The notes under the pieces were generated by a model that saw only the letters and a program-made list of their open reading frames with translations, was not told the origin of the DNA and searched no databases. Shown here in pieces: positions 1 through 64,000 of a stretch of DNA of 64,000 nt. Origin of the DNA: an uncultured Patescibacteria group bacterium. GTDB lineage: Bacteria; Patescibacteriota; Microgenomatia; UBA1400; PJMF01. Numbering within the stretch: the first letter of the stretch is position 1; each line of letters begins with the position of its first letter. Location of the stretch: contig CAJQIG010000001.1 of assembly GCA_905478415.1 (NCBI GenBank), positions 150,098 through 214,097 on the forward strand, written 5' to 3'. A program made the position numbers and the translations under genes.

Positions 1-233
1 TAATGCCAACCTACGTGGTTAAAGTAGGTATACAAATATTGGCCTTCATAAAAGGGAGTTTCACCACAACCCTCATCGACGGCATCGATTGCATATGCTG
101 CTTGGGAGTTTAAAACAAGAACTTCCTTTTCGTATTCACTGTTATGGAAACTTGCATATCCAAAAACATATGCTGCAAAAACAAGAATTCCAACAACAAT
201 AGAACCAACGATTCTAACTTTTAGTACCATTTT
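1..233 (-). CDS. partial small membrane-anchored protein (N-terminus in window, 3' end at or beyond window start)
   Basis: Reverse-complement ORF with ATG at ~231-233 preceded by GGAGG (~240-244). Translation begins MVLKVRIVGSIVVGILVFAAYVFGY, a single TM helix, and continues to the window edge without a stop. Not in the ORF track because it is unterminated. Confidence 0.3.
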
Positions 234-416
234 TTTAATTCCTCCATAAGGTCTTAAAAGACGCCACTACCTATCGAGTAGTAGTGCAACATCTTCTAAT
301 TTCCTCATGGAAGAAAAACACGTTAAAGATCAGTGGTAACTCCACAGTTTTGAAACAAAACAGGGAATAACCACAAAAGATATTATATCCTATAATAGAA
401 ATTCAGTCAAGAAAAG

Positions 417-1352
417 TTAGCTTTGTTTTTTGTACCACTCCACGGTCTTCTTCAAGCCTTTCGGAAAGGTGACCTCAGAAACGAAGCCAAAGCCCTCTTC
501 TGCTCGGCTAGTATCAATTTTTCGTCGAGGTTGTCCGTCTGGTTTAGAGGTATCAAAAACAATTTTGCCTGTGTAACCAACAACATCACCAATGGTGTGA
601 GCGAGTTCTGCAATGCTGATTTCGAAGTTTGAGCCTAGGTTTACTGGTTCTGGACTGTTGTAGTTTTTAGTTGCCAGCACGATAGCGCGTGCTGCATCTT
701 CGACAAATAAAAATTCGCGCGTAGGAGCGCCTGTACCCCACACTGTTACTTCTGGAGCGTTATTCTCTTGTGCTTCCACAAACTTACGAATCAAAGCCGG
801 AATTACGTGTGAAGAAGCCGGATCAAAGTTATCGTCAGGGCCATAGAGGTTAGTTGGCAGTAAATAAATGGCTGGAAAGTCGTACTGATCTTGATACGCC
901 TGAGATTGCACCAAAAGCATTTTTTTGGCTAATCCATAGGGAGCATTGGTTTCTTCTGGGTAGCCATTCCACAAATCTTCTTCCTTAAAAGGAACAGGAG
1001 TGTACTTTGGATAGGCGCAAATAGTACCTATGCCCACAAACTTTTTAACTCCTGCCTTATATGCTTGATGGAGTACATGCGTACCCATAAGTAAATTATC
1101 GTAAAAAAGCTCAGCTGGATGTTCTTGATTGTAGCCGATACCACCGACATTGGCTGCCAAGTGGATAACTATATCTGAGCCCTTGACTACTTTGGCGGCA
1201 GCTGAGGGCTTGCGAAGGTCAAATTCCTTACTTCGAGGCACCAAAATGCTAGCAGGTTTTTCCTTTTTGAGTTCTTCGACGAGGTGGGAGCCGAGGAAGC
1301 CAGCGCCACCGGTGACTACTATTTTTTTGTTTTTGAGGGAGAGTGCTTTCAT
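417..1352 (-). CDS. fcl: GDP-L-fucose synthase (GDP-4-keto-6-deoxy-D-mannose 3,5-epimerase/4-reductase)
   Basis: ORF track 417..1448. Start moved to the ATG giving MKALSLKNKKIVVTGGAGFLGS (Rossmann GxxGxxG). Motifs PTNLYGPDDNF, SHVIPALIRKF and KPDGQPRRKIDTS are collinear with Fcl-type extended SDRs. Confidence 0.8.
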   Translation of the reverse strand: MKALSLKNKKIVVTGGAGFLGSHLVEELKKEKPASILVPRSKEFDLRKPSAAAKVVKGSDIVIHLAANVGGIGYNQEHPAELFYDNLLMGTHVLHQAYKAGVKKFVGIGTICAYPKYTPVPFKEEDLWNGYPEETNAPYGLAKKMLLVQSQAYQDQYDFPAIYLLPTNLYGPDDNFDPASSHVIPALIRKFVEAQENNAPEVTVWGTGAPTREFLFVEDAARAIVLATKNYNSPEPVNLGSNFEISIAELAHTIGDVVGYTGKIVFDTSKPDGQPRRKIDTSRAEEGFGFVSEVTFPKGLKKTVEWYKKQS

Positions 1353-1636
1353 GAGTTGGTTTTCTAATGGCTTGCTTTTGGTTATGGCTAGTATAGCAGG
1401 AGATTTGGGATTGTAAAAAACAAAGAGAAGGTTAAAAAAATATCCCATAGTATTGATTTTAAAATGTATCTCTGGTATAATTACTCGATTACAAACTTTT
1501 GAAAATCAAAAAAAGTTTCGTGATCTATTCTTTAACAGTTTACCTATTTATAAACAGTAAATTCTCTTTCATAGAATGGTGTCTTATATTCAACATTGGG
1601 TTGAATATTTAACCACCATTCTTGGAGGATTATTTC

Positions 1637-3088
1637 ATGAAGAATGCACCATTATTTGTAGGGTTAGGACTGATAGTGTTGATCCTGGGGTGGATCTTTG
1701 CCCCTTCGGCCATTGTCCATTTCATCCTTTTTGATATATTGTGGCTCGGCTTGCCTTACCTTTTGCCAGTCTTGGTTGTAATATTGCTAGTTTTACTAGC
1801 AGGCATGAAGAGTGAGGGTTTAATCATAGCCGTCTTCGTTGCTGGAGTGATTGGACTTATTTGCTGGTGGATTTATTTGCCGGCTTTAAGTCAATATGAA
1901 TTGGTTAATTCAATCAAACCAGTTCCCATCGAAGATATCCCAGCAAGTTCGAATGTCAGATTTATGCCAATGCCAGTTGCTCAACAGTTGGCATCCAGTA
2001 AATACCAGGACCCTCGTCATCATATTGGTGATATGGATCCTATCGAACTTGAAAGCGGAGACATTGGCTGGGTTGGAAGTCGTATACCAACGGGAATAGT
2101 TAACTACTACTCGGGTAATGCCCAAGGTACGATAACTGTTGATCCTTTTGGTCGTGTGACTACCCAAGATCAAGTCTTTGCTTGCGGTGAAGGAATGGCT
2201 ATTACTGATAATATCCGATGGAAATTGTGGCGTGAACATTATGGCGCCGTCCTGGATGAATATTACTATATTACAATTGACGATGAAATTGTTTTGATGG
2301 CTCCTTATATCACTTGGCATCTTGAAGGGATTGTCTTTGTGCCCCAGTGGGGTGGCGTATTTGTTGTTGACGGCGATTGTCACATTGAAGATTTATCTCC
2401 TCGTGAGGCTTTGGCCGATAGCCGCCTGATTGGGCATCGAATTGTTCCGGAAAGTTATGCTAAACGTGTTGCAGATGCATGGCAATACCGCAATGGTATT
2501 GCGAATGCTTGGTTTTACCATGTTGATCAGACTGAAGTACCAACGATTGATGGTGAGGATAACCAAATGCCGTACCTGATTCCAACGGAATTGGGTGAGC
2601 AATGGTTTATCGCCATGGAACCGTATGGGCCTGCATTTAGCATCTTTAAAATGATGTTTGTTGATGCTCATGACGGAACAATCCGCTTGTACGAATATTC
2701 TGAAGATGCGGCGATCATTTCACCTAATAAGGCGCTTGGTTTTATCCAGGCAGCCAATCCCACATACAACTGGGATAAAATTCGCGTAATTGAACCGCGG
2801 CCGCTGATTGTTGATAACGTTCTCTATTGGATGATGAGCCAAACAAGCTCTGACTTTAGTGGTGTAGAACGAACAATTCTTGTTCGATCGTCCGATGAGA
2901 AAGTTTTAGTGGTTGAATCTTATGAAGAGCTAGTGGTATTTCTTAGTGGCAACACAGCAACCGCTAGTCAGCTAGATGAAGAATCAACTGCTGTTAACAG
3001 TGAGGTTCCCAGTGACCTTACAACTTTGACTACGCAAGAGCTCTATGATTTGATCATGGACGTTGCTCGTGAGTTGGAAAGTCGTTAA
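1637..3088 (+). CDS. hypothetical protein: N-terminal 3-TM anchor plus ~380 aa extracytoplasmic domain
   Basis: ORF track 1622..3088. Position 1622 is TTG. The ATG at 1637 is preceded by GGAGG (1624-1628) at 8 nt spacing. Hydrophobic N-terminus (LFVGLGLIVLILGWIF..., LPVLVVILLVLLAG..., IAVFVAGVIGLICWWIY). Remainder is hydrophilic with no recognisable motif. GC noticeably higher than the window average. Confidence 0.6.
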   Translation: MKNAPLFVGLGLIVLILGWIFAPSAIVHFILFDILWLGLPYLLPVLVVILLVLLAGMKSEGLIIAVFVAGVIGLICWWIYLPALSQYELVNSIKPVPIEDIPASSNVRFMPMPVAQQLASSKYQDPRHHIGDMDPIELESGDIGWVGSRIPTGIVNYYSGNAQGTITVDPFGRVTTQDQVFACGEGMAITDNIRWKLWREHYGAVLDEYYYITIDDEIVLMAPYITWHLEGIVFVPQWGGVFVVDGDCHIEDLSPREALADSRLIGHRIVPESYAKRVADAWQYRNGIANAWFYHVDQTEVPTIDGEDNQMPYLIPTELGEQWFIAMEPYGPAFSIFKMMFVDAHDGTIRLYEYSEDAAIISPNKALGFIQAANPTYNWDKIRVIEPRPLIVDNVLYWMMSQTSSDFSGVERTILVRSSDEKVLVVESYEELVVFLSGNTATASQLDEESTAVNSEVPSDLTTLTTQELYDLIMDVARELESR

Positions 3089-3114
3089 TTTTTTGTAAAT
3101 AGGTACTATTGTAA

Positions 3115-3149
3115 GAGGCTCCTTCATTTCGAAGGGGCCTCATTTTTTT
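3115..3149 (+). terminator. Rho-independent terminator after 1637..3088, also abutting the convergent GT2 stop
   Basis: GAGGCTCCTTC-ATTTC-GAAGGGGCCTC gives an 11-bp stem (one G.U) and 5-nt loop, followed by ATTTTTTT. Confidence 0.65.
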
Positions 3150-3924
3150 ACTTCATCACCCGATACGCCCACACAATCAAGGTAGCATGTATCTTATGCA
3201 CAAACCGAATAAAGGGAGATTTCACGTATTTCAGAACCAGTTCATGCTCTTCGGCAAACTGCTTTTCATAGAGGGCTCCCCCTTTAGACTGGCCATGAAT
3301 TCTAAAGAGTGAAAAATGTGAATCAGTTACATGCAATGGAAATTGCTCCATAGCTCGCATCCAGTAGTCAAAGTCCATACAGAAGTGGAGGTCTTCGTTA
3401 AACATACCGACTTTATTTAGCAGCTCACGACGCCAAAAGGTACTGGGTTGGATAATATAGTTGGCAATAGAAAGTCTGGTGCGGGTAGGATCTTTGCGAA
3501 GCCATTTTTTATACTCGGCTACAAAACTTTGAATTTTGTTGCCTTTTTCATCAATAATAAAGTAGTCACCGGTTAGCCACATAGCATCGGAGTGATTGCT
3601 GAAGTACTCTGCCACGGTGTTAAGTGTATTGGGAAGAAAAACATCGTCACTATTAATAAAACAAAGGATGTCGCCAGTGGCTTTTTTAAGACCTTGGTTA
3701 ATTGCATCGGTTTGGCCTTTATCTTTCTTTGAGACCCAAGTAAATTGTGTACCGTACGATTTGAGAATCTTGACGGTATCATCGGTCGATCCCCCATCCA
3801 TGACGATATACTCAAGGTTTGGGTAGTTTTGATTGAGCACACTCTCAATTGTTTCTGTAATGAAGTGACCTTGGTTATAGCTGGGGGTGATAACGGTTAT
3901 TTTAGGAAGTTGCTTTTGTTTCAT
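3148..3924 (-). CDS. glycosyltransferase family 2 (GT-A fold)
   Basis: N-terminus KITVITPSYNQGHFITETIESVLNQNYPNLEYIVMDGGSTDDT plus the DxD-region INSDDVF are the classic GT2 signature. Confidence 0.8.
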   Translation of the reverse strand: MKQKQLPKITVITPSYNQGHFITETIESVLNQNYPNLEYIVMDGGSTDDTVKILKSYGTQFTWVSKKDKGQTDAINQGLKKATGDILCFINSDDVFLPNTLNTVAEYFSNHSDAMWLTGDYFIIDEKGNKIQSFVAEYKKWLRKDPTRTRLSIANYIIQPSTFWRRELLNKVGMFNEDLHFCMDFDYWMRAMEQFPLHVTDSHFSLFRIHGQSKGGALYEKQFAEEHELVLKYVKSPFIRFVHKIHATLIVWAYRVMK

Positions 3925-3949
3925 AGCCTTATTTTACCGTATAAACACA

Positions 3950-3980
3950 AAAAAAACGGCACCTAAAAAATAGATGCCGT
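3950..3980 (-). terminator. putative intrinsic terminator downstream of lipoprotein gene (minus strand)
   Basis: ACGGCA ... TGCCGT 6-bp stem with a large loop. On the minus strand it is followed by a T8 run (complement of aaaaaaaa 3948-3955). The large loop lowers confidence. Confidence 0.35.
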
Positions 3981-4001
3981 ATATAAAAACAATTAATACA
4001 A

Positions 4002-5006
4002 TTAACTACCGGTGAGTCCATGGACAACATGCCAGATTAACTCAAACATATCTGACTTCTTGTTGAGGACCATGTCTGCACCATTCTCTTCAAAGAGCTC
4101 ACGCACAGTCGATTCTTCATCTGACCATAACCGAGTGATTCGGTCAAGATTTTCTGATGTGTAGGCAAAAATCAACAATGGTGGTGGTAGTAAGGCTGCA
4201 ATTTCAGCCACGCAGGTGTGGCCAGGAGCTTGTCCCTCACTATGTTGGTCAACAACATACACATGGGCCAATTTAACAATCCCTGCACGCCAAGCGGCAC
4301 AGCTGGGATAGGCACCAACGGTGATAATACCTTGTTGAGCCAAGTTAGCTACAATGAGTGATGCCCACATGGCGTTATCTTCAATAACAACCGCAAGCGA
4401 ACCCGTTGGGGCCTGAATATCAATATCACCCGCCTCAACGGTAGGTGCCATTGCTACAATACCAACTTGGTCTTCAACCATTCCAGCTGGCAAGATTAGG
4501 TCAGTTCCATACCCTGCTTCCCATTCTTGGAAGCCATCAAAGGTGGTACCAGACCAGACAGCCTGATTTTGGAGACTGACTGCGGCTTGGCCACTAAAAA
4601 TTGCAACGATGCTTCCTTTGAGCATCATAACCAAAAATTCATCCCCTGGAATGGGATCGGCTACTGTTATTGCAAACAGTGGAACAAGAATATAGTTCTC
4701 GTTACCATTGAGCGATGCAGTAAATGCATCTCGATTTGTCCAACGGTACAGTGGGTCAACTACATCCCAATCAGATCCAGAGCATGATTCCCAGACACCA
4801 GAAACAACGCGAAGACTGCCTGGAGGGCAATATCCGGTATTAATGGCTTCATCTTGGGTGGTTGCTCCCCAGAAAACTGGGCTTTCGGCTGTATCTTCAA
4901 TTTTTGCAGGAGTGGAACTTTGGACAGCTGTACCAGGTGTTCCACATGCGGTTAGGGCGAATACTATGGCCATTACTATAATCAGAGTTTTTTGTGCTTT
5001 GCTCAT
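4002..5006 (-). CDS. hypothetical lipoprotein
   Basis: ORF track 4002..5018. The second ATG gives MSKAQKTLIIVMAIVFALTACGT, a lipoprotein signal peptide with lipobox L-T-A-C. The mature part has no recognisable motif. GC-rich relative to the window. Confidence 0.6.
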   Translation of the reverse strand: MSKAQKTLIIVMAIVFALTACGTPGTAVQSSTPAKIEDTAESPVFWGATTQDEAINTGYCPPGSLRVVSGVWESCSGSDWDVVDPLYRWTNRDAFTASLNGNENYILVPLFAITVADPIPGDEFLVMMLKGSIVAIFSGQAAVSLQNQAVWSGTTFDGFQEWEAGYGTDLILPAGMVEDQVGIVAMAPTVEAGDIDIQAPTGSLAVVIEDNAMWASLIVANLAQQGIITVGAYPSCAAWRAGIVKLAHVYVVDQHSEGQAPGHTCVAEIAALLPPPLLIFAYTSENLDRITRLWSDEESTVRELFEENGADMVLNKKSDMFELIWHVVHGLTGS

Positions 5007-5130
5007 TTTTGCCTCCACGAGCTAGATAGAAAATAAAAATTGTTTGTTAAAAAACGATAGTTACTTCTCAAAGAGAAATAACTATATCCTATATTATATC
5101 ATAAGAGGAGTTTAATAGTGTGTAAACGTA

Positions 5131-5159
5131 AAAATGGCAGCCTCTTGGACTGCCATTTT
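5131..5159 (-). terminator. intrinsic terminator hairpin downstream of 5177..5860 (minus strand)
   Basis: AAAATGGCAG-CCTCTTGGA-CTGCCATTTT is a perfect 10-bp stem with a U-rich 3' arm on the minus strand. Confidence 0.5.
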
Positions 5160-5176
5160 CTTTCTACATTCTTTAC

Positions 5177-5860
5177 TTACTTGCGCAGAAATCCATACCC
5201 CGTATCATCGTTTCCTGGGAATGGGTTGGGATCGTTGCTTTGGGCTCGGATAATGCCTTCCTGTTTTAGCCACCACAAGGGGCGATACTGGATTTGAGTA
5301 ACTTGTGTGGGATGGTAGGTAGCCCGTGTAAAAGGCACCTCTACCACATGGGAGACTTTGGTGCCGTCCCCTGTCATACCGACTGGAGATTTACGCAGTG
5401 TATCACCACCGCCCAAAGAAAACACCTCTTTGGTGAATGCTTCGTTCATGGGCATAACTACTTCTTTTTCTCGGAAGAAAGCTAAGCCAATGACGCCAGC
5501 ATTATCTGTGTTGCCTGAAGTCCAGGCCGCAACAGAGTTGGAAGGATAGGTAACCTTAAATGGAGAAATGGTCCCATTATCAAGGCGATATCCTTCAATA
5601 ATTAGCTGACCATCTAAGATATAACCACGGTCATTAAGAAAATCTGCAGGGCGATTGCGGTGAACAGAACGGCCGTCTACAGACATGTAGACTTCCATTC
5701 TATCAAATGGTCCAGCAGTCGAAACACGAACCTTGATATGATCATTAACCTCTGCTTGAACAAACGGCATGTTATCGCCTTGGCGATAGAAAATTTCTGT
5801 TGGCCGATCATTACGGAGGATAATAATGTTTGCCAAACTTCCAGGAATCATGTTGTTCAT
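5177..5860 (-). CDS. hypothetical soluble protein, unknown function
   Basis: 227-aa ORF with no TM segments or recognisable motifs. GC-rich (~48-50%) compared with neighbours. Followed by a hairpin terminator. Confidence 0.55.
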   Translation of the reverse strand: MNNMIPGSLANIIILRNDRPTEIFYRQGDNMPFVQAEVNDHIKVRVSTAGPFDRMEVYMSVDGRSVHRNRPADFLNDRGYILDGQLIIEGYRLDNGTISPFKVTYPSNSVAAWTSGNTDNAGVIGLAFFREKEVVMPMNEAFTKEVFSLGGGDTLRKSPVGMTGDGTKVSHVVEVPFTRATYHPTQVTQIQYRPLWWLKQEGIIRAQSNDPNPFPGNDDTGYGFLRK

Positions 5861-6060
5861 AACCTAAAATCTCCTTTAAAAAAGAAATATCCAGCCAACC
5901 GGATGTTAACTGGTGAACCAAAATGACAAAATAAGCTTGATACACCAGTTAACGTGTAAAGAATGTTAAAGATCAGAAGTATTTTACCCCATCTACATCT
6001 TCTAGTCAAATGTTATAAGTCTGTTATGTTACTATATCCCTTCAAAACTATCAAAAGAGG

Positions 6061-6801
6061 TTGTATACTCAAGTAAGTATAGAAACGAGGTATATGTCAG
6101 ATCAAACTTTAAAAACACCAGAAGAGCTTAAAGCTGCTGCCGAGTTTCAATTAAAAGCCAACCTTTCTCAAATGTCTCTGGGAGAGATTCGCATGAAACT
6201 TATCCTTGAAGGAGATACATTGCTTGAGGGTACGGGGCTCAATGCTAACGATCTGATTGTGGCGTGTAATGATTTAATAGATGCTATAGCAACTAATACG
6301 ACAGGTTCAAATGATGTTCCCGCGTACATTTTAAATAAAACTGCTCGAGCACAGGTGGTTCCTAGTTTTTTGCGTGCTACCTTTAAAGATGCCATTGCGA
6401 CTGAGATTACAACTCAACATGAAGAAGAAACTAAAAGAAAACTTGCTGAAGTAACAGCTAAAATTGGTACAGTGAAACCAACAGCAGAGAACTTATCAAG
6501 GTTTCGACGGCTTATTACTGAAGGTGTTGCATTAGGAATTATTGATCAAGATACTGCACTAGCTAAAATAAATAAAGCTATTGAAGCTACACTAGCAGTA
6601 ATAGATGTAACAATTAAAGAGATGACTACCATAAACATGCATAAAGACAAGCAACGTTTCTCTCCAGATATTTTGCAACACTATATGTCTAAAAAGTTAG
6701 AGCAACAAGATGATCTACCACCACTCGATTTTTTCGGCGAAGCTCTCTCAGACTATGCTGAAAAGAGTTTGCATGTAAAAAGAAAGAAGCAAGGAAATTA
6801 G
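6061..6801 (+). CDS. hypothetical acidic alpha-helical protein
   Basis: ORF track. Alternative start at MSDQTLK (6094). No motifs recognised. The stop overlaps the convergent GT2 stop at 6798-6801. Confidence 0.5.
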   Translation: MYTQVSIETRYMSDQTLKTPEELKAAAEFQLKANLSQMSLGEIRMKLILEGDTLLEGTGLNANDLIVACNDLIDAIATNTTGSNDVPAYILNKTARAQVVPSFLRATFKDAIATEITTQHEEETKRKLAEVTAKIGTVKPTAENLSRFRRLITEGVALGIIDQDTALAKINKAIEATLAVIDVTIKEMTTINMHKDKQRFSPDILQHYMSKKLEQQDDLPPLDFFGEALSDYAEKSLHVKRKKQGN

Positions 6802-7529
6802 ATTTTCAATAAAATTCCAAACTTCAGGATCACCCACACAGCCCGAAAGGCATCTTTGAGAGCAATCTTTTTGCCTTCTTCGTAGGTGCGACCGTGGTAG
6901 GAAATGCCAACTTCGTACATACGAACTTTTTTATGGGCAATTTTTGCCGTTACCTCTGGCTCAATACCGAATGAATTTTCTGTAATCTCAATTGATTGAA
7001 TCACTTCTCGACGGAACATTTTATAGCCAGTTTCCATATCAGTCAGGTTAATGTTATTAAAAATATTTGAAAGTAAGGTTAAACTCATGTTAGCCAAGTA
7101 GTGCCAAAAGTAGACAACTCGGTGGGCATGAGCTCCCATAAAACGGGATCCATACACGACATCTGCTTTATCGTCTAAGAGTGGTTGTAGTACCAGTGGC
7201 AGATCGTTTGGGTCATACTCTAAGTCTGCATCTTGGATAACCACAAATTTGCCAGTGGCTTGTGCGATCCCATCCCGAAGTGCGGCACCTTTTCCACCAT
7301 TTTTATCTCTAAAGATGAGCGTGGCAATATACTTTTTTTCTAATTTTTTTAGAATCTTTCGAGTTGAGTCCTTAGATCCATCGTCAACAACAATAACTTC
7401 AATCTCACCAAGTTTGGCAGCATGAACAGCTTTAAGTACACGTTCAATTGTTTTTTCTTCGTTGTAAGCAGGAATAACTATACTCAGCAGTGGAGCCTTT
7501 TTACTTTTTGCCATTGGACTTCTTTCCAT
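6798..7529 (-). CDS. GT2 polyprenyl-phosphate sugar synthase (Dpm1/GtrB-like)
   Basis: LLSIVIPAYNEEKTIERVL...EVIVVDDGSKDST...VVIQDADLEYDPNDL... plus a short C-terminal hydrophobic tail. This is the DPM1/GtrB/ArnC subfamily signature. Possible later start at MAKSKK (7514). Confidence 0.8.
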   Translation of the reverse strand: MERSPMAKSKKAPLLSIVIPAYNEEKTIERVLKAVHAAKLGEIEVIVVDDGSKDSTRKILKKLEKKYIATLIFRDKNGGKGAALRDGIAQATGKFVVIQDADLEYDPNDLPLVLQPLLDDKADVVYGSRFMGAHAHRVVYFWHYLANMSLTLLSNIFNNINLTDMETGYKMFRREVIQSIEITENSFGIEPEVTAKIAHKKVRMYEVGISYHGRTYEEGKKIALKDAFRAVWVILKFGILLKI

Positions 7530-7845
7530 TCGTAATTGCTTCTGATCTAATAACTTCTTCTAATTTTTTTTCTAGTGACCTGACTTTAAAGTAGCTCATA
7601 AATACTACCACCGAGAGAATCATAAAGGCAATCACAATCAACAGGTCAAATACTCGAGCGAAGTTTAAAAGTCCCGTAATTCCGAGTAATAAGTTTGGGA
7701 AGAGGGCTACAACGGTGAAAGCCACCCAAATAGATGACCAAGCCCAAACCTCAACTTGGTTTAAGTTTCGTTTTTTACCATGAATAGTCACCACATACAT
7801 CATGAAGAGTGCAAACAAGGCTGAAATTATTTGAAATATTGTCAT
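7501..7845 (-). CDS. small 3-TM membrane protein (accessory to Dpm1-like GT2; GtrA-/DUF2304-like role suspected)
   Basis: ORF track 7501..7863. The ATG at 7845 gives an ATGA overlap with the upstream GT2 stop. Three hydrophobic helices and a basic C-tail. Sandwiched between two Dpm1-like GT2 genes. Confidence 0.55.
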   Translation of the reverse strand: MTIFQIISALFALFMMYVVTIHGKKRNLNQVEVWAWSSIWVAFTVVALFPNLLLGITGLLNFARVFDLLIVIAFMILSVVVFMSYFKVRSLEKKLEEVIRSEAITNGKKSNGKK

Positions 7846-8534
7846 AAGGTTATCCTCCACCATAAAATGTTATGTAAAAAATCGAGCGTGTTCAGTATGG
7901 TCATACCTTTATCGTGATCATGGTAGATGGTATCGATAGTAATAGTAGTAAAGGGGATTCTATACTTTGAAACCCGGCATGCAATCTCCATTTCGACTTG
8001 GTATCCTAGCGCATTCCATCTCAGCTTTTTATACGCTTTTTTATTTAAGGCTTTGTATCCAGATGGGATATCGGGAATAAAAGGACTTTGAAAAAGTACT
8101 TGGACAAGATGGGAAGCAAGTTGATTAAAAAAACGCTTAAACCCTGGCATGTCTCCGCTGAGCCTTCGTGTTCCAAAAACAATCTCTGCCTCTGATGATG
8201 CAAAGGCTTTGACAAAAGACTGTAATTCGGCTGGATTATGTTGATCGTCACTGTCCATCATAATGACAGTATTGGCACCTAGTTCATCAAATGCATAGTC
8301 ACATCCGGTTTTAAGTGCAGCCCCTTTCCCCATATTGACTCGATGACGCAGTACATGAGATATACTTTTTTTTGCTTCAGAGAAGGTAGCATCACTAGAG
8401 CCATCATCAATAAAAATAATGTTTGGTGTATATGCACTCACCTTTTGTAGCACCGAACCGACATATTTTTCCTCGTTAAGACCAGGCATAACGATCCAAA
8501 CATCTCTAGGTAATTTTTTAGTCTTGGTTTTCAT
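7842..8534 (-). CDS. GT2 polyprenyl-phosphate sugar synthase (Dpm1/GtrB-like)
   Basis: VWIVMPGLNEEKYVGSVL...IIFIDDGSSDAT...VIMMDSDDQHNPAEL is the DPM1-like GT2 signature. Confidence 0.8.
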   Translation of the reverse strand: MKTKTKKLPRDVWIVMPGLNEEKYVGSVLQKVSAYTPNIIFIDDGSSDATFSEAKKSISHVLRHRVNMGKGAALKTGCDYAFDELGANTVIMMDSDDQHNPAELQSFVKAFASSEAEIVFGTRRLSGDMPGFKRFFNQLASHLVQVLFQSPFIPDIPSGYKALNKKAYKKLRWNALGYQVEMEIACRVSKYRIPFTTITIDTIYHDHDKGMTILNTLDFLHNILWWRITL

Positions 8535-9459
8535 CCGAATGTTCTTTCCAGTACTGAGTAAAATACTGAACGGTTTCTGTAATACCTTCTTCTAAGCTCA
8601 CCTGTGCTCGCCAACCTAACTGCTTGTGAGCTTTGCCTGCATTTGCATAGAGCATTAATGGATCTCCTGGACGTTCTGGCAAGTGTTTGATTTGAGCCTT
8701 TTTTTGCATGGCTGATTCAATTGCAGCTGCAATTTCCAACACAGTAGATGGTTTTTCGGTGCTCAAATTAAAGTAGTGGTAGGCACCTGGATTTTGCAGA
8801 GCATAGTCAAGAGCTTTGAGGTGTGCATCGACAATGTCAGTCACATGAATATAATCTCGCTGGTGTTCTCCACTGCCATAGACGGTTACCTCTTGGTCGG
8901 TATAGATTTGTTTAATAAACCTTGGCATGGCATGTGATTCTGGCTCGTGGTGTTCCTTTGGACCATACAAATTAAAGTACCGAAGCGCCACTGCGGTAAA
9001 ACCATGAGCTTGTACATAACTAGAGATCAATCCTTCCATGGCAAGTTTTGTCATACCGTAGGGGTTAATAGGAATAGTTCGATCGTCCTCAGTAATAGGA
9101 ATAGTTTGAGGTTCCCCATACACAGCTGCTGATGATGAAAAAAGAAGTATTGTAATGTTATTTTCTCGCATCGCTTCTAGGACTGCAACAGTTCCAGAAA
9201 TATTAGTATCAACAAAAGTTTGAGGAAACTTGACTGATTCACCAGCTTCAATTAAGCCAGCTAAATGTAAGACGGCATCTGCATCCTTGATGACTTCTTT
9301 CATTCTCTGTGCATCTCGAATATCAGCTAAGATAGTTTCAACTTCAACATGCTTGGCTGGACGAATATCAACGTTTAAGACCGTATGACCAGCAGATTCG
9401 AGTGCTGGAATCATGTGACTACCCAAGAATCCCGAACCTCCTGTAACAATTATTTTCAT
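8518..9459 (-). CDS. NAD-dependent nucleotide-sugar epimerase/dehydratase (GalE-like extended SDR)
   Basis: ORF track 8518..9486 (TTG). ATG at 9459 gives MKIIVTGGSGFLGSHMI. YxxxK region: PYGMTKLAMEGL. AAGGAAAG lies 4 nt upstream of the ATG. Confidence 0.75.
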   Translation of the reverse strand: MKIIVTGGSGFLGSHMIPALESAGHTVLNVDIRPAKHVEVETILADIRDAQRMKEVIKDADAVLHLAGLIEAGESVKFPQTFVDTNISGTVAVLEAMRENNITILLFSSSAAVYGEPQTIPITEDDRTIPINPYGMTKLAMEGLISSYVQAHGFTAVALRYFNLYGPKEHHEPESHAMPRFIKQIYTDQEVTVYGSGEHQRDYIHVTDIVDAHLKALDYALQNPGAYHYFNLSTEKPSTVLEIAAAIESAMQKKAQIKHLPERPGDPLMLYANAGKAHKQLGWRAQVSLEEGITETVQYFTQYWKEHSDENQD

Positions 9460-9473
9460 ATCTTTCCTTTCGA

Positions 9474-10691
9474 TTATGCAACCCAATAGCCTTGTATAAA
9501 GAGAACTGTGTTTAATACTAACAAAATTCCGCTAAAAATAAACCAAGTGTATCTAAAGAGTCTATTTTTTTCTGTCCAGTCAGCTAGAACTATAAAAAGT
9601 GGAAAACAAACCAAGATGTATCTTGGCAAACTCGAGAAAGTACCAGTCAAGGTTGGAGCAATAAAGACTAAGAGAGAAAAAATAACGTAACTTAACCTGA
9701 CTTTTGTTGCTGAATATACAAGTAAACCCAATCCTACTGTACCAGCAATAAAATCTTGCAGATACGAATAATACTTGAAATCAAAAGGACGAGCAGTCAC
9801 CAAAATTTTTAAATAACGATATAAAACTTGAGGATACGTTACCACTACTTCCTCTCTAATACCTCCAAACTCCGCTTGAACATGAAAAAAATAGAGGGGA
9901 TCACCAAATTCAGTAGCCAGGTAGTACATATACGTTAAGAGACCTAATGATCCAAGTGCTACGGTTGCTAATGGAAGAGCGTGTTTAGAAATACGTTTTT
10001 GTGCCCATAGGACAAAATAATTTTTTTTCTTAAGTACTAAGTGTTGCATTTTATTCCAAGTATATCCTTCAAAAAGGATCTCAAAAAAAAGTGCTGGGAT
10101 TAAAAAGATACCGACAATTCTAGTAGCACTCGCTAAGGCTACAAAGAGCGCTGTCAGCATGTACTTCTTTTTTTGAGTTGCGATAAATGAAAGTATGACC
10201 ATCAAGAGAAAAAACGATTCTGTGTAAGCGGCACCGAAAAATAAGGAGGTGGGAAAAACTAGCAGGATTATGGTTGCTATGAAAGCTCTCTTCTTAGAGA
10301 AAGATTCTTTTACAAAATAGTACCAAGTAATAAGTAAGGCTGCAAAGGAAAGGTTGGAGAGTGCTAAGTTCGCCAATAAAATATTATCGATACTCTTATT
10401 GAGTAACGATGAAAAATAGGGATAAATAGGAAAGAAGGCTTGCATGTAACTTGCTGAACCATAGCCATCTCTAGTAATTGTAATGTAGTGGACACCATCA
10501 AAGTTTGCCCATGAATACAACCATTGTGGGAGTCCAAATGTATCAAGCAAACCAATAGAGTAAGGAAACGAAGGATCATAGGCCAAAAAAGTATTTGCAA
10601 AATACCCAACAAGAAAAAGTATGCTTCGCCACACCAAGAATATGCCCATAAGTGGGAAAATAAAATGAATCTTTTTACGTACTGCTACCAT
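9474..10691 (-). CDS. polytopic membrane glycosyltransferase, PIG-V/Mannosyl_trans2-like (GT-C fold)
   Basis: About 10 TM helices. The first loop carries W-ANFDGVHYITITRDGYGSASYMQAFFPIYPYF, resembling the W-D-x-E-H-[FY]-L-x-I-A-x-x-G-Y...AFFP motif of PIG-V-type mannosyltransferases (motif recalled from memory). Confidence 0.5.
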   Translation of the reverse strand: MVAVRKKIHFIFPLMGIFLVWRSILFLVGYFANTFLAYDPSFPYSIGLLDTFGLPQWLYSWANFDGVHYITITRDGYGSASYMQAFFPIYPYFSSLLNKSIDNILLANLALSNLSFAALLITWYYFVKESFSKKRAFIATIILLVFPTSLFFGAAYTESFFLLMVILSFIATQKKKYMLTALFVALASATRIVGIFLIPALFFEILFEGYTWNKMQHLVLKKKNYFVLWAQKRISKHALPLATVALGSLGLLTYMYYLATEFGDPLYFFHVQAEFGGIREEVVVTYPQVLYRYLKILVTARPFDFKYYSYLQDFIAGTVGLGLLVYSATKVRLSYVIFSLLVFIAPTLTGTFSSLPRYILVCFPLFIVLADWTEKNRLFRYTWFIFSGILLVLNTVLFIQGYWVA

Positions 10692-11739
10692 TTTTAAGAA
10701 TACTTTTATACACTGCTACCGTTTCATTGGCCACTTTTTCCCAGCTAAATGTTTGTGACCATTTATATGCTTCTCGGAGCCAAGTGATCCGCTTTGTTTT
10801 TGACCATGATAGTACTTGGTTTACAGCTTGAGCCATTTTTTCTGCTTGTGGCTCTGTAAAGATGACCTGCTCACCTCCGACTTCAATCAGAGAGGAGTTA
10901 TGACTACACACAACTGGAGTTCTACACTGCATAGCTTCTAACACAGGTAATCCAAAACCTTCATAGAGGGAAGGTTGTACATATGCTTGGGCACCACTAT
11001 AGATAGCAGCGAGTTCATCGATTGATTCAGTCAAGATTGATGGCAAAAATATAACCCGATCTTCGACATTGCTGAGTGCTAACTGTGTCTCAATCCATTG
11101 CCATTCCGGTATATCCTGAGGAGTAAAGTTCCGACCTAAGCAAACAAGTTTAACTTCAGGGTCCTCAATAAACTTCATCATTTTTATGAGTTGAGGAATA
11201 TTTTTATTATAGTTAATATCTCCGACGTAGAGCAGATATTTAGCTGGTAGTGCATTTTTCTTAGCTACTGTGGTAATCATTTCATCATTTTGAGCTTGCA
11301 GGTTTGGATTAGCAGCCAAGTACACAACATGAACCTTTTCTGTATGCACACCTAAATGTTTTACTATGTCTGCTTTTGAAGCCTGTGAATCCGTAATAAT
11401 GGCTGCTACATTTTTGAGAGCCATTTTTTGTTTGTGAAATCTGAGTTTTCCTTTTATACCTGGTTTGTATTGCTTCGGAAAAACAAGGGGAATCACATCA
11501 TGAATGGCAACGACTTTATTTTTTGATCCAGTCAAAGGTAAGGTGTTAAAAAAGAGGTCAAAAAATGGGTAGTGCACAACATCAGCTTTAATTTTTTCAT
11601 TTTTACCTAAAGTGCTTGTTTTATACACCTCAACATCATCTCTTTTTTCTAGTTCAGAGAGTAACATTCGAGCATAGGTACCAATACCTCTGGCCGAGTG
11701 ACCACCACTTAAAACGCTGGTTTCAAAGAGTAATTTCAT
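10675..11739 (-). CDS. glycosyltransferase family 4 (GT-B fold)
   Basis: C-terminal EGFGLPVLEAMQCRTPVVCS is the canonical GT4 E-x7-E nucleotide-sugar-binding motif. Confidence 0.85.
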   Translation of the reverse strand: MKLLFETSVLSGGHSARGIGTYARMLLSELEKRDDVEVYKTSTLGKNEKIKADVVHYPFFDLFFNTLPLTGSKNKVVAIHDVIPLVFPKQYKPGIKGKLRFHKQKMALKNVAAIITDSQASKADIVKHLGVHTEKVHVVYLAANPNLQAQNDEMITTVAKKNALPAKYLLYVGDINYNKNIPQLIKMMKFIEDPEVKLVCLGRNFTPQDIPEWQWIETQLALSNVEDRVIFLPSILTESIDELAAIYSGAQAYVQPSLYEGFGLPVLEAMQCRTPVVCSHNSSLIEVGGEQVIFTEPQAEKMAQAVNQVLSWSKTKRITWLREAYKWSQTFSWEKVANETVAVYKSILKNGSST

Positions 11740-12548
11740 GAACTGTCTCTTTTCTTATGTTCTCTCAACTCCCAGAGGAGTAGGTATGCTACCTGATGGT
11801 GCAATCCACTCATAAGCGCAAAAACAAATCCTGGAATTCCATCAACATACCCTCTGTGTCTGATAAATAATTGTACAAAAGTGTAGATGGGTTTATAGAT
11901 GACGTAGTTGAGTGTGTTTAAAATAGAAATTTGCAGGTTATCTTTTTCGAGCTGTTGCGCTTTAAAGTTTGTATAGGTGCTGAATTTTCGTAAATAATCT
12001 GAGAAAGTTGGATTTGCATAGTGTATCAAGTGCCCTTTGGCCCAACCAATCTCTCCTTTCACTTCCATTTGTTCATGGACATCTTTTTGTGGAAGTTTTG
12101 CATAACCATGTATGTACAGTCTAATAACTGGATCTGGATATTGACCTCCCTTTTTAAAGTAGTGACCTAAAAAGAAATTCTTTCGTTTTAGCCACCAAGC
12201 TACTGGAGAACCAGAATAAGTACTGCCAACTGTGAACCCAGACCGGACTACTTCTGTATGTAGTGATGTAATCCATTTCTTTTGTTCTTTGTCTGGCCAC
12301 TCGTCAGCATCTAATTGGAGTACCAGTTCTCCTTTGGCAGCATCCATAGCCATCTGTTTATTTATATGGAAATTTGCTTTATTAGTAGTGGAAATAATTT
12401 TGGCGCCATTTTTTTTCGCAATTTCAACTGTTTTATCTGTCGATGAACCATCTACAACAACAATTTCGTCAGCAATATCTGCAATAGATTGCAGACACTT
12501 TGCAATATTCTTTTCTTCGTTATAGGTAGCCAAGACGACTGATAACAT
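11736..12548 (-). CDS. glycosyltransferase family 2
   Basis: MLSVVLATYNEEKNIAKCLQSI...IVVVDGSSTDKT...LQLDADE is the GT2 signature. Confidence 0.8.
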   Translation of the reverse strand: MLSVVLATYNEEKNIAKCLQSIADIADEIVVVDGSSTDKTVEIAKKNGAKIISTTNKANFHINKQMAMDAAKGELVLQLDADEWPDKEQKKWITSLHTEVVRSGFTVGSTYSGSPVAWWLKRKNFFLGHYFKKGGQYPDPVIRLYIHGYAKLPQKDVHEQMEVKGEIGWAKGHLIHYANPTFSDYLRKFSTYTNFKAQQLEKDNLQISILNTLNYVIYKPIYTFVQLFIRHRGYVDGIPGFVFALMSGLHHQVAYLLLWELREHKKRDSS

Positions 12549-12611
12549 AGGGACATTGTATCAAAAGAAGTAGATTTGTTTTTTAGCACTTTTTAGGATA
12601 GATTGAACCAT

Positions 12612-14495
12612 ATGAAGAAATTACTCATTTTCGCTACTTTTGTTTATTTTCTACTCGCACCGATTACCTACCATCCCGACAATAAACTAGTGCTGAACTG
12701 GGCAAGTATCAACAACGGTACTAACTGGAATATCTGGAATGCAACCGCCGATGAACTCAAAGACGTAGGGCAATTCAACTATCCTCCAGTGCATTTTTAT
12801 TTAGACAAACTGCAGTACTTTATTACGAAACCTATTGGTGGCTCTGGATTTTACGAGTGGCTTTCGACCCCTAACTCTACCGACCAAAATCAGGACAGCC
12901 TTCCTCGATTTACTTTTGCGATCAAGTTCCCTCTCATGCTTTTTTCACTTTTAGCAGGGTACCTTTTATACTTACTTGCTAAGCAATCGAAAGCTACTGA
13001 GAAGCAAGCAATTTTTGTAAGTGCCTTATGGCTTCTCAACCCGATCACTTTGTATAGTATCCCTGTCATGGGACAAAATGACGTTATGGCTATCGTCTTC
13101 TTTTTGGCTGCTTGGCTCTTTTTAAATAAGAAAAAATTATTTTACTCAGCGCTCTTATTTGGTTTGGGAGCATCAATCAAAATGTTTCCATTGCTGTGGC
13201 TCCCCTTTTTACTTCTTGTCGAGAAACGTCTTTCCTTAAAAGAAAAACTAGTAACTTTTGGAAGTAGTGTGCTGGTCTACATCGCGACATTGCTCCCATT
13301 TATTTCTAACCCTGCATTTAGAGCTGCTGTGTTTGAACGAGGCATAGATCGACTTTTTATTGCTAGAATTGACTTGGGTTTCGAAGATAAAATTTTGATT
13401 GTACCAATCCTACTCATGCTTTTAGTTGCGGGAGCAGTTCATAAATATAAAACTATAGAGACAAAAAAAGTAATGATTCATCAAGCCAGTATTTTACTGC
13501 TGTTGAACATGATCTTTCTTTTCTTCAATCACTTTCATCCTCAATGGTTTACTTGGCTACTTCCTTTCTGGGCACTTTGGTTTCTTAACCAGAAAAAAGA
13601 AAATCTTGTTTGGGTCCTCCTTACAAACGGGATTGTTTTAGGAGCATGGGCACTTATCATTTTGCTCTTTAATGACACTGCACTTACGGCGGGACTCTTG
13701 ACTCCGTTAAATGCATTCTTAATGACGCTTCCTTCAATGAGAGAACTACTACTGAGTCAGGGTGTTGATGTTAAAACGTTCAATAATTATGGGCATACTT
13801 TGTTAGCGGGTATGGGAATACTTTACTTTTCATATTGGTTCAAGAGTCAAGAGGTTTCCCTCCGTCATTCTATAGGTGAGTTTAGGTACTTTTGGAAAAA
13901 AATACCCAAGTTAGTTCTCTATATATCAATTTTAGCAATTTCTTTTACTAGCATTCTTATGTTGACGTTTATTGCCAATGCAATTCCTACGCCTATTGCC
14001 AGTAACAATCCAGTAGTCGTTGATTATGAGCCTTTTGTTTCCACCATAGAACAAACATTTATTGGACAAACCAACGGTTTATACCGAATTGATTTATATT
14101 TGTCAGACATTGACCTACAAAATACAGACACATATAGAGTACAAATGATGTCGGAGGATGGAACGCTGGTTCTAGACCAAGTCTTTTCTGGTATCAATAT
14201 TGGATATAAATCTGAAATCCGTTTTGATCTAAGATCTCAAGGAAATTCAATGAACCAACCCTACACCATTAAGCTGATTCCCCTTGAAATAACAGAAGAA
14301 GACCCATTGGAGATAGCATTAACAGAATCTGACAGACTTGAATCATTTGCCTTTCGAAGTTTCTATAAAAAGCCCCGTGGGAACAAGTATCTGGGGTATG
14401 TGCTGACAGAAACACTCCAACAGGATTTCAACATACTCAAGCAGGTTCCCATTGTCATTATCGCTCTTCCTATTTTACTCTGGTTGGCACTCTAA
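12612..14495 (+). CDS. large polytopic membrane protein (~13 TM), putative GT-C-like glycosyltransferase
   Basis: ORF track 12603 (TTG)..14495. ATG at 12612 (MKKLLIF). Multiple TM helices and a C-terminal ~170 aa hydrophilic domain. No definitive catalytic motif identified. Confidence 0.5.
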   Translation: MKKLLIFATFVYFLLAPITYHPDNKLVLNWASINNGTNWNIWNATADELKDVGQFNYPPVHFYLDKLQYFITKPIGGSGFYEWLSTPNSTDQNQDSLPRFTFAIKFPLMLFSLLAGYLLYLLAKQSKATEKQAIFVSALWLLNPITLYSIPVMGQNDVMAIVFFLAAWLFLNKKKLFYSALLFGLGASIKMFPLLWLPFLLLVEKRLSLKEKLVTFGSSVLVYIATLLPFISNPAFRAAVFERGIDRLFIARIDLGFEDKILIVPILLMLLVAGAVHKYKTIETKKVMIHQASILLLLNMIFLFFNHFHPQWFTWLLPFWALWFLNQKKENLVWVLLTNGIVLGAWALIILLFNDTALTAGLLTPLNAFLMTLPSMRELLLSQGVDVKTFNNYGHTLLAGMGILYFSYWFKSQEVSLRHSIGEFRYFWKKIPKLVLYISILAISFTSILMLTFIANAIPTPIASNNPVVVDYEPFVSTIEQTFIGQTNGLYRIDLYLSDIDLQNTDTYRVQMMSEDGTLVLDQVFSGINIGYKSEIRFDLRSQGNSMNQPYTIKLIPLEITEEDPLEIALTESDRLESFAFRSFYKKPRGNKYLGYVLTETLQQDFNILKQVPIVIIALPILLWLAL

Positions 14496-14514
14496 AGAAT
14501 CTGTATACTTGGAG

Positions 14515-16224
14515 ATGATGAAAAAAATTGTTACACAGAAGTTTTTTATTTATCTAGGTTTGGTCCTAGCTCTGGCAATTATTTTGAGATTTCCTTTTTT
14601 AAATACCTTTCCACCGAGCATGGTTCAAGATGAAGTTGGCTTGGGATACACAGCAATTAGTATTGCTGAAACGGGTAAGGATGAGTGGGGAAACTCATTT
14701 CCACTTGTTTTTAAATCCTTCGGAGACTATAAACCACCTGCCTTTTTTTATGCTACTGCCCTTCTTTATAAGATTGTAGGCTGGCAAGAAGTATTGCCAA
14801 GAATAACTTCTGCTTTGGCAGGCCTTTTTGTTGTTCTCTTTGGAGCACTTTGGATCCGAAAAATAGGTAAGTCAGACCATCTTGGTTTAATTGGGGGGCT
14901 CATCCTAGCAGTCAGTCCATGGACAGTACATCTGAGCAGAATGGCTTTAGAGTCAAACCTCGGTTTAGCATTCTTTTTTGGAGGGTTGTTTTATTTGAGT
15001 GATGCTAAGAAATCAAAGTTAAAGGTAGTGCTTTCAGCGTTATTTTTCAGCCTCAGTACTTACAGTTACCATGGATTTAGATTCACGGTAGTTCTATTTT
15101 TAGGGTCTGTTCTGGCAGTCACCGTGATTGCTCACTTGAAGCATATTCGTGCCCACTTTGCTGAAATAAGAACACTGAGTATCGTATTGCTTCTTTCAAC
15201 TATTTTATCTTTGCCAGGATTTTTTATTGGGGGCGCAACCAACAGATTAGATCAGACACTCACGTTGACTTCAGAAAAAACACTGTATTTGTATAATCAT
15301 TATGAAAACAACTGTCATGTCACTTTCATAGAAATCCATCCTCAGTTAACGAAACTCTGCAAACTAAAATATAATCGCTTTACCAAACCGTTGCTGATTG
15401 GAACTGATAGTTTTGTTAAGCACTTATCTCCAGCCTTCCTTTTCTTTGTTGGTGATTCTGATGTAGGTAGAAATCCAACTGAAGCTGGAGAGTTTTTTGT
15501 TATTCTCTTTCCAATTTGGATGATCGGAATCTTACTTCTCATTAAGAACTATCGTCAGCAACTGTTATTAGTGGTCGGATACTTCATTGCTATTCTGCCT
15601 TCAACATTTGCGGGAGATCCTCATGCCATTAGAATGTCTGCGCAGATTCCCTTTGTAGTGGCAGTGCTAGTACTTGGGTATGATTATCTGAGAAAAAAGT
15701 ATAGTAATTTTTCTAAGATAGCTATCATCACCTTACTTTTCTTTACAGGGGCATATGCGCTGATGTATGGCGTAACCACCTATGCGACTCATGAAGGGAC
15801 TGCTACATTTTTATCCTATGCAAAAAAGATTGCAGTACTTTCACACCAATACGCCCAAGATGGGTTTGTAGTGTATGCTGACCACGACCTTTACCCAGAA
15901 CCACATATGTACTATGCATACTATAATCACATAGATCCAGTGCTCACCCAGCAATCATTTGCGAACATCTATGAAGAAAGTACTGGGTTTACTCGACCAA
16001 CTCAATTTGGAAATCGAGTTTTTTTTGAAGAAGGAAATAGTAAGTCCTTAACCTGTGATAGTGAGTATACGCAACCAACAGTATTTATTACGAATGACCC
16101 TCAAAAATTCACTCCTACTAAAACCATTCAAGACAATACAAACACGTATGATTTTGCATACGTGTATACTATAGAAGCAATGAGAAGTGAAAAAACGAAA
16201 CTACTGAGTTTTTGTAATAGTTAG
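14515..16224 (+). CDS. PMT/ArnT-like membrane glycosyltransferase (GT39/GT83-type, GT-C)
   Basis: ORF track 14452 (TTG)..16224. ATG MMKKIV at 14515. After TM1 comes MVQDEVGLGYTAISIAETGKDEWGNSFPLVFKSFGDYKPP, then SPWTVHLSRMALESN. This is the characteristic DE-loop architecture of Dol-P/Und-P sugar dependent PMT/ArnT enzymes. Confidence 0.75.
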   Translation: MMKKIVTQKFFIYLGLVLALAIILRFPFLNTFPPSMVQDEVGLGYTAISIAETGKDEWGNSFPLVFKSFGDYKPPAFFYATALLYKIVGWQEVLPRITSALAGLFVVLFGALWIRKIGKSDHLGLIGGLILAVSPWTVHLSRMALESNLGLAFFFGGLFYLSDAKKSKLKVVLSALFFSLSTYSYHGFRFTVVLFLGSVLAVTVIAHLKHIRAHFAEIRTLSIVLLLSTILSLPGFFIGGATNRLDQTLTLTSEKTLYLYNHYENNCHVTFIEIHPQLTKLCKLKYNRFTKPLLIGTDSFVKHLSPAFLFFVGDSDVGRNPTEAGEFFVILFPIWMIGILLLIKNYRQQLLLVVGYFIAILPSTFAGDPHAIRMSAQIPFVVAVLVLGYDYLRKKYSNFSKIAIITLLFFTGAYALMYGVTTYATHEGTATFLSYAKKIAVLSHQYAQDGFVVYADHDLYPEPHMYYAYYNHIDPVLTQQSFANIYEESTGFTRPTQFGNRVFFEEGNSKSLTCDSEYTQPTVFITNDPQKFTPTKTIQDNTNTYDFAYVYTIEAMRSEKTKLLSFCNS

Positions 16225-16237
16225 GTCAGTGATTCTT

Positions 16238-17137
16238 ATGAAAATCAAAAGAATTCTTTTATTGGTTGAAAACTATCTACTACCTATTTTTTTATTATTT
16301 GCTATTACAATAATTTGTCTTGAATTTTTGACTCATACCAACTTCATTTTGGAAACTCTACATATAGATTACGTTGATACATTTATCATAGCTAGTTTTT
16401 TATACTTAGTGAGTAAGATTAGGAACGGGACGGCTTTTTTCAGAAAGCATTGGCAAACTGCAATCTTCTTGCTACCTCTCTTTCTAACAGCGATATTCAT
16501 GATCGTTTTTATGAGGCATCACTCTTTCTACCTTTTTATTGAAAAAGAAGACTCGCTGATTGAATGGGGTCAGTTTCTTTTTATTGCTCTGAGTAGTATT
16601 TTTAGTTTCTTACTGTATCGCAAATGGTATCAAAAACATACAATTCTTGGTATTTTGTTTTTCCTTGCTGCCATTGGTTTCTTTGTGATTGCTGGAGAAG
16701 AAATTTCTTGGGGACAACGAATTTTTAACATTCAGACTCCCGAAGAGTTTGCAAAGATGAATTCTCAAGGTGAAATAACCCTGCACAACTATGGCCCAGT
16801 GTTTGGCTATGTGTACCGAGCCTATGCCCTACTAGGATTCATTGGTGCTGCAGCCTGGACAGTAAAGAGAGCCATCACCAAACAGTTAGCAACTGAGTAT
16901 AAGAAAATTACCGAAGTTTTAATTCCGAGTTGGTACTTTTTTTTCTACTTCTTTACGACTTTTGCGTATAATCTCTATTTCCATATTTTATTCCCAAGAA
17001 CTGGGGGAAATACTGGCGATGATCTCTTTGAAGAACCGATCGAACTACTCCTTTTCTTTGGCGTAGCTCTCTTCCTTTTTACTCTACTACTTTCTGTCTA
17101 CTCAAAATCTAAGCAGCGAAAGCAACGAGCAAAATGA
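16238..17137 (+). CDS. polytopic membrane protein (~8 TM), unknown function
   Basis: ORF track 16229 (GTG)..17137. ATG at 16238. Stop overlaps the next start (ATGA at 17134-17137). Conserved-looking EEISWGQRIF loop. Confidence 0.5.
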   Translation: MKIKRILLLVENYLLPIFLLFAITIICLEFLTHTNFILETLHIDYVDTFIIASFLYLVSKIRNGTAFFRKHWQTAIFLLPLFLTAIFMIVFMRHHSFYLFIEKEDSLIEWGQFLFIALSSIFSFLLYRKWYQKHTILGILFFLAAIGFFVIAGEEISWGQRIFNIQTPEEFAKMNSQGEITLHNYGPVFGYVYRAYALLGFIGAAAWTVKRAITKQLATEYKKITEVLIPSWYFFFYFFTTFAYNLYFHILFPRTGGNTGDDLFEEPIELLLFFGVALFLFTLLLSVYSKSKQRKQRAK

Positions 17138-18768
17138 CTACTTATTTAAAAAAACACAGCACCGTTATTACTCTGCTTTTAATTTTAGTTCTTGCAACTT
17201 TTCTTCGAGTAGTCAAACTAGATACAACGCCAAGTGGTTTTCATGCAGACGAGGCATCCTTTTACGTCAATGCCGTCGCGCTTTCTGAAACTGGGGCTGA
17301 TGAAGATAATGTCAGGTTGCCAATATCCCTGTCATCCCTTATAGACCCAAAGCCCGCCTTGTATTCATATTTTCAAATTCCCTTTATAACAACACTAGAA
17401 AATCAGGTGCTAGCTTCTCGTTTGCCTGCTGCTCTGATGGGAATAGCTTCATTAGTTGTTATATATCTACTACTCTTACAGATTATCAGTACAAATGTTG
17501 CACTTTTAATGACTCTTATTTTGAGTATTTCTCCTTGGCATATTGTCGTTAGCAGAGGCACTCAGGAGGTAATTGCTTCTTTCTTTTTTATGACTCTAAG
17601 TTTGTTGTGTCTGTTGCTGTATCAAAAAAAAACCAGCTACAAAAAAGTGATTGCTTTTTCTGTTTCTGCTTTTTTAAGTATGTATTTTTATCATTCGGCT
17701 AAAGTATTGTTGCCATTACTAGTCTTTGGACTAAGTATGTACTCTTATAAAAAATCAAAAGACTCAATAAAGATCTTCATTACAGTGTTGGGCATTACTT
17801 TCCTCGCTGCTCTATTTTCAGTACTGGTTCAAGAAAGTACCTCTAGAATTGCAGCCGTAGGTATTCTTACAGATGAAGCTCCAATGCATAGATTAGTAGA
17901 AAAAATATATACACTACATGGCGAACTACCTGTGCCAGTGGTACGAATCTTTTATAACAAAATCGGTGCATATCTTGGAGCTATAGCTGAAGAGTATGTA
18001 GCTTATTTTTCACCTGAGTTCTTATTTCTAGAAGGTGGAAAACCATTTAGATATACTGTTCCGGGTCATGGATTACTCTATCTAATTGAAATTCCACTTC
18101 TCCTGTTAGGTTTGTTTTCGGCGATCAGATCTAAAAAGAAAGCCACCTACTTATTTTTAGGATTGTTACTGTTAGCACCTATTCCAGCAGCTTTAACAAC
18201 TCAAGAGACACCCAGTATGATTCGCTCTTTCCCTATGGTGATAGCGCTTGCTTATTTTATTGCGGTGGGAATTTCCAGTATTTATTCTGCTAGATTTCAG
18301 TATGTAAGACACCTCACTCTTCTTAGTATTATTCTTGTGTACTGTTGGCAAATTGGGTACTTTGCTCTGCAATATGATGTTCAGGCTTATTATGACACTC
18401 CTTGGTATCGAAACAGCCCGTACTCCGACATTGCAAAGGAAGTCGCTGCAAGTTCTGATAACTATCGAGAAATTAGAGTCACCAATGACCTTCGCCCTCT
18501 CTATGCCTACTTTGCAATTGAAAACTTGTTTGATGTAGCAGAGCTGCAAACACAGCCTCATGCGCGCGACAATGCAGAGTATCGTTTGGGTAAGTTTGTT
18601 TTTAACCGTGGTGTTTGTGATCTGGGAAGCCGAGAGCAAGGTGTTCTCTATATCGCTGAGACTCAGTGCAGAGAAAGAATAGAAGATGCATCATCTTTTA
18701 AAGTAGTAAAAACAATTTCGTATCAGGATGGAACTCCGGTCTATGAACTTCTTGAAATTACAGAGTAA
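17134..18768 (+). CDS. PMT/ArnT-like membrane glycosyltransferase (GT39/GT83-type)
   Basis: TM1 is followed by TTPSGFHADEASFYVNAVALSETGADEDNVRLP, then SPWHIVVSRGTQE. DE-loop signature. Confidence 0.75.
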   Translation: MTTYLKKHSTVITLLLILVLATFLRVVKLDTTPSGFHADEASFYVNAVALSETGADEDNVRLPISLSSLIDPKPALYSYFQIPFITTLENQVLASRLPAALMGIASLVVIYLLLLQIISTNVALLMTLILSISPWHIVVSRGTQEVIASFFFMTLSLLCLLLYQKKTSYKKVIAFSVSAFLSMYFYHSAKVLLPLLVFGLSMYSYKKSKDSIKIFITVLGITFLAALFSVLVQESTSRIAAVGILTDEAPMHRLVEKIYTLHGELPVPVVRIFYNKIGAYLGAIAEEYVAYFSPEFLFLEGGKPFRYTVPGHGLLYLIEIPLLLLGLFSAIRSKKKATYLFLGLLLLAPIPAALTTQETPSMIRSFPMVIALAYFIAVGISSIYSARFQYVRHLTLLSIILVYCWQIGYFALQYDVQAYYDTPWYRNSPYSDIAKEVAASSDNYREIRVTNDLRPLYAYFAIENLFDVAELQTQPHARDNAEYRLGKFVFNRGVCDLGSREQGVLYIAETQCRERIEDASSFKVVKTISYQDGTPVYELLEITE

Positions 18769-20458
18769 CGCTTTTAAAACTATCGTCAGTATCCTTTTTA
18801 TTTCTTTTTGTGTTGTATTTGTAAATAAAGCACTCCTTGCTAATGTAGTGTATGAAAGTGACGACTACTTGCATCATGCAGCACGCACAGCCAACTACTA
18901 CTTAGCACTCCAACAAGGGCAATTTCCTGTTAGATGGGCTCCAAATTTAAATGAAAGTTATGGCTATCCATCATTTAACTACATGTACCACACCCCCTAT
19001 ATGGTTGGGAGTGTCTTTCACTTTTTAGGACTTTCAATACAACAAAGTCTTAATTTCTCCGTTTTATTTTCCCTCCTCATTGCAGCAGTCGGTTGCTGGT
19101 TGTTACTCAATTCTTATAAACTATCCTCTCTATGGAAAGTACTCTTAAGTCTTTTCTTCGTCTTAAATCCTTATACCTTACTTTCGGTGTATTGGAGGGG
19201 GGCTATTGGTGAACTTTATTTTTATGCGTTTGTACCACTTTTTTTACTCTGTGTAAGAAAACTCTTACAATCCAAGCTTTTTAAACAAACTTGGAAACTC
19301 TACTTTATCGCCTTGGTTATCTCAACCGGTTTATTAGTGCTATCCCATTTGCCGTCTATGATCTTGCTGGCTCCACTCCTACTCACCGTTCTGTATACAG
19401 AACACAGTGAGACACGTTCTCTTAAGATCTATATTTCACTCATAGTAGCAGGCATATTGGGGTTACTGCTTAGCTCCTGGTATTGGGTGCCAGCTTATTT
19501 TGAACAATGGATGATTGTATACCAAGATGGCACTTCGCTTTTACAACACACAAATCAATTTAGTTCACTCATAGCAATACTCGATATTCGAAGAAACTTT
19601 CTTAGTAGTGAATTTTTTTCAGGGGTAATTAACGTCGGTGGGGTATCACTCTTAGCAATTATTTTTGGGTTAGCTAACTCATTTTTTACTAAAAAAATAC
19701 TCCCGTGGCTAAGTTTGTTGTTGCTAGCTCTTTTTTTCATGCTCAATTATTCTGAAAATGTTTGGGATTCTGTCACCCTTCTGCAGTATGTTCAGTACCC
19801 ATGGAGAATGCTTTGGGTTATAACTATCTGTACTCTATTCATATGGATCCTTCTTTTGCGAGAAAAAAAAATAAGTCATCTCTATAAAAAAATAGCTTTT
19901 GGAGTAATTACATTTAGTGTCTTATTTTCTGTACAAGGTTATGTGGCAACTAAGGGTTCAACAACACGATCAGATTTTGAATGGTACCATACCTTCGCAA
20001 CAGGTTCTAGTTTTGATGAGCACCGACCCATTTGGTCAAAGCAACCTTATTACTTTCCTGAGGAATTGATTTTTGTATATGCAAGTGAATCTGCCACAAT
20101 TTCAAAAGAAAATAATAGGAAACTCATTCATTCTTTTTCTGAGTTACATCCAAGTATTACTTCATTTTCAGGCACAACCATGCAATATGGTATTGAGCCT
20201 GAGCAAGATATCATTGTTCTTCACAAACGCCTTTTTTACCCTGGCTGGGAGGCTTTTCTTGACGAAGAAAAAGTGGATTTTATTAAAAATATCCCCCAAT
20301 ATGAGGGGATTCTTGCAGTTGCAGTGCCAAACCGCAGGGCTTCTCTAGTAATCACTTTTACAGGTGCTACTACTCTAAGAAGAGTAGCAGAATATATTTC
20401 ACTGCTGACCCTTATTGGGTTGGCAACTTTCTTACTGTATCCGCTTAAAAGAAATTAA
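18728..20458 (+). CDS. uncharacterised GT-C-like polytopic membrane protein, GQFPVRW family (paralog 1 of 3)
   Basis: N-terminal loop HHAARTANYYLALQQGQFPVRWAPNLNESYGYPSFNYMYHTPYMVGS. About 12 TM helices. C-terminal soluble domain with FYPGWEAFLDEEKV motif, then a terminal TM helix. Confidence 0.6.
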   Translation: MELRSMNFLKLQSNAFKTIVSILFISFCVVFVNKALLANVVYESDDYLHHAARTANYYLALQQGQFPVRWAPNLNESYGYPSFNYMYHTPYMVGSVFHFLGLSIQQSLNFSVLFSLLIAAVGCWLLLNSYKLSSLWKVLLSLFFVLNPYTLLSVYWRGAIGELYFYAFVPLFLLCVRKLLQSKLFKQTWKLYFIALVISTGLLVLSHLPSMILLAPLLLTVLYTEHSETRSLKIYISLIVAGILGLLLSSWYWVPAYFEQWMIVYQDGTSLLQHTNQFSSLIAILDIRRNFLSSEFFSGVINVGGVSLLAIIFGLANSFFTKKILPWLSLLLLALFFMLNYSENVWDSVTLLQYVQYPWRMLWVITICTLFIWILLLREKKISHLYKKIAFGVITFSVLFSVQGYVATKGSTTRSDFEWYHTFATGSSFDEHRPIWSKQPYYFPEELIFVYASESATISKENNRKLIHSFSELHPSITSFSGTTMQYGIEPEQDIIVLHKRLFYPGWEAFLDEEKVDFIKNIPQYEGILAVAVPNRRASLVITFTGATTLRRVAEYISLLTLIGLATFLLYPLKRN

Positions 20459-22236
20459 TGTTTGCTGAAAAAAGTTTTACAAAAAGCTTCGTCACTCATT
20501 TTTTCAACCGCGAAAGTATTCTTTTTTACTGAGGGGTATGATTGCAAATCAAATTGACTACACAAAGCATCGTTATACAAAACAAAAATAGTACCACTAT
20601 CAATGAGTGATTTTATTTCTGTCACTTTATCTGAATCTGTTGGTGGCTCGCAGGGAGTCTTCGTTAAATGAACGAAGGTAGTAGTATTGTTCGCAACTTC
20701 GCTAATCGATTTAGGGCAGTTACTTAAAAGTGTTATCGAATTAATTTCAAAGTTCTTCGTTTGAGCCGCTGCCATCACTTGTTCTTTATTTTTAGCGGTG
20801 AGTAAGTGATTATAGGTAATCAAGTAATCAAAGGTAGCATCAGCACGATCTGGAATAATCAGTAACTCTGTATCCTTTGCTACCCGTTCGGCATAACTAG
20901 CTACGATACGCTCATAAAAACCAGTATGCGTGGTATGAGTAATTGGGTATCTAAAAAAGTAGATAAAGAAAAAAGGAAGTGTTGCACCCAAATAGATGAA
21001 AATAACTAAAGTTCTAACTCTTGGCTTTAAAGTTTTTAAAAACTGAGTAAACCCAATGCCCATCAGAAGGATCATACCTAAAAAGGTGAACGCTCCCCTG
21101 AAGATAATCCAAGGCAAACCCGTTCTAATGACATTTGGTACTGTCCCAATCACAATAAATACAGCAATGAAGATGACCATTTTGTAGTCTCTTTTTTTCG
21201 TGAATAGAAAAAGAAGACTGATGCTTACTACCAAAATATCTATCAAATGGAAGTAACCATAATCAAGAACGGTGAAAGTGTCAACAGCTCTATCTCCAGA
21301 AATAAATAGGCGTTTGGTATTGAATGAGTTCAAAAACCGCTCACTCAGGTCTTCAGCTAAAACAGTATACTTATTTACAAAAAGTGGGGTTAGGGGAGAA
21401 TTAAGAGTAAGCCGCCTTCTGGTATTTACTTCTGTTGCTAATACAGTTTCATCATAGAAAGAAAATTCTGAGATTCGTTCTCCAGAAGTTAAATGTGGTA
21501 ATCTGACCATATAGGTAACTGTCAACAACAATGAAAATAAAACTAGAATAAAACTAGAAATAACATTGGTATTCTTGAGTAGCTGTGAAAAGGTACTTTT
21601 TATTGAACTCCAAGAGTAGGCATCGAAGACGACATAGAGGAAAGAAATTCCGATCAATGGTACTAGTAATGGCTTATGACCTTGATACTGGAAAAATCCA
21701 AGGAACAGAGGGATCAAAGCCCAGAGTTTGCGCCATTTTTGTTGGTACAGTACTAGCACTATGGCCAAAGAATAAAAGACTACACTAAAAAGTGAATCGT
21801 ATCCCATTCTAGAAAATTGAAAAATCCAAGGGTTTAAGGTTGCGATGGTTGCAGTGGTAATAAAAACTAAAGGGTCTTTCTTAAGCTTATAAGCAATCAA
21901 AGCCAACAACACCGGAAGTAGGCTTCCCAGGAGGAGGGGGATGAATTTGCTTGCCAACACAGGATTGTTTGGAAACAAAATAAACCCGGGTACGAGCATC
22001 GTACTGGTGAGCTCAGTGTAAAAGGCATCTGATGGTTCCAGGTGCCAGGGACGCCAGTTCCCCGTTAGATCTGTGCCATAAGCAACAATACTCTGCGCTT
22101 CTGCAGCATAAATAATTTCGTCATAGGTAGCACCAGGTGGAGTTGAACCAATTGCAAAAAATTTTAGAAGTAGATTAAGACAAAGAAATCCAATAATTAA
22201 GTATTTGATTCTTGAAAGAATATTAGTTTGTACCAT
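20455..22236 (-). CDS. PMT/ArnT-like membrane glycosyltransferase (GT39/GT83-type)
   Basis: TM1 followed by STPPGATYDEIIYAAEAQSIVAYGTDLTGNWRPWHLEP, then NPWIFQFSRMGYDS. Stop overlaps the convergent stop of 18728..20458. Confidence 0.75.
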   Translation of the reverse strand: MVQTNILSRIKYLIIGFLCLNLLLKFFAIGSTPPGATYDEIIYAAEAQSIVAYGTDLTGNWRPWHLEPSDAFYTELTSTMLVPGFILFPNNPVLASKFIPLLLGSLLPVLLALIAYKLKKDPLVFITTATIATLNPWIFQFSRMGYDSLFSVVFYSLAIVLVLYQQKWRKLWALIPLFLGFFQYQGHKPLLVPLIGISFLYVVFDAYSWSSIKSTFSQLLKNTNVISSFILVLFSLLLTVTYMVRLPHLTSGERISEFSFYDETVLATEVNTRRRLTLNSPLTPLFVNKYTVLAEDLSERFLNSFNTKRLFISGDRAVDTFTVLDYGYFHLIDILVVSISLLFLFTKKRDYKMVIFIAVFIVIGTVPNVIRTGLPWIIFRGAFTFLGMILLMGIGFTQFLKTLKPRVRTLVIFIYLGATLPFFFIYFFRYPITHTTHTGFYERIVASYAERVAKDTELLIIPDRADATFDYLITYNHLLTAKNKEQVMAAAQTKNFEINSITLLSNCPKSISEVANNTTTFVHLTKTPCEPPTDSDKVTEIKSLIDSGTIFVLYNDALCSQFDLQSYPSVKKNTFAVEKMSDEAFCKTFFSKH

Positions 22237-23704
22237 ACCAGATGACTTTCCATTCTGAATCCTCTATCTCAAAAATATCTCGAAGACCTTTATCTTTGAA
22301 TGCAACCATGGCATATGATTTGTCTTCTCTTAGTTCTTCATCAGTTGCGGTAGTAATCACAAAAAGGTGTTCTGAAGCATCATACTCACTCGCTGCTCTC
22401 AGGCCTGTATTTTTCATTCTAATATAGTCTCGATATCGTTCTGCTAAAGGAGCGTCATCGTGACTCGCGAGTGCAGCCACATTCGCATTATTTAACTTTT
22501 CTTCTTTAATTGTAGTAATAATTACTTGGCTAGCTTTTGTAAAAACCCGCATGCTTGGAGGCACTTCAGAAATGGTTAACTGAGATTTTATCGTTAGCAG
22601 TGATCCTAGAATCATAATGAAAAAAATTATATTACTCAGTGCTGTATTGATTCGCTCTTTTCGAGGAATAAGTAGCCAAACAAAAAGAAAGGCTAAGCTC
22701 GAAAACACATACCGAATTTGAAAATCATCTAATATTATCCCACCGAGAATAATTGATGTAGCTGGAATAAACCAAGTCATTGTTCGGTAAAAATACTTTT
22801 TATATTCAAGTAAAAATAATGAGACTATAGAAGTTCCCAATAATAACTGTAAAAACGAGTTTTGTACAAAGGCTGATAGATATACTGAGACATTTCGTTT
22901 TAAGTGGTCAACAATCAAACCTATGCTCATCTGAGACTCAACATGGGGGGTACTTCCACCAGTTAAGTACCTCCCGAAGAAGAGACCGGGTGGATTTTTG
23001 AGATCAAAAAGAACAAAAATGAGATGTGGCAATAGATAACCTACTACCAATAATAGTACTGACTTATAGTTTCTCTTTCGTAACATTGGAAGTGAAATGA
23101 ACAAGAGAAACGGAGCTGTAGTGATCAGTGCCACATAATGATGGTGGAACATTGCTCCTAATGCTATCCCAATACTCAAGTATGCTATCGAACCTATTCG
23201 CTTTCTATACTGATATATCAATAGTGCCAACGATGCCCAAAAAACAACAAAGTGAGGATTCCAAGCCCAACGACTCATTAAAACCAGTGGGAACCAAACA
23301 CTAATCAATACTGCAGCCATACCACTCTTTTTTATATCAATTGATCGAGCTAGGAGGAATAAGAACACTGCTGTCAAAACACCTAAAAAAGCCATTCCAT
23401 ACACTGGAGATACAGGGGTAAAGTCATAGGCTATGGCGAATGGCATAACTAAGTAGTAACTCAAAGAACTAAAAACTTTACTTCGATCATTAGAGATAGG
23501 ACCAATCAATGAGATTTGCTTGTTCTTATAGTACTGCTCCATTCTGGCTAAATCACTTGATTCATCTTGAGTAAAACGAGCCGTACCTTCCAAGTTATAA
23601 AAGCGAGTGAAAATAACAGCTAGTAAGAAAAGAAACAGAAAAAATCTTGTCCTTCTTGAGGTGTTCTTGAGTGCCAGCAAGCATTTTTGAATAAGTCTCT
23701 TCAT
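22223..23704 (-). CDS. PMT/ArnT-like membrane glycosyltransferase (GT39/GT83-type)
   Basis: TM1 followed by EGTARFTQDESSDLARMEQY, then SRWAWNPHFVVFWAS. Overlaps the downstream gene by 14 nt. Confidence 0.7.
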   Translation of the reverse strand: MKRLIQKCLLALKNTSRRTRFFLFLFLLAVIFTRFYNLEGTARFTQDESSDLARMEQYYKNKQISLIGPISNDRSKVFSSLSYYLVMPFAIAYDFTPVSPVYGMAFLGVLTAVFLFLLARSIDIKKSGMAAVLISVWFPLVLMSRWAWNPHFVVFWASLALLIYQYRKRIGSIAYLSIGIALGAMFHHHYVALITTAPFLLFISLPMLRKRNYKSVLLLVVGYLLPHLIFVLFDLKNPPGLFFGRYLTGGSTPHVESQMSIGLIVDHLKRNVSVYLSAFVQNSFLQLLLGTSIVSLFLLEYKKYFYRTMTWFIPATSIILGGIILDDFQIRYVFSSLAFLFVWLLIPRKERINTALSNIIFFIMILGSLLTIKSQLTISEVPPSMRVFTKASQVIITTIKEEKLNNANVAALASHDDAPLAERYRDYIRMKNTGLRAASEYDASEHLFVITTATDEELREDKSYAMVAFKDKGLRDIFEIEDSEWKVIWYGTN

Positions 23705-23728
23705 GTAACTACTCTATCTTTCCATGGG

Positions 23729-24295
23729 TCATAGTGTCAATTGGGTGACGTTATACCACTGTTGATTTTTAATAAGTTCTCTCTCTTTAGACGTATAGTC
23801 AAACATGCCGTTCACTCGTTGCATTTCTTCTGTAGAAGTGATGAACACGAACAAGTACTGCGATTGGTTTATTTTAGTTAGAATAAAAGAGTCACTTTCT
23901 AAAAGAATTTCACCTGTACTAGCAGCTTTAAATTCATTCAATCTTACCCTTGTATCACCTAGTAAAAGGCCATCCATGCTTGTTAAGTATTCCGATGTAT
24001 AGAAAAGAAGTGGCGTGCTCTCTTCTTCTAAAGAAGTAATTCTAAAAGTGGTGAAAAAATCAGTATTTTTTTCTTCACGAGTAAAAGCACCTGGGCTAAA
24101 ACGTTCACGAAATTGCCAATACACTTCTGGATCTAAACCGTTTGTCTTTAGTTGGGTTTGAAACTCAGTAAAGAGCTTTGTTCTATACCAAGTTGAATAT
24201 TGAGCCTTTACATCTGGGTGCCTCAAAAAAGCAATCGTGAGAATTAAGAACGTAAGTACTATCAAAAAAAGTGTATTTGAAGACTTTTTATTCAT
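23729..24295 (-). CDS. hypothetical membrane-anchored (signal-anchor) protein
   Basis: MNKKSSNTLFLIVLTFLILTIAFL is an N-terminal TM helix. The rest is hydrophilic with no motif. Confidence 0.5.
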   Translation of the reverse strand: MNKKSSNTLFLIVLTFLILTIAFLRHPDVKAQYSTWYRTKLFTEFQTQLKTNGLDPEVYWQFRERFSPGAFTREEKNTDFFTTFRITSLEEESTPLLFYTSEYLTSMDGLLLGDTRVRLNEFKAASTGEILLESDSFILTKINQSQYLFVFITSTEEMQRVNGMFDYTSKERELIKNQQWYNVTQLTL

Positions 24296-24333
24296 ACATT
24301 CATTATAGCACTTTTCTACTGTATACTTGAGCT

Positions 24334-25998
24334 ATGAAGTTAGATAAAAGACTGATTCTTTGTATGTTAGTGCTCCTGGCACTGATAAGTGTGGCTGATT
24401 TACTGATCCGACCGGGACACCCCGTAACTTTTGATGGCCATATTCATATGACTACCATGAATCAATTCGCACAAAGCCTTGCTGACGGTGAATTTCCTGT
24501 TACCTGGTCAAATAACTTTGCCAACTTTGGACTTCCTCTGCCACTGTTTGCTCATCAACTGCCTGCCTACTTAGGTGCTGTGCTCATTCTACTTGGAGCT
24601 TCTACAGAAACCGCGTACACAGTGCTTGTTACTTTTTCACTTATCGGGGCCACGATTTTATTTTATGTTTTTTTTCGAAAATATGCAAACCAATTAGTCT
24701 CGCTTACTGCAACAGGTATAGCAACATTTTTTCCTTATCGAGCTTTAAACATTTACACTAGAGGAGCTCTTCCAGAAATCATGAGCACGTTATTCTTGCC
24801 AATAGTATTCCTAAGTATTTGGAATCTGCAACATAAGAAGTATCATCTTGCCTTGGGACTGCTATTTATGAGCACACTAGGAATTGCGCTAACGCACCCA
24901 ATGATGCTGCTGATCTTTTTTATACCACTCTCACTCTATTTTTTAAGTGGCCTTGATAAAAGAACTGCCTTAAAACAAGTAGTTATAGCAGCCAGTAGTG
25001 TAGGCTTAGCATTACTGGCTGCAAGCTACTACCTTCTCCCACTTTTTTTAGAAATGAAGTATTTCTATCAAGCAAATATTCAGTCAAGTATTGTAAATGA
25101 TGGTTTTCTATCACTCACTCAACTCTATAGTACACAATGGTTTTACACCTTCACACACCCTGGCCCTAGAGGAAACTTTATTAAACTAGGTCTCTTTGAG
25201 CTCAGTATCTTTATAGCTAGTCTCATAGTACTTTTTTTATCTCAAGTAGATCCAATAAAGAAATATGTTAAAAAGAAAGCACTACCCGAGTTGAAAACTT
25301 GGATTGCCATGTCAGTTATGAGCCTGCTCTTATTACTACCAGTAACCAAACTCCTCTACACTTTGCCGCTCGTAGATAAAATTCAGTATCCATGGAGGTT
25401 TTTAAATGTCTTACAATTCTTATTACCTGGTCTTTTTGTGATGCTAACACAAGCAGTTCCAAAACTTCAAAATAAAATTGTATTAGTAACACTCCTAGCA
25501 CTCGTTCTTTGGCTTAGAGTACCAGAGTTTTATGGAAAAAATTATATTGTTCAACCGGAATCAGATTATGCCTTTACTACAGCCAACTTGCACAGTCTTA
25601 ATATGAACCCTGTCTGGACAGGAAACAGTGAGGAATACCCAACAAAAGAAGTACAAGCTGAAATTATTGAGGGAACTGGAACTTTAGAAATCAGCACAGC
25701 TAAAAATGCCAGTAGAGAGTACCAAATAGACTCTGAAACTGAGATTAGAATGATAGATTACACCTTCTACTTCCCTGGGTGGAACGTTTTTGTAGACGGA
25801 AATCCAGTTGAGATTGAATACCAAGATACTAGGTATCGTGGGCTGATTACCTATCGGGTCCCAGCGGGAAAACATACTTTAAGTGTTATCTATAGTCCAA
25901 CAAGAATACGACTTTTGAGTGGCGTCCTTTCAGGACTTGGCCTCTTTATATTTGGACTTCTCTCTATTGTAACTAAAAAAAAGAAGCTATTGCTCTAA
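24334..25998 (+). CDS. uncharacterised GT-C-like polytopic membrane protein, GQFPVRW family (paralog 2 of 3)
   Basis: N-terminal loop HIHMTTMNQFAQSLADGEFPVTWSNNFANFGLPLPLFAHQLPAYLGAV. C-terminal FYFPGWNVFVDGNPVEIEY...VPAGKHTL plus a terminal TM. Collinear with 18728..20458 and 38878..40620. Confidence 0.6.
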   Translation: MKLDKRLILCMLVLLALISVADLLIRPGHPVTFDGHIHMTTMNQFAQSLADGEFPVTWSNNFANFGLPLPLFAHQLPAYLGAVLILLGASTETAYTVLVTFSLIGATILFYVFFRKYANQLVSLTATGIATFFPYRALNIYTRGALPEIMSTLFLPIVFLSIWNLQHKKYHLALGLLFMSTLGIALTHPMMLLIFFIPLSLYFLSGLDKRTALKQVVIAASSVGLALLAASYYLLPLFLEMKYFYQANIQSSIVNDGFLSLTQLYSTQWFYTFTHPGPRGNFIKLGLFELSIFIASLIVLFLSQVDPIKKYVKKKALPELKTWIAMSVMSLLLLLPVTKLLYTLPLVDKIQYPWRFLNVLQFLLPGLFVMLTQAVPKLQNKIVLVTLLALVLWLRVPEFYGKNYIVQPESDYAFTTANLHSLNMNPVWTGNSEEYPTKEVQAEIIEGTGTLEISTAKNASREYQIDSETEIRMIDYTFYFPGWNVFVDGNPVEIEYQDTRYRGLITYRVPAGKHTLSVIYSPTRIRLLSGVLSGLGLFIFGLLSIVTKKKKLLL

Positions 25999-27924
25999 AG
26001 TAATAGCCGTAATTGATCCATATTTTTCGCCTGTTATTTGCAACATTTTGAGCACTTTATCTGTTAATGAAGCATCTGTACAAATAATTTTCGTCACTCT
26101 ATCTTTTTCAAGTAGTTCTGTAAAATCCGCGACGTTATTTTGATCAATGATTTCAGCTACTCGCTTTGCTTTTGACTGATCACTTCCAACCAATGTTAGC
26201 TGAGAAGGGTTTGCAACATAGACTTCTGCTGGAGTTATAGCTTTCACTAGAGCAGATTTATACAAGGTGCTTCCTTCTGGGCAAATAAGTACATGATCAC
26301 TAGCAGATAATGAGCGTAAGTACTGAACTTCTTCAGCTGGCAGTACATAAGGTGATCTATTTTTATCTACTATTGTTTTTACGCTTGTAGGTATCGCTAA
26401 AACAAAAAGAAGCAGGGAGACAAAAACTACTGTAAGAGTTGATTTGTTCTTAAGTAGTTCCGAAATAAAAAGTGCAACCAAAACGTTGGCAAAAATCAAA
26501 GCATAGTACCAAAATTGAATAGAGTTCCAAACGGTCCCTCTCTGTAGAAACAATAAAGGAAACACAGAACTAAATAAGAAGCCAAAAAAAACATAACTCA
26601 ATACGGGATTGTTTGAAAAAAACTTTTTTCTGATTATAGCTAAGATGGGTAAACCGAGAAAGAAAGATCGAATGCCTAAATTACCAAGATAAAAGACTGC
26701 TAACTTTCTAGCTTCAAGAAAATATAGACGTAGCCAATTCTTCTTCCAAAGGTAGTGATCCTGCAAAAACTTCCATTCTAAATAATTTACTCTGTCTGGA
26801 CTCTCAATCATTGTATTCGTAAACCAGAGCGGTTCATAAAAGAACGAGTTCCCTTTAAAACGGGTAATTAACCATACTAAGGGGACAGAAAGAGTCACAT
26901 AGAAAATACCCGTTAGAATAGTTCTTAGTGACTTTTTTGTAATAAGCTCTACAAGTAAAAAGACTCCATAAATTGCAGTCAAAAGTACCCAAGCATAACT
27001 TTTAAAACCAATACTTGTGGCTGCTAATAAACTAAGTACTATATGGAACTTTAAGGCATCACTTTTTTTCAATTGTATGTTGCTTATTAAGTGAAGAATG
27101 AAAATAAAGATATAAGTAATACCCAACGTGTAAATGACCTGAGGATTAACCATCATTACCAGTGTTTGGCTAACCCAAAAACTAGACTCATGCCAAGCCC
27201 TTCCAGGAATAAATAGTGGAATCAAATAAGCAAAACTTCCCGAAAAAACAGTAAAGGTTGTTAAATAATAAGCTGCCAATACTCCATGCATTCTTTTCCC
27301 TAGCACAAAGGCTGCTGAAGATATAAAGACTCCTAAGAAAACTACGGAATACTGATAGTATAAAGTAAAAAGAGAAATGCGAGAGAAATAGGTGAGGCTT
27401 GCTAAAAAGAGATCATAAAAATAGTGATAACTATTTAATAAAATACTCGGATCAGATGGATGTTTGGGTGGAACTGAGGTAAGTAAATTTTCAACCAAAC
27501 TAATGTGCCAAACACTATCGTGAACTTCTTGCAAACGGAGGGAACCATCTCTAGTTGCACCACTAAAACCAATAGTACTCGCAAGTACTAAAGTACATAC
27601 AAGAAAAAACCCCACAAGCAACTTGTTTTTAAAAACCTGCTTCTTAACAGACTTTAGATACTTAAAAAATTGTTTGAAGTTAGTCAGGCTCAGGGCACCT
27701 GTTAACACTAGTGTCCAGTAGGTATTGGTGCTAATAAATTGCCCTAAAAGAGCCATAACACTGACTACTAGAGAGATACTTATCGCAGTAGCCAGTACTC
27801 CTCTTTCAAGTAGTGAAAGTGTGATTTTTAGATTGAGTTTAGAAAGTAGCCAGAGTCCAAATCCAAAATATGAAATCAAGAAAATGATAAGGGTCATTAG
27901 AAAAGTCATGAAAGTAACTACCAT
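25987..27924 (-). CDS. large polytopic membrane protein (~14 TM) with C-terminal soluble domain, putative GT-C-like
   Basis: 645-aa ORF with extensive hydrophobic helices and a C-terminal ~150 aa hydrophilic domain. No catalytic motif recognised. Convergent overlap (12 nt) with 24334..25998. Confidence 0.45.
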   Translation of the reverse strand: MVVTFMTFLMTLIIFLISYFGFGLWLLSKLNLKITLSLLERGVLATAISISLVVSVMALLGQFISTNTYWTLVLTGALSLTNFKQFFKYLKSVKKQVFKNKLLVGFFLVCTLVLASTIGFSGATRDGSLRLQEVHDSVWHISLVENLLTSVPPKHPSDPSILLNSYHYFYDLFLASLTYFSRISLFTLYYQYSVVFLGVFISSAAFVLGKRMHGVLAAYYLTTFTVFSGSFAYLIPLFIPGRAWHESSFWVSQTLVMMVNPQVIYTLGITYIFIFILHLISNIQLKKSDALKFHIVLSLLAATSIGFKSYAWVLLTAIYGVFLLVELITKKSLRTILTGIFYVTLSVPLVWLITRFKGNSFFYEPLWFTNTMIESPDRVNYLEWKFLQDHYLWKKNWLRLYFLEARKLAVFYLGNLGIRSFFLGLPILAIIRKKFFSNNPVLSYVFFGFLFSSVFPLLFLQRGTVWNSIQFWYYALIFANVLVALFISELLKNKSTLTVVFVSLLLFVLAIPTSVKTIVDKNRSPYVLPAEEVQYLRSLSASDHVLICPEGSTLYKSALVKAITPAEVYVANPSQLTLVGSDQSKAKRVAEIIDQNNVADFTELLEKDRVTKIICTDASLTDKVLKMLQITGEKYGSITAITLEQ

Positions 27925-27925
27925 A

Positions 27926-29548
27926 CTATTCTTCCTTGGTTCTATATATTTGAAACTTCATTTCATGGTCTGAACCATAAATAATATGATCTGCTTTTTC
28001 TAGAGGGAGCTCATCTTGATTACTTCCAACAATCAGAGCATTCTTTCTAGAAAGATCACTTATTGTTATGTCATCATAAAACTCATACTTAATCAATGAA
28101 CCACCTTGATACCAGATGGGGTTCGTTTTTCTTGCAAAAAGAGCATAAATGTATGGTTGCCCATAGTCTGAAGTAAAAATAATTGTATCGACTTCATTAA
28201 CACCCTCTCCATATTCGTACTTCTTGACTATCTCAAAAGCATCTAAATATCCATCTTTAAAGCCCTCAGCTGACTCTGCTGCAAAAGTAGTAAAGTAGTG
28301 ACCTAAAAAAGCAATAAAGAACATACTGTGCACCATTAAGAATAAACCCACAATTGAAGTCACAATAATGTTTTTTTCTCCATGAGAACCTCGAGCACTT
28401 TTATTCATTGCTCTCACTCTTACTTTTTTAAGCACATAGTCTAAACCATAGACGGCTAACATGATGAAGCCTGGTAGTGCCAACAGAGATCTATTACTAT
28501 GAGGTACTTCTGAAGAAACACTAGCCGGTAGAAAACCAATGACAACTATCAGTATAAAAAGTGCCATTTGTTTTCTGTGCATCTTTTCTTTTAGAAACCG
28601 AACCAACCCCGCTAAAATCAGCACTAGCGTTGTTATAAATAAAACTCCTAGGTACCCTGTTCCATGTCGGAGGGTCGTTGTTTCTCCAAAAAGAAGAAAC
28701 TGTGGTGAAAAATGTGCCCCGTAGTTTTTTAAAATTAAAAAAACTTTGTCTTGAAAAGATATATCTTCAAAGACAATGCTGACTCCAGCTCGAGTTAAAC
28801 CTTCTCCATATAATGAATCTTTAATCAAAGGTATGAGTAAAACAACAAATGCCACAGCTAATGTTACTACCTTACGAATATTTTTAATAACAGAAGCAAA
28901 ATAAAATATAAAAAGAGCTACGAGCATTAACGGCACTACTACTTTGGAACTATGGTAGGCATACATCGACCCAGCAAAGCCAAGTATTGTTAGCAAAGAA
29001 GCTGTTTTATCTGCAAAAAGAGTATGTAGTGATTTGAAGAAACCATACAGGCCCCAAATAAATAAGGTTAGCGCGATTCCCGATTCAAAACCAGTCCGAG
29101 AATAGTGGAAATGCCATGGAGATGTAGCAATGAGAAATCCAGCAAATAATGCATAGTGTTTTGCATACTTATGTTTTAAAAATACTTCCTTTGTAAGTAA
29201 CACAGTACCTAATATTCCAAAAATTGAAAAAATAAAAAATGGTAGTCTGACAGCAAAAAGGTTCATTCCAAAAACAAAAGTGAAAAAGCCACTTAGGTAT
29301 ATTGCCAATGGTGCTTTATAGTCTCCAAAGGATCTGAAACTAACAGGAAGCCTTGTTAACCATTCGTCTCTCCTGGTAGTAAAAATTGCAGAGCCATTAT
29401 ATCCAATTGCAGCTTCATCCCAAGTCATACCATGTGGGACAGATCCTAGTTGATAAAAGCGAAAAGCACCCGCTATAAAAAGAATTGCCAGCAATGATAC
29501 AAGATACCAATTTTTTTTAAAAAATGCAGTCATAACTACGACATCCAC
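27926..29548 (-). CDS. PMT/ArnT-like membrane glycosyltransferase (GT39/GT83-type)
   Basis: TM1 followed by GSVPHGMTWDEAAIGYNGSAIFTTRRDEWLTRLPVSFRSFGDYKAP, then SPWHFHYSRTGFES. The same loop architecture as 14515..16224. Confidence 0.75.
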   Translation of the reverse strand: MDVVVMTAFFKKNWYLVSLLAILFIAGAFRFYQLGSVPHGMTWDEAAIGYNGSAIFTTRRDEWLTRLPVSFRSFGDYKAPLAIYLSGFFTFVFGMNLFAVRLPFFIFSIFGILGTVLLTKEVFLKHKYAKHYALFAGFLIATSPWHFHYSRTGFESGIALTLFIWGLYGFFKSLHTLFADKTASLLTILGFAGSMYAYHSSKVVVPLMLVALFIFYFASVIKNIRKVVTLAVAFVVLLIPLIKDSLYGEGLTRAGVSIVFEDISFQDKVFLILKNYGAHFSPQFLLFGETTTLRHGTGYLGVLFITTLVLILAGLVRFLKEKMHRKQMALFILIVVIGFLPASVSSEVPHSNRSLLALPGFIMLAVYGLDYVLKKVRVRAMNKSARGSHGEKNIIVTSIVGLFLMVHSMFFIAFLGHYFTTFAAESAEGFKDGYLDAFEIVKKYEYGEGVNEVDTIIFTSDYGQPYIYALFARKTNPIWYQGGSLIKYEFYDDITISDLSRKNALIVGSNQDELPLEKADHIIYGSDHEMKFQIYRTKEE

Positions 29549-29558
29549 TCACTAAGTC

Positions 29559-31103
29559 TTATAAAGTTCTTGCCTTGTAGACAACTATTTTATCTCCAAA
29601 TGATTTCTCTGAAAGTATTTCACTATATCGTTGTCTACCCCACCAATTAGTAAGTACATCTGACTCTCTTGTATCAGTGATAACGTAATAAATATTTTTG
29701 GGTGTACCTTGTAAGCGAGGGCCATATTTGGCGTCAATTACTCCTAAAATATCTTCTTTTTCCCTAATATAGGAAACCACACCTGGCTCGTAAGCAAATT
29801 CTACAGGAAGTTCTTCACCCTCCAACCCCTGTTTTAAAAATAAATACTGGTACGGAAAATCATAGACATCAGGCATGTAGGTGTACACTGAAAAACGGGT
29901 GTCACCGGTGTCTTCTCTAATATAGTCGACTACTTTTTCTTTGACTGGGTAGTGAACTGTATCAAATTCAAATATAGGTTTTTCTACTTGTAGATAGTAA
30001 TTCAAACGCACTAAACCAGATACAATGAAAATTGACATACAAAGAACTGAAAATGCTTTAGGGGTTTTACTGAATACGGTACCCAAAAGAATAGTAACGA
30101 TTGGAATCATAGGCAAGACATACCAAAGGTTAAAGTGTAAGAAAAAGAATCCAATGATAGGAAAAATAGTAAATAGGCCTCCGATAATGAGTAGCTGTTG
30201 TAGTTCATTGTCAAAACTTTTTTTCTTCCAAATAAAATATCCAGCTAGTATCACTAACATTAGCAAGAGAGCCAGTGAATATTCTCTTAAAACACCAGGA
30301 AGTTCAAACAGTGTTCCACGAAACTCACCAAATGTAATCTGTAAGACAGAAAGAATTTTCTCCACACCAAAAGTATGACTTTCTCCTTCAGAGAAGTATG
30401 CAATGATCGCTCTTGCTTCAACAAAATTATTTTTAATTTCGAACAGCAACTGAGGAATAAAGGGGAGAAAGAAACCAAGCATGCTAGCAAATAATGCTCT
30501 AACATTTGGTCTGAATTTATACAACAATAAGGTGGCTACAATTATGAATGGATAGAAAATGGCAAATGCTGATGAAAAATGAAATCCAAAGGCAGCAGTA
30601 AAAAATAAGCCAAATACAATTTTTTCATTGAGTTTTTTTTGCGCAATCTGCTTTTTAAGTAATATGAGAATAACAATTGAAAGTAAGGTCATTGGGAATG
30701 GATTCCAAGCACTTCTGGATATTGTTAACCAAAAATTTGTGAACCCCATTATGACAGCAGATTCAATGTTGAAGTATCTATACACAAGATACATCTGCAG
30801 TAAAACTAACAAGGTCATCCCAACGGCAAAGAACGAAGGATCAAAGCCGCCAAGTAAAGCAAAAGGAGCCAAGAAATAATACCAAGCGGGACCAAAAAAG
30901 AGTCCTGGGATACTTGTCCAAGGACCAATGAACTTGATTTTTGGAACTACCAACATGTGGAGGACTGCTATGGCATCTTTACCATGATCAAATAGAAAGG
31001 GAACCACTCCACCTTGAATGTACAAAAAACGCACGATTCCAGCCGTTACTAAAAGTAAGATAAACCATAAGTGTTTTGATACTAAACTCTTAATTTTGAA
31101 CAT
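29559..31103 (-). CDS. GT-C-like polytopic membrane protein, G-D-x-G-[RK]-D family (tandem paralog A)
   Basis: TM1 followed by VVPFLFDHGKDAIAVLHMLV...IGPWTSIPGLFFGPAWYY, then SRSAWNPFPM. Collinear with 31152..32708 (FLGDQGRDALIVSRIF...IGPVTSVGNMYLGPLYYY...FSWNPNPAPF). Confidence 0.6.
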   Translation of the reverse strand: MFKIKSLVSKHLWFILLLVTAGIVRFLYIQGGVVPFLFDHGKDAIAVLHMLVVPKIKFIGPWTSIPGLFFGPAWYYFLAPFALLGGFDPSFFAVGMTLLVLLQMYLVYRYFNIESAVIMGFTNFWLTISRSAWNPFPMTLLSIVILILLKKQIAQKKLNEKIVFGLFFTAAFGFHFSSAFAIFYPFIIVATLLLYKFRPNVRALFASMLGFFLPFIPQLLFEIKNNFVEARAIIAYFSEGESHTFGVEKILSVLQITFGEFRGTLFELPGVLREYSLALLLMLVILAGYFIWKKKSFDNELQQLLIIGGLFTIFPIIGFFFLHFNLWYVLPMIPIVTILLGTVFSKTPKAFSVLCMSIFIVSGLVRLNYYLQVEKPIFEFDTVHYPVKEKVVDYIREDTGDTRFSVYTYMPDVYDFPYQYLFLKQGLEGEELPVEFAYEPGVVSYIREKEDILGVIDAKYGPRLQGTPKNIYYVITDTRESDVLTNWWGRQRYSEILSEKSFGDKIVVYKARTL

Positions 31104-31151
31104 CTGCGTATCTTACTTTCTACTCAAAAAATATCTACTTTAATACTAACA

Positions 31152-32708
31152 TTAATTCTGCTCTTTTCGCAGCATGGTAATCTCTGGGCCGTCAGGAATA
31201 GTGTAGACCTCAACCGGTTTTTTATTTGGGAACACAACAATTTCGTAGACGGGAGAATCAACTTCTTTCTCTATCTTTCGTTCCTCATCAATAATAAAAA
31301 GTGTTTCAACTTGACCGAACTCTTCTTCTGAAACTATTTTTTTGTCATCAGATGTTGATAAAAAATACCGATAATTTTGACCATTGAGATCACCAGTGCC
31401 ATTCAATAATACAATATTGTATTTTTCTCCTGGTTTTACTCTATCTTCAATTGTTTGTGCAACACTCTGAATATTAGCAATTGTCCACCCCAATGACTCT
31501 AGCATTTCTCTTCCATAAATAAAGTTGAATTGTATAAAAAAGAAAGAAAAAATACCTACCAAAATTTTTCCAACCATACTTTTTTGATATAAGTAATCTA
31601 AAATAATTGCGAGTGAAAAAAAGGCAGCAGGAAATAGATATGCAATATAATGATGATAAATATTATGTCGATATAAAGCAGTGCCGATAATTCCAGTTAT
31701 TAAAAATGAGAAAACAATAAACTCTCCTGATGCTAATCGACCTTTCTTGAACTTTCTAATTACAATATAAAATAAAACTGCAATCAACGAGAAAGCTATA
31801 AAAGTATCAAAAGATGAGTCATGTTCTCCCACACTTAAATCGGTCAAAATAAGTTTTGCTCGACTTCTAATGTTAATCAGTGTACTTGCAAGAACAGTAG
31901 GCGCTTCATGTTCATTTTTTGCAAAGGTTTCTTCCTTCGTTAAAATATTTATAAAAGCCTTCTTATTTAAACCATCATGTTTGATATCAAATAACACTAG
32001 TGGGGTGAGTGAGAGAAGAAAAATAAGCACTCCTACTGTTGTAGCAGTAAACATTTTTTTCAAAGGCTTTTTTTCTTTTATTTTTGTAAAAAGTTGATAA
32101 AGCCAAACCAACCCAAAAGCTGCGCCCGCAAGCAGTGTCATGTAGTGAAGCTGAATCAAGACTGCAAAACAAACTACCACAGCAATCCAATACTTCACAT
32201 TTTGTAGTGCCTTAAAGGTAAAATACATCAGCAGTAATGAAACAAATGGCGCTGGATTTGGGTTCCAACTGAAGCGAGTGTTTTGAGCCACCACAGCAGA
32301 TAAACCAAAGAGTGTTGCTGCAATAAGAGCTACTCGTTCACTTAAAAATTTCTTTCCCAAATGATACATCAAGAACACCGTCACAACTCCTAACAGTGCA
32401 ATTGCATAAACAGGTCCCATTGGACTTGGATAGGTCAACCAGAGAAAAGGGACCATAAAGTAGTAGTACAACGGCCCTAGATACATATTCCCCACACTGG
32501 TGACGGGACCAATGAAAACAAAATCTAGTTCTCGAAAAATTCGTGACACAATTAATGCATCACGTCCTTGATCTCCCAAAAACTGAACCGTATTTGCAAC
32601 ATTATAAAATCTTAAAAAAGTAGCAATACCTAAAACTATCAAGATAAGTACATGCTTTCTCTCAAACTTTTTCGGTACTAAGGATCTGATGCGTGCTAGT
32701 ACTTTCAT
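31152..32708 (-). CDS. GT-C-like polytopic membrane protein, G-D-x-G-[RK]-D family (tandem paralog B)
   Basis: See paralog A. Shares the loop-1 acidic motif, the xGPxTSxxxxYxGPxYYY segment and the SWNP motif. Confidence 0.6.
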   Translation of the reverse strand: MKVLARIRSLVPKKFERKHVLILIVLGIATFLRFYNVANTVQFLGDQGRDALIVSRIFRELDFVFIGPVTSVGNMYLGPLYYYFMVPFLWLTYPSPMGPVYAIALLGVVTVFLMYHLGKKFLSERVALIAATLFGLSAVVAQNTRFSWNPNPAPFVSLLLMYFTFKALQNVKYWIAVVVCFAVLIQLHYMTLLAGAAFGLVWLYQLFTKIKEKKPLKKMFTATTVGVLIFLLSLTPLVLFDIKHDGLNKKAFINILTKEETFAKNEHEAPTVLASTLINIRSRAKLILTDLSVGEHDSSFDTFIAFSLIAVLFYIVIRKFKKGRLASGEFIVFSFLITGIIGTALYRHNIYHHYIAYLFPAAFFSLAIILDYLYQKSMVGKILVGIFSFFFIQFNFIYGREMLESLGWTIANIQSVAQTIEDRVKPGEKYNIVLLNGTGDLNGQNYRYFLSTSDDKKIVSEEEFGQVETLFIIDEERKIEKEVDSPVYEIVVFPNKKPVEVYTIPDGPEITMLRKEQN

Positions 32709-33562
32709 AGGTGTCTTTTCCGAATGTTAAGTAATTTTAAAAACCAATACGGTTGCCAAAGTAAATAGTTTAGGTATTGACTCAGAGAAGCATGTTTGAC
32801 CGTAAAAGCAGCTCCATTTTTTAAAGAGATTTCTCTAATCTTTTGTGCACCAAACACATTTCGGTGAGTTGATTCATGCTTATGGAACACAATAGCTTTG
32901 GCTTCAAAAAGCACTTTCCAGTCTCTTTTTTTAGCCCGAAATGAAAGGTCTATATCTTCCCAATAAGCAGGATAAAATCGAGTATCAAGCCCACCTAGTA
33001 GCAACCATTTTTTTCGATCATAGAGACCACTACCACCACTCACCCAAGCAGTTTCCCCTGATGTCATTTGGGGTGCTTTTGAGTGAATAAACCGACCACG
33101 TTCAAACCACAATAAATTGCGGCCACTTTCTTCACCGCTCTCATCTTGCTCATACTCCTTACACCCAACAGCGAAACAGCTTGGATCTTCAAAGTAAGGT
33201 AGCAAATACTCTAAAACATCTTCTTTTGGTGAGACATCATTATTTAGTAGGAATATATAGTCACCAGTTGCAACTTGCACACCTAGGTTAACCGTACCTG
33301 CAAACCGCATATTTTTTGAAGTTGAGACAACAACCATCTTCACTCTCTTCTCTTCAGACAGATTACCAGTGTAGAGATGTGTATCACTATCTTTTTTTAA
33401 TGTGAATTTTTCGACCAAGTATCCAACACTCATATCAGTGCTAGAATCATCTGCAATCACAACTTCATCACCTTCACGCAAAGAATCAAGAACTGCAGGC
33501 AAGTGCTTCTTTAGAAGGTGTACTCCATTATAGTTTGGAATAACGACTGAAATTTTTGACAT
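32705..33562 (-). CDS. glycosyltransferase family 2
   Basis: ORF track 32705..33622. Start preferred at MSKISVVIPNYNGVHLL (33562), giving minimal overlap with the upstream gene. VVIADDSSTDMS and LNNDVSP are GT2 signatures. Confidence 0.75.
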   Translation of the reverse strand: MSKISVVIPNYNGVHLLKKHLPAVLDSLREGDEVVIADDSSTDMSVGYLVEKFTLKKDSDTHLYTGNLSEEKRVKMVVVSTSKNMRFAGTVNLGVQVATGDYIFLLNNDVSPKEDVLEYLLPYFEDPSCFAVGCKEYEQDESGEESGRNLLWFERGRFIHSKAPQMTSGETAWVSGGSGLYDRKKWLLLGGLDTRFYPAYWEDIDLSFRAKKRDWKVLFEAKAIVFHKHESTHRNVFGAQKIREISLKNGAAFTVKHASLSQYLNYLLWQPYWFLKLLNIRKRHL

Positions 33563-33563
33563 G

Positions 33564-34640
33564 TTATACCATTTCCTTGACTCTAGCAGTGAAAGCCTCT
33601 TTGCTAAATTTTTTAACTTCAATTCTTGCTTGAACAGCTAGTTTTTTTCGGTACTTTTCATCTTTGAGAATACCAGCTGTGATTGCTAAACACTCTTCTT
33701 TTGATTTCCAGAGTACTTCTTTGCCTAAAGATCCAACTACTTCGACCTGGCCTCCTTTTCCAAGTACAATCGGGACAACTCCATAGGACATAGCTTCTGC
33801 CGTTGTAATTCCAAAGTGTTCAACCTTTTCTGGATGCTTTTCTTCAGAAACTTCATACCCAGTTGCATGCCAATAAATTTGAGCTTTTTTATACAACTGC
33901 TGTAACTGAGCATGTGAAGCATCCCGTATAAATTCTATAGGAAGTCCCTTGGCTTGTTCTAGTAGTTCTTTAAAATAGTCTTCATCTTCAACAGTACCAA
34001 TAAAGACAAGTTTCCAACCTTTAGTTCTTCGGGGATGACGAGTGAGTAACTCCTTAAAAATAGCCACTAAGACATCTTGTCGCTTTGCGTGAAGCTGTCG
34101 GAAGAAACGACCAACGTGCAGAATGATCTTTTCCTTCTTTGCTGGAATTCTGGTTGGAATTACTATCATCGGATAATTAACTACATCAATAGATGTCTTC
34201 CAGTATTTTTCAACTAACTTTTTTGTAAACTCTGAGTTTGTATTTTTTATCTGCCAATTTCTAAGTTTTAGCCGCTCCAACAAACTAGACTTATCAAGAA
34301 TCAGAGGAATTTGAATATGCAAATTATTTTTTTTAGCTAAACTGAAGAAAAGACTTCCATCAGTAACATAGTAAAAGTAGTCAAATTGTCGTGTCCATAA
34401 GGTCTTTTCTAAAAATCCACCACCATAGAATGGAGATTGCACAAATGTTATTGCTGGGTGTAACTTTCTACCAAGAAATGATTCGTATGCCTGTTTATAG
34501 CTCTGCAATTCTTCTGAGGAACTTACCGGCACTGCTATCCAGACTGCATGTTCGCTAGCGAGCTCCTGGGCAACATCAAAAAAGTGCTTTTCACCTCCGC
34601 CAAAGTGTTTGGGTATGTAGGGCGAAAAAAAACCTATTTT
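33564..34640 (-). CDS. glycosyltransferase family 4 (GT-B)
   Basis: ORF track 33564..34658. MKIGFFSPYIPKHFGGGEKH N-terminus. C-terminal EHFGITTAEAMSYGVVPIV is the GT4 motif. Confidence 0.8.
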   Translation of the reverse strand, partial: KIGFFSPYIPKHFGGGEKHFFDVAQELASEHAVWIAVPVSSSEELQSYKQAYESFLGRKLHPAITFVQSPFYGGGFLEKTLWTRQFDYFYYVTDGSLFFSLAKKNNLHIQIPLILDKSSLLERLKLRNWQIKNTNSEFTKKLVEKYWKTSIDVVNYPMIVIPTRIPAKKEKIILHVGRFFRQLHAKRQDVLVAIFKELLTRHPRRTKGWKLVFIGTVEDEDYFKELLEQAKGLPIEFIRDASHAQLQQLYKKAQIYWHATGYEVSEEKHPEKVEHFGITTAEAMSYGVVPIVLGKGGQVEVVGSLGKEVLWKSKEECLAITAGILKDEKYRKKLAVQARIEVKKFSKEAFTARVKEMV

Positions 34641-35470
34641 CATGAGTCTTTTTTCCATTTTTTTTGAATTTCATCTTCAAGATACTTATACCGTTCAGGA
34701 ATACTTGGTTCTTGCTGTAATTCCCAAATTTGCATATATATCCACATGCGATTGATAGCCTGAGTAAGTGACTCAAGTAACCCTACCATTCCATCTTTGT
34801 AGCCTTTATCTCGAATGGCTCGACGCCAAAACTCCATCAAACCTTTTCTGAGTATGGTTTTAAAGGTTACTGGAGCGATATTTGCTTCAATAAATGCCGT
34901 GGCTTCTTTCTGTGTCCACTCAGCACTTTTCTTGAGGTTATCAGTTACACTTCTGTGTGTAAGGTGTACTAATGAAGAATTGAGAAGTTCAGCTTCACCG
35001 TTAAAGTTGGGGCTCTCGTGTATATCTCCTACCCATTCTTTTAACTGAGACACTTTAAAAACTCGAGTCACTACATCTTCTTGCCAACCACCATAGGTAA
35101 CGGGATGTCCAAAAAAGTAGTTCTTTCTCAAGATGGAAAACGCGTTCGCTGCACTTGTTTCTGTATGCACAGCTATCTCTTTTGCTAGTGTAGGAGTAAT
35201 ACGTTCATCTGCATCGAGATAGAGAATCCATTTGGTAGTTACATGCTTTATAGCTTCTTCTCTCACTCGTGCAAACGAATCAGATTTAAAGCTAATAACC
35301 TTTGCTCCTGCTGTCTCAGCTAATTCAGCCGTGTTATCAGTTGAACCATTATCAATAACTAAAACGTGGTCACACCATCTAACAGTCTTCAAAGCCGACA
35401 AAATCATAGCACTCTCATTTCGAGCGATAATTACTGCAGTTATTGATGGAGTTAGTTCAGTTTTTTTCAT
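34640..35470 (-). CDS. glycosyltransferase family 2
   Basis: ITAVIIARNESAMILSAL...VLVIDNGSTDNT...LYLDADE. Confidence 0.8.
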   Translation of the reverse strand: MKKTELTPSITAVIIARNESAMILSALKTVRWCDHVLVIDNGSTDNTAELAETAGAKVISFKSDSFARVREEAIKHVTTKWILYLDADERITPTLAKEIAVHTETSAANAFSILRKNYFFGHPVTYGGWQEDVVTRVFKVSQLKEWVGDIHESPNFNGEAELLNSSLVHLTHRSVTDNLKKSAEWTQKEATAFIEANIAPVTFKTILRKGLMEFWRRAIRDKGYKDGMVGLLESLTQAINRMWIYMQIWELQQEPSIPERYKYLEDEIQKKWKKDS

Positions 35471-36378
35471 ACAACAGGTTGCTTTCCAAAACGACGGAGT
35501 AAAAAATGAAGCACTGCCGTTTGTTCATACTTTGTACCTGCCCATATATACTGAAGCAAAATTCTGCATCCTGCTAGTAAGGCTTTAAAATTACCATGCT
35601 TAATAGTAAACAACAATCGGTTTCGAGCGATATAGTATTGATGTAGTTTTGATCCAGAGCCACCACTTGAACCTGCATTCTTATGCCAAACTATCGAGGC
35701 AGGACAAAAACCAATTTCATACCCAGCTCGACGAGTTCTGACACTTAGATCCACGTCTTCGAAATAGAGGAAAAAACGTTTGTCAAAAGTTCCTACTTTT
35801 TCTAGCACTTCGCGCTTAATTAAAACACAGCAACCAGTTGCAAAATCACTCCCTTGAAATGAATCAAATTGACCACGATCTACTTCGTCAACTCCTCTAT
35901 GAAAGGCCGCAAGGTTTTGCCAATCTATACTGCCGCCAGCATACCAGAGGACAGAACCCAACTCAGAGCGAGCATATTCCTTCTTATGATATTCGTTACC
36001 TTTATAAAAATAAATTTTGGGACAAATGAGTCCATATTCCGGATTTTCTTGACTACATTCGGCGAGTCTCTTTAAAAAGAGAGTGTCAACGACAGTATCG
36101 TTATTTAGAAGTAAAACATAATCGGAGTTATATTTTTCGATGGAGTAAAAAATTCCTAAGTTATTACCTCCCGTAAAACCTAAATTGGCTTCACTCCGTA
36201 CTACTTCAAATCGCTTCTTATCTAGTCCACGAGGAAGTTGGTACTGCTCAATCGAACCATTATCCACGACAATAACTGTGAATTTTATTTCTCTGCCAGA
36301 AACCTTTGCCAATGACTTCAAACACTCATCGGTATCAGATTTGGTATTGTAGTTTACTATAACTAAGCTTATGTGCAT
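35467..36378 (-). CDS. glycosyltransferase family 2 (rhamnosyl/galactofuranosyl-transferase-like subfamily)
   Basis: MHISLVIVNYNTKSDTDECLKSL...VIVVDNGSIEQ...LLLNNDTVV. Confidence 0.8.
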   Translation of the reverse strand: MHISLVIVNYNTKSDTDECLKSLAKVSGREIKFTVIVVDNGSIEQYQLPRGLDKKRFEVVRSEANLGFTGGNNLGIFYSIEKYNSDYVLLLNNDTVVDTLFLKRLAECSQENPEYGLICPKIYFYKGNEYHKKEYARSELGSVLWYAGGSIDWQNLAAFHRGVDEVDRGQFDSFQGSDFATGCCVLIKREVLEKVGTFDKRFFLYFEDVDLSVRTRRAGYEIGFCPASIVWHKNAGSSGGSGSKLHQYYIARNRLLFTIKHGNFKALLAGCRILLQYIWAGTKYEQTAVLHFLLRRFGKQPVV

Positions 36379-36400
36379 AAAATGTCTTACAATCAGTATA

Positions 36401-37303
36401 CTATGAATGGAGCTTTCGCTTTATTTTTGAAAGCATCTTATTAAAACCACTCTTATGTTCTGCTTCGTAATCAGCTATCCAATACGATATATCCTTTTGC
36501 ATGGCTTTAAGGGCCTTGAGTGTTTTCCTCTGGTCTATCGAGGTCTTTTTAAAACCCTGTGACTCCCATTTTTTGAGTACTAACAAAATAGAGTAAAAAC
36601 TTTGAAGAAAACTCAGACTTACTCCATGCATGCCTTCGTCGATTCCCCTAAACTTAAAGAGACGACTCATCAACTCATCTTTAAATGCAGTCACAATAGC
36701 AGCAGGTCCAGGATGATCATCGCGCAAATACTCAGATTGAATATCTGTGTATCGATTCATTCTCTCAACAAATTGTGAGATTGATTGATAATTATGATGA
36801 AGTATAGCCAAAGAATTCTTTTGTTCAATGTATGCTACTTTACCCTGTACTGTTGGAACTGAATGAATCGTATCATCCCAACTAACAACACCTTTTTTAA
36901 ATATCCTCAACTGGTAATCTGGCCACCAGCCTGTTTTCTGCATCTGATGTCCAAAGACTTCATTAAGCCTTGGAATGTAGTATGCATCGGCTGCAGGGTT
37001 TTTGATGATGTCTTGCAATTTCTCTTTGAGCGTTGGTAAGATCTCCTCATCTGCATCCAAAATCAAGATCCACTCTTTTGTGGCTTTGCCAATGGCAAAA
37101 TTACGAGCTGGCTCAACATATCCCACATCTTTATGGTTGAAAACATGGCTCGTGTATTTCTTGGCAATGCTTTTAGTAGCGTCGGTGCTCTGCATATCGA
37201 CGACAATGATCTCATCAGCAAAAGCAACAGACTTCAAGGCTGCCTCTAAAAATTGTTCAGAATTCTTTGTATTGAGAACGACCGAAAGAGATGTGCTTTT
37301 CAT
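36401..37303 (-). CDS. glycosyltransferase family 2
   Basis: LSVVLNTKNSEQFLEAALKSVAFADEIIVVDMQSTDAT...LILDADEE. Confidence 0.8.
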   Translation of the reverse strand: MKSTSLSVVLNTKNSEQFLEAALKSVAFADEIIVVDMQSTDATKSIAKKYTSHVFNHKDVGYVEPARNFAIGKATKEWILILDADEEILPTLKEKLQDIIKNPAADAYYIPRLNEVFGHQMQKTGWWPDYQLRIFKKGVVSWDDTIHSVPTVQGKVAYIEQKNSLAILHHNYQSISQFVERMNRYTDIQSEYLRDDHPGPAAIVTAFKDELMSRLFKFRGIDEGMHGVSLSFLQSFYSILLVLKKWESQGFKKTSIDQRKTLKALKAMQKDISYWIADYEAEHKSGFNKMLSKIKRKLHS

Positions 37304-37306
37304 AGA

Positions 37307-38878
37307 TTACCTTAGGCTTTTCAGCTCTACCATTAGTTTATCACGACCAACCAGTACTAGGGCGAGAATGTAGGAAGAACCAGTGATAACTCCGCCTAGT
37401 AAGAGATGACCAAATCCCAATCCCCAATAGTCTCTTCCTAAGAAGCCCACAAAAGCCATAACTATAGCTGCCACTGCCTGACGCCAAACTGACTCTATAA
37501 AGTTGATCGGTACTATCTTTCGAACATAATACACCGGTAAAGCCGAAGTGAAGGAAATTGCTAATGCAGCCAGAGCTACTCCATTATACCCATAGAAAAC
37601 TATAAGAACTGGAGTCAAAACCCAAGTCAAAATTGTCCAGAAAATCATCAATTTTAAAGTTGTGTTTATCTGTCCAACAGCGTTGAGCGTATTGGTGAGT
37701 GGCGTTGAAACTGCACTCCAACCTATACTGAGAGTAAAGAAAATAAGACTGAATGCCGCAGGTTGCCACTTTTGATACTCTGGGATAATTGTCAAAGCTG
37801 GAATTATAAAGGTCACCATACCGATTAAAATTGGAAAAATGGCAGTGGTAATAAAGAAAAGAGATTTTTCAATTGCTTTTCTCAAGGCAACTTTATGGCC
37901 TTGTAAACGAGAGAATGCCGGGAACGTAACCGACATAACATTTTGAACAGTTAAGCTATAAGGATACATGGACCATTGCTTAGCCCAAGTGATATAACCA
38001 AATTCCTTTGATGGCAAAAATGCTGCCAAGAAAAAGTAAAAGAGCTGGTCTTTAATTCGTGCCAAGAAATCATTAATCTGGAATTTAGCACCGTAACCAA
38101 ACAATCCTTTTAGGGCTGGCACGTGAATCATAATACCAAATGACCAAGGTTGTAGCACTGACATACTGATAGCCCCAACCACTGAACGAAAGATAATAGC
38201 GTAGGCATATGAAATCAATCCATAGCCACGAATAACCATAAAAATAAGTGTGCCTTGAAACACAATTTGTTCTAGGATCTGTGGCAAGACAAGTTTTGAA
38301 AAATCTAACTTTCTTTCCAAAATAACAGATGGGATTGTCTTTAAGGTTGCAAGCGGAAATGAGAGACCCATTGCCAGGAGGATCCAAATACCGGCATTAC
38401 CAGCCTTCATTTGAAATGCTGCAGTAGTTGCTACAAGAATAGTTATACCAAAAATGAGCCAACTCAAAAGTTGTTGTACAGTAAATGCAGTCCGGTACTC
38501 ACGTTTGGTCGGAGTAGTCTTCTTTTGAATCAAAGCTGCTGCTAACCCAATATCTGAAAAGAAAGTTAAGAGCCCAACAACTTGAATCACTAGTCCATAA
38601 ATACCATAATCTTCAGGGGAAAGATAAAAACCTAGTAAAGAGGTTGCAACTAATCCAATGACCTGCAAAAGAACTGTTCTTAAAAAGTATGAAGCGGCCC
38701 CATTGACAGAACGTTTTTTAATATCTTGGATAGCAACTTCCTGTGCATGAGTAATTTTTTCCTCTTGTTCCGGAAACGAGCCAACTGATTTAAGACTCGG
38801 CTTTTGTGGAAATATCGGAGTACCAAGCTTTGAAACAAGATCTCTATATTTAGCTTTTTGAAAAAGGCGAAACAACAT
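37307..38878 (-). CDS. wzx: Wzx-type lipid-linked oligosaccharide flippase (MOP/PST family) with ~55 aa hydrophilic N-terminal extension
   Basis: About 12-14 TM helices. N-terminal region ASYFLRTVLLQVIGLVATSLLGFYLSPEDYGIYGLVIQVVGLLTFFSDIGLAAALIQKK matches the conserved Wzx/PST N-terminal core. Start codon shares one base with the upstream stop. Confidence 0.75.
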   Translation of the reverse strand: MLFRLFQKAKYRDLVSKLGTPIFPQKPSLKSVGSFPEQEEKITHAQEVAIQDIKKRSVNGAASYFLRTVLLQVIGLVATSLLGFYLSPEDYGIYGLVIQVVGLLTFFSDIGLAAALIQKKTTPTKREYRTAFTVQQLLSWLIFGITILVATTAAFQMKAGNAGIWILLAMGLSFPLATLKTIPSVILERKLDFSKLVLPQILEQIVFQGTLIFMVIRGYGLISYAYAIIFRSVVGAISMSVLQPWSFGIMIHVPALKGLFGYGAKFQINDFLARIKDQLFYFFLAAFLPSKEFGYITWAKQWSMYPYSLTVQNVMSVTFPAFSRLQGHKVALRKAIEKSLFFITTAIFPILIGMVTFIIPALTIIPEYQKWQPAAFSLIFFTLSIGWSAVSTPLTNTLNAVGQINTTLKLMIFWTILTWVLTPVLIVFYGYNGVALAALAISFTSALPVYYVRKIVPINFIESVWRQAVAAIVMAFVGFLGRDYWGLGFGHLLLGGVITGSSYILALVLVGRDKLMVELKSLR

Positions 38879-40620
38879 TAAGATCTTTCTTTCTTGATTT
38901 TTTGTTCTTGGCTTATATACAAGTAAAGAACGACTACTAAAAGCAAACTCACAGCCGAAATCGTATCACTAATCTTTCGAACCTGGGTAGACTGAAATAC
39001 TACTTTTACTATTTTTCCTCCTGCAGGAAGAGCTGCTTCAAGTAACCCTGTTGGAGATATTCTTTTTTCAACCTGCACTCCATCTACAAAAACCTGCCAT
39101 CCTGGAAAGTCGGCAATCGAGAAGAGTACTTGTCTGTCAGTTTCGCTAGCTACAAATTGATATATTTTCTTGTGACCAGCACTCTCAATAACCTCATATT
39201 CGCACTCATCCTGTAAGCACTCCAGTTGTTGTTGGGGCGGCTGGATACCATCCAAAATCATTGCACTGGGTATGTAATCAGGTAGCGTCTTACTCATTTC
39301 ACTTGCTACCCGAGCTGGATTATCATAGTAATACTTTTCAGGTGCATCCAAGTAGGATTTTGGCTTAAAAATACTTGCAGTACTGAGTAACAGAAAGAAC
39401 ATCCCCACAATGTAGAAACGGGCCTTCCTTCCTTTCAAGAAGAAAAGAGGTACTCCAACTGAGCTTGCCAAAAATACTGAAGTAATGGACAAGTATCTCC
39501 AAGGAAACTGAATGTAAGACATAAAAGGAAGAGCTCTCCAAACTAAGATTGAACGCTCAAGCGAAAGAAACAATCCTAAACCAATAAGTAAAAATAGAAT
39601 TCCTAGTATGGCGATCTTATTAAATAGCGCGATTTTTCTTTTCTTATACAAAGATGTTGAAACAGCTGAGTTTCGAATTACTTGAACCACTAACAGTAGA
39701 GATCCAACCACACTCACGAGTTGACCAGTCCCTAAGTAAAATGAAATTGGATCGTTCGGCCCCCATTCTGATCCACCATATCCCCAGAAAGCGGTAAAAA
39801 ATTGACGAATATACAAAAAATGCAGTGAAAAATCAAAATATCCAGAAAGAATAGTGGCATCTACTTGTGTAAAATCTTTTTCAAGTAATGCTGGGAAAAT
39901 ATAAAACGCTGCCAAACCAACTGCAAGCAAAACTGATGAAATTACTCCACTAAGTTCTTTACCTAGTTCTTGCAATCTTATCTTCTGTAAATAATAGCCC
40001 TGGCCAAGTTGAAATAAATAAAACAAGACAAAAAATGGAGCTGAAATTAAAGCCGTTAGGTTATGACTCAGCAATAAGATAACCAAACCAAAAGTAATAC
40101 CTCCCCAACCTTTCCAAAAATGAGTTCTGATTTTGATCAGACCCCAAAGAACAATTGGTATCGCCATCATTCCCCAAGATTCACTCAAAGCGCCTCTGAC
40201 AAAAAGATTTAATGCTCTGTATGGTGCCAACGTTAAGGCAGCTGCTACTAACACACCTGCTGCTTTACTCTTAAATAGTTCTTTGGCAAAAAAGTAGGCC
40301 GCAAGTAAAGTACCGACGCTACTGAGTAAAAACAATGCTTTGACTGCAGTGATAAGTGGAAATCCCACTTGATAAAGAAGTGACCCAATAAAGTACGGTA
40401 ACGGCGCATAAAACTCAAAAAGAGGCATACCATATCCATAACCAAAATTTTGACTCCATCTAACCGGGAATTGCCCTTCTTGGAGTGCACTGGTCATCTC
40501 GGTAATTCTAACGCCATGAATGAAATCATGAACATCAAACATACCAGGTTTGAGTAGTGCCCAACTAGAAGCTACTATAACTAATAGAAGACTTAGGCTT
40601 ACCAATAGCTTTCTTTTCAT
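38878..40620 (-). CDS. uncharacterised GT-C-like polytopic membrane protein, GQFPVRW family (paralog 3 of 3)
   Basis: N-terminal loop VHDFIHGVRITEMTSALQEGQFPVRWSQNFGYGYGMPLFEFYAPLPYFIGSL. C-terminal ADFPGWQVFVDGVQVEKR...LPAGGKIVKVVF plus a terminal TM. Confidence 0.6.
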   Translation of the reverse strand: MKRKLLVSLSLLLVIVASSWALLKPGMFDVHDFIHGVRITEMTSALQEGQFPVRWSQNFGYGYGMPLFEFYAPLPYFIGSLLYQVGFPLITAVKALFLLSSVGTLLAAYFFAKELFKSKAAGVLVAAALTLAPYRALNLFVRGALSESWGMMAIPIVLWGLIKIRTHFWKGWGGITFGLVILLLSHNLTALISAPFFVLFYLFQLGQGYYLQKIRLQELGKELSGVISSVLLAVGLAAFYIFPALLEKDFTQVDATILSGYFDFSLHFLYIRQFFTAFWGYGGSEWGPNDPISFYLGTGQLVSVVGSLLLVVQVIRNSAVSTSLYKKRKIALFNKIAILGILFLLIGLGLFLSLERSILVWRALPFMSYIQFPWRYLSITSVFLASSVGVPLFFLKGRKARFYIVGMFFLLLSTASIFKPKSYLDAPEKYYYDNPARVASEMSKTLPDYIPSAMILDGIQPPQQQLECLQDECEYEVIESAGHKKIYQFVASETDRQVLFSIADFPGWQVFVDGVQVEKRISPTGLLEAALPAGGKIVKVVFQSTQVRKISDTISAVSLLLVVVLYLYISQEQKIKKERS

Positions 40621-40713
40621 TCATTCCATTTTATCAGGCAACAGCAGAGAAAGATAATCTTGTTTCTATTTTTTTAAAATAAAGATGGTATACAATGATG
40701 TACACACTACTTT

Positions 40714-41838
40714 ATGACAGACACTCAACTACCTGACCATCAACCAAAAACTTATTCTGAGTCGGCAGAACATCAGATTCGTGTTTTAACTGGTCCACAG
40801 CTCTTTCTAAAAGCAACCCTCCTTTCGGCGGGCATGGCAGCAGTCATGCTAGTAATCACCTTCATTGGCGTACTTATTTTCTGGTCAAACCAACTTACTG
40901 TCTTTCTTGATACCGCCAATATCTCTTTTTCAGAATTACGACAAACAGTTACTGTTGGACTCGAAACTCAACCTAAACAAACTGGTGACAGTACCACGGT
41001 ACTTCTCTTAGGCTTGGATTCACTAGAAACTAGACCAGGTAGTCCTCAACTGACAGACACAATGATAGTGGTGTCACTCAACTATAAAACAGCAAAGGTC
41101 ACTACAATTTCATTGCCTAGAGACATCTGGAGTACGGCGTACCAAACAAAAATCAATGCCCTCTATCACTACGGTCAAGAACGATATCCCACCAATCCAA
41201 GTCAATTCCCAACTGAAGTCATTTCTGAGATGACTGGACTACCCATCGAGTATACTGTTGTCATCACCATGAAACAGGTAGCAGAGATTATTGATGTGCT
41301 CGGTGGTATTGATGTTGATATCCCTGCAGCTTTCACTGACACTCAATTTCCTCGCCCTGATGTAGACGTGAGTGTCGTCCACGACCCAGATCTTCTCTAC
41401 CAAACAGTGACCTTTGAAGCTGGACAACAGTCACTAGATAGCACCAGAGCACTACAGTACATTAGAAGTAGAAAAAGTGGCGATACAGAAGGTGATGATC
41501 TAGCTCGAGGAAAGAGACAACAGCTCATCATTGAATCCTTAGTTGCACAACTTCAATCAAAAGAGACCCTTACCAACCCTCAACTTTTAGGCACACTCTA
41601 TACCTATTATCAGAATACGTTTAGTCAATTTGTTCCACTTAATGAAAGCATTGGTCTTCTCACTCAAGTCTTTCCTCAAAGGAATGTTTTAGAGCTCAAA
41701 ACAGCAGCGCTCCCCATTGCCCCCGATGATCCTAACGGCGTACTCATAAATCCACCTATTTCTAAGCACTCAGTTTGGGTGTATGAAGTCGTCGATCAAG
41801 ATAGTTTTAGAAATTATGTGAAATCGCTGGTAGAATAA
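40714..41838 (+). CDS. LytR-CpsA-Psr (LCP) family cell-wall glycopolymer ligase
   Basis: N-terminal TM, then TTVLLLGLDSLETRPGSPQLTDTMIVVSLN...ISLPRDIW...INALY. Core LCP-domain motifs. Confidence 0.8.
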   Translation: MTDTQLPDHQPKTYSESAEHQIRVLTGPQLFLKATLLSAGMAAVMLVITFIGVLIFWSNQLTVFLDTANISFSELRQTVTVGLETQPKQTGDSTTVLLLGLDSLETRPGSPQLTDTMIVVSLNYKTAKVTTISLPRDIWSTAYQTKINALYHYGQERYPTNPSQFPTEVISEMTGLPIEYTVVITMKQVAEIIDVLGGIDVDIPAAFTDTQFPRPDVDVSVVHDPDLLYQTVTFEAGQQSLDSTRALQYIRSRKSGDTEGDDLARGKRQQLIIESLVAQLQSKETLTNPQLLGTLYTYYQNTFSQFVPLNESIGLLTQVFPQRNVLELKTAALPIAPDDPNGVLINPPISKHSVWVYEVVDQDSFRNYVKSLVE

Positions 41839-41842
41839 GAGT

Positions 41843-42058
41843 ATGCACTATAAAAACCTAGAGCTTTCTGATAAAACTCTCTTTAGAATCCTGATGGGAT
41901 GTATTATCGGGCTAGCACTGGCAAGTGGGTTATTTGCAGAAGAGTTACGACAGGAGCGAAAGCGCTATGATCGCATCGAAGATAAGTATGTCCGAGTCAG
42001 AGATCAGCTTGGTCGTCCAGAGACACAACGACTCTTGGATCAAAGTTACCTAAAGTAA
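41843..42058 (+). CDS. small membrane-anchored protein, unknown function
   Basis: 71-aa ORF. TM (ILMGCIIGLALASGLF) then a charged helix. Tightly spaced after the LCP gene. Confidence 0.4.
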   Translation: MHYKNLELSDKTLFRILMGCIIGLALASGLFAEELRQERKRYDRIEDKYVRVRDQLGRPETQRLLDQSYLK

Positions 42059-42071
42059 AAGGATATCCACC

Positions 42072-43106
42072 ATGAGTACATCAAATACAAAAAAAACACT
42101 CCTTGTTACTGGCGGGGCAGGTTTTATTGGAAGTAATTTTATTTTGTACTGGATGAAACACCACCCAGAAGATAAAATTATCAACCTAGACGCACTTACT
42201 TACGCTGGCAATCTTGAAAATTTACGATCAATCCAAGACTCTAAAAACTATATTTTTGTTGAAGGTAATATAGTGGACAGAGATTTAGTCGAACGCATTG
42301 TTGCAGATGTTGATATGATCGTTCACTTTGCAGCTGAGTCACATGTTGATCGCTCAATTTTGGAACCAGATGCTTTTGTACAGACAAATATTGTAGGAAC
42401 TCAGGTACTGCTCGACCTAGCTGTCAAACACAAAGTCAAACATTTCCACCATATTTCAACTGACGAAGTGTTTGGATCCTTAGAACTTGGTAAAGATACA
42501 CAGTTTTCAGAAACAACTCCCTATGATCCTCGCAGTCCTTACTCTGCAAGTAAGGCTTCATCAGACCATCTTGTCAGAGCCTATGGCGAAACCTACGGTT
42601 TACAGTACACAATTACCAACTGTTCAAATAACTATGGTGAGTATCAATTTCCAGAAAAACTTATTCCCTTAGCAATTACTAATATTCTCGATAATAAAGC
42701 TGTACCTGTATACGGAGATGGCCTGCAAGTCAGAGATTGGCTCTACGTCCAAGATCACTGCAGCGCTATTGAAAAAGTCCTCGAGAGTGGTAGTTCTCAA
42801 AAAACCTATGTTGTGGGTGGCTTAACTGAAGACATTCCAAATATTGAAGTCGTTAAAACTATCCTAAAAATCATGGGGAAATCAGAACATATGTTAGAAC
42901 ATATTACTGACCGGGCTGGTCATGATGTTCGTTACAGTGTTGATTGGAGTCACATTAAAAAGGATTTAGGTTGGGAGCCTTCTGTGAGCTTTGAGGTAGG
43001 CATAGAACAAACAATTACGTGGTATCTTGCAAATGAGTCCTGGTGGAGACCACTCCTCTCGGACAATCAAGATTATTTCAAAAAAAACTATCAAGACAGA
43101 ACATAG
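42072..43106 (+). CDS. rfbB: dTDP-glucose 4,6-dehydratase
   Basis: LVTGGAGFIGSNF, HFAAESHVDRSI, FHHISTDEVFG, PYSASKASSDHLVRAY, TNCSNNYGEYQFPEKLIPLAI. Nearly motif-for-motif with RmlB. Confidence 0.9.
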   Translation: MSTSNTKKTLLVTGGAGFIGSNFILYWMKHHPEDKIINLDALTYAGNLENLRSIQDSKNYIFVEGNIVDRDLVERIVADVDMIVHFAAESHVDRSILEPDAFVQTNIVGTQVLLDLAVKHKVKHFHHISTDEVFGSLELGKDTQFSETTPYDPRSPYSASKASSDHLVRAYGETYGLQYTITNCSNNYGEYQFPEKLIPLAITNILDNKAVPVYGDGLQVRDWLYVQDHCSAIEKVLESGSSQKTYVVGGLTEDIPNIEVVKTILKIMGKSEHMLEHITDRAGHDVRYSVDWSHIKKDLGWEPSVSFEVGIEQTITWYLANESWWRPLLSDNQDYFKKNYQDRT

Positions 43107-43119
43107 AGAGAAGTTGCGT

Positions 43120-43716
43120 ATGTACACACCCAAAGAATCACTGCAGGTTGGAGAAAGTATCTATAGTTCTAAGCTTGAGGGGTTGTTTTTCCTTGAAAGT
43201 AAGAAGTTTGATGATGAGCGTGGTTACTATGCCGAACTGGCTCGTATTCCAGAGCTAGACGCACTCAGAGGTGTTGAGTTTTGTACAAAACAAGTCAATA
43301 TCGCTCGATCTAGTCAAAATGTTGCTCGTGGTATTCACTCAGAAAATTGGAATAAGTTAGTGACAGTTACCAATGGCGTAGCTTTTTGTGCTCTAGTGGA
43401 TTTAAGACCTACTTCTAAAACATTTGGAGTATTTGAAACAATCCTATTAGGAGTTGGAAAGGATGCTCTCCATGGGAGCGTTTTCATTCCCAGTGGAATT
43501 GGTAATTCTCTCTGTGTAGTTGAAGGTCCTGTTGACTATCTCTACTATGTAGACAAACTGTACAAAGATCGTGATCCTAGTGGAGACAAAGCACTGTCAC
43601 TGTTTGATCCTGACCTCGCTATCTCTTGGCCAATAGCGAAAGAAGAGATGATACTTTCACAAAGAGATCAAAACACTGTCACTTTAAAAGAATTATTTCC
43701 GGAAAAATATGCGTAA
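43120..43716 (+). CDS. rfbC: dTDP-4-dehydrorhamnose 3,5-epimerase (RmlC-like cupin)
   Basis: ORF track 43027..43716 overlaps rmlB. The ATG at 43120 sits just after the rmlB stop. ...QVNIARSSQNVARGIHSE...VDLRPTSKTFG...FIPSGIGNSLCVVEGPVDYLYY...DPDLAISWP fit the RmlC fold motifs. Confidence 0.75.
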   Translation: MYTPKESLQVGESIYSSKLEGLFFLESKKFDDERGYYAELARIPELDALRGVEFCTKQVNIARSSQNVARGIHSENWNKLVTVTNGVAFCALVDLRPTSKTFGVFETILLGVGKDALHGSVFIPSGIGNSLCVVEGPVDYLYYVDKLYKDRDPSGDKALSLFDPDLAISWPIAKEEMILSQRDQNTVTLKELFPEKYA

Positions 43717-44587
43717 CTCACTACTCGCTACTGGTATTAATGGTCTTGTTGGTTCAAAATTTAAAAATGATTTTTCTGATTCGTACCAATTTGATTCTTT
43801 AGATATTTCAGACCCTCAAAATCGCGTTGATATCACTGATATAAACCAAGTTATGGCAGCTTTTGAGGCCTCAAAAGCAAGGTATGTCTTACACCTAGCG
43901 GCCTACACCGATGTGACTGGAGCGTGGAATCAGCGGGGTGACAAGAATGGCCTTGCCTATAAAGTTAATGTTACCGGTACTCAAAACATTGTTTCCGCTT
44001 GCAGAGAACACAATGTCCATCTCATTCATATTTCAACCGCCTATGTTTTTGATGGCACAAAAGAAACCCTCTATACTGAAAATGACACAGTACACCCCAT
44101 TGAGTGGTACGGAGAAACAAAAGCTCTAGCTGAAGAAGTTGTTACTAACAGCGCGATCGACTGGACGATTCTTAGAATTGATCAGCCATTTAGAAGCGAC
44201 TCTTTTCCAAGACAAGATATCGCTCATCGAATTATAAGCGGACTAGAAACTGCTACGCTCTATCCTCAATTCACGAACCACTTCTTTGGACCAACTTTTA
44301 TCGATGATTTTGCGAAAGTCATAGATTGGGTGATCAGAACTAAGACTACTGGTCTGTTTAATGCTTCCAGTGGAGAAAAATGGAGTGATTTTGCATTTGC
44401 GCAAGCAGTAGCCAAACAAATTGGTAGTACAACGTCTATAAAGCCTGGAAATTTAGATGAGTATTTGAAAACATTGGATCGCCCCTATCAAAAAAATACA
44501 GCTATGGACACCTCTAAACTACAGTCAAAACTTGATTTTTCACTTCGGGATATTGCCTCTGCCCTCAGTGAAGTAACCAGTAACTAA
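43709..44587 (+). CDS. rfbD: dTDP-4-dehydrorhamnose reductase
   Basis: LLATGINGLVGS, HLAAYTDVTGAWNQ, IHISTAYVFDG, YGETKALAEE match the RmlD_sub_bind family. 8-nt overlap with rfbC. Confidence 0.75.
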   Translation: MRNSLLATGINGLVGSKFKNDFSDSYQFDSLDISDPQNRVDITDINQVMAAFEASKARYVLHLAAYTDVTGAWNQRGDKNGLAYKVNVTGTQNIVSACREHNVHLIHISTAYVFDGTKETLYTENDTVHPIEWYGETKALAEEVVTNSAIDWTILRIDQPFRSDSFPRQDIAHRIISGLETATLYPQFTNHFFGPTFIDDFAKVIDWVIRTKTTGLFNASSGEKWSDFAFAQAVAKQIGSTTSIKPGNLDEYLKTLDRPYQKNTAMDTSKLQSKLDFSLRDIASALSEVTSN

Positions 44588-45255
44588 CTTTTTTTCGTGG
44601 TGTTAGATTTTCGGTGAGATTCTCGCCATTCTTCAATCTTTTTGTGATCCCCGGACATAAGCACATCCGGCACACGCATTCCTCTGAATTCTTGAGGTCT
44701 CGTGTATTGAGGAAATCCCAAGGTGCCGGGAGTATCATGAGATTCGCCCACAATGCTCTCCTCATTCCCTAAAGTTCCTGGCAATAACCGAATAATGCTA
44801 TCTGTTATAACTGCTGCTGCTCCCTCTCCACCACTGAGAACAAAGTTACCTATTCTGATTTCATGATCGACAAAGTGTTCCGCAATTCGTTCATCTACCC
44901 CTTCGTAATGACCGCAGATGATAATGACCACATCTTGAGCAGCATAGTCTCTTGCCATTGCTTGAGTATAGAGTTTCCCCTGAGCTGAAGTTAAAAGGAC
45001 TATCACCTTTTTATCTGTAGAAATTGTCTCTTTAATCGATTCGAGTGCCCGCACAATCGGCTCAACTTGCATAACCATACCTGCTCCACCCCCAAATGGG
45101 CGATCATCAGTCCGATGATGTACATCAGTAGCGAAATCACGAATATTACATACCTCAATGGTAGCAACTCCCTTTGAGAGCGCCTTTCCAATCAGTGAGA
45201 CATCAAAGAGTCCCGAAAAATATTCTGGGAATAAAGTTAAAAGTACAATTCGCAT
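44584..45255 (-). CDS. trmD: tRNA (guanine37-N1)-methyltransferase
   Basis: MRIVLLTLFPEYFSG...DDRPFGGGAGMVMQVEP...GHYEGVDERI are TrmD SPOUT signatures. Confidence 0.9.
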   Translation of the reverse strand: MRIVLLTLFPEYFSGLFDVSLIGKALSKGVATIEVCNIRDFATDVHHRTDDRPFGGGAGMVMQVEPIVRALESIKETISTDKKVIVLLTSAQGKLYTQAMARDYAAQDVVIIICGHYEGVDERIAEHFVDHEIRIGNFVLSGGEGAAAVITDSIIRLLPGTLGNEESIVGESHDTPGTLGFPQYTRPQEFRGMRVPDVLMSGDHKKIEEWRESHRKSNTTKKS

Positions 45256-45351
45256 AGATACAAGTATTTTACCACTCTTTATACCTAGTCTCCTAAAGAG
45301 GACTAAAAACCACTGCTGGAGTTGTCAGCTGGTACTTGCTATTATAGATAC

Positions 45352-46437
45352 ATGCCTCAGATGAACACTACCGGTCCCAATCTTACCTATGTTTCTATGC
45401 TCGCTCGAAAAGCTGTAAAATTTGGTTCAATTGGCTTAGTCACCCTGATTGTGGGAAGAGTTGTCTTAACTACTGCCATTGCCTGGTGGAAAGCTGTCAA
45501 TCCACCACCTCCGCCACCCCCAACTGTTGGCTTTGGTATTCTCCCTCCATTAGCATTTCCACCCCAAGAGGCAGACGAAAAACCACTCAGTTATAAATTG
45601 GAGACACCAAATGGAACGACTCCATTCTTTTCAGATCGTGCAAAAGTCTTTCTTATTCAGCATCCAGCAGCTAACCTCTTAGCTGATGAAAATGCCAAAC
45701 AGCTTGCTCAAAAGTACGGGTACGTCTTTGAGCCAGACAAACTCCCTAAAAATATATATCGTTGGAATAAAAGTGAACCACTAAAAGCCAAGTTTGAATT
45801 TAACATCGTTTCACAACAGTTTGAACAAAGTACTGATTATTTATCTCACCCAGAACTACTGACTGGTAATTCTCTTCCCACTAGTTTTGATGCTGTCAAA
45901 CAAGTCAAAGATTTTCTCAAAAAAGGGGCATTGCTTGGAAGTGATATGGCTACTGCTTCAGGTGAAGTCGTCTACTTAAAAGCTTTAGGAGACGAACTAG
46001 CGCCTGCTGTTTCACCTTCGGACGCTGATTTCATGCAGGTTGACCTCAATCGCACTCCCATCGATATGCAGTACCGAATGTACACACCAAATGGGTTTGA
46101 GGGAATTGTAACGGCTATCCTTAGCGGAGCACTAAAAAATCTAGATAACATTGTCTACATAAAATCTGGATATAACACTGTTGACTACACGCAGGTACAT
46201 ACCTATCCACTCAGGTCTTCGGCTGAAGCTTGGCAACTGCTCAAAGCTGGGGAAGGATATATTGCCAGTCCAGGTGAAAGTGAAAATGTTACCATTCGTG
46301 AAATCACACTCGGTTACTTTGATACTGCTGAACCACAAGATTACCTACAACCCGTGTATGTTTTTTATAACCCAGAAGATGGATTTATGGGGTTTGTTCC
46401 GGCTCTAGACCCTCAATTTATTCAAGTCATCCAATAA
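45352..46437 (+). CDS. hypothetical membrane-anchored protein with polyproline linker
   Basis: ORF track 45322..46437. ATG at 45352 (MPQMNTT). TM helix (FGSIGLVTLIVGRVVLTTAIAWW) then NPPPPPPPTVGFGILPPLAFPP, then a ~280 aa domain without recognisable motifs. Confidence 0.5.
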   Translation: MPQMNTTGPNLTYVSMLARKAVKFGSIGLVTLIVGRVVLTTAIAWWKAVNPPPPPPPTVGFGILPPLAFPPQEADEKPLSYKLETPNGTTPFFSDRAKVFLIQHPAANLLADENAKQLAQKYGYVFEPDKLPKNIYRWNKSEPLKAKFEFNIVSQQFEQSTDYLSHPELLTGNSLPTSFDAVKQVKDFLKKGALLGSDMATASGEVVYLKALGDELAPAVSPSDADFMQVDLNRTPIDMQYRMYTPNGFEGIVTAILSGALKNLDNIVYIKSGYNTVDYTQVHTYPLRSSAEAWQLLKAGEGYIASPGESENVTIREITLGYFDTAEPQDYLQPVYVFYNPEDGFMGFVPALDPQFIQVIQ

Positions 46438-46464
46438 CAAATAAGATAGAGTATAATTGCACCC

Positions 46465-47895
46465 ATGACTACTACACACGTTCGTACCAGAATGGCCCCC
46501 AGCCCAACCGGTGATATGCATGTCGGTAGTATGGGCATTGTTCTAAAAAACTATGCGTATGCTAAAAAACATGGTGGATCATTTGTATTGCGTATTGAAG
46601 ATACTGATAAGGTTCGCGAAGTCGAAGGAGCCGTTGATAGAATTCAAGATATTATTACCGCCTATGGTCTTGATTGGGACGAAGGTCCAGGGAAAGGTGG
46701 AGATTTTGGCCCCTACATTCAGTCTCAAAGAATTGACCTTTACACTCAAATGGCCAGAGAACTTGTCGAAAATGATAAAGCCTACTACTGTACCTGCAGT
46801 AAAGAACGACTTGAAGAGGTCAGAGACTCAATGAGAGCTCAAAAGCTCCCACCTAAATATGATCAGCGCTGTCGAAATCAACAAGAGTTAGTTCTCGGAG
46901 AAATGGCAAATGGGGCACAAGCAGTTATTCGTCTTAAAACTCCTAAGGACCAAGATGTATCATTTACTGATTTAATTAGAGGGACTATTACCTTCAACTC
47001 AAATACTGTTGATGATCAAGTTCTTTTAAAGTCTGATGGCTATCCAACCTATCATCTTGCCGTCGTTGTAGATGACCATGGTATGGACATTACTCACATT
47101 ATGCGAGGTGAAGAATGGATAAGTTCAACACCAAAACATGTGTTACTCTACCAAGCTTTTGGCTGGGAGATGCCTGTTTTTGCTCATATACCTGTCTACC
47201 TAAATCCTGATGGTAAAGGCAAGATGAGTAAACGCAAAGGTACTGTTTCTGCTCAATCATTTCTTGATAGAGGCTATTTACCAGAGGCGCTTCTCAATTT
47301 TTTTATGATCTTAGGTTGGGCTCATCCAGATGAGAAAGAAATTCTGTCTCTCGAAGAGTATATTCAGTACTTTGATCCTAAAGATGTCAGTCCTAAATCA
47401 GTTGTATTCGATATGAAAAAGCTTGACTGGATGAATGGCATGTATATTCGTCAATTACCTCTTGAGGAACTTGAGTCTAAGTTACAACCATTTATCCCTG
47501 AAGAATTTCCAAAAGAAAAAGTTGCTTTAGTACTACCACTTATATTTGAGCGATTAGAAAAACTATCAGATTTTGCAGAACTTACCAGTTTTTTCCAAGG
47601 AGAAATAACTATTCCCACTGACCTCTTACTTAAAAAAAGCTCCGTTGATCAAGTAAATGAGCAGATCACTGCCTGTATTGAAGCACTCACAAACATTGAG
47701 TGGTCAATTGAAACTATAGAAACAGCAATTCGCAACCTACAAGAAAAGAACGACTGGAAAAAGAAACAATTTTTTATGATGGTCAGAGTAGCCGCAACTG
47801 GTAAAAAGGCTACCCCACCTTTATTTGAAACTATGCAGTTAATCGGAAAAGAGGCTATACTACAAAGACTCAACCAATCACTACAACAAGTATAA
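46465..47895 (+). CDS. gltX: glutamyl-tRNA synthetase
   Basis: VRTRMAPSPTGDMHVGS (HIGH-type motif), ...KMSKRKG (KMSKS), class I GluRS catalytic core. Confidence 0.9.
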   Translation: MTTTHVRTRMAPSPTGDMHVGSMGIVLKNYAYAKKHGGSFVLRIEDTDKVREVEGAVDRIQDIITAYGLDWDEGPGKGGDFGPYIQSQRIDLYTQMARELVENDKAYYCTCSKERLEEVRDSMRAQKLPPKYDQRCRNQQELVLGEMANGAQAVIRLKTPKDQDVSFTDLIRGTITFNSNTVDDQVLLKSDGYPTYHLAVVVDDHGMDITHIMRGEEWISSTPKHVLLYQAFGWEMPVFAHIPVYLNPDGKGKMSKRKGTVSAQSFLDRGYLPEALLNFFMILGWAHPDEKEILSLEEYIQYFDPKDVSPKSVVFDMKKLDWMNGMYIRQLPLEELESKLQPFIPEEFPKEKVALVLPLIFERLEKLSDFAELTSFFQGEITIPTDLLLKKSSVDQVNEQITACIEALTNIEWSIETIETAIRNLQEKNDWKKKQFFMMVRVAATGKKATPPLFETMQLIGKEAILQRLNQSLQQV

Positions 47896-47904
47896 AAGAC
47901 AACC

Positions 47905-48810
47905 ATGCCTGCCAACAATTCTGCTCGTCTTGATTTTCTTCAGGACGATCTACAGCAAAAGTCTTCAGAAGTTCCACTCGAATTTCAAACTATTCCAGAG
48001 CTCTTTAAAGATGGTGCCTTTGTCGGTGTTGAAGCTTTTTTTGGAAAAGATTCCTCCACCGAAACCGTCTTTCAAACTCAGAGTCCAACTGACTCAATCC
48101 AGGCTGATGTCTCATCAATTTTAGAAAAAAAAACTAAAAATAACTCTCTCCTTTCCCAAATTTCGGCAGAAGAACTTGAAGATGTGCTGAACAAACTCAG
48201 AACAGTCCTCACCCTTCCACCAGGCCAACTTGACCGTGAGTCAGAACTCTATCTAGAACAACAAATAAGTGAAATGCTTGGTTTTGAGGTAACTAATATT
48301 CTTGAGGGACATCAGCTGCAATATAATACTGGAAAAATAAAGGCACTGCCCCACCTCAAACGACATCCAACAGACGCAGTCAAATCTCACGAAAAGTACC
48401 AACAAGCTAGTATGAGTCAAAAGAGAGGTGCCTTTGGTTGGTTCTTAGAACAAGGAAAAACTACGGCTGATACCATTCAACTTGAAAAATATTATATAGC
48501 GCTGCAGCTCTTTTACTCTCCAGAGTGGTCGAGTTCTCCCAGAGAGATAAAGAAATGGTACAAATATCGGAAAATGGTAGTACTCAACCCCTTTGATAAA
48601 GTTGCTGTGGTGTGTGCAGTTGGTAGCATTGGTCCACAGATACCAGTTCGTTACCAATTTGGAGCTTCACCAGAGGTAATTGTTGAGGGCAAGTTTTGGA
48701 GCTCTCAATCAAATGGACGAGCTATCGTTCTCTTTGTCGATGATCAGCAAAACAGTATACCGCTTGGGCCCCTTACATTAGGCATACCGTCAAAGGCAAC
48801 TACATCATGA
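47905..48810 (+). CDS. hypothetical protein
   Basis: 301-aa ORF, acidic N-terminal half, no motif recognised. 4-nt overlap with the following ORF. Confidence 0.5.
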   Translation: MPANNSARLDFLQDDLQQKSSEVPLEFQTIPELFKDGAFVGVEAFFGKDSSTETVFQTQSPTDSIQADVSSILEKKTKNNSLLSQISAEELEDVLNKLRTVLTLPPGQLDRESELYLEQQISEMLGFEVTNILEGHQLQYNTGKIKALPHLKRHPTDAVKSHEKYQQASMSQKRGAFGWFLEQGKTTADTIQLEKYYIALQLFYSPEWSSSPREIKKWYKYRKMVVLNPFDKVAVVCAVGSIGPQIPVRYQFGASPEVIVEGKFWSSQSNGRAIVLFVDDQQNSIPLGPLTLGIPSKATTS

Positions 48811-49145
48811 ATACAAAAATTCTCAGCACAACCTTTATCGGAGAGGCGCTAGAAGAGACAGTACTCAGAGATATTTTAGCTGATGTGCCCAGTGAACAAC
48901 AAGATACGGTACTCCAACGCATTGCTGCTACCATTGGACTCAGTACCCTCAAATATATCTATGAAAGTATTGACGATACTCATAAAAAGATTGCCTTTCT
49001 CCATGCTATTCCACAGTTTCTAGCACAAGAGTTACTCTTAGCTGATCTAGCTGAGTACAGCGAGAACATGCCTCAATTAGCTCGAGAACATATTACTCGA
49101 TCACTCTTGGCTTTGAGAACAAAACTAAAGGCATTTACTACCTAG
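48807..49145 (+). CDS. hypothetical protein
   Basis: 112-aa ORF, helical, unknown. Confidence 0.4.
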   Translation: MNTKILSTTFIGEALEETVLRDILADVPSEQQDTVLQRIAATIGLSTLKYIYESIDDTHKKIAFLHAIPQFLAQELLLADLAEYSENMPQLAREHITRSLLALRTKLKAFTT

Positions 49146-49192
49146 ATCATCTGGCATGACCAGTTAATTTATATTAGAATGACACTCGTACT

Positions 49193-49582
49193 ATGATAGT
49201 TATAAATTTATATATTGGTTCCAGATATCCTGTTAATCGAGCTAAACTCAGAAAAGCTGCGCGTGAGGTTCTTAAAAACAATGGTATCGATCATGCACAA
49301 GTTGATATTTCGGTGGTTGGAAAAAGAAAAATCAAAAAATTAAATGAGTCCGAACTCAAACATGAAGGCACTACTGATGTTCTTTCATTCCCTATTCACG
49401 AAAAGAACAGCCTCAATGATTTCCCACTACCCGAAGGTATTCCCCCTCACTTGGGCGACATTGTGGTTAGTTTTCCCGAAGCAGTCAACACTGCTAAGCG
49501 ATATGGAAAATTGGTTGATGATCAAATTTGTTTTTATCTGCAGCATGGTATGATGCACTTACTTGGATATCACCACGATTAG
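49193..49582 (+). CDS. ybeY: endoribonuclease YbeY (16S rRNA 3'-end maturation)
   Basis: C-terminal HGMMHLLGYHHD is the H-x-x-x-H-x-x-x-x-x-H zinc motif of YbeY/UPF0054. The ~130 aa size fits. Confidence 0.85.
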   Translation: MIVINLYIGSRYPVNRAKLRKAAREVLKNNGIDHAQVDISVVGKRKIKKLNESELKHEGTTDVLSFPIHEKNSLNDFPLPEGIPPHLGDIVVSFPEAVNTAKRYGKLVDDQICFYLQHGMMHLLGYHHD

Positions 49583-49588
49583 ATCATT

Positions 49589-51178
49589 ATGCCCTGGAAC
49601 AGAACCTACCGACCACACACCTTAGCAGACCTCCATCTCACTTCAGTTAGAGAAAACTTACAAACACTTTTAAAAAATAAGAAAATCCCTCATGTCTTCC
49701 TGTTTGCTGGACCAAAAGGCACCGGTAAAACCAGTTCATCAAGAATTATTGGTGCAATTTTAAATGAACCTAAAAACAAAGAAATTGTGGAAGAACTCTT
49801 TTTTGGTAAAAAGGCTTCAAAAAAATCATTTGTTCCACCTGACCCCTCCAACCCTTTTATTGAAAAAATACTCACTGGTTCTTCATATACCGTCCAGGAA
49901 ATGGATGCGGCATCAAATCGGGGCATAGATAACATTCGTGAACTGAAAGAACGAGTCGCTCTCCCTCCTCAAGAAGGACTCGTAACCGTCTATATTCTTG
50001 ATGAAGCTCACATGCTGACAACTGAAGCCTTTAATGCCCTTCTTAAAGTACTTGAAGAACCACCTGAACATGTTGTCTTTATTTTAGCTACAACCGAACT
50101 TCATAAAGTTCCTGATACTATTAAATCCAGAAGTCACCTTGTTGCCTTTAAAAAAGCGAGCAAAGAAGAACTGACCCAGGCACTTGAAAGAATCATTGGT
50201 AAAGAAAAATTAAAAGCTGAACCAGAAGCAGTGCAATTAATTGCAGCCCATGCAGATGGGAGTTTCAGAGATGCAATCAAGTTACTGGAATTACTTTCTG
50301 AAGAAGGATCACTCACGCTTTCGGCAGTCACCACCGCCCTTTCGTTGACTGATAGTGGTTCGATTACTGCTTTCGTATCTGCACTCATTCAAAAAAACGC
50401 AGCTGAGGTAGTCTTGCTCTTTCAAAAGCTCAGAGACCAAGGAAATAACGAGAAGTACTTTCATACAACACTGCTTGAGTATTTGCATGCAACACTGTTA
50501 GCCAACTATGGTATCGGTACCGCTCCTCTCGAAATAACAGAAGCTGCCACTCTCTTTCTATTAAAAGAATTTGCAGACTCACAACTCTCAACCCAAAGTG
50601 TAATTCCATTTTTACATTTGGAAATTAAAACACTTGAAATCATTGCTCGTGCTACCCAAAAGTCAAACACTTCACCAAAAGTCCGAAGCAAAGCCGAGTC
50701 AATAGCTCCTGCTCCAACTATAACATTGCCATTACCAATGAGTACTCAAAACTCACCCACAAAAAAAGAGATTCAAAAATTACAGCGAATAGAAACAGAA
50801 ATAGTAAGTTCCCCAGCTAGAATCACTGTTAACTCAGATGCACCACAAGGTGATGGTCAGGTACTCTTAGAAAAATGGAAGACATTCGTCGATGCAGTAG
50901 CTGCAGATAATAGTACTTTTGGTGCGCTTCTCAGGTCAGCCCAACCAATTTCAGCAGTAGATAACGAAATTACTATTGGCGTCTACTATAAGTTTCATCA
51001 AGAACAGCTCTCTGACACTAAATTTTTAATACGGGTTCAGGATTATGTCGAGAAAATTTGTGGTGGCTATATCAGCTTTACTTTTACATTAGTAGACACT
51101 CCAGCTACAGCCGACTTGACTAGCCCCTCAAACGAAGCCAAGGACCTCGCCCAACTAGCCAGCGAGAGTTTGATGTAG
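49589..51178 (+). CDS. dnaX: DNA polymerase III subunit gamma/tau
   Basis: HVFLFAGPKGTGKTSSSRIIG (Walker A), YILDEAHMLT (Walker B / DExx), ...SRS (sensor). Followed by ybaB, the classic dnaX-ybaB synteny. Confidence 0.9.
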   Translation: MPWNRTYRPHTLADLHLTSVRENLQTLLKNKKIPHVFLFAGPKGTGKTSSSRIIGAILNEPKNKEIVEELFFGKKASKKSFVPPDPSNPFIEKILTGSSYTVQEMDAASNRGIDNIRELKERVALPPQEGLVTVYILDEAHMLTTEAFNALLKVLEEPPEHVVFILATTELHKVPDTIKSRSHLVAFKKASKEELTQALERIIGKEKLKAEPEAVQLIAAHADGSFRDAIKLLELLSEEGSLTLSAVTTALSLTDSGSITAFVSALIQKNAAEVVLLFQKLRDQGNNEKYFHTTLLEYLHATLLANYGIGTAPLEITEAATLFLLKEFADSQLSTQSVIPFLHLEIKTLEIIARATQKSNTSPKVRSKAESIAPAPTITLPLPMSTQNSPTKKEIQKLQRIETEIVSSPARITVNSDAPQGDGQVLLEKWKTFVDAVAADNSTFGALLRSAQPISAVDNEITIGVYYKFHQEQLSDTKFLIRVQDYVEKICGGYISFTFTLVDTPATADLTSPSNEAKDLAQLASESLM

Positions 51179-51228
51179 TAGAATTGAGCTCACAAGAAGT
51201 AATACTAATTTGAATAACGAAAGAAATT

Positions 51229-51510
51229 ATGGCAAATCCTTTTCAAGCCCTCGGAGACATTAATAAGCTCAGAAAACAAGCAAAACAAATGCAGGACGAA
51301 CTCTCTGGCGAAACAATTCGTGTAGAAGAAGGTGATATCGTTGTTGAGATCTCTGGATCACAAGAAATTAAGACCTTCTCAGTTCAAGGAATTAGCAGCG
51401 ATGAAGCGGTAAAAGTCCTCAACAAAGCTATTAAAAAATCACAAGAATTAGCTGCCAAAAAACTTCAGTCAATGACTGGTGGCCTGGGTGGCATGCTCGG
51501 AGGAAAATAA
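51229..51510 (+). CDS. ybaB: nucleoid-associated protein YbaB/EbfC
   Basis: 93-aa. MANPFQALGDINKLRKQAKQMQDEL...GGMLGG match the YbaB family, in conserved position after dnaX. Confidence 0.85.
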   Translation: MANPFQALGDINKLRKQAKQMQDELSGETIRVEEGDIVVEISGSQEIKTFSVQGISSDEAVKVLNKAIKKSQELAAKKLQSMTGGLGGMLGGK

Positions 51511-51514
51511 TCTA

Positions 51515-52102
51515 GTGGAGATTGTCCTAGCAACAACAAATCCTGGTAAAATAGCCGAAGTTAACTCATTGTTTAAAGATAGTGGTATCTCCATTCTGTC
51601 TATCAACGATGCTAAGGTTCCAGCACTTGAAGTTGAAGAAACAGGTGACACCTTTGCTGAAAATGCAGAATTGAAAGCTCGAGCCTTTGCAGTGGCCACT
51701 GGCCTCCCTGTCTTAGCAGATGACTCTGGACTTGAAGTCACTGCCCTCGGTAATCAACCGGGAGTCAAAAGTGCTCGCTGGGTTTCCGGGAGCGATACTG
51801 ATAGGAATACTGCTCTTCTTGAAAAACTCTCCACCATAAAAGACCGCTCTGCCCGTTTCAAAACCGTCATTTGCTACTTAGAAAATGCAGATGCAGAACC
51901 ACACTTTTTTGTTGGAACAGTCTCTGGTACTATCAACACTGTTGCTAGCGGAAAAACTGGTTTTGGATATGACCCAATTTTCATTCCCGATGGTCACACG
52001 CAAACATTTGCTGAGCTTGGTATGGATGTTAAAAACAAGCTTTCCCATAGAGCACAAGCTTTTACACAAGCAGCAACATTTCTTAACAAGCGACAAAATT
52101 AG
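51515..52102 (+). CDS. rdgB: dITP/XTP pyrophosphatase (Ham1/RdgB, non-canonical purine NTP pyrophosphatase)
   Basis: ORF track 51479..52102 overlaps ybaB. GTG at 51515 lies right after the ybaB stop, with GGAGGA 12 nt upstream. IVLATTNPGKIAE...FGYDPIFIP...KNKLSHRAQA are Ham1 motifs. Confidence 0.8.
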   Translation: MEIVLATTNPGKIAEVNSLFKDSGISILSINDAKVPALEVEETGDTFAENAELKARAFAVATGLPVLADDSGLEVTALGNQPGVKSARWVSGSDTDRNTALLEKLSTIKDRSARFKTVICYLENADAEPHFFVGTVSGTINTVASGKTGFGYDPIFIPDGHTQTFAELGMDVKNKLSHRAQAFTQAATFLNKRQN

Positions 52103-52114
52103 AAAGATTTTCCC

Positions 52115-53323
52115 ATGAAACCTGGATATACTCCTTCAAAAAAGGTGTTAGAAAACTACGCAAAACTACTTGTCACTTTTGCACTCGGTGGCGGAGCTGG
52201 TATAAAAAAAGGCGATGTCGTTCAATTAGCTGTTCCAGATGTTGCCATGCCACTTGCACTGGCATTACAAAATGCGGTTCTTACAGCCGGAGGACACCCG
52301 CTCGTAAAAATCATACCGAGCAATTTTGATCGTGATTTTTATACCTATGCAAATGATGAACAATTAACTTTTTTTCCAGAAGATTATCTTCAAGAAAAAG
52401 CAAAAATGCTTGACCACTCCATTAGCATTATTGCTGATATTAATCCCACAGAACTTGCTGACGTAGACCCTAGACGAATTATGAAGTCCCGTGAGGCCAA
52501 GTATCCTTTTAGAGAATGGCTGTTTGCTAAAGAACATAGAAAAGAATTTTCCTGGACGATAGGTCTTTGGGGAACTCAAGCAAAAGCCGATATTGTTGGC
52601 CTGAGTCTCGAAGATTACTGGAAACAAATTATTCATGCCTGTTATTTAGACGCAAAAGACCCTATTTCAGAATGGAGAAAGCTCACACAGTTGCAACGAG
52701 ATATTAAAGAAAAATTAAATGCTTTAGAGATTGAATATGTCACCATTAAAGGCGCCGATGTTGATCTTAAAATTGCTATCGGTGCGGAACGTTCCTGGAA
52801 GACAGGCAGCGGCTGCAACATTCCAAGTTTCGAACACTTCACCTCGCCAGATTGGCGTGGTACAGAAGGCTGGATCAAGTTTAACCAGCCACTCTATCGC
52901 TATGGAAACATAATTGAAGGTATCCAGTTAGAATTTGAAAAGGGGCGAGTAGTTTCAGCTTCTGCAAAAAAAGGAGAAAAAACTCTCAAAGATATGTTAG
53001 CTACAAAAAATGCCGATAAATTAGGCGAGTTTTCTCTTACAGATAAACGACTCTCACGCATCACCCACCCGATGGCAGAAACTTTGTATGATGAAAATAT
53101 TGGTGGCCCTTTTGGTAATACCCACGTTGCAGTGGGCATGGCATATAAAGACTGCTACAAAGGTGAAACATCAAAGGTCACTCAAAAAGAGTGGGAAGAA
53201 ATGGGATACAACAACTCGTCTGTCCACACCGACATTGTCAGTACTACCGATAGAACAGTCACGGCACACTTGGTTGATGGCACAGAGTTAGTTATTTATA
53301 AAGGTGGATTGTTTGTGCTGTAG
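52115..53323 (+). CDS. aminopeptidase, M29 family (AmpS/PepS-like)
   Basis: Collinear with thermophilic metallo-aminopeptidase M29. YAKLLV N-terminus, ...TLYDENIGGPFGNTHVAVGMAY, ...VHTDIV. Confidence 0.8.
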   Translation: MKPGYTPSKKVLENYAKLLVTFALGGGAGIKKGDVVQLAVPDVAMPLALALQNAVLTAGGHPLVKIIPSNFDRDFYTYANDEQLTFFPEDYLQEKAKMLDHSISIIADINPTELADVDPRRIMKSREAKYPFREWLFAKEHRKEFSWTIGLWGTQAKADIVGLSLEDYWKQIIHACYLDAKDPISEWRKLTQLQRDIKEKLNALEIEYVTIKGADVDLKIAIGAERSWKTGSGCNIPSFEHFTSPDWRGTEGWIKFNQPLYRYGNIIEGIQLEFEKGRVVSASAKKGEKTLKDMLATKNADKLGEFSLTDKRLSRITHPMAETLYDENIGGPFGNTHVAVGMAYKDCYKGETSKVTQKEWEEMGYNNSSVHTDIVSTTDRTVTAHLVDGTELVIYKGGLFVL

Positions 53324-53333
53324 AAATAAAAAA

Positions 53334-53356
53334 ACAGCGGGTGTTGTACCCGCTGT
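53334..53356. terminator. bidirectional hairpin terminator between convergent aminopeptidase and fbaB/small-ORF units
   Basis: ACAGCGGGT-GTTGT-ACCCGCTGT is a perfect 9-bp stem. Flanked by A7 upstream (a T-run on the minus strand) and T-rich sequence downstream. Confidence 0.6.
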
Positions 53357-53371
53357 GCTCTGTTCTCAACC

Positions 53372-53470
53372 TTACTTCGAAGAATACTTCTTTTTTAACT
53401 TTTTTACGAAGGTACTAAGGTTATCCCAAAAAATCAGTACCTTTTGCCGCCAAATAGGAATGTAAGTCAT
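53372..53470 (-). CDS. candidate small protein (32 aa) downstream of fbaB
   Basis: Minus-strand GGAGG-aaaa-ATG, then MTYIPIWRQKVLIFWDNLSTFVKKLKKKYSSK, stop, then the hairpin terminator 53334-53356. Not in the ORF track (<60 aa). Confidence 0.35.
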   Translation of the reverse strand: MTYIPIWRQKVLIFWDNLSTFVKKLKKKYSSK

Positions 53471-53605
53471 TTTTCCTCCAAGAGTGGTATAAAGAACAAT
53501 TAAAGCTGCTTGCAATCAAAAGAATGTAATTTCTTTCTATATAAGCAACTCTCTTCAGTATATAAGAAAAACCAACAAAAGTCAATAGTTATAGGATATT
53601 ATTAT

Positions 53606-54667
53606 CTAGGCGAGATCTATCTCATCATTCAAGTACACATCTTGCACAGCATGAAGTAACTTCACACCCTCTGCAAATGGTTTCTTGAATACTTTTCGGC
53701 CCATAATCAGTCCTGAACCACCTGCACGCTTATTAATAACCGCAGTTCGAACAGCATCGGCAAAATCATCTTCCCCACCTTTTGCTTCACCACCAGAATT
53801 AATAAGTCCAATTTTACCCAGGTAGCTATGGGCTACTTGATACCTCACTAAATCAATTGGGTGATCGGTGAGCAAGGTTTCGTACATTTCATCATTATAT
53901 TTACTAAATGCAAGTGCTTGGAACCCATGAAGTGGTGTTGGAAGTTTTTGTTTCACAATGTCGGCTTCAATGGTAACTCCAATGTGTATTGCTTGAGAAG
54001 TTATATCAACGGCTGTAGTGTAATCAGTATCTCCATCTTTATAGTTTGGGTTACGAGGGTAGCACCATAAAATGGTCAACAAGCCCAACTCGTGGGCGCG
54101 CTTGAATTTTCGACTAATCTCAACAATTTGGCGATGAGATTCATCGGAACCGAAGTAAATAGTCGCCCCCACACCCACAGCTCCAAGGGCGGCTGCCTGA
54201 TCTATAGTTGAAAACAGTAGTTCGTCACTTTTTGCTGGAAAGGTAAGATGCTCACTATGATTTAACTTAAGAATAAACGGAATTTTATCTGCATATTTTT
54301 TAGCATGGAGTCCAAGCACACCCAAATTACTTGCCAAACCGTTTGTACCACCTTCGATGGCCATTTTGATAATGTTTTCAGGATCAAAGTAAATTGGATT
54401 CTCATAAAAAGAATAGGCAGCTGTGTGTTCCATTCCTTGATCAACCGGAAAAATTGAAAGGTATCCAGTATTAGCAAGTCGACCTGTACCATATAAGCGT
54501 TCCAGGTTCGCAATAACTTGCTCCGATCTATCAGACTCAAGAAAAATTTCTTTGACATGATTAGGGCCAGTTTGGTGAATCGTTGCCTTCGGAATCCTAG
54601 CGCAAGTATGTTGTAAAAGAGAGTCGGCTTCACTTCCGAGTAACTGAGCAATTTGATCTATCTTCAT
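53606..54667 (-). CDS. fbaB: fructose-bisphosphate aldolase class I (DhnA/FbaB type)
   Basis: Near-collinear with E. coli FbaB: IAQLLG..AD.LLQH, TGRLA.TGYLSI.PVDQG.EH, IPF..KLNH.E, GA.GVGATIYFGS.ES.RQI.EIS..F.RAHELG, ADIVKQK, VRTAVINKRAGG.GLI.GRK.FKK, VKL..AVQDVYL. Confidence 0.9.
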   Translation of the reverse strand: MKIDQIAQLLGSEADSLLQHTCARIPKATIHQTGPNHVKEIFLESDRSEQVIANLERLYGTGRLANTGYLSIFPVDQGMEHTAAYSFYENPIYFDPENIIKMAIEGGTNGLASNLGVLGLHAKKYADKIPFILKLNHSEHLTFPAKSDELLFSTIDQAAALGAVGVGATIYFGSDESHRQIVEISRKFKRAHELGLLTILWCYPRNPNYKDGDTDYTTAVDITSQAIHIGVTIEADIVKQKLPTPLHGFQALAFSKYNDEMYETLLTDHPIDLVRYQVAHSYLGKIGLINSGGEAKGGEDDFADAVRTAVINKRAGGSGLIMGRKVFKKPFAEGVKLLHAVQDVYLNDEIDLA

Positions 54668-54723
54668 GTTTTTTGAATCTCCTATTGGCTAACTTCTGTA
54701 CCATACGGACAATCTATAGTACT

Positions 54724-56415
54724 ATGAATAGTGTATCAAAAGTTACCTACAAGAAGAAGTCTCGTCAAATGAATACAACCATATCAAAAGACAACCCCAT
54801 TGCCTATTTTTGTGCTGAGTATGGCATAGCTACCGAATTACCTATTTATGCTGGAGGACTCGGAATCCTTTCGGGAGACACAATAAAAGCTGCTGCCGAT
54901 ATGGCTCTGCCTTTTATTGGTGTTGGTCTACTCTATCGTGGACATGGCGTGGTACAACATATTTCTGACGAAGGACTCCAAACTGAAGGTGACTATGTCT
55001 TTGATCCCCTCGAAAACGGCCTCGAACATGTCTATCACGATGGCGAACCACTGTTCGTGCAAGTTCACTTAACTGAACTTGATGTTTGGCTCAGAGTTTG
55101 GAAAAAATCTCTTGGCAATGGGGTAGTACTCTACTTGCTTGATAGTGAGACTGATCAGAATGAATTAATTGAACGAGATATCACCCAGGTACTCTATTCG
55201 GGAACTCAAGAAAATTTAGTCAAACAACAACTATTACTTGGTATTGGTGGGGTCAAGTTACTAGATAAACTTGGCATCACACCAAGCGTCTATCACATTA
55301 ATGAAGGCCGACCAGCTTTTGCTCACTGGCAACTTATTCGTCAAAATATGGATGACCATGGCATGGGATACGAAGACGCCAAAGTGGCAGCCATTCAAAA
55401 AACAGTGTATACAAACCACACCTTAGTAGCAGCAGGAAATCAATCGTATCCCCCCGAACTAATTAAAGCTTACAGCGCCTACTATGCTCAAAAAATGGGT
55501 ATTTCTAATGATGTTCTCATAGCTGATGGTTTAGAAGAAGGCGGCGGTTTTTCAATCACTCGATTTGCCCTAAATACTTCTCGCAGAGCTAATGGAGTCA
55601 GTTCGCTGCACTCTAGACTATCCGCACAGAATTGGCCTGAGTACGATTGGGTTAACATTACAAATGGCGTCCATCACTCTACTTGGAAAGCCCCAGAACT
55701 GTTAGATAGTCATACTCTTTCTTCTGCAGAACTTTGGAATATTCATCTCAAACTCAAAAAAGAAACCATGCAGTATGTGCAAGAAAAAACAGGTTTTGGC
55801 TATAATGAGCAAAACTTAGTGCTGGGTTGGGCACGAAGAATTGCTGGATACAAACAGCTCCCAAGTCTCTTTACAGATCTAGAACGTTTGAGAGGCATAT
55901 TGAAAAATAGTACTCGTCCAGTCCAAATTCTTGTAGCCGGTAAAGCTCACATGGGAGACACCGGTGGAAAACAAATGTTGCAACAACTCATTGGGAACTT
56001 CTCAAAAGAACTTGCTGGATCAGCCCTTTTTGTTCCTAACTACAACATTGAAGTGGCTCAGCATTTAAGCCGAGGCGTTGATGTCTGGTTGAACACTCCC
56101 GAATTTGGAAAAGAAGCATGCGGAACCAGCGGTATGAAAGCAACCAGTAATGGCGTTCTCAACTGTACAGTTGCCGATGGCTGGGCCGAAGAGGTTACGT
56201 GGGGCTCTCAAGGGTGGCCGCTTGATCACGAAAACATCTCAGAAAGTTTTTATTCGACTTTAGAATCTGAAATAGTTCCCCTCTATTATCAAAGAGATGA
56301 ACAAAACATTCCACAAGCGTGGATTGAAAAAATGCGTGCTGCTATGGACTTGGGAGATGAATATAGTGCGCAACGAATGCTGAATGAATACTTAACAAAA
56401 CTCTACACTGTATAA
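54724..56415 (+). CDS. glgP: alpha-glucan phosphorylase (short GT35 family)
   Basis: ORF track 54673..56415. Start more likely at ATG 54724 or 54769, given the divergent fbaB start at 54667. IAYFCAEYGIATELPIYAGGLGILSGDTIKAAADMALPFIGVGLLY is the GT35 N-terminal signature. K at ...TSGMKATSNG is the PLP-binding region. Confidence 0.8.
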   Translation: MNSVSKVTYKKKSRQMNTTISKDNPIAYFCAEYGIATELPIYAGGLGILSGDTIKAAADMALPFIGVGLLYRGHGVVQHISDEGLQTEGDYVFDPLENGLEHVYHDGEPLFVQVHLTELDVWLRVWKKSLGNGVVLYLLDSETDQNELIERDITQVLYSGTQENLVKQQLLLGIGGVKLLDKLGITPSVYHINEGRPAFAHWQLIRQNMDDHGMGYEDAKVAAIQKTVYTNHTLVAAGNQSYPPELIKAYSAYYAQKMGISNDVLIADGLEEGGGFSITRFALNTSRRANGVSSLHSRLSAQNWPEYDWVNITNGVHHSTWKAPELLDSHTLSSAELWNIHLKLKKETMQYVQEKTGFGYNEQNLVLGWARRIAGYKQLPSLFTDLERLRGILKNSTRPVQILVAGKAHMGDTGGKQMLQQLIGNFSKELAGSALFVPNYNIEVAQHLSRGVDVWLNTPEFGKEACGTSGMKATSNGVLNCTVADGWAEEVTWGSQGWPLDHENISESFYSTLESEIVPLYYQRDEQNIPQAWIEKMRAAMDLGDEYSAQRMLNEYLTKLYTV

Positions 56416-56450
56416 ATTGCTTACTGCTTAGAATTATAGAGAACCTACGT

Positions 56451-56753
56451 ATGGCCGTACAAAAATATAAAAAATACTACGAATTGATGGTTGCCCAAAA
56501 TCAAAAAATGTTTGATCAATTTCTTGAAGTTCATAATAATTTTTTAGTTGATGAAAAAAAATATGCTACCCAATTTCATACTCTGGGACGTGATGTCACG
56601 GATACTATCCGTTTCTGGGAACGAAAACTCTGTTCTGGTATGGAGCGAGGAAAGAACAGTCAATACTCTAGCAAACTTGCAGAAAAATTTTGGGGGCAAG
56701 TGAGAAAGACCTATACTCACATTGACCTAGTTGGAGTTGAAGTAAAAAAGTAA
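56451..56753 (+). CDS. hypothetical protein
   Basis: 100-aa ORF, basic, no motif. Confidence 0.4.
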   Translation: MAVQKYKKYYELMVAQNQKMFDQFLEVHNNFLVDEKKYATQFHTLGRDVTDTIRFWERKLCSGMERGKNSQYSSKLAEKFWGQVRKTYTHIDLVGVEVKK

Positions 56754-56766
56754 CATAGAAACAGAC

Positions 56767-58431
56767 ATGGAAGTTTTTGTTGAGCTCAGCTTAATTATCA
56801 CCATCACCACTTTAGTTTCATTTATCATGAAACAGCTCAAACAACCATTAGTGGTTGGGTATATTTTAAGCGGTATCCTTGTCGGACCGCTCTTTCTCAA
56901 TTTACTTCACTCCACTGACGTGATTGAGGTCTTCTCAAAGTTAGGCATTTCAATTCTTTTGTTTATCGTTGGACTCCATATGAATCCTAAAATTGTGAAG
57001 GAAGTGGGTTCTGTTTCGTTAATCACTGGAGTAGGTCAAGTGCTTTTCACCTCATTCTTTGGTTTTATTCTTGCAGTTCTACTTGGTCTTGATACGGTGG
57101 CAGCCATGTACGTTGCAATTGCCCTTACCTTTAGTAGTACTATCATTATTCTTAAACTTCTTTCTGATAAAGGTGACGTGCATAGTCTCTATGGGCGGAT
57201 ATCTGTCGGATTTTTATTAGTGCAGGATATCATTGCAACCTTAATTTTAATTATTGTGTCTTCGGTGGCAGGAGCAGGTGACATGCCGCTTTCATTCACC
57301 CTTTTTTCTGTTCTGATGAAAGGCGCTTTTATTTTGATTTCACTCGAATTAATAAAAAAATTAGTGCTTCCAAAGTTGCTCGAAGCAGCTTCGGATAACT
57401 CAGAGTTATTATTCATCTTTTCTCTGACTTGGGGACTTGGGTGTGCTGCCCTATTCTACGTCCTTGGACTCTCTGTAGAAATTGGTGCCTTAATTAGCGG
57501 AGTGGTGTTATCTTCTTCTATCTATGCTGAAGAAATCGGCTCACGCTTGCGACCGCTCAGAGACTTCTTTATTGTGCTCTTCTTTGTACTCTTAGGGGCT
57601 TCAATGACCCTTAATTCTGGATTTACATTAGTGCTACCAGTGCTTGTTTTATCACTGTTTGTCCTAATTGGAAATCCAATTATTGTCGTCATCATCATGA
57701 ACTTACTTGGATACCATAAAAAGACTGGGTTCCAAGCGGGACTTACCGTTGCCCAAATTAGTGAGTTTAGCCTTATTTTGGCTACATTAGGCTTTAATGT
57801 GGGACATATAAATCAGGAGATCTTAACCATGATTACTTTGGTAGGACTAATTACTATTTCTGGTTCAACCTACTTAATTTTGTATTCAGACAAAATCTAT
57901 ACTCTGATTGAAAAATACCTCTCATTTTTAGAGCTGAGAAAAAATAATCAAAGTAGTACCGGTAAATATGCAAAGGTCGATACCTTTATTTTTGGATTTA
58001 ATCGAGTTGGCACCACATTTTTAGATACCTTTAAAGAACTTGGCTATAACACTGGCATAGTTGATTTTGACCCGAATACTCTCGATAAATTGCCCAAACG
58101 AAGTAACTATTACTATGGTGATGTGGCTGATGTAGAATTTTTAAGTGAACTTCCTCTTGGACAAGTAAAGTTTGCTATTTCCTCAATTAAGAACCGTGAA
58201 GCAAATCTGACAGTATTAAAACACTTGGCGGAACGACAACCAAAAGCCATTAGTATTATCTTTGCTGAGGATGTTGTAGAAGCTCAAGCACTGTACGAAG
58301 CCGGTGCCAATCAAGTCGTCCTGCCTCACTTTGTGGGTGCCGAAGTCACTGCTAAACTCATTAAACGAGTAGGATACTCACCAGCTAGCTTCGACAGAAA
58401 AAAACAAGAGCACATCAAGAATTGGAGTTAA
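56767..58431 (+). CDS. monovalent cation:proton antiporter (CPA2/Kef-type) with C-terminal RCK/TrkA-N domain
   Basis: About 12 TM helices with a CPA2-like N-terminus (VGYILSGILVGP). C-terminal FIFGFNRVGTTFLDTFKELGYNTGIVDFDPNTLDKL is the Rossmann RCK domain. Confidence 0.8.
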   Translation: MEVFVELSLIITITTLVSFIMKQLKQPLVVGYILSGILVGPLFLNLLHSTDVIEVFSKLGISILLFIVGLHMNPKIVKEVGSVSLITGVGQVLFTSFFGFILAVLLGLDTVAAMYVAIALTFSSTIIILKLLSDKGDVHSLYGRISVGFLLVQDIIATLILIIVSSVAGAGDMPLSFTLFSVLMKGAFILISLELIKKLVLPKLLEAASDNSELLFIFSLTWGLGCAALFYVLGLSVEIGALISGVVLSSSIYAEEIGSRLRPLRDFFIVLFFVLLGASMTLNSGFTLVLPVLVLSLFVLIGNPIIVVIIMNLLGYHKKTGFQAGLTVAQISEFSLILATLGFNVGHINQEILTMITLVGLITISGSTYLILYSDKIYTLIEKYLSFLELRKNNQSSTGKYAKVDTFIFGFNRVGTTFLDTFKELGYNTGIVDFDPNTLDKLPKRSNYYYGDVADVEFLSELPLGQVKFAISSIKNREANLTVLKHLAERQPKAISIIFAEDVVEAQALYEAGANQVVLPHFVGAEVTAKLIKRVGYSPASFDRKKQEHIKNWS

Positions 58432-58432
58432 C

Positions 58433-58460
58433 TTTACGCATTCATGTGGTAAACTATAAT
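58433..58460 (+). promoter_or_regulatory. sigma70-like promoter for tRNA-Gln
   Basis: TTTACG (-35), 16-nt spacer, TATAAT (-10), ending ~15 nt upstream of the tRNA 5' end. Confidence 0.45.
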
Positions 58461-58474
58461 CGATTATTGCCCAA

Positions 58475-58545
58475 TCCCGAATAGTGAAGTGGCATCACAA
58501 CAGGTTCTGGTCCTGTTATCCTAGGTTCGAATCCTAGTTCGGGAT
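58475..58545 (+). tRNA. tRNA-Gln (anticodon CUG)
   Basis: Manual fold. Acceptor TCCCGAA/TTCGGGA (U1-A72 as in bacterial tRNA-Gln), U8, D-stem GTGA/TCAC with GG in the D-loop. Anticodon stem ACAGG/CCTGT, loop TTCTGGT gives CTG. T-arm CTAGG-TTCGAAT-CCTAG. CCA is not encoded. 71 nt with a 4-nt variable loop. Coordinates +/-1. Confidence 0.8.
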
Positions 58546-58634
58546 CCTTTTTCTTAAAAAAGTATACTACCTGATAGATTTTATTTTAACTTTCCTTTTG
58601 AATACCAAAGCTTTCATCTTTATACTAGGTTCAT

Positions 58635-59684
58635 ATGCCAGAGCATCAACGTCCATTCATAGATACTATTGTGAACAAGATACATTCAGCTCCTGATACT
58701 GCAGAAAATAACATCCAATTTTTGCTAAGAGTCGAAGCGTATGAGTATGGATCTACGTTACAAACAAAGCATCAAATAGCTGAAGCACTTCAATCAATTG
58801 CAATCCCAGAGAGCATGCGCGAAGAAGTGGAATTATATCTTCTCTATTTGAAAAGATACGAGCGCACCACACCAGTCTTCGATGAAACATGTATTACCTA
58901 TGACAACGGATACTTCATTGGGGGCTTCCCACTTTTTGATGCAACCAAAAACTACATTTTTCAGCCAAACTATACAGGTGTGGTCATTGCTCAATCGGGG
59001 GAACAATACCAAGTCACCTGTTATCCAAACTCTGTAGAAATTAAAAACTATGGCAGAGTGGAACAAATGTCAGGAGAACCCGGCTATTTCAAGTTAAAAA
59101 AAGAAGAACAATATGCACAAGCTTTTGTTGAAAAGGAGTCTCCAGACAAATCAGAGAGAGATCCCAACATATACTTTGGTCGTTTACTTCAATATTTAAC
59201 TGATACCTATCCATTTGCAATGGGACCTATTACTCACTTTAGAGCGGATTGGAGAAAAGGAACAAACTATGATGTATATCAGGAATATACTGCACTGTTG
59301 CAAAAACAAATAAAACCTTTTGTCAACTCACCTGTGGCAGCACAGCCATTGTATGAGCAATTGGCACCATATATTGTAGACACACCACTTAACGGGGTAG
59401 ATCTAGCAACCTATCTAGAAAAACTAAAAAAAATAGAGTTAGAAAGACGACAACAAAAAATAGCAATAGGATGGGACTATGCTCTTGATCAACAAGCAAT
59501 TAATCAAGAAGCTATTTTAGAATTATGTGCTCAAATTGCTGCATGGAAAACAGCCACCGGAACGGCGTTGCACACGAAATTAGGTTTTTCCAGCGTACAT
59601 ACGTTTCCTTTATTGTTATTTTCTAGAGAGATAAAAACTGTTCTAGAGAGAGAAAAAAGAATACAGAGTTTACCGGTTATTTAA
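58635..59684 (+). CDS. hypothetical protein
   Basis: 349-aa ORF, soluble, no motif recognised. Confidence 0.5.
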   Translation: MPEHQRPFIDTIVNKIHSAPDTAENNIQFLLRVEAYEYGSTLQTKHQIAEALQSIAIPESMREEVELYLLYLKRYERTTPVFDETCITYDNGYFIGGFPLFDATKNYIFQPNYTGVVIAQSGEQYQVTCYPNSVEIKNYGRVEQMSGEPGYFKLKKEEQYAQAFVEKESPDKSERDPNIYFGRLLQYLTDTYPFAMGPITHFRADWRKGTNYDVYQEYTALLQKQIKPFVNSPVAAQPLYEQLAPYIVDTPLNGVDLATYLEKLKKIELERRQQKIAIGWDYALDQQAINQEAILELCAQIAAWKTATGTALHTKLGFSSVHTFPLLLFSREIKTVLEREKRIQSLPVI

Positions 59685-59791
59685 CAGTTAAAATAACTAT
59701 GATTATTCAAAATGAAGATATTTGAAGTTCCAACATAATACAACAGTACCCTACTACAATAACTAGCTACCATGTAAAGCATCCCATAGTA

Positions 59792-59820
59792 TTGAGATTA
59801 TTTAATCTTTATGTTAAAAT
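59792..59820 (+). promoter_or_regulatory. sigma70-like promoter upstream of 59863..60180
   Basis: TTGAGA, 17 nt, TAAAAT. Confidence 0.35.
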
Positions 59821-59862
59821 AGCAGACATATTTTATCAACACATCAGCAATCAACCGGTTGC

Positions 59863-60180
59863 TTGAACATTAATAATAACAAGGAGGATGAAACTTTGAA
59901 AACAGTGACTAGTACTGTTGTTTCAAAATCAAAGTATAAGGGAATGCAACCGATGAATGGAAAAATGATGATGTTTGATTTTCCATTCAAGCGGCCAATC
60001 TGCTATCAGCTACATTTAGCAGAGGGATGCACTATTGATGTGAGTAAAACTAAATACTACTCCACAGCAATAGGTGACACCATTACTGCTGAATGTATGG
60101 AGTTATCAGATGTCCTGATTATTCTAAGTATTATTGTTGTTCTTATTTGCCTCTTTTTTGCATTATTTGTTCTTATTTAA
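59863..60180 (+). CDS. small C-terminally membrane-anchored protein
   Basis: ORF track (ATG 59863). A strong AAGGAGG at 59881-59887 sits 7 nt upstream of an in-frame TTG (~59896), so the real start may be there (94 aa). C-terminal VLIILSIIVVLICLFFALFVLI is a TM tail. Confidence 0.5.
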   Translation: MNINNNKEDETLKTVTSTVVSKSKYKGMQPMNGKMMMFDFPFKRPICYQLHLAEGCTIDVSKTKYYSTAIGDTITAECMELSDVLIILSIIVVLICLFFALFVLI

Positions 60181-60199
60181 AAGGTTGATAATTATTAAT

Positions 60200-60233
60200 C
60201 CTCTTCGGCATTGCCTGAAGAGGATTTTTTTTA
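60200..60233 (+). terminator. Rho-independent terminator
   Basis: CCTCTTCGGCA-TTGCC-TGAAGAGG hairpin followed by ATTTTTTTTTATT. Confidence 0.65.
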
Positions 60234-60278
60234 TTATTTGATACTTTTTAAATAAATAGAACCTATATTTATTTTTTA

Positions 60279-60287
60279 TGATATAAT
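60279..60287 (+). promoter_or_regulatory. extended -10 promoter element (TGaTATAAT) upstream of 60362..60769
   Basis: TGATATAAT matches the TGnTATAAT consensus ~75 nt upstream of the ATG. The gene has a GGAGG SD at 8 nt spacing. Confidence 0.45.
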
Positions 60288-60361
60288 TTAAAACGATTAC
60301 CATAGTAATCATCGCAATTTAAAATATCTTTGTTCAGCTTACGCCAAAGGAGGCATTCTAC

Positions 60362-60769
60362 ATGGTTTCACTCAATACTTTACAATCTGAACCCTATAAA
60401 GGGTATGTGAAAAAACTCTCTATTGAAGCAGGTTGGTCAGTAGAGGTCTATGATGTGCAAGCAGAACAGATTTGCTTGTTAGAAGAGTATGATGGAAAAT
60501 ACTTAGTCAGCGGAAGCAGTTTTCTAATTGCTCTCAACTATTACGGTTGTACACAATTAGAGTGGGAAGCAAAAAATGCACAGGGTGCTTCATGGTATGA
60601 TGCAAAGCCAATTTCTGGTACTGAATTAACAATCGGATTCTCAAAAATCTGGTTATTTTTTCAAGAGGACGAAGCAGAAGTAACCTTAAAAGTCCGGTTA
60701 CATGATGCAAGTAGCGAAGATAGTTTAGGAGAAGAACATGTTATTCACTTACAGCTAGTGAAAATATAA
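60362..60769 (+). CDS. hypothetical small protein
   Basis: 135-aa ORF with AAAGGAGG at 8 nt. No motifs. Confidence 0.55.
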   Translation: MVSLNTLQSEPYKGYVKKLSIEAGWSVEVYDVQAEQICLLEEYDGKYLVSGSSFLIALNYYGCTQLEWEAKNAQGASWYDAKPISGTELTIGFSKIWLFFQEDEAEVTLKVRLHDASSEDSLGEEHVIHLQLVKI

Positions 60770-60791
60770 TATGTATCTTTTCATATGCAAT

Positions 60792-60819
60792 AAAAAGCTG
60801 TCATTTTGGCAGCTTTTTT
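60792..60819. terminator. bidirectional intrinsic terminator between convergent small genes
   Basis: AAAAGCTGTC-ATTTT-GGCAGCTTTT, with the A-run and T-run forming the stem ends, so it works on either strand. Confidence 0.6.
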
Positions 60820-60879
60820 GTTATATAACAAAACGCCTCATTATTGAAAAAAATTATACATCTGAATCTTTTTACCACC

Positions 60880-61317
60880 TTAACTCAACTGATCCCTTAC
60901 TCTATTTGCATTGCTTGCTAATCCATCTCTAAACTGAGTAGCAACTTCTTGACCCAAATCCTTGTGCATTAATACAATGGTTGCCACATTTTTATTTGCA
61001 TCATCTTGTTTTGGTAACGACCTCAGCTGCATGCCCATTATTTCTGCCTCTACTTTGTCATTAAGCTGTATCTTCACTTTAGGCAATCTATCACTTTCTT
61101 TCAGTCGATGCATTGCCAATTCTAGTGCCACATGATCTATCTGTTGATGGGAAAAGGAAACAAATAGAGGAAGATAATCTGCGTTTTCTTTAGGAAAGAT
61201 TCTATCAAGTTGAACCTTTGTTTCTGCTCCAACTTGGTCAATTGTGATAAGGCCACAATCCTTTGATCTCTTTACCACCTGTGTTTCATTGTCATTTTTA
61301 GCTTCACTGCCATTCAT
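60880..61317 (-). CDS. hypothetical small protein
   Basis: 145-aa ORF, hydrophilic, no motifs. Confidence 0.5.
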   Translation of the reverse strand: MNGSEAKNDNETQVVKRSKDCGLITIDQVGAETKVQLDRIFPKENADYLPLFVSFSHQQIDHVALELAMHRLKESDRLPKVKIQLNDKVEAEIMGMQLRSLPKQDDANKNVATIVLMHKDLGQEVATQFRDGLASNANRVRDQLS

Positions 61318-61377
61318 ATTTTTCTTTCATTCTAATGTTAGTGATACTTTTAAGTATACTACAAACATACCATTATA

Positions 61378-61406
61378 TTTACTTTATCCTATAAGTTTGC
61401 TATAAT
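61378..61406 (+). promoter_or_regulatory. sigma70-like promoter with extended -10 upstream of 61449..61847
   Basis: TTTACT (-35), 17-nt spacer, TGcTATAAT (extended -10). Confidence 0.45.
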
Positions 61407-61448
61407 GCCGAATCTTTAACATCAGTCACCTTTTCAATGGAGGAAACA

Positions 61449-61847
61449 ATGAGTAAGGTACGTTTGTCTTTAGGACCAAAACTTGAATATCCAAGTGTCC
61501 CAGCAGTTTTTATAGAACAAAAAGGAAAGCTTTGGCCACCCTTTTCATATAAGAAAGTTGAGCACGCTACAAAATGTAGTGCAAGTATGCAACCAGTTTT
61601 CCTAGTTGAATCAGATTTTGCTCGTCAGTTTGTTGGGTTTATGGAACCTCTTCAAAAACCCAGAAGTTTGTTACTACTCCCCTGTGATCCGAATGAGGAA
61701 ATAACGCTCAGTGGCCTACACAAAGGCCATATGATCTATGACGTGAAAATCAGGTTTGTCTCATTTTCTACAGTCAAATTAACGAGCTTTTTCCCGTTTC
61801 CAGATTCGGGAATTGCTACGTATTCTGTTGATTTTGAAGCACAGTAA
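61449..61847 (+). CDS. hypothetical small protein
   Basis: ORF track 61437..61847. The ATG at 61449 (MSKVRL) is preceded by GGAGG at ~6 nt. No motifs. Confidence 0.55.
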   Translation: MSKVRLSLGPKLEYPSVPAVFIEQKGKLWPPFSYKKVEHATKCSASMQPVFLVESDFARQFVGFMEPLQKPRSLLLLPCDPNEEITLSGLHKGHMIYDVKIRFVSFSTVKLTSFFPFPDSGIATYSVDFEAQ

Positions 61848-61866
61848 TAGTGACTTGTTAAATTTT

Positions 61867-61896
61867 AACCCGGGCAAACACCCGGGTTATTTTTTT
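61867..61896 (+). terminator. Rho-independent terminator
   Basis: AACCCGGG-CAAACA-CCCGGGTT then ATTTTTTT. Confidence 0.7.
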
Positions 61897-61934
61897 ATCG
61901 ATCACAACTCACATTCATTTGCTATACTTCTTTT

Positions 61935-62735
61935 ATGAAGATTCTTTCTTACAACATTATGAGTGGCGGTTTTAATGGCTACGACCATGAAACAAAGCAA
62001 CCGCAGCGACTAGAGCTGATCAAAAAGAGTGTTAAAGCTATCAATGCGGATGTAATCTCATTAGTTGACACCTTCAGGTGGGATCAATTATATACGAACA
62101 AACAACTCTGTGAGATGTTTAAGTATCGATATGCCCACTGCATAAACCTAGGCGACAGCAGACTTAAAAAACTTGGACATAACAATGGCATAACAGTGCT
62201 CTCCAATGTTGAAGGAACCACTTTTAAAACTCTGAATCTTGGAACTAGAAATGCCATCCAGACATCAATACCACAAGGTGGTGCCCCAATAGATCTATTT
62301 AGCATCTATCTAGATGACCTGAGTGAAGAAGTCCGATTGCAACAAATACATCACCTAGTAAAGAATCTAGAACCTCAAAAAGCATCAATTATTATGGGAG
62401 ATCTAAATACACTTAGCCCAAAAGACAGTGTCATTACAAAGAGTGTTGTAGATATTCTTTTACAGGAAAATCCAAAATACGAATTTATTAGAAATCAACT
62501 ATACGACATGATGGAAACCAAAGTTATACAGCAACTCTTTGACCTGGGTTTTAAGGATGCAGCAAACCCTCCAATCAACACAGCGCCCACAAAACTGACA
62601 CACATCTCAGATAAAGCTTTTTTACGACTGGATCATTGTCTCTATAAGAATGTACCTATTAAAACATTTCAAGTTCTGACTGATACTTTATATGACCAGG
62701 TATCTGATCACTACCCCATCGTAGTGGAGTTATAA
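61935..62735 (+). CDS. endonuclease/exonuclease/phosphatase (EEP) family protein
   Basis: N-terminal ILSYNIMSGG and C-terminal SDHYPIVVEL are the hallmark first and last catalytic motifs of EEP-fold Mg-dependent nucleases/phosphatases. Confidence 0.7.
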   Translation: MKILSYNIMSGGFNGYDHETKQPQRLELIKKSVKAINADVISLVDTFRWDQLYTNKQLCEMFKYRYAHCINLGDSRLKKLGHNNGITVLSNVEGTTFKTLNLGTRNAIQTSIPQGGAPIDLFSIYLDDLSEEVRLQQIHHLVKNLEPQKASIIMGDLNTLSPKDSVITKSVVDILLQENPKYEFIRNQLYDMMETKVIQQLFDLGFKDAANPPINTAPTKLTHISDKAFLRLDHCLYKNVPIKTFQVLTDTLYDQVSDHYPIVVEL

Positions 62736-62798
62736 TCCTTTCTCATCCTAAAAAGAACAATCATTTAGTAAACAAGACTTTACTGCTATTATAAGAAA

Positions 62799-64000
62799 GT
62801 GAAAACAATCGCTCAGCTCAACAAACCTGTCATTCTTTTTTTTATTTTATACTTTCTTTTGGGAACACTTATTTTTAAAAATTATGGAATATCTTGGGAT
62901 GAACCCTATCAGCGACAAATCGGCTACGTCAGCTTAGAATATATTAGAGGAGACACATCTCTACTCAGCTTCACTGACCGCTACTACGGAGTTATCTTTG
63001 AACTTCCACTCGTCATAATAGAGAGAGTTGCAAATATTGAAGATACTCGAATAATCTATCTTTTTAGACACTACGCTACTTTTTTGCTTTTTTATGCAGG
63101 TGTTATTGTGTTTTACTTACTCAATACAAAGCTCTTTAAATCTTGGAAACTAGGTCTTGTTGCTTGCAGTTTTTTACTTCTCAACCCCCGAATATTTGCT
63201 GATAGTTTTTATAACTCAAAAGATATACCCCTTTTGGTTTTCTATATTTTTTCAACCTATACTACCTACCAATTTGTTACAGAAAAAAAGAAGACTAACT
63301 TTTTTTTACACAGCCTAGCCTCTGCCCTCGTCATAAATACTCGGGTTGTAGGATTAATTATTCCTGCCGTCACTACCCTATTTCTGCTAGTTTCTGAACC
63401 TAAAAAAAACATTAAAAAACTAGTTTACTATCTAACTACTACGTCAATTTTTACTTACCTCTTCTGGCCAGTACTCTGGACAAATCCACTCCGTATTTTC
63501 GAAGCCATCGCAACTATGGCTAATTTTTCATATCAAAAGAATCTACCAACTCTCTATCTTGGCGAGTTCGTCTCAACCTTTTCTTTGCCATGGCATTATT
63601 TACCCGTTTGGATAGGTAGCACTCTTCCCATCAGTTTTTCAATTCTTTTTCTTTTAGGACTTCTTAAAGCTTTTTTTGAATATAAGCAAGGAACATCAAA
63701 AAAGTTGCAAGAGAATTCTCTGCTGTTGGTGCTTATGTGCGTTCCAATTCTCAGTGCCATTTTCTTAGGATCTACTCTCTATGACGGCTGGAGACATTTC
63801 TACTTTATCTACCCATTAATGGTCGTTTTTATGATCAAAGGTGTACAGATCTTACCAAAAAAACTACTTTTAATTGTAGGAATTGAACTACTACTGACTA
63901 TCAGCTTCATGATCAAAAATCACCCTCACCAACAGGTCTACTTTACTAGCATCTTCAGAAATAATTTTGAAACTGCGAAACAACTCTTTGAGTTAGATTA
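62799..64000 (+). CDS. PMT/ArnT-like membrane glycosyltransferase (GT39/GT83-type), 5' part; runs off window end
   Basis: Open frame from GTG ~62799 to the window end (not in the track because it is unterminated). TM1 then KNYGISWDEPYQRQIGYVSLEYIRGD, plus multiple TM helices. Same DE-loop architecture as the five paralogs upstream. Confidence 0.55.
   Translation, partial: MKTIAQLNKPVILFFILYFLLGTLIFKNYGISWDEPYQRQIGYVSLEYIRGDTSLLSFTDRYYGVIFELPLVIIERVANIEDTRIIYLFRHYATFLLFYAGVIVFYLLNTKLFKSWKLGLVACSFLLLNPRIFADSFYNSKDIPLLVFYIFSTYTTYQFVTEKKKTNFFLHSLASALVINTRVVGLIIPAVTTLFLLVSEPKKNIKKLVYYLTTTSIFTYLFWPVLWTNPLRIFEAIATMANFSYQKNLPTLYLGEFVSTFSLPWHYLPVWIGSTLPISFSILFLLGLLKAFFEYKQGTSKKLQENSLLLVLMCVPILSAIFLGSTLYDGWRHFYFIYPLMVVFMIKGVQILPKKLLLIVGIELLLTISFMIKNHPHQQVYFTSIFRNNFETAKQLFELD

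Follow-up and report, generated by a model that had tools for sequence, protein, structure and literature searches.

GC-richer genes in a glycan cluster of a Patescibacteria genome probably belong to a native, lineage-conserved region

Genes A, B and C, which stand out by base composition in a glycan gene cluster of an uncultured Patescibacteria group bacterium, belong to a region, fcl–A–GT2–(B)–C, that is best read as a native, lineage-conserved stretch of a small AT-rich genome, with no imported island in it (probability roughly 0.55). The original prediction had offered acquisition or unusual expression constraints as the cause of the compositional shift. The evidence favours expression; acquisition is unlikely for A and C, whereas the B cassette looks acquired. 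The GC excess of A and C seems to be intrinsic to the gene families to which they belong.

Gene order and expression signals

ORF calling of the window (the whole stretch of DNA analysed, 64,000 nt) recovered A, B and C at the predicted positions. The genes and their signals are as follows:

417 to 1448, minus strand: fcl, gene for a GDP-L-fucose synthase-like epimerase/reductase, inside the block of shifted composition
1453 to 1481, plus strand: promoter-like site of A, TTGATT-17-TATAAT preceded by TG (consensus scan 10/12, extended -10)
1624 to 1628, plus strand: Shine-Dalgarno (SD) site GGAGG of A, 8 nt before the ATG
1637 to 3088, plus strand: gene A, 483-aa protein with three N-terminal transmembrane (TM) segments
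3115 to 3141, plus strand: intrinsic A/GT2 terminator between the convergent genes, 11-bp stem with 7 GC pairs, T run
3148 to 3924, minus strand: GT2 glycosyltransferase gene between A and B (Pfam Glycos_transf_2, E 2e-31)
3956 to 3980, minus strand: intrinsic terminator of B, 10-bp stem, T run
4002 to 5006, minus strand: gene B, predicted 334-aa lipoprotein, lipobox LTAC, Cys21
5012 to 5016, minus strand: SD site GGAGG of B, 5 nt ahead of its start codon (ATG at 5006)
5057 to 5126, minus strand: promoter and leader of B, with a promoter-like site (5126-5098), a hairpin and T run (5085-5057), then TTTTTAACA
5131 to 5157, minus strand: terminator of C, AATGGCAG-N9-CTGCCATT followed by a T run
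5177 to 5860, minus strand: gene C, soluble protein of 227 aa that lacks TM segments and a signal peptide
5981 to 6009, minus strand: promoter-like site of C, TTGACT-17-TAAAAT

Read from these elements, A, B and C would be monocistronic, each with a sigma-70-like promoter, a long 5' leader, an SD site and its own terminator, and they are predicted to carry strong expression signals. The canonical GGAGG of A had been called unusual for this DNA, and rightly so: only four of the 56 window genes have GGAGG, B among them, and a 5-mer SD site is found in only eight. Most genes of the genome are devoid of such a site. A GTG at 5018 was rejected as the start codon of B, since it forms part of the SD site.

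Each gene had also been credited with its own hairpin terminator. This is correct for A (3115-3141) and B (3980-3956), but the hairpin that the scan assigned to C (5085-5057) belongs to the B leader, and the real one lies at about 5157-5131; the scan missed it because its loop measures 9 nt. By-eye alignment finds the C terminator kept in the related genomes L006 and L005, and the C promoter-like site is kept in L005, L006, L020 and L022. The layout of the B leader (promoter, hairpin, T run, TTTTTAACA) is the same in L022, L009 and L012.

The match of fcl to NCBIfam GDPFucSynFcl (E 8.5e-90) lies under the curated cut-off; the gene also has a Pfam Epimerase match and is 83% identical to its L006 counterpart. 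No other gene of the module is as well conserved as GT2, which shows 82-84% identity in L005, L006 and L020.

Base composition and codon usage

The compositional shift is real, but the 46-50% GC first estimated is too high, especially for A: the values are 0.435 for A, 0.469 for B and 0.459 for C. The 56 window genes average 0.391 (SD 0.028); B and C take the top two places among them and A the fifth. The supposed contrast with glycosyltransferase genes of about 35-40% GC is only partly right, as GT2 reaches 41.1% and fcl 44.0%. GT2 even has the highest third-position GC (GC3) of all 56 genes, 0.444 against a mean of 0.330 (SD 0.037).

Chance fluctuation, or ORFs that are not real genes, is a most improbable cause. 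The shift is admittedly small (4-8 points), and the z of A is only about 1.6-2.1. Yet B and C head the GC ranking, the shift occurs in every orthologue examined, homologues of A, B and C keep length and motifs, the promoters, SD sites and terminators are conserved, and dN is below pS.

Two causes may be separated. Amino-acid content (rich in Ala, Gly, Pro and Trp, poor in Lys) would account for the excess of B and about half of that of A; in B, the excess is almost wholly of this kind (z_aa 3.4, z_syn 1.5). A preference for C-ending codons, common to C, GT2 and fcl, would be the second cause. With the amino-acid effect removed, the synonymous excess is largest in GT2 (z 4.2), followed by C (3.6), fcl (3.1), A (1.6) and B (1.5). 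Because gene C, GT2 and fcl show the strongest synonymous shift, the block that departs from its surroundings spans 417-5860.

At fourfold degenerate sites, C is enriched in gene C (0.28 vs 0.19, p=0.01), GT2 (0.36, p=4e-5) and fcl (0.32, p=6e-5), with G unchanged. The same enrichment is seen in other genomes, namely for gene C in L006 (0.35 vs 0.18) and L023 (0.60 vs 0.36) and for gene A in L013 (0.51 vs 0.37). Gene A of the window shows no such enrichment (0.17 vs 0.19); its G content at these sites is just slightly raised (p=0.03). The twofold pyrimidine-ending test was not significant (0.359 vs 0.314, p=0.08), and the window contains no ribosomal-protein genes to calibrate preferred codons.

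Should A, B and C form a horizontally acquired island, their GC excess would be the unameliorated signature of a GC-richer donor. The high rank of B and C suits this explanation, which is nevertheless unlikely. A GC-rich donor should raise both G and C at fourfold sites; as only C is raised, codon choice linked to expression fits better than import. The excess of B lies in its amino-acid composition, and the shift extends to the conserved genes GT2 and fcl. To judge by codon pattern and signal strength, the C-ending preference is probably maintained by selection tied to high expression.

Conservation in related genomes

Four related genomes keep the order C-GT2-A-fcl. In L005, L006 and L020, A and C are found at the site that they have here, a shared lineage context that speaks against the proposed acquired island for these two genes. 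Between these genomes, dS ranges from 1.3 to infinity, i.e. synonymous sites are saturated. Against backgrounds of 8-20 kb for each relative, the orthologues are still GC-richer than their flanks (C 0.51-0.53, A 0.47-0.49, flanks 0.40-0.43), and more so than in the window. Unrelated hosts show the excess too: A has it in contigs of WWE3-like and Atribacterota genomes and C in Collierbacteria, which again argues against a donor signature. Of the ORFs in L011, L013 and L014 (0.82-0.84 vs 0.64) and in L017 (0.50 vs 0.33), the A gene is the richest in GC3, as gene C is in L006 and the Collierbacteria locus L023 (0.83 vs 0.55); the A-family genes of two Chloroflexota loci and a Saccharibacteria locus are not GC3-rich. 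This high GC3 suggests that the A and C families are abundant proteins in candidate-phyla bacteria.

Some observations do speak for import. The SD sites of A, B and C stand in a genome that mostly lacks them. In L006, the closest relative, the A gene at the same position is only 28% identical, while its flanks reach 83-84%, and it is the weakest match to the A profile. The A protein of the window, in turn, is 46% identical to WWE3-type proteins, whose genes have 62% GC. B is missing from the C/GT2 site in L005, L006 and L020, and its homologues in Pacebacteria contigs sit at another locus, in the order tig-272aa-B-351aa...MiaB. In L022, B adjoins C. Against an island stands the lack of mobility genes: no mobility domain (integrase or transposase included) was found in the six ORFs of 417-6801 (fcl, A, GT2, B, C and D), the only tRNA gene lies at 58475, and no flanking direct repeats were found. 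The region does not lie at the edge of the cluster either, contrary to the first description, since beyond the window start the source scaffold carries further genes, for methyltransferases, a GT4 and a Polysacc_synt flippase. B alone, a 1.17-kb promoter-gene-terminator cassette between the C terminator and the GT2 promoter, behaves as an inserted cassette and looks acquired.

The presence or absence of B and the 28%-identical A of L006 indicate that gene flow acts at this locus.

The rate of evolution of A (dN 0.29) and C (dN 0.39-0.56) exceeds that of the neighbouring glycosyltransferase genes (GT2 0.10-0.12) three- to fivefold, and B comes and goes, which fits variable surface or envelope-associated functions. 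The locus may thus be regarded as a variable surface-gene site, with a B cassette and allele replacement of A, within a glycan cluster. A modest rise in GC in hypothetical genes that looks like a family trait and not the result of import calls for caution with islands identified from GC by eye.

The products of A, B and C

The statement that none of the three proteins has a recognisable domain stands for Pfam, NCBIfam and PHROGs. The view that all are exported or envelope-associated agrees with the predicted extracytoplasmic location of A and B; C, which has no hydrophobic segment (maximum 19-residue Kyte-Doolittle mean 0.66), does not conform to it.

By its sequence, A would be an acidic protein outside the cytoplasm, with its three TM helices as membrane anchor. 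Its modelled ectodomain is acidic and comprises four helix-plus-four-strand modules, a disordered Ser/Thr/acid linker (the Ser/Thr-rich part being residues 437-460) and a conserved C-terminal helix. The A family is absent from Pfam, where no model represents it, and is widespread and unstudied; it now has a confident structure prediction. Such a membrane-anchored ectodomain may be common to Patescibacteria, Chloroflexota and Atribacterota.

B is predicted to be a lineage-restricted acidic surface lipoprotein. It is Ala/Gly-rich and Lys-poor, with four further conserved Cys residues and a Ser/Thr-rich linker at residues 22-45. Its N-terminus, MSKAQKTLIIVMAIVFALTAC, contains a hydrophobic segment (7-25) and a predicted signal peptide that ends in the lipobox. 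Cys21 is invariant and the lipobox position is kept in the full-length homologues P0019 and P0020, which share 40-41% identity with B; a cut copy in L022 shares 64%. A by-eye resemblance of the C-terminal half to a response-regulator receiver was discarded, as residues 199-334 gave neither a Pfam match (E<=10) nor a PDB receiver.

C is a soluble, probably cytoplasmic beta-sandwich protein; the sandwich corresponds to the N-terminal part, the confident portion of the structural model. The family, likewise widespread and unstudied, has more than 2700 cluster representatives, proteins of about 230 aa, and keeps the C-terminal motifs Y..WL..GI and PxPFPG..TGY. Window C has no Pfam match at E<=1, DUF7918 included. 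A weak PDB match to alkaline phosphatase (E 0.01, 6-sequence profile) was lost with the 57-sequence profile and was dismissed.

A relationship to the glycosylation machinery

A, B and C had also been proposed as candidate acceptor substrates or accessory factors of the adjacent glycosylation machinery. It is doubtful that they are dedicated partners of that machinery, as acceptor glycoproteins or as accessory or chaperone subunits of the GT2/GT-C enzymes, and that this role keeps them beside GT2 and fcl. The idea draws on the conserved C-GT2-A-fcl order in four related genomes with glycan genes on both sides, on the extracytoplasmic location and Ser/Thr-rich linkers of A and B, and on a possible resemblance of the PepSY-like modules of A to YpeB. 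The linkers may belong to a type O-glycosylated in other monoderm bacteria.

The wider distribution of the families points the other way. Outside the lineage, no glycosyltransferase, B or C gene lies within 8 kb of an A homologue; the genes found nearby include M16 peptidases, EF-P, Nramp, Dtd, a carboxylesterase and a histidine kinase. B homologues lie near trigger factor and MiaB, and the Collierbacteria C homologue near YkuD, VanW and an NTP-transferase. Co-occurrence with glycosyltransferases is absent from the loci beyond the lineage, L011 and L013-L018 for A, L009 and L012 for B, and L023 for C. Moreover, C lacks an export signal, and each of the three genes forms a separate transcription unit outside any glycosyltransferase operon. 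The glycosylation link, by way of GT2 and fcl, is confined to this lineage.

Leader regions and a possible regulon

The GATCTTTAAC leader motif and the structured leader of C stand out as the most novel findings and may offer a starting point for studying how these organisms regulate their genes. The elements concerned are:

320 to 410, minus strand: upstream region of a gene for a 178-aa TM-anchored protein, with a promoter-like site at 410-382 (11/12) and the motif ATCTTTAACGT at 330-320; repeat family D4
1529 to 1537, plus strand: shared motif TCTTTAACA in the 5' leader of A
5861 to 5980, minus strand: structured leader of C, with the motif ATCTTTAACAT at 5973-5963

The pattern CTTTAAC[AG] occurs eight times in 68.8 kb; five of these occurrences are intergenic, all in sense and 29-104 nt upstream of gene starts. 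The motif is also conserved in orthologous leaders: that of A is retained in L005 and appears in L006 as GATCTTTAACC. The 178-aa gene starts at 230 and runs off the window.

The C leader contains a long hairpin (arms 5953-5937 and 5921-5905), overlapped by a terminator-like hairpin with a U run (5913-5891), and a U-rich stretch predicted to be able to pair with the SD sequence AAGGAG (5876-5871). Its fold z-scores are -4.8 to -5.7, and column identity is 79% across four genomes, conservation that persists despite saturated dS. In the L005 leader, the motif is kept and the hairpins differ. A search of 5861-6010 against Rfam 15 gave no match at E<=10, and the search with leader model R1 found orthologous leaders only. 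A match of the A leader (1482-1636) to the viral family Corona_pk3 (23.5 bits against a gathering threshold of 35.6, E 0.23) was taken as chance.

Since GATCTTTAAC is common to A, C and at least three other genes of unknown function, these genes would be co-regulated. Tentatively, GATCTTTAAC, usually after a small hairpin, could mark an undescribed regulon, in this Patescibacteria lineage, of fast-evolving genes of envelope or unknown function with strong expression signals. The C leader (115-nt) would be a new attenuator- or riboswitch-like RNA, in which an antiterminator hairpin overlaps a terminator and a further helix sequesters the SD site, with A and C as arms of one co-regulated surface programme, and A as founder of an unmodelled family. 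So far, the TM-anchored paralogues of 178 aa and 204 aa and ORF 61450-61847 would join A and C in this regulon, and perhaps B as well, through its TTTTTAACA variant. If true, such a surface programme could serve, for example, host attachment of an episymbiont.

Comparison with known systems

Genomic islands resemble the region in its locally higher GC, the variability of B between genomes and the divergent A of L006. They differ from it in having mobility genes, a tRNA anchor or repeats; here the GC excess looks like a family trait, is confined to C at fourfold sites and extends to housekeeping-type neighbours, and relatives keep the context despite saturated dS.

For the C family, a remote link leads to DUF7918 (PF25534), a domain of unknown function of which the papers searched make no mention: nine of 57 aligned members match at E<=1, the best with E 7.6e-7. 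The conserved C-terminal motifs fall outside the matched region, and the relative P0082 (29.5 bits, cut-off 27) matches with another part of the protein.

The closest known system for A is that of the PepSY-type proteins (Bacillus YpeB and YpmB; PDB 5boi and 2gu3). None of 19 A-family members matches the Pfam PepSY model (PF03413) at E<=1, and A differs in having three TM segments instead of one, an acidic linker, a conserved C-terminal helix and four modules among which the sequence reveals no internal repeat (hhalign probability <=14%). The PepSY-like modules of A may resemble YpeB, a membrane partner of a cell-wall enzyme.

The C leader matches no Rfam family, and its comparison comprises four sequences with four covarying pairs. 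It may be likened to attenuating leaders and riboswitch platforms in that the 3' arm of its long hairpin overlaps the 5' arm of the terminator hairpin, and in its SD-sequestering helix.

Codon bias under translational selection differs from the present case in that window A lacks C enrichment and the window holds no ribosomal-protein reference set. The likeness lies in the enrichment of C and not G at fourfold sites, in its recurrence in orthologues and remote homologues across differing base compositions, and in the strong promoters and SD sites that the genes compared here also possess.

Gene calls and base composition

The three open reading frames (ORFs) put forward by the original prediction are real, and they are called as follows:

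1637-3088, + strand, gene A, 483 aa
4002-5006, - strand, gene B, 334 aa
5177-5860, - strand, gene C, 227 aa

With GC contents of 0.435 (A), 0.469 (B) and 0.459 (C) against a window average of 0.391 ± 0.028 (n=56 genes), B and C rank as the top two of the 56 genes and A as the fifth. The compositional shift is thus real, although the computed values are smaller than the 46-50% at first assigned to it. Presenting it as a contrast between three units and the GT genes is misleading: among the 56 genes, GC3 is highest in GT2 (0.444; mean 0.330, SD 0.037), a glycan gene located between the units, and the neighbouring glycan gene fcl (417-1448) has a GC content of 44%.

The GC content of each gene was split into the value that its amino acids predict, given the codon usage of the window itself, and the remaining synonymous part. 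The GC excess of B is compositional (amino-acid z 3.4 vs synonymous z 1.5), and the protein consists of 11.7% Ala, 8.1% Gly and 2.1% Lys. The excess of A is divided equally between the two components (z 1.6 each), and the synonymous z reaches 4.2 in GT2, 3.6 in C and 3.1 in fcl. Since a strong synonymous component is also found in GT2 and fcl, the unusual unit is a contiguous block at 417-5860 rather than three single genes. Nor are the genes located at the edge of the cluster, as had been supposed, because genes for methyltransferases, a GT4 and a flippase lie further along the source scaffold (584 kb, from a marine metagenome), past the window start.

Adjoining the GC3-rich gene C, gene D (6061-6801, + strand, 246 aa, without a domain) has the lowest GC3 of the window (0.255). 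A 247-aa gene occupies its position in L006, a contig with a related locus, and has hardly any similarity to it. A long series of ORFs of 500-645 aa fills positions 12603-40620. One of the four scanned, 12603-14495, has a Pfam match, namely to GT87 with 32.2 bits (cut-off 25); its ALG3 score of 22.6 bits is under the cut-off of that family. The ORFs at 29559-31103 and 31152-32708 resemble a 518-aa protein of L006.

Transcription and translation signals

A promoter-like site and a terminator were found for each of A, B and C, in line with the claim that every unit has a hairpin terminator of its own. The assigned sites are:

1624-1628, + strand, Shine-Dalgarno (SD) sequence GGAGG of A, followed by its ATG
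5016-5012, - strand, SD sequence GGAGG of B, followed by the ATG at 5006
3115-3141, terminator of A, a strong hairpin
3980-3956, terminator of B, a hairpin
about 5157-5131, terminator of C, AATGGCAG-N9-CTGCCATT and a T run

The terminator of C is kept in L006 and in L005, another contig with a related locus; the hairpin at 5085-5057 returned by the scan lies within the B leader and is not the real terminator of C. Because the GGAGG of B precedes the ATG, the GTG further upstream at 5018 belongs to the ribosome-binding site. The SD sequence of C is AAGGAG. A 5-mer SD sequence is present in only 8 of the 56 window genes and GGAGG in only four, A and B among them. The original remark on the ribosome-binding site of 1637-3088 is correct and holds for all three units. 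The SD-bearing genes mostly encode hypothetical proteins, among them A, B, C and the ORFs 60362-60769 and 61450-61847. Many window genes, for example GT2 at 3924, 23729-24295 and 46465-47895, look leaderless, with a -10-like box no further than about 10 nt from the start codon.

5' leaders and a shared motif

The leader of C (window 5861-5980, - strand, 115 nt) retains a column identity of 79% across four genomes despite saturated dS, with fold z-scores of about -5. It contains a long hairpin, GTTAACTGGTG...CACCAGTTAAC, that shows compensatory changes. A second hairpin, terminator-like and bearing a U run (5913-5891), overlaps the 3' arm of the first. The SD sequence can be sequestered in a predicted helix through pairing with a U-rich stretch. 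The leader has no match in Rfam, and its covariance model matches orthologous leaders only.

The C leader starts with ATCTTTAACAT, and the leader motif shared with other genes is (G)ATCTTTAAC(A/G), also written GATCTTTAAC. The form CTTTAAC[AG] occurs eight times in 68.8 kb (the window and 4.8 kb past its start). Five of these copies are intergenic, although intergenic DNA makes up about 7% of the sequence, and each of the five is in sense orientation and precedes a gene start by 29-104 nt. They belong to the leaders of A, C, ORF 61450-61847 and two TM-anchored paralogues of 178 and 204 aa:

1529-1537, + strand, shared motif
5963-5973, - strand, shared motif
61412-61422, + strand, shared motif
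320-330, - strand, shared motif
L001 (a stretch that overlaps the window start) 16319-16326, + strand, shared motif, about 460 nt past the window start

The motif is preserved in the orthologous leaders of A (L005, L006) and of C (L005, L006 and the related contigs L020 and L022), and B leaders have a hairpin, a U run and the variant TTTTTAACA or GTTAACATTCT. Judged from these sequences, the distribution of the motif suggests that the genes bearing it share their regulation, and the motif may mark a regulon. A metagenome scan with TCTTTAACATTCTYTA returned 120 chance loci, none of which encodes A, B or C.

The two paralogues are encoded at L001 15631-17032 (window 230 and past the window start). 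Both proteins end in DW(T/S)FWN, and upstream of both genes lie a strong promoter, GGAGG and the shared motif. As the 204-aa gene has a GC content of 46.7%, the set of GC-richer unknown genes reaches beyond the window.

Encoded proteins

Protein A has a confident AlphaFold model (pLDDT 84.8, pTM 0.79), in which residues 1-91 form helices. Three TM segments (4-22, 37-55 and 61-79) are predicted from hydropathy, so that the rest of the chain would lie outside. This ectodomain is acidic (60 D+E vs 25 K+R) and has four modules, each a helix with a four-stranded sheet (about 112-181, 193-253, 272-353 and 363-426). Behind them, residues 440-457 form a disordered Ser/Thr/acid linker, and the protein closes with a conserved helix (466-482). 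A duplication within A lacks sequence support, since hhalign probabilities for internal repeats are at most 14%. A propeller fold was rejected because Foldseek against the PDB gave a global TM of only about 0.2, which is no real global match.

Protein B has a conserved lipobox with Cys21, a low-complexity tether, four more invariant cysteines and an alpha/beta-looking C-terminal half. The by-eye impression of a receiver-like fold in this half is backed by sequence searches of neither Pfam nor the PDB. An N-terminal Cys motif at residues about 55-85 (NTGYCPPG...W..CS..GT) gives a weak alignment (E 0.06) with YoeB/IseA of Bacillus subtilis (PDB 8wt4), an autolysin inhibitor, and hits nanobodies at E 0.02-2. 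The scores are too weak and arise from YxC patterns and the signal peptide, the latter accounting for part of the YoeB/IseA score, which makes that similarity a lead only.

Protein C contains no hydrophobic segment. Its structure model is poor (pLDDT 56), with only an Ig-like sandwich visible, and its conserved motifs are SVDGR, GVIGxA..E, F.R, Y..WL..GI, PxPFPG and TGY. An exhaustive profile search brought up 2712 cluster representatives at a cut-off of E<=1e-3, of which 870 reach E<=1e-10. Pfam DUF7918, for which a literature search turned up no paper, is matched by nine of the 57 aligned members. A similarity to alkaline phosphatase (E 0.01 with a 6-sequence profile) was gone with a 57-sequence profile and is thus spurious. 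A search of plasmids gave no match to C. A remote homologue, a hypothetical protein that is 25% identical to C across 92% of the latter (E 2e-7), is encoded by Rhizobium phage RHph_I1_18 (MN988519.1, 50292-50984).

The view that all three products are envelope-associated therefore holds as a prediction for A and B, but not for C, which is soluble. The reported absence of a recognisable domain is borne out: no member of the A family and not the window C has a Pfam match, and B has no convincing match in Pfam or the PDB.

Relatives and gene order

A has 18 homologues (28-69% identity), none of them annotated, B has two full-length homologues, and C has six close ones. The order is A (67%) - GT2 (82%) - C (41%) in L005, C (53%) - GT2 (84%) - A-like (28%) - fcl (83%) in L006, and C - GT2 - fcl in L020. 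B is absent from the C/GT2 site of these three contigs, where no more than about 90 nt separate the C terminator from the GT2 promoter and start codon; the window has a 1.17-kb promoter-B-terminator cassette between the C terminator and the GT2 promoter. In L022, B (64%) adjoins C (59%), and in Pacebacteria contigs it is found at an unrelated locus close to trigger factor and MiaB.

The A-family gene of L006 (11631-13235, - strand) is the most divergent member of the family and the weakest match to its profile, despite coming from the closest genome. These features suggest a surface-protein locus at which the allele has been replaced or has diverged very quickly. Gene flow is visible at the locus in the B cassette and in this allele. 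The GT2 genes have a dN of 0.10-0.12, compared with 0.29 in A and 0.39-0.56 in C.

A genome scan with a 13-sequence alignment subset found A homologues outside the lineage in WWE3, other Patescibacteria, Saccharibacteria, Nealsonbacteria, an Anaerolineales MAG, an Atribacterota MAG and the cultured Thermosporothrix hazakensis. Among the neighbouring genes are those for an M16 peptidase pair, EF-P, Nramp, Dtd, a histidine kinase and a carboxylesterase. Genes of the C or B family are missing within 8 kb from all of these loci, which also lack glycan genes nearby, and the proposed role of A, B and C in the adjacent glycosylation machinery is unsupported family-wide. In the WWE3-like loci L011 (7306-9882) and L013 (5184-7789), the A homologue is transcribed divergently from a Pfam-confirmed M16 peptidase gene pair; L014 (5252-7828) has ORFs of the same sizes beside its A homologue, the Pfam basis being L011 and L013 only.

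Imported DNA or a family trait

The original prediction offered horizontal acquisition or unusual expression constraints as the cause of the GC excess. Searches of the locus turned up neither a tRNA nor flanking repeats nor a mobility domain, which argues against import. Between the window and L005 or L006, synonymous divergence has reached saturation (dS 1.3 to infinity, in a set that leaves out one fcl row), and yet the orthologous C genes have a GC content of 0.51-0.53 between flanks of 0.40-0.43, and the orthologous A genes one of 0.47-0.49. This persistence also speaks against import, because a fading signature should decay separately in each lineage.

The trait moreover travels with the families into unrelated hosts, which is again contrary to import. 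A has the highest GC3 among the ORFs of three WWE3-like loci (0.82-0.84 vs 0.64) and of the Atribacterota locus (0.50 vs 0.33), as does C in L006 and in a Collierbacteria contig, L023 (0.83 vs 0.55). Exceptions are two Chloroflexota loci and the Saccharibacteria locus, in which A is not at the top.

At fourfold degenerate sites, cytosine is enriched and guanine is not. Its frequency is 0.28 vs 0.19 in the window gene C (p=0.01), 0.36 in GT2 (p=4e-5) and 0.32 in fcl (p=6e-5); it is 0.35 vs 0.18 in gene C of L006, 0.60 vs 0.36 in gene C of L023 and 0.51 vs 0.37 in A of L013. The enrichment was not found in the window A, and the window contains no ribosomal-protein genes to calibrate preferred codons. 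Unusual expression constraints are the best fit to the data; horizontal acquisition is unsupported for A and C and plausible only for B. With moderate confidence, A, B and C are regarded as native, strongly expressed and fast-evolving genes of a Patescibacteria-like genome. Translational selection yields a sense-strand preference for C-ending codons, whereas a GC-rich donor would lift G and C alike, so that an enrichment confined to cytosine argues against import.

Follow-up and report, generated by a model that had tools for sequence, protein, structure and literature searches.

A conserved, GT-C-rich gene cluster of a Microgenomates-group bacterium and its probable role in extracytoplasmic surface-glycan assembly

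Introduction

Described systems that elaborate glycans across membranes include the four-component system GacI/GacJ/GacK/GacL, which combines a GT2 glycosyltransferase, a DUF2304 protein, a Wzx-type flippase and a GT-C glycosyltransferase, and the Lactococcus lactis PSP pathway with its GT-A/DUF2304 initiation, cytoplasmic glycosyltransferases, Wzx flippase and GT-C polymerase/transferases (PMC8035078, PMC9574508, bioRxiv 10.1101/180810). GacJ is a DUF2304 member whose homologue Rv3632 stimulates PpgS (bioRxiv 10.1101/180810), and the Pfam family PMT_2 is also the family of GacL, GtlB and CsdD (PMC8035078).

Results

The window, i.e. the whole analyzed stretch of 64,000 nucleotides, contains at 3148-44587 a run of glycosylation genes that is present as an earlier note had delimited it and lies far above chance expectation. 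Several counts had to be revised on the basis of Pfam and NCBIfam profile results, to which all bit scores below refer: there are 35 ORFs instead of about 32, eight GT2 genes (3148, 6798, 7842, 11736, 32705, 34640, 35467, 36401) instead of about ten, and five ORFs without a family (4002, 5177, 6061, 16229, 23729) instead of two. The two GT4 genes (10675, 33564; Glycos_transf_1) were counted correctly, and the Wzx (MOP) flippase, LCP, rmlBCD and GalE-like epimerase indeed match their families, each being present as a single copy, as is a DUF2304 protein. A 584-kb ENA marine metagenome scaffold carries identical proteins, and homologues are recorded under the names Microgenomates, Woesebacteria, Levybacteria, Pacebacteria and Beckwithbacteria.

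Both Dpm1-like synthases that had been postulated were found, and their best solved relative is the Dol-P-Man synthase 5mlz of Pyrococcus. The first candidate polyprenyl-phosphate sugar synthase is a Dpm1/GacI-like GT2 without own transmembrane (TM) segment (6798..7529, minus strand; Glycos_transf_2 133.9 bits), which over its whole catalytic domain matches P. furiosus 5mlz best in the PDB (E 2.6e-21), followed by ArnC and GtrB; its best NCBIfam matches, AglJ and Dol-P-hexose transferase, all stay below cut-off. The second candidate is Dpm1/PpgS-like (7842..8534, minus strand; Glycos_transf_2 79.8 bits), with PpgS as best NCBIfam match (108 bits, below cut-off) and again 5mlz in the PDB (E 6.6e-12). 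Between the two lies the gene of the DUF2304 protein, a small membrane protein of the GacJ/WpsB/Rv3632 activator type (7501..7863, minus strand; DUF2304 57.1 bits, 3 TM segments). No GtrA-type flippase for polyprenyl-phosphate monosaccharides was found in this analysis.

Other cytoplasmic glycosyltransferases on the minus strand are a soluble GT2 without TM segment (3148..3924; Glycos_transf_2 109.6 bits) and a GT4/GT2 pair (10675..11739, Glycos_transf_1 90.4 bits; 11736..12548, Glycos_transf_2 77.5 bits); in the related locus L048, this GT2 is again accompanied by the GT4 and the PIG-V-like gene. A conserved block on the same strand comprises GT2 32705..33622 (Glycos_transf_2 68.2 bits; orthologue in 36 of 51 related loci), GT4 33564..34658 (Glycos_transf_1 68.6 bits; 44/51), GT2 34640..35470 (Glycos_transf_2 56.2 bits; 45/51), GT2 35467..36378 (Glyco_tranf_2_3 68 bits; 44/51) and GT2 36401..37303 (Glycos_transf_2 69.1 bits; 45/51). 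The fourth of these is weakly rhamnosyltransferase/GlfT1-like, as its best NCBIfam match, a rhamnosyltransferase subfamily, reaches 62.9 bits and thus stays far below cut-off. The block is followed by the Wzx-type MOP flippase (37307..38878, minus strand; Polysacc_synt_3 151.5 bits, NCBIfam MOP flippase 87.8 bits; 42/51).

On the plus strand, an LCP (LytR-CpsA-Psr) glycopolymer-to-peptidoglycan transferase with one N-terminal TM segment (40714..41838; Pfam LytR_cpsA_psr 107.2 bits; NCBIfam LCP domain 95.9 bits, cut-off 62.3) precedes rmlB (dTDP-glucose 4,6-dehydratase; 42072..43106; TIGR01181 480.8 bits, cut-off 365), rmlC (dTDP-4-dehydrorhamnose 3,5-epimerase; 43027..43716; Pfam dTDP_sugar_isom 109.4 bits, NCBIfam rmlC 94.3 bits) and rmlD (dTDP-4-dehydrorhamnose reductase; 43709..44587; Pfam RmlD_sub_bind 166 bits, NCBIfam rmlD 144 bits). 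The NCBIfam scores of rmlC and rmlD are below cut-off but nevertheless the best matches, and the Pfam match of rmlC begins at residue 49; the listed TTG probably lies upstream of its true start. The GalE-like NAD-dependent sugar epimerase (SDR) is encoded on the minus strand (8518..9486; Pfam Epimerase 209 bits; NCBIfam galE 225.8 bits, cut-off 262). To the left of the span of the earlier note, there is an Fcl-like SDR, a candidate GDP-L-fucose synthase (417..1448, minus strand; Pfam Epimerase 191 bits), whose best NCBIfam match is GDP-L-fucose synthase with 301 bits, below the cut-off of 500.

Fourteen ORFs encode polytopic membrane proteins with about 5-12 predicted TM segments each. At least 14 GT-C-like proteins had been claimed, and 13 of them, with about 7-12 predicted TM segments, are supported as GT-C-type glycosyltransferases and not as transporters or O-antigen polymerases, whereas the remaining one has no GT-C signal. 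The latter is a 302-residue membrane protein of an unnamed family, M302 (16229..17137, plus strand), which was rejected as a fourteenth GT-C; its model is confident and shows neither GT-C similarity nor a structural neighbor. The 13 GT-C genes take up 52% of the span 3148-44587 (3.1 genes per 10 kb). Four proteins score above Pfam cut-offs, namely 17134 and 31152 (PMT_2), 24334 (PTPS_related) and 12603 (GT87), and an Asp/Glu directly past TM1 is conserved in every GT-C family. A structure was predicted for one of the 13, termed X645, and the other groups rest on paralogy and profile relatedness.

Group A is ArnT/PMT_2-like and contains the paralogues 14452..16224 (plus strand, 590 aa; PMT_2 18.7 bits), 17134..18768 (plus strand, 544 aa; PMT_2 29.2 bits, cut-off 26.1) and 27926..29548 (minus strand, 540 aa; PMT_2 20.7 bits), with an E-value of 7e-27 between the first and the last; in the 14452 family, D60-E61 past TM1 is conserved in 90-94%. 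The divergent member 20455..22236 (minus strand, 593 aa; DUF6056 22.6 bits, weak) finds 17134 (6e-10) and 14452 (4e-7) by BLASTP and has a YDE motif past TM1. Group B, all on the minus strand, comprises 22223..23704 (493 aa; PMT_2 18.3 bits), 29559..31103 (514 aa; no Pfam match) and 31152..32708 (518 aa; PMT_2 26.9 bits, cut-off 26.1), the latter being a paralogue of 22223 (4.8e-17) and 29559 (1e-16), which are themselves related (2.7e-9). Group C is YfhO/PTPS_related-like and comprises 18728..20458 (plus strand, 576 aa; about 11 TM segments and a C-terminal anchor), 24334..25998 (plus strand, 554 aa; PTPS_related 44.3 bits, cut-off 26.4) and 38878..40620 (minus strand, 580 aa; faint YfhO and PTPS_related matches), where 24334 is a paralogue of 18728 (E 2.8e-25) and 38878 (5.7e-37), which are likewise paralogous. 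Records from Woesebacteria and Microgenomates label homologues of 24334 as YfhO family or PTPS-related. In profile-profile comparisons, the 22223 family profile links group B to group A with 99.7%, and the clean 24334 profile links group C to A with 96.1% and to B with 97.4%. A single-TM protein of 188 residues without matched family (23729..24295, minus strand) adjoins the 24334 orthologue in relatives, with orthologues at the same position in L005, L006, L007 and L018.

Three GT-Cs are singletons. The GT87-family protein 12603..14495 (plus strand, 630 aa, about 10 TM segments) scores 32.2 bits for GT87 (cut-off 25) and 22.6 bits for ALG3; mycobacterial GT87 enzymes act on PIM, LM and LAM. 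The PIG-V-like protein 9474..10691 (minus strand, 405 aa, about 8 TM segments; PMT_2 19.9 bits, below cut-off) has a family of 33 members, 10 of which match Mannosyl_trans2 (PIG-V; best E 8.6e-10) and 5 PMT_2; with a link of 87.8% to group C (hhalign) and D65 invariant within WANFDGVHY, its sequence suggests a GT-C, the least supported of the 13. The third, X645 (25987..27924, minus strand, 645 aa), represents a Microgenomates-wide family without Pfam model; it is GT-C according to its predicted fold and is linked to the group A profile with 95.2%. X645 accompanies Wzx and the cytoplasmic glycosyltransferase block throughout the lineage and directly adjoins Wzx in 49 of 82 related loci (the 80 loci of the scan below plus L005 and L006). 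By this association, it is the best candidate for an en-bloc transferase or polymerase of the Wzx-flipped glycan.

A scan of GTDB species genomes returned 80 loci, and presence was counted in the 51 loci of at least 15 kb. Four core glycosyltransferases occur in 44-45 of these each, group C in 47, group B in 43, Wzx in 42 (with the 38878 orthologue preceding it in the conserved core) and the Dpm-like GT2 in 40. The median GT-C count of these loci is 6 in about 20 kb, i.e. 3.0 per 10 kb, and their further unassigned polytopic ORFs are also PMT_2 or YfhO members. Core and GT-C density are thus conserved lineage-wide, and the genes co-occur in relatives instead of being dispersed. LCP and rml adjoin the core in the window, L006, L014 and L025, and both lie within 10 kb of it in L010; as only 4 of the 51 loci have them within 10 kb, wall attachment is supported for closer relatives only.

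Wzy, WaaL, a chain-length regulator and an ABC transporter are absent among the scanned ORFs, which were 100 aa or longer and extended to position 59684, as had been noted. For the ABC transporter this holds inside the window: the source scaffold has a second MOP flippase and a pair of ABC-2 exporter genes 6-8 kb to the left of the window, whose edge therefore cuts the cluster. Also immediately to the left are two methyltransferases, a GT4 and another PMT_2-like polytopic protein. Neither the window nor the 9.6 kb leftward yielded an initiating phosphoglycosyltransferase (WecA/TagO or WbaP type), nor did the unassigned ORFs that recur in relatives; since the donors of LCP enzymes are pyrophosphate-linked, this counts against attachment of the product to the wall.

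Discussion

We consider it highly probable that the cluster encodes a GT-C-based extracytoplasmic surface-glycan system of a known multi-component type. GT-C status, Dpm1-like synthases and conservation all agree with the earlier reading as multi-step extracytoplasmic glycan elaboration. The following pathway, which we infer by homology and which as a whole seems somewhat more plausible than not, would start at the cytoplasmic face, where the two soluble Dpm1/GacI/PpgS-like GT2 enzymes with their GacJ-like DUF2304 partner would load polyprenyl phosphate with sugars. From dTDP-rhamnose (rmlBCD), an epimerized UDP-hexose (GalE-like) and possibly GDP-fucose (Fcl-like), the four GT2 and one GT4 at 32705-37303, the GT2/GT4 pair at 10675-12548 and the GT2 at 3148 would build a lipid-linked oligosaccharide that the Wzx-type flippase could bring to the outer face. 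There, the 13 GT-Cs would act: X645 might transfer or polymerize the flipped unit, like the GT-Cs WpsJ and WpsI in L. lactis, and groups A, B and C as well as the GT87- and PIG-V-like enzymes may add more residues or branches from polyprenyl-phosphate sugars. The LCP enzyme probably attaches the finished polymer to peptidoglycan, and the ABC-2 transporter just beyond the window may export a backbone. The most likely product would thus be a wall-linked heteropolysaccharide that is elaborated outside the membrane; its specific linkage to peptidoglycan is a tentative assignment with not quite even chances. The host is a tiny uncultured Microgenomates-group bacterium (CPR/Patescibacteria) of marine origin, and, as part of this slightly favored explanation, the span of more than 41 kb would be its main surface-glycan locus.

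What alternatives exist for such a wall-linked glycan? General protein glycosylation is unlikely, yet it is the best of them: X645 would act like an oligosaccharyltransferase, with S-layer proteins, pilins and Ser/Thr-rich proteins of the surface receiving the Wzx-flipped oligosaccharide en bloc, and other GT-Cs would add sugars either to the protein itself or to the glycan already bound to it. With a flippase, a GT-C and a block of cytoplasmic glycosyltransferases, the cluster is arranged much like pgl and agl loci, the second-best NCBIfam match of Wzx is an "O-glycosylation flippase", most of the distant relatives have no LCP near the core, and 14 relatives have a small DUF11 surface-repeat protein next to the cluster. 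However, the WWDxG motif is absent from X645 and all other GT-Cs of the cluster, and oligosaccharyltransferases match X645 no better than ALG12, ArnT, Pmt and AftA do, so that the fold alone does not pick out the former. The PMT-like protein O-glycosylation that had been considered earlier also has no specific support, as the PMT domain stays below threshold (17134: 21.2 bits, cut-off 22.7), PMT_2 is shared with GacL, GtlB and CsdD, and no MIR or PMT_4TMC domains were found in the cluster. Moreover, the host and closer relatives have LCP and rmlBCD next to the core, and no target protein was identified.

Cluster genes might also serve several independent glycans instead of one product. In its strict form, this would mean co-located three- or four-component decoration systems and unrelated glycan pathways without a single assembly line, where every GT-C contributes a single sugar, each to another polymer or position, and clustering merely reflects a shared regulatory or recombination hotspot; we regard this as still less likely than protein glycosylation. 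At least 7 transcription blocks on both strands, the variation of GT-C complement and order among relatives that retain the core, and the presence of two flippases and an ABC exporter on the scaffold would fit, as would the several independent GT-A/GT-C pairs in Firmicutes (PMC8035078). In Firmicutes, however, a GT-C usually adjoins its own GT-A (PMC8035078), whereas here two donor synthases face 13 GT-Cs, most of which must therefore share donors. The 11 genes between 40620 and 25987 moreover run in one direction with overlapping or almost touching ends, and the high GT-C density is kept lineage-wide.

Least probable is a membrane-anchored lipoglycan (lipomannan/LAM or glycosylated-LTA type), in which GT87-, PIG-V- and PMT_2-like enzymes would lengthen a lipid-anchored mannan-like chain with polyprenyl-phosphate mannose from the Dpm1-like synthases, as the GT87 score of 12603, the PIG-V matches of the 9474 family, the relation of both synthases to Dol-P-Man synthase and the interpretation of Saccharibacteria genes as PIM/LM/LAM-type (PMC6031116) are countered by the absence of detectable PimA/PimB-type or LtaS-type genes in the window, by rmlBCD, LCP ligase, Wzx and a five-glycosyltransferase block for which there would be no need, and by GT87 (17/51 loci) and PIG-V-like genes (2/51) being among the least conserved of the cluster.

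Returning to the favored wall-linked glycan, its architecture does not stand apart from all described pathways, as had been proposed. The cluster shares all four component types with GacI/GacJ/GacK/GacL, its architecture matches the L. lactis PSP pathway, and its many GT-Cs together with rml and LCP recall mycobacterial arabinogalactan. Every proposed step has published precedent (PMC8035078, PMC9574508). On balance, and with the modest preference given to the explanation as a whole, the cluster would represent an expanded "multi-component transmembrane glycosylation" system, i.e. an enlarged version of the lactococcal, streptococcal and mycobacterial pathways and not a new type of machine.

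Gene content and extent of the locus

The cluster between 3148 and 44587 of the window holds 35 ORFs by our count, and its G+C content stays at 38-42% over most of its length. In Pfam and NCBIfam scans, eight ORFs were assigned to GT2 (named by their start coordinates: 3148, 6798, 7842, 11736, 32705, 34640, 35467 and 36401) and two to GT4 (10675, 33564), and the same scans identified a GalE-like epimerase (8518-9486), rmlC, rmlD and rmlB, the latter with 481 bits and thus above cut-off. Further components are a DUF2304 protein with three transmembrane (TM) segments (7501-7863; Pfam, 57 bits), a MOP/Wzx flippase (37307-38878; Polysacc_synt_3, 151 bits) and an LCP ligase (40714-41838), which exceeds both curated cut-offs (LytR_cpsA_psr, 107 bits; NCBIfam LCP domain, 95.9 bits at a cut-off of 62.3) and has a single predicted TM segment at residues 37-55 as N-terminal membrane anchor. 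Fourteen ORFs of the cluster encode polytopic membrane proteins, and five belong to no family (4002, 5177, 6061, 16229, 23729). An Fcl-like SDR (417-1448) lies to the left of the span that had been drawn by the earlier note, and as trmD, gltX, ybeY and dnaX follow on the right, 44587 can be taken as the right boundary. A scan for promoters and terminators from 25 to 44.9 kb gave counts that did not exceed the shuffled expectation, and an Rfam scan returned nothing but one tRNA (58475-58545).

Several single features deserve mention. The listed TTG start of rmlC (43027-43716, plus strand) overlaps rmlB by 80 nt and the Pfam match begins at residue 49; the real start looks like the in-frame Met at residue 32 ('MYTPKES'). 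Three family-less ORFs that interrupt the cluster (4002-5018, 5177-5860, 6061-6801) have a local G+C content of 44%, against about 38% around them, and homologues in none of 82 related loci; a lipoprotein-like signal (LTAC) is seen in the first of them, and the stretch 4002-6801 may have been inserted in this strain only. An ORF of 488 aa (1622-3088, plus strand), placed between the first GT2 and the Fcl-like gene, has no family match; its product combines three TM helices at the N-terminus with a large domain that looks extracytoplasmic. Beyond the tRNA, from 58475 to 64000, the G+C content drops to 35-37% and the ORFs are short and without family where scanned (58635-59684); perhaps a small piece of DNA was integrated here, or the region evolves fast.

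Proteins identical to those of the window are encoded on a 584-kb marine metagenome scaffold (ENA ERZ23498645, SOLA22-1_SAMEA7060512_METAG-scaffold_3), which extends the view to the left. On L087, the stretch of this scaffold that reaches beyond the window (window coordinate = 11449 minus L087 coordinate), positions 11449-21032 correspond to 0-9.6 kb left of window position 1, and the glycan genes continue there. An ABC_tran protein (78 bits) and an ABC2_membrane protein (72 bits) are encoded at L087 17482-19003, some 6-7.6 kb left of window position 1, beside a SAM methyltransferase, an FkbM/RfbT-like methyltransferase, a GT4 and a second MOP flippase, and a further polytopic protein of at least 674 aa shows a weak PMT_2 match. 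The locus therefore exceeds 50 kb and includes an ABC-2 exporter; the earlier note, which had recognized no ABC transporter, was right for the window itself and not for the scaffold.

The GT-C membrane glycosyltransferases

At least 14 GT-C enzymes had been claimed from the sequence alone. Thirteen are now supported as such, while the fourteenth, the 302-aa protein M302, has no profile similarity to any GT-C family. The 13 genes occupy 52% of the 41.4 kb, and a simple hydropathy scan gives 7-12 TM segments for each product, where GT-C enzymes have 8-13 TM helices. In an all-against-all comparison, ten polytopic proteins fall into three paralogue groups, namely the ArnT/PMT_2-like group A (14452, 17134, 27926, 20455), the PMT_2-like group B (22223, 29559, 31152) and the YfhO/PTPS_related-like group C (18728, 24334, 38878). 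Curated Pfam cut-offs were passed by 17134 and 31152 for PMT_2, by 24334 for PTPS_related (44 bits) and by the singleton 12603 for GT87. Profile-profile comparisons link the groups with 99.7% for A with B and, using the clean alignment A2 for group C, 96.1% for C with A and 97.4% for C with B. The two values for group C come from comparisons repeated with the clean alignments A1, A2 and A4; an early comparison of A1 with A2 had reached 39% only, and a value of 99.7% for B with C, obtained with the first family alignments from locus ORFs, is unreliable, since the alignment of group C had swollen to 998 match columns.

In the alignment of each GT-C family, an Asp or Glu that immediately follows the first TM helix is conserved, in what would be the first extracytoplasmic loop: D60-E61 in group A (90-94%), D47 and D51 in group B (91%), H45-D46 in group C (85-98%), H135-D136 in the 645-aa protein X645 (88-100%), and an invariant D65 in the PIG-V-like family of 9474. 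An acidic residue at this place is known as the modified DxD of GT-C enzymes (PMC8035078, PMC9574508). The weakest of the 13 cases is the singleton 9474: ten of the 33 members of its family match Pfam PIG-V (Mannosyl_trans2) and five match PMT_2, and its profile aligns with that of group C at 87.8%. Profiles of X645, group C and the PIG-V-like family gave nothing useful against PDB sequences. True PMT enzymes (GT39) were considered and rejected, since the best PMT score (21.2 bits, 17134) stays below the cut-off of 22.7 and no ORF matches MIR or PMT_4TMC.

X645 (25987-27924, minus strand) has no Pfam, NCBIfam or PDB sequence match. Its AlphaFold model, built from an alignment of 35 sequences, is confident (pLDDT 94.7) and all-helical with about 14 membrane-length helices, and it resembles the solved GT-C enzymes ArnT, PMT, STT3 and AftA. 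A Wzy or WaaL identity is rejected on the grounds of this structure, and no WaaL, Wzy or SEDS-type protein is among the 60 best structural matches listed. An oligosaccharyltransferase of the STT3/PglB/AglB type is likewise rejected, as the WWDxG motif is absent and there is no STT3 match. On an ENA contig of 4.9 kb, the protein P0129 (531 aa) combines a Glycos_transf_2 domain with a match of 100% identity to 53% of X645; either the assembly is chimeric here, or in a variant strain a part of X645 has been fused with a GT2.

The AF2 model of M302 (16229-17137, plus strand) is also confident (pLDDT 93.3), and this protein has no structural neighbour in the PDB. Its family comprises at least 653 proteins without Pfam domain and has an invariant polar cluster (D108, E112, EEISWGQR at 157-164, N178, Q180, E182, H186, N187, E269, E272); the orthologue of M302 directly follows Wzx in two related loci (L006, L025). 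Wzy and WaaL are rejected for M302, which resembles neither. M302 may be an unrecognized membrane enzyme of glycan assembly. The family-less 188-aa protein with one N-terminal TM helix at 23729-24295 (minus strand) is kept next to the orthologue of its adjoining group C enzyme in four loci (L005, L006, L007, L018) and could assist that enzyme as an accessory protein or by binding the acceptor.

Conservation in related genomes

Homologues of group C and X645 are found in records named Microgenomates, Woesebacteria, Levybacteria, Pacebacteria and Beckwithbacteria. Two orthologous loci keep the gene order of the window, with LCP, rml, Wzx, GT-Cs and GT2/GT4 genes, at protein identities of 61% and 48%. 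When the X645 alignment was scanned against one genome per GTDB species, 80 loci were obtained, and almost all titles that carry information point to Microgenomates-group candidate phyla. This CPR-type cluster is also present in dozens of TPA MAG records titled Pseudomonadales or Gammaproteobacteria (e.g. L009, L011, L013, L015, L017, L018) and in single records titled TM6, Clostridia, Nevskiaceae and Bacteroidetes; titles of this kind probably do not give the true taxonomy.

For gene counts, the window proteins were searched against six-frame ORFs of the loci, 51 of which span at least 15 kb. Among these 51, a group C enzyme is present in 47, each of four core glycosyltransferases in 44-45, group B in 43, Wzx in 42, a Dpm-like GT2 in 40, a fifth core GT2 in 36 and group A in 31. 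X645 immediately adjoins Wzx in 49 of 82 related loci (the 80 loci of the scan plus L005 and L006). Distant relatives have the order group C, Wzx, X645, GT2, GT2, GT2, GT4, GT2; its counterpart in the window is a single minus-strand run from 40620 to 25987, with three additional GT-Cs ahead of X645. The large unassigned ORFs of the relatives turned out to be more GT-Cs of PMT_2, YfhO or GT87-like type, and if they are included, the relatives have a median of 6 GT-Cs per approximately 20 kb (3.0 per 10 kb), against 3.1 per 10 kb in the window. This similar density marks a lineage trait rather than an oddity of one genome. The genes thus are not dispersed in relatives, which would have counted against the reading of the earlier note. 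LCP and rml genes are near the core in only four of the 51 loci.

In distant relatives with loci of the Shapiro-, Woese- and Amesbacteria type, the cluster has recurring neighbours, as at L046 145-783, L023 109-807 and L044 975-2123. A DUF11 surface-repeat protein of small size is found in 14 loci, a SAM methyltransferase in 9 and an M23 peptidase in 8, and the DUF11 protein could be a glycosylation target. In two of the closest relatives, a secreted or anchored protein of 742-758 aa without assigned family lies between the GT2 block and the GT-Cs (L005 11694-13922, L008 2731-5007); it has no counterpart in the window.

How the glycan may be assembled

GT2 proteins 6798 and 7842 are small and lack a TM helix. 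Their best solved relative, over the entire catalytic domain, is the Pyrococcus Dol-P-Man synthase, followed by ArnC and GtrB, and their best NCBIfam matches (AglJ, Dol-P-hexose transferase, PpgS) all stay below cut-off. The DUF2304 gene is placed between the two. Together, the two synthases and the DUF2304 partner are an indirect hint that the GT-Cs use sugars linked to polyprenyl phosphate. In Streptococcus pyogenes, the DUF2304 protein GacJ activates GacI, and its Mycobacterium tuberculosis homologue Rv3632 stimulates PpgS (bioRxiv 10.1101/180810).

Starting from the family and fold assignments and the synteny, we would propose the following donors, order of steps, role of X645 and acceptor. 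The Dpm-like GT2/DUF2304 module would supply polyprenyl-phosphate sugars, and the conserved block of five glycosyltransferases would build a lipid-linked oligosaccharide, which Wzx would flip. X645, possibly together with the core group C enzyme, would then transfer or polymerize the flipped oligosaccharide, the remaining GT-Cs would decorate the product with polyprenyl-phosphate sugars as donors, and the LCP enzyme would attach the polymer to the wall. A wall polymer as product is suggested by LCP, rmlBCD and the nearby ABC-2 exporter. The weak point of wall attachment is that LCP enzymes need a pyrophosphate-linked donor, and neither an initiating phosphoglycosyltransferase (WbaP/Bac_transf, WecA/Glycos_transf_4) nor a chain-length regulator turned up among the scanned window ORFs, in the 9.6 kb that adjoin on the left or among unassigned ORFs that recur next to the core in relatives; the initiating gene could lie elsewhere in the genome. 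Further weak points are that no GtrA-type flippase was found and that LCP and rml are near the core in four of 51 loci only.

What alternatives exist for such a joint pathway? The GT-Cs could belong to independent decoration systems that merely are co-located, which we consider rather unlikely, as this is hard to square with two donor synthases for 13 GT-Cs and with an 11-gene co-directional run. A lipomannan-like lipoglycan as the product would match the GT87, PIG-V and Dpm1 flavour of the cluster and is nonetheless unlikely, as rml, LCP and the Wzx/GT block do not fit.

The joint pathway can be taken one step further. No window ORF has a Pfam or NCBIfam match to a Wzy polymerase (Wzy_C, EpsG, O-antigen polymerase). 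We tentatively raise the possibility that Microgenomates-group CPR bacteria make their main surface glycan with GT-Cs in place of both Wzy and WaaL/OST. The Dpm1-like GT2 with DUF2304, instead of a phosphoglycosyltransferase, would then start the lipid-linked oligosaccharide, Wzx would flip it, the X645 family would polymerize or ligate the flipped unit, and the dozen other GT-Cs would remodel it into a wall polymer of arabinogalactan scale; M302, with its invariant EEISWGQR and no structural neighbour, would represent a new enzymatic step. If this is true, extracytoplasmic glycan elaboration is among the largest functional investments of an approximately 1-Mb genome and probably helps to determine how episymbionts attach to their hosts.

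Much of bacterial diversity belongs to the CPR/Patescibacteria, which have very small genomes; the cultivated ones live attached to other microbes, and to our knowledge their envelope chemistry is almost unknown. Here, more than 41 kb of a 584-kb scaffold, or more than 50 kb counting the part outside the window, are devoted to surface-glycan assembly with 13 or more GT-Cs. Levy-, Pace-, Beckwith-, Shapiro-, Woese-, Davies- and Amesbacteria all show this same density of GT-Cs, so that possession of a complex glycan that is elaborated externally probably is a core trait of the lineage. A rhamnose-containing wall polysaccharide in Microgenomates enrichments and polyprenyl-phosphate sugars as donors are now testable, and the Wzx-associated X645 and the membrane protein M302 are protein families worth following.

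Comparison with known systems

In the full-text literature covered, which leaves out most subscription journals, we found tangential papers only and no prior description of this cluster, including in CPR bacteria. We know of only one well-studied bacterial system in which comparably many GT-Cs build wall polysaccharide outside the membrane, the assembly of arabinogalactan and LM/LAM in mycobacteria and corynebacteria, with AftA-D, EmbA-C, MptA-C, PimE, Ppm1, PpgS/Rv3632, WbbL, RmlA-D and Lcp1. The cluster shares with it rhamnose genes, cytoplasmic GT2 enzymes, an LCP ligase, a PpgS-like GT2 paired with DUF2304 and, as proposed, donors of the polyprenyl-phosphate sugar type. In contrast to that system, genes for decaprenyl-phospho-arabinose synthesis, WecA and GlfT2 were not found in the cluster, and its GT-Cs are not of the Emb/Aft families by sequence, with no matches to PDB sequences. 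The mycobacterial genes are dispersed through a 4.4-Mb genome, whereas those of the cluster form one packed locus.

The kind of system as such is already known, as for every type of component a counterpart has been described from the multi-component transmembrane glycosylation systems of Gram-positive bacteria (PMC8035078). Of the Firmicute systems for teichoic-acid glycosylation, YfhO/CsbB/GtcA corresponds to group C, which is likewise YfhO/PTPS_related-like, and a PMT_2-like character is common to groups A and B and to GtlB of GtlA/GtlB, CsdD and YkcB (PMC8035078, PMC5836110). Different from these systems, neither a GtrA/GtcA-type flippase nor teichoic-acid synthesis genes were found in the cluster, and its GT-Cs lack one-to-one GT-A partners. 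All four component types of the S. pyogenes GacI/GacJ/GacK/GacL system (PMC8035078; bioRxiv 10.1101/180810) are present, with the soluble GT2s 6798 and 7842, the DUF2304 protein (7501-7863), the Wzx-type flippase (37307-38878), which is flanked by GT-C genes, and the PMT_2-type GT-Cs. Different from the Gac system, the synthase/DUF2304 module is about 29 kb away from Wzx, two synthases would serve many GT-Cs, and a GacH-like glycerol-phosphate transferase was not seen.

The closest analogue of the whole pathway is the Rha-CWPS of Lactococcus lactis, in which WpsA/WpsB, homologues of GacI/GacJ, form C55-P-GlcNAc, WpsC-F extend it in the cytoplasm, the Wzx-type WpsG flips the product, the GT-C WpsI polymerizes PSP, the GT-C WpsJ moves PSP onto an ABC-exported rhamnan, and LcpA links the polymer to peptidoglycan (PMC9574508). 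Shared with the cluster are rml genes, a cytoplasmic GT block, a Wzx-family flippase, an LCP ligase and the pair of a GT-A enzyme and a small 3-TM activator, here GT2 and DUF2304. The likeness extends to an ABC-2 exporter on the same scaffold and, as proposed, to extra GT-C decoration enzymes and to GT-Cs that transfer or polymerize the flipped lipid-linked glycan instead of Wzy, and the L. lactis model explains the absence of both Wzy and an initiating phosphoglycosyltransferase. Differences are that a WpsH/Wzz-like co-polymerase was not recognized in the cluster, that its host is a CPR bacterium with a genome of probably about 1 Mb, and that the cluster has 13 GT-C genes as compared with a handful in L. 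lactis, the two being likened by component type and not by Wps protein sequence. Moreover, the GT-C family adjoining Wzx in the cluster has no Pfam model and occurs mostly in Microgenomates-named records. What is new in comparison with these systems is the scale, the conservation in a CPR lineage of very small genomes, the Wzx-associated GT-C family without a family model, and the M302 family.

Follow-up and report, generated by a model that had tools for sequence, protein, structure and literature searches.

Several bacterial GlcNAc-P-undecaprenol synthases consist of a glycosyltransferase and a DUF2304 partner protein, namely GacI/GacJ of S. pyogenes, EpaI/EpaJ of Enterococcus faecalis and WpsA/WpsB of Lactococcus. 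[quoted passage not shown] A polyprenyl-P-GalNAc synthase module that acts in arabinogalactan modification is formed by PpgS (Rv3631) and Rv3632 of Mycobacterium tuberculosis and by Cgp_0394/Cgp_0393 of Corynebacterium glutamicum. Here, the DUF2304 helper Rv3632 assists PpgS, and the pathway also comprises a UDP-hexose/HexNAc 4-epimerase (Rv3634c), a GT-C transferase (Rv3779) and, in C. glutamicum, an extra GT2 (Cgp_0396). By experiment, the characterized DUF2304 members are not flippases but activating or anchoring subunits of polyprenyl-phosphate glycosyltransferases that lack transmembrane (TM) helices. Flipping in related systems has been assigned, as a proposal, to the Wzx-type proteins GacK and WpsG; no flippase has yet been assigned to the PpgS pathway.

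The type III enzyme DPMS of P. furiosus carries a fused, GtrA-like TM domain that has been proposed to flip its product. PfDPMS without this domain is still membrane-targeted and active, from which it follows that a TM-less enzyme of the DPMS type can work alone. Human DPM1, a TM-less catalytic subunit aided by the small membrane subunits DPM2 and DPM3, offers a parallel to the system described here. In the GtrA/GtrB/GtrC and ArnC/ArnE-F/ArnT systems, likewise, a GT2 loads sugar onto polyprenyl phosphate and a GT-C enzyme uses it outside the membrane.

Organization of the locus

The window analyzed is a 64,000-nucleotide stretch of DNA, and the host genome is that of a member of the Patescibacteria, Candidatus Pacebacteria-like. 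Two GT2 enzymes, GT2-A and GT2-B, and the small membrane protein encoded between them are the products of the last three genes of a seven-gene minus-strand operon that runs from 12548 to 6798 and in which nearly all genes overlap. The genes, in operon order, and one further feature of the window are as follows.

11736..12548, minus strand: GT2, 270 aa, first operon gene (PF00535, E 1.5e-21)
10675..11739, minus strand: GT4 glycosyltransferase, second operon gene (PF00534, E 1.3e-25), kept in the cassette of relatives
9474..10691, minus strand: 405-aa polytopic membrane protein, GT-C-like (weak PMT_2 match, E 9e-4, below cut-off)
8518..9459, minus strand: GalE-like NAD-dependent sugar-nucleotide 4-epimerase (PF01370, E 7e-62; TIGR01179 galE, 226 bits, cut-off 262)
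7842..8534, minus strand: GT2-A, predicted TM-less polyprenyl-phosphate glycosyltransferase, PpgS/GacI-like, 230 aa (PF00535, E 2.9e-22)
7501..7845, minus strand: DUF2304 protein (GacJ/Rv3632/WpsB family), 114 aa, three TM helices and a charged C-terminal helix (PF10066)
6798..7514, minus strand: GT2-B, predicted second TM-less polyprenyl-phosphate glycosyltransferase-like enzyme, Dpm1/AglJ-like (PF00535, E 7e-39)
37307-38878: Wzx-like protein (Polysacc_synt_3)

Inspection of the last three genes confirmed the ORFs and, with them, the description in the initial annotation of two Dpm1/GtrB-like GT2s (PF00535, E 7e-39 and 3e-22) bracketing a 114-aa three-helix membrane protein. The DUF2304 gene starts at the ATG in ...CTT ATG A..., which forms a 4-nt ATGA overlap with the GT2-A stop and encodes a Met common to all 22 aligned homologues; the mechanically called ORF, 120 aa long, begins at 7863. 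The GT2-B start is at 7514 (238 aa, as in the database cluster) or 7529 (243 aa), giving a 14- or 29-nt overlap with the DUF2304 stop, and the 3' end of the epimerase gene overlaps the GT2-A start by 17 nt.

The match of the 270-aa GT2 to the GT2-A and GT2-B family profiles was confined to the N-terminal nucleotide-binding half, and by sequence it is not of the polyprenyl-phosphate type. The 405-aa protein contains about 10 hydrophobic segments (about 10 TM), its orthologue in L051 has a weak Mannosyl_trans2 match, and it is a candidate consumer of a lipid-linked sugar. The locus also encodes an LCP ligase, rmlBCD, the Wzx-like protein and about 13 GT-C-like proteins, which are abundant around the module, in line with the GT-C enzymes named in the initial annotation. 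A scan of positions 5800-12800 for promoters and terminators was uninformative, as sites were no more numerous than in shuffled sequence, and no PHROGs match was obtained for the unannotated genes that lie between GT2-B and the 258-aa GT2.

Judged from published descriptions and DUF2304 family membership, the locus resembles those of the GacI/GacJ group: the gene of a TM-less GT2 (about 230 aa) has as its immediate downstream neighbour the gene of a three-helix DUF2304 protein (about 113 aa), and genes for rhamnose synthesis are accompanied by those for a Wzx-type protein, GT-C enzymes and an LCP ligase. It differs in its Patescibacteria (CPR) host, in the epimerase gene that precedes the GT2, and in the gene 3' of DUF2304, which encodes a second polyprenyl-phosphate-type GT2 and not a Wzx protein or WpsC. 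All four roles of the PpgS pathway (synthase, DUF2304 helper, epimerase and GT-C enzyme) have counterparts in the operon, which, like the C. glutamicum pathway, includes an extra GT2. By analogy with Rv3634c/Cgp_0391 of that pathway, the GalE-like epimerase probably supplies the UDP-sugar for GT2-A.

The small membrane protein is a DUF2304 family member

Residues 4-106 of the small protein aligned with positions 2-104 of the 106-position PF10066 profile (E 2e-15; 57.4 bits, cut-off 25.5), which by sequence makes it a clear member of DUF2304, the family of GacJ, Rv3632, EpaJ and WpsB. PF10066 was carried by all 104 homologues found. Hydrophobic segments were located at residues 3-21, ~36-57 and 65-83, followed by a charged amphipathic helix at 84-105, and this size and topology agree with the published descriptions of GacJ and WpsB.

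The initial annotation had proposed profile searches against GtrA (PF04138), DUF2304 and the ArnE/F SMR-like families, of which only DUF2304 returned a match; GtrA and SMR/EamA were absent from the Pfam matches of the protein even at E ≤ 10, and it was accordingly rejected as a GtrA- or SMR-like protein. A DUF2304 profile search of the PDB found no solved homologue, the one match being a chance match at E 0.2, and a tblastn search against plasmids gave no match. By analogy with the characterized family members, the DUF2304 protein is predicted to be an activating or anchoring subunit of GT2-A.

Sequence and predicted fold of GT2-A and GT2-B

The two GT2s are 27% identical to each other and were classified by NCBIfam profile scores, PDB sequence scores and fold ranking. 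The top NCBIfam match of GT2-A was PpgS (NF058614), covering positions 1-218 of the 226-position profile, at 108.3 bits against a cut-off of 370; AglJ (TIGR04182) scored 91.3 bits against a cut-off of 325. In the case of GT2-B, the top match was AglJ (119.8 bits), also below its 325-bit cut-off, and PpgS scored 75.1 bits. Neither enzyme reaches any NCBIfam equivalog cut-off, and GT2-A is by sequence PpgS-like yet not a PpgS equivalog; GalNAc as its sugar is unsupported, and the phylum and envelope also differ from those of the PpgS module. Automated JGI names of GT2-A homologues include PpgS and UDP-GlcNAc:dolichyl-P GlcNAc transferase. The NCBIfam matches that span most of the protein are AglJ, Dol-P-hexose transferase, PpgS and one EpsD for GT2-A, and AglJ, Dol-P-hexose transferase, PpgS and ArnC for GT2-B. 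Only GT2-A and GT2-B, of the eight GT2s of the window, gave matches to each other's family profiles that extend across the acceptor half; the other six do not match there.

The best PDB sequence match of both enzymes was P. furiosus DPMS (5mlz), over residues 13-227 of GT2-A and 15-222 of GT2-B (E 2.6e-21 for the latter), so that the catalytic domain and the two interface helices are included. Scores against GtrB and ArnC (22-50 bits) were weaker than those against DPMS (49-79 bits). GtrB and ArnC carry C-terminal TM helices of their own, whereas the GT2s described here end about 75-80 residues earlier and, unlike P. furiosus DPMS, have no fused TM domain; the DUF2304 protein shows no sequence relationship to the GtrA-like domain of DPMS.

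AlphaFold2 models of both enzymes (pLDDT 92.3 for GT2-A and 83.5 for GT2-B) comprise a GT-A core and helices at about 131-153 and 213-235, specifically 131-148 and 213-229 in GT2-A and 136-153 and 219-235 in GT2-B. In Foldseek searches of the PDB, the top 18 matches of each model were all ArnC, DPMS or GtrB, with TM-scores of 0.70-0.78, although the fold alone discriminates weakly, since the non-lipid enzyme GpgS scored 0.70-0.76, little below the polyprenyl-phosphate enzymes. Sequence and predicted fold both place the two GT2s among the Dpm1/GtrB/ArnC-type polyprenyl-phosphate glycosyltransferases and, as initially supposed, not among soluble processive synthases.

Neither enzyme contains a segment of TM grade, the maximum 19-residue Kyte-Doolittle means being 0.89 and 1.43 against a cut-off of 1.6, which rules out the C-tails as TM anchors. 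The segment initially described as a hydrophobic C-tail is amphipathic, 17 residues long and helical; in alignment it corresponds to IFH2, an interface helix of P. furiosus DPMS, and the HMMER alignments of both GT2s to DPMS extend through it. According to the models, both enzymes have two amphipathic interface helices, IFH1 after beta5 and IFH2 at the C terminus of the catalytic domain. The published description of WpsA, with C-terminal amphipathic helices and a DPMS-like fold, is similar.

The DPM1-type signature reported earlier was recovered in part. GT2-B contains LSIVIPAYNEE, VVDDGSKDS and QDADLEYDP, and GT2-A has IDDGSSDAT and MDSDDQHNP (D94/D96), so that DDGS and D-x-D are present in both, but GT2-A has WIVMPGLNEE in place of the IPAYNEE motif. 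The DxD-x-Q/E motifs, D94-S-D96-D-Q98-H99 in GT2-A and D95-A-D97-L-E99-Y100 in GT2-B, both align to 89-DADLQH-94 of DPMS. Of Arg117, Arg131 and Ser135, which bind the lipid phosphate in DPMS and have been defined just for mannose synthases, both enzymes retain Arg117 (R123 in GT2-A and R124 in GT2-B), and GT2-A alone retains Ser135 (S141). Neither retains Lys178 or Arg131, which contact mannose and phosphate. GT2-A keeps D94, D96, Q98, H99, R123 and S141, with Asn replacing Arg131, and GT2-B keeps D95, D97, R124 and F182, with E99, H138 and N142 at the positions of Gln93, Arg131 and Ser135.

Conservation of gene order

In 43 of the 46 related genomes that could be evaluated, DUF2304 has GT2-A as its immediate upstream neighbour, an adjacency that is not due to chance. 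GT2-A is the conserved partner of DUF2304 and the predicted catalytic subunit. The cassette of GT4, GT-C and epimerase genes is conserved in related loci, the epimerase gene being directly upstream of GT2-A in most, and about 33 of 47 loci have a gene for a homologue of the 405-aa protein upstream of GT2-A.

The position 3' of DUF2304 is more variable. Within the Pacebacteria it is occupied by a GT2-B orthologue in 10 loci and by a different GT2 in about 26, and GT2-B at this position is confined to a subclade; the order GT2-A, DUF2304, GT2-B recurs in at least 12 genomes. The GT2 usually found there in most other Pacebacteria is not of the polyprenyl-phosphate type, and the window retains its orthologue at 3148-3924. 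In the L050 genome, a GT2-A-like gene is followed directly by GT2-B, without DUF2304. The GT2-B family is strongly conserved (60-80% identity, >8000 relatives), and DUF2304 was found within 4 kb of none of 62 metagenomic GT2-B relatives (52-63% identity). Small ORFs beside GT2-B relatives in other bacteria had no Pfam matches and revealed no consistent small multi-TM membrane partner. This sequence evidence marks GT2-B as a lineage-specific addition, drawn from a family whose members are normally found singly.

Proposed function and alternative explanations

The probable explanation of the module, in which we have reasonable confidence, is that GT2-A and DUF2304 form a two-part synthase and that GT2-B makes a separate lipid-linked sugar, all within a cell-envelope glycan operon. 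From the gene order, family memberships, folds and synteny described above, we infer a GT2-A-DUF2304 complex, its substrates, a flippase and acceptors as follows. GT2-A and DUF2304 would constitute a two-subunit polyprenyl-phosphate glycosyltransferase of the GacI/GacJ, PpgS/Rv3632 and WpsA/WpsB type. GT2-A would be a peripheral GT-A enzyme held on the cytoplasmic membrane face by its two amphipathic interface helices, and DUF2304 would bind it, probably via the charged C-terminal helix, positioning the active site over the lipid and increasing the affinity for polyprenyl phosphate. The upstream epimerase would provide the UDP-sugar, most likely a 4-epimerized hexose or HexNAc. The resulting polyprenyl-monophosphate sugar would be flipped by another protein, for which the Wzx-like protein is a candidate, and GT-C enzymes such as the co-operonic 405-aa protein would then decorate a cell-envelope glycan with it. 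GT2-B is probably a second, independently evolved polyprenyl-phosphate glycosyltransferase, whose family works elsewhere without DUF2304; its product is probably another lipid-linked monosaccharide, and a separate donor from each synthase is plausible. Counting against this overall explanation are the NCBIfam scores below the equivalog cut-offs, the small TM-score margin over GpgS, the lack of Arg131, Ser135 and Lys178 in GT2-B, and the GT2 of another type that most other Pacebacteria have after DUF2304, where lactococci have the elongating transferase WpsC.

The order GT2, DUF2304, GT is also that of lactococcal wpsA-wpsB-wpsC, where wpsC varies between strains and WpsC elongates GlcNAc-P-C55. 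GT2-B could by the same token be a WpsC-like cytoplasmic transferase that adds a second sugar to the product of GT2-A and DUF2304, yielding one lipid-linked oligosaccharide instead of two monosaccharide donors. The variable slot after DUF2304 in the Pacebacteria and the absence from GT2-B of the DPMS phosphate-binding residues Ser135 and Arg131 are in keeping with such a role, and the adjacency of a GT2-A-like gene and GT2-B in L050 suggests a functional link. Nonetheless, we regard it as unlikely. The alignments of GT2-B with DPMS, AglJ, Dol-P-hexose transferase, PpgS and ArnC extend along the entire protein and take in both interface helices, whereas those with other GT2 types are limited to the N-terminal half, and the top 18 structural matches of GT2-B are polyprenyl-phosphate enzymes. 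Its very conserved family, usually found without a GT2-A or DUF2304 neighbour, is a poor fit to an enzyme that uses the GT2-A product, and the usual occupant of the slot has an orthologue elsewhere in the window.

A variant compatible with the two-part synthase proposed above is that one DUF2304 subunit serves both GT2-A and GT2-B as a shared anchor or activator. The overlap of its gene with both neighbours and the recurrence of the three-gene order point in this direction, as do the TM-less nature and common fold of the two enzymes and an N-x-GKGAAL motif that they have in common. By alignment, this motif falls in a putative contact region corresponding to residues 58-87 of WpsA, the contact site reported for that protein. 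The presence of GT2-B beside a GT2-A-like gene but no DUF2304 in L050, and of the GT2-B family elsewhere with no DUF2304 nearby, as TM-less PfDPMS is able to function, makes sharing rather improbable. That DUF2304 docks both enzymes in a single complex, possibly helping to pass products across the membrane, is a quite improbable extension; if true, a reduced CPR genome would feed more than 12 GT-C enzymes from one compact donor factory.

Very improbable is a role of the small protein as a flippase, functionally GtrA- or ArnE/F-like, that moves the polyprenyl-P-sugar to the outer leaflet, an analogy drawn in the initial annotation. There is no GtrA-like small membrane protein anywhere in the window, the PpgS pathway likewise lacks an assigned flippase, and the proposal made for the GtrA-like domain of PfDPMS means that TM modules attached to such synthases might moonlight as flippases. 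However, the protein has just three TM helices and no similarity to GtrA, SMR/EamA or any solved protein at E ≤ 10. Every experimental result on the DUF2304 family, including those on GacJ, Rv3632 and WpsB, concerns synthase stimulation or complex formation, and related systems give flipping to Wzx-type proteins, of which the Polysacc_synt_3 protein is a candidate counterpart in the window.

Significance

The tempting flippase reading of the small membrane protein is hereby corrected, and the module is probably a split synthase of the known GacI/GacJ kind with another lipid-sugar transferase after it. It points to no new mechanism and adds a Patescibacteria cell-wall glycan locus to those that carry such a system. 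The split synthase defined experimentally in Firmicutes and Actinobacteria (GacI/GacJ, PpgS/Rv3632 and WpsA/WpsB) is thereby extended to the Patescibacteria, where it is part of a widely conserved cassette beside an unusually dense set of GT-C enzymes. GT2-A and GT2-B are the only two candidate sources of lipid-monophosphate sugar donors at the locus and provide an entry point to the targets of the many GT-C paralogues in these uncultured, host-dependent bacteria.

Gene Organization of the Module

The initial annotation read two polyprenyl-phosphate-type GT2 glycosyltransferases (GT2-A and GT2-B), together with a 114-aa three-helix membrane protein encoded between them, as a donor-supply module. 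This reading was correct: both enzymes are of the polyprenyl-phosphate type by sequence and fold, and the small protein belongs to DUF2304. The three genes lie in the following run.

6798-7529 (243 aa) or 6798-7514 (238 aa, the start of the database cluster representative), minus strand: GT2-B
7501-7845, minus strand: DUF2304 small protein, 114 aa
7842-8534, minus strand: GT2-A, 230 aa
8518-9459, minus strand: GalE-like epimerase, 17-nt overlap with the GT2-A start
9474-10691, minus strand: polytopic protein, 405 aa
10675-11739, minus strand: GT4
11736-12548, minus strand: GT2, 270 aa

All junctions overlap except for a single 14-nt gap between the genes for the 405-aa protein and the epimerase, and the seven genes are read as one translationally coupled operon. 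The ATGA overlap reported previously is shared by the GT2-A stop and the small-protein start, and GT2-B overlaps the small-protein gene by 14 or 29 nt, depending on the GT2-B start chosen. The 114-aa form of the small protein is favored over a mechanical 120-aa ORF because the same methionine is the start in 22 of 22 aligned homologues. Scanning of 5800-12800 for promoter and terminator consensus sequences performed no better than on shuffled sequence. Identical proteins are also encoded on 230-584 kb scaffolds from a marine metagenome, and the nearest relatives occur in MAGs from Candidatus Pacebacteria and further Patescibacteria, at identities of 79% (small protein) and 66-81% (GT2s).

The Small Protein Belongs to DUF2304

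Comparison with Pfam gave a full-length match of the small protein to DUF2304 (57.4 bits; cut-off 25.5) and none, even at E ≤ 10, to GtrA or to the SMR/EamA families that include ArnE/F-like proteins. Hydropathy analysis revealed three hydrophobic helices and, C-terminal to them, a helix that is charged and amphipathic; a profile search of the PDB found no solved relative. [quoted passage not shown] Similarly, lactococcal WpsB increases the output of WpsA, a WpsB-WpsA fusion is active, and the C-terminal helix of WpsB (residues 93-115) sits on WpsA residues 58-87 in an AlphaFold model (PMC10821137). By analogy with these proteins, the small protein would activate and anchor a synthase rather than flip its product. 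The initial comparison with GtrA-like or SMR-like flippases is thus wrong, given the absence of similarity to either family and the stimulation of synthases by DUF2304 members. In GacJ/WpsB-type systems, a Wzx-type protein has been proposed as the flippase (bioRxiv 10.1101/180810, PMC10821137).

GT2-A and GT2-B Resemble Polyprenyl-phosphate Synthases

Properties of the two enzymes are compared below. Roles of DPMS residues are from PMC5526996 and were mapped via sequence alignments, with GT2-B in 238-aa numbering.

Table. Comparison of GT2-A and GT2-B
Property: GT2-A; GT2-B
PF00535 E-value: 2.9e-22; 7.1e-39
Best NCBIfam match: PpgS, 108 bits, profile 1-218 of 226; AglJ, 120 bits
Best PDB sequence match: DPMS 5mlz, 49 bits; DPMS 5mlz, 79 bits
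ArnC/GtrB by sequence: 22-23 bits; 44-50 bits
AF2 mean pLDDT: 92.3; 83.5
Maximum 19-residue hydropathy (cut-off 1.6): 0.89; 1.43
AF2 helix after beta5: 131-148; 136-153
AF2 C-terminal helix: 213-229; 219-235
DPMS Asp89: D94; D95
DPMS Asp91: D96; D97
DPMS Gln93: Q98; E99
DPMS His94: H99; Y100
DPMS Arg117: R123; R124
DPMS Arg131: N137; H138
DPMS Ser135: S141; N142
DPMS Phe177: Y178; F182
DPMS Lys178: Q179; G183

Most-of-length NCBIfam matches were obtained with AglJ, Dol-P-hexose transferase and PpgS for both proteins, with ArnC for GT2-B and with one EpsD model for GT2-A, and matches to PgaC, WcaA, NodC and similar GT2 models were restricted to the N-terminal nucleotide-binding half. Because all NCBIfam scores lie far below the equivalog cut-offs, neither enzyme is given a specific name. 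The GT2 motifs quoted in the initial annotation are present, with slight deviations in GT2-A (VMPGLNEE; DSDDQH at residues 94-99).

The AF2 models have the same topology, in which a GT-A core carries a long helix following beta5 and another helix at the C-terminus. For both, ArnC, DPMS and GtrB account for the top 18 Foldseek PDB matches (TM-scores 0.70-0.78), the next matches (GpgS and chondroitin polymerase) scoring just slightly lower. Sequence alignments with DPMS extend through the C-terminal interface helix. The previously described hydrophobic C-tail does exist but is not of transmembrane grade in either protein; it is the equivalent of the DPMS interface helix IFH2, which binds the first isoprene units, and DPMS truncated to remove its transmembrane domain is still membrane-targeted and active (PMC5526996).

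GT2-A and GT2-B are 27% identical, and the match between their family profiles extends across the acceptor half. The other six GT2s in the window were matched over the first ~110-130 positions only, and by this control the 64 kb encode no enzyme of the type other than GT2-A and GT2-B.

GT2-A Is the Conserved Partner of DUF2304

Scanning for DUF2304 relatives of this type, with one genome per species, yielded 47 loci, nearly all from Patescibacteria. A GT2-A homologue lies immediately upstream of DUF2304 in 43 of the 46 loci that could be evaluated; the two genes usually share the ATGA overlap there, and in two further loci an inserted gene of ~0.7 kb separates them. Such insertions were seen in Pacebacteria at L010 (5371-5847), where a 158-aa ORF has no PHROGs match, and at L015 (gap 4967-5646). 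The GT4, 405-aa GT-C and epimerase genes are upstream of DUF2304 in most of the 47 loci. GT2-A is the conserved partner of DUF2304.

The downstream slot is more variable: 10 loci have a GT2-B orthologue there (53-81% identity), ~26 a different, 257-291-aa GT2 and 9 other genes, while 2 end with the contig. This different GT2 matches PF00535 (5 of 5 sampled), and the match of its family to the GT2-A and GT2-B profiles is confined to the N-terminal part. Its orthologue persists in the window at 3148-3924 (54% identity), so that GT2-B and a few unannotated genes look like an insertion. Three genes without Pfam or PHROGs matches are present in this interval.

4002-5018, minus strand: ~3 TM
5177-5860, minus strand
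6061-6801, plus strand: convergent with GT2-B, 4-nt overlap with the GT2-B stop

The genes in 4002-6801 appear to be a lineage-specific insertion because they separate GT2-B from the 258-aa GT2, which in most relatives comes straight after DUF2304.

Among three sampled CPR orthologues of GT2-B (64% identity), two again follow GT2-A and DUF2304. At the third (L050, 4298-5702), the GT2-B orthologue lies 31 nt beyond a GT2-A-like gene (223 aa) without an intervening DUF2304 gene, which suggests a link between the synthases that is independent of the small protein. The GT2-B family comprises >8000 relatives, all of ~235-245 aa; DUF2304 was found within 4 kb of relatives with 52-63% identity in none of 62 evaluable metagenomic loci, and in one metagenomic locus a PMT_2 GT-C gene is immediately upstream. 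GT2-B thus comes from a family that normally stands alone and was recruited beside the GT2-A/DUF2304 pair in one Patescibacteria lineage.

As the chief alternative, GT2-B would act as a WpsC-like elongating transferase. This role is judged quite improbable because GT2-B resembles polyprenyl-phosphate enzymes over its full length and its family is normally genomically independent. An arrangement in which one DUF2304 subunit is common to GT2-A and GT2-B is likewise not very likely, and would be a variant of the preferred reading of GT2-B as a second synthase rather than a rival to it.

In many relatives without GT2-B beside DUF2304, a GT2 of 313-321 aa, 36-41% identical to GT2-B, is encoded 2-3 kb downstream (L017 8730-9695; L018 8061-9002; L020 8044-8994; L033 8122-9069; L036 9712-10662). 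Its length is that of GtrB/CsbB-type membrane-anchored synthases. Given its presence, two synthases per locus may be a general pattern.

Many cassette-bearing MAG records (L004-L008, L011, L014, L017 and others) are titled "uncultured Pseudomonadales bacterium," with single records under Methylococcaceae, Limisphaerales or Methanosarcinales. On a Patescibacteria-type cassette these are probably wrong taxonomic labels.

Wider Locus and Proposed Pathway

The window encodes ~13 polytopic membrane proteins, each 490-645 aa long with 8-21 hydrophobic segments and nearly back to back, in addition to five more GT2/GT4 genes and the following.

1622-3088, 12603-32708, 38878-40620 and 62799-63998: polytopic-protein stretches
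37307-38878: Wzx-like Polysacc_synt_3 protein
40714-41838: LCP (LytR-CpsA-Psr) ligase
42072-44587: rmlB, rmlC and rmlD

Some polytopic proteins have GT-C-type Pfam matches (GT87, PMT_2, PTPS_related, DUF6056), most of them weak, and several have none. Packing of ~13 such proteins this densely is unusual for a genome with a probable size of <1.2 Mb. Streptococci, enterococci and lactococci carry rhamnose-rich cell-wall polysaccharide loci with this gene content, and it was in these loci that GacI/GacJ-type modules were defined (bioRxiv 10.1101/180810, PMC10821137); the region around 37307-44587 resembles such a Gram-positive locus and lies in a Patescibacteria genome. The 64-kb window encodes no GtrA-like small membrane protein. 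Among the GT-C-like genes, 16229-17137 encodes a 302-aa protein with approximately six hydrophobic segments and no Pfam match even at E ≤ 10, which has the same neighbors in the source scaffold and is possibly an unrecognized transporter or flippase.

With family membership, fold, topology and synteny established, we infer the complex, substrates, flippase and acceptors as follows. The epimerase would supply a 4-epimerized UDP-sugar, which GT2-A, kept in place and oriented at the inner leaflet by its own interface helices together with DUF2304, would load onto polyprenyl phosphate. The monophosphate-linked sugar would then be flipped by another protein, candidates being the Wzx-like protein and an uncharacterized membrane protein, and consumed by a GT-C enzyme, the first candidate being the co-operonic 405-aa protein. 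Another lipid-linked monosaccharide would probably come from GT2-B.

The module adds a member, from an uncultured CPR lineage, to the already characterized system of GacI/GacJ, PpgS/Rv3632 and WpsA/WpsB. Its sole mildly unusual feature is GT2-B, another synthase of this type, translationally coupled 3′ of the DUF2304 gene.
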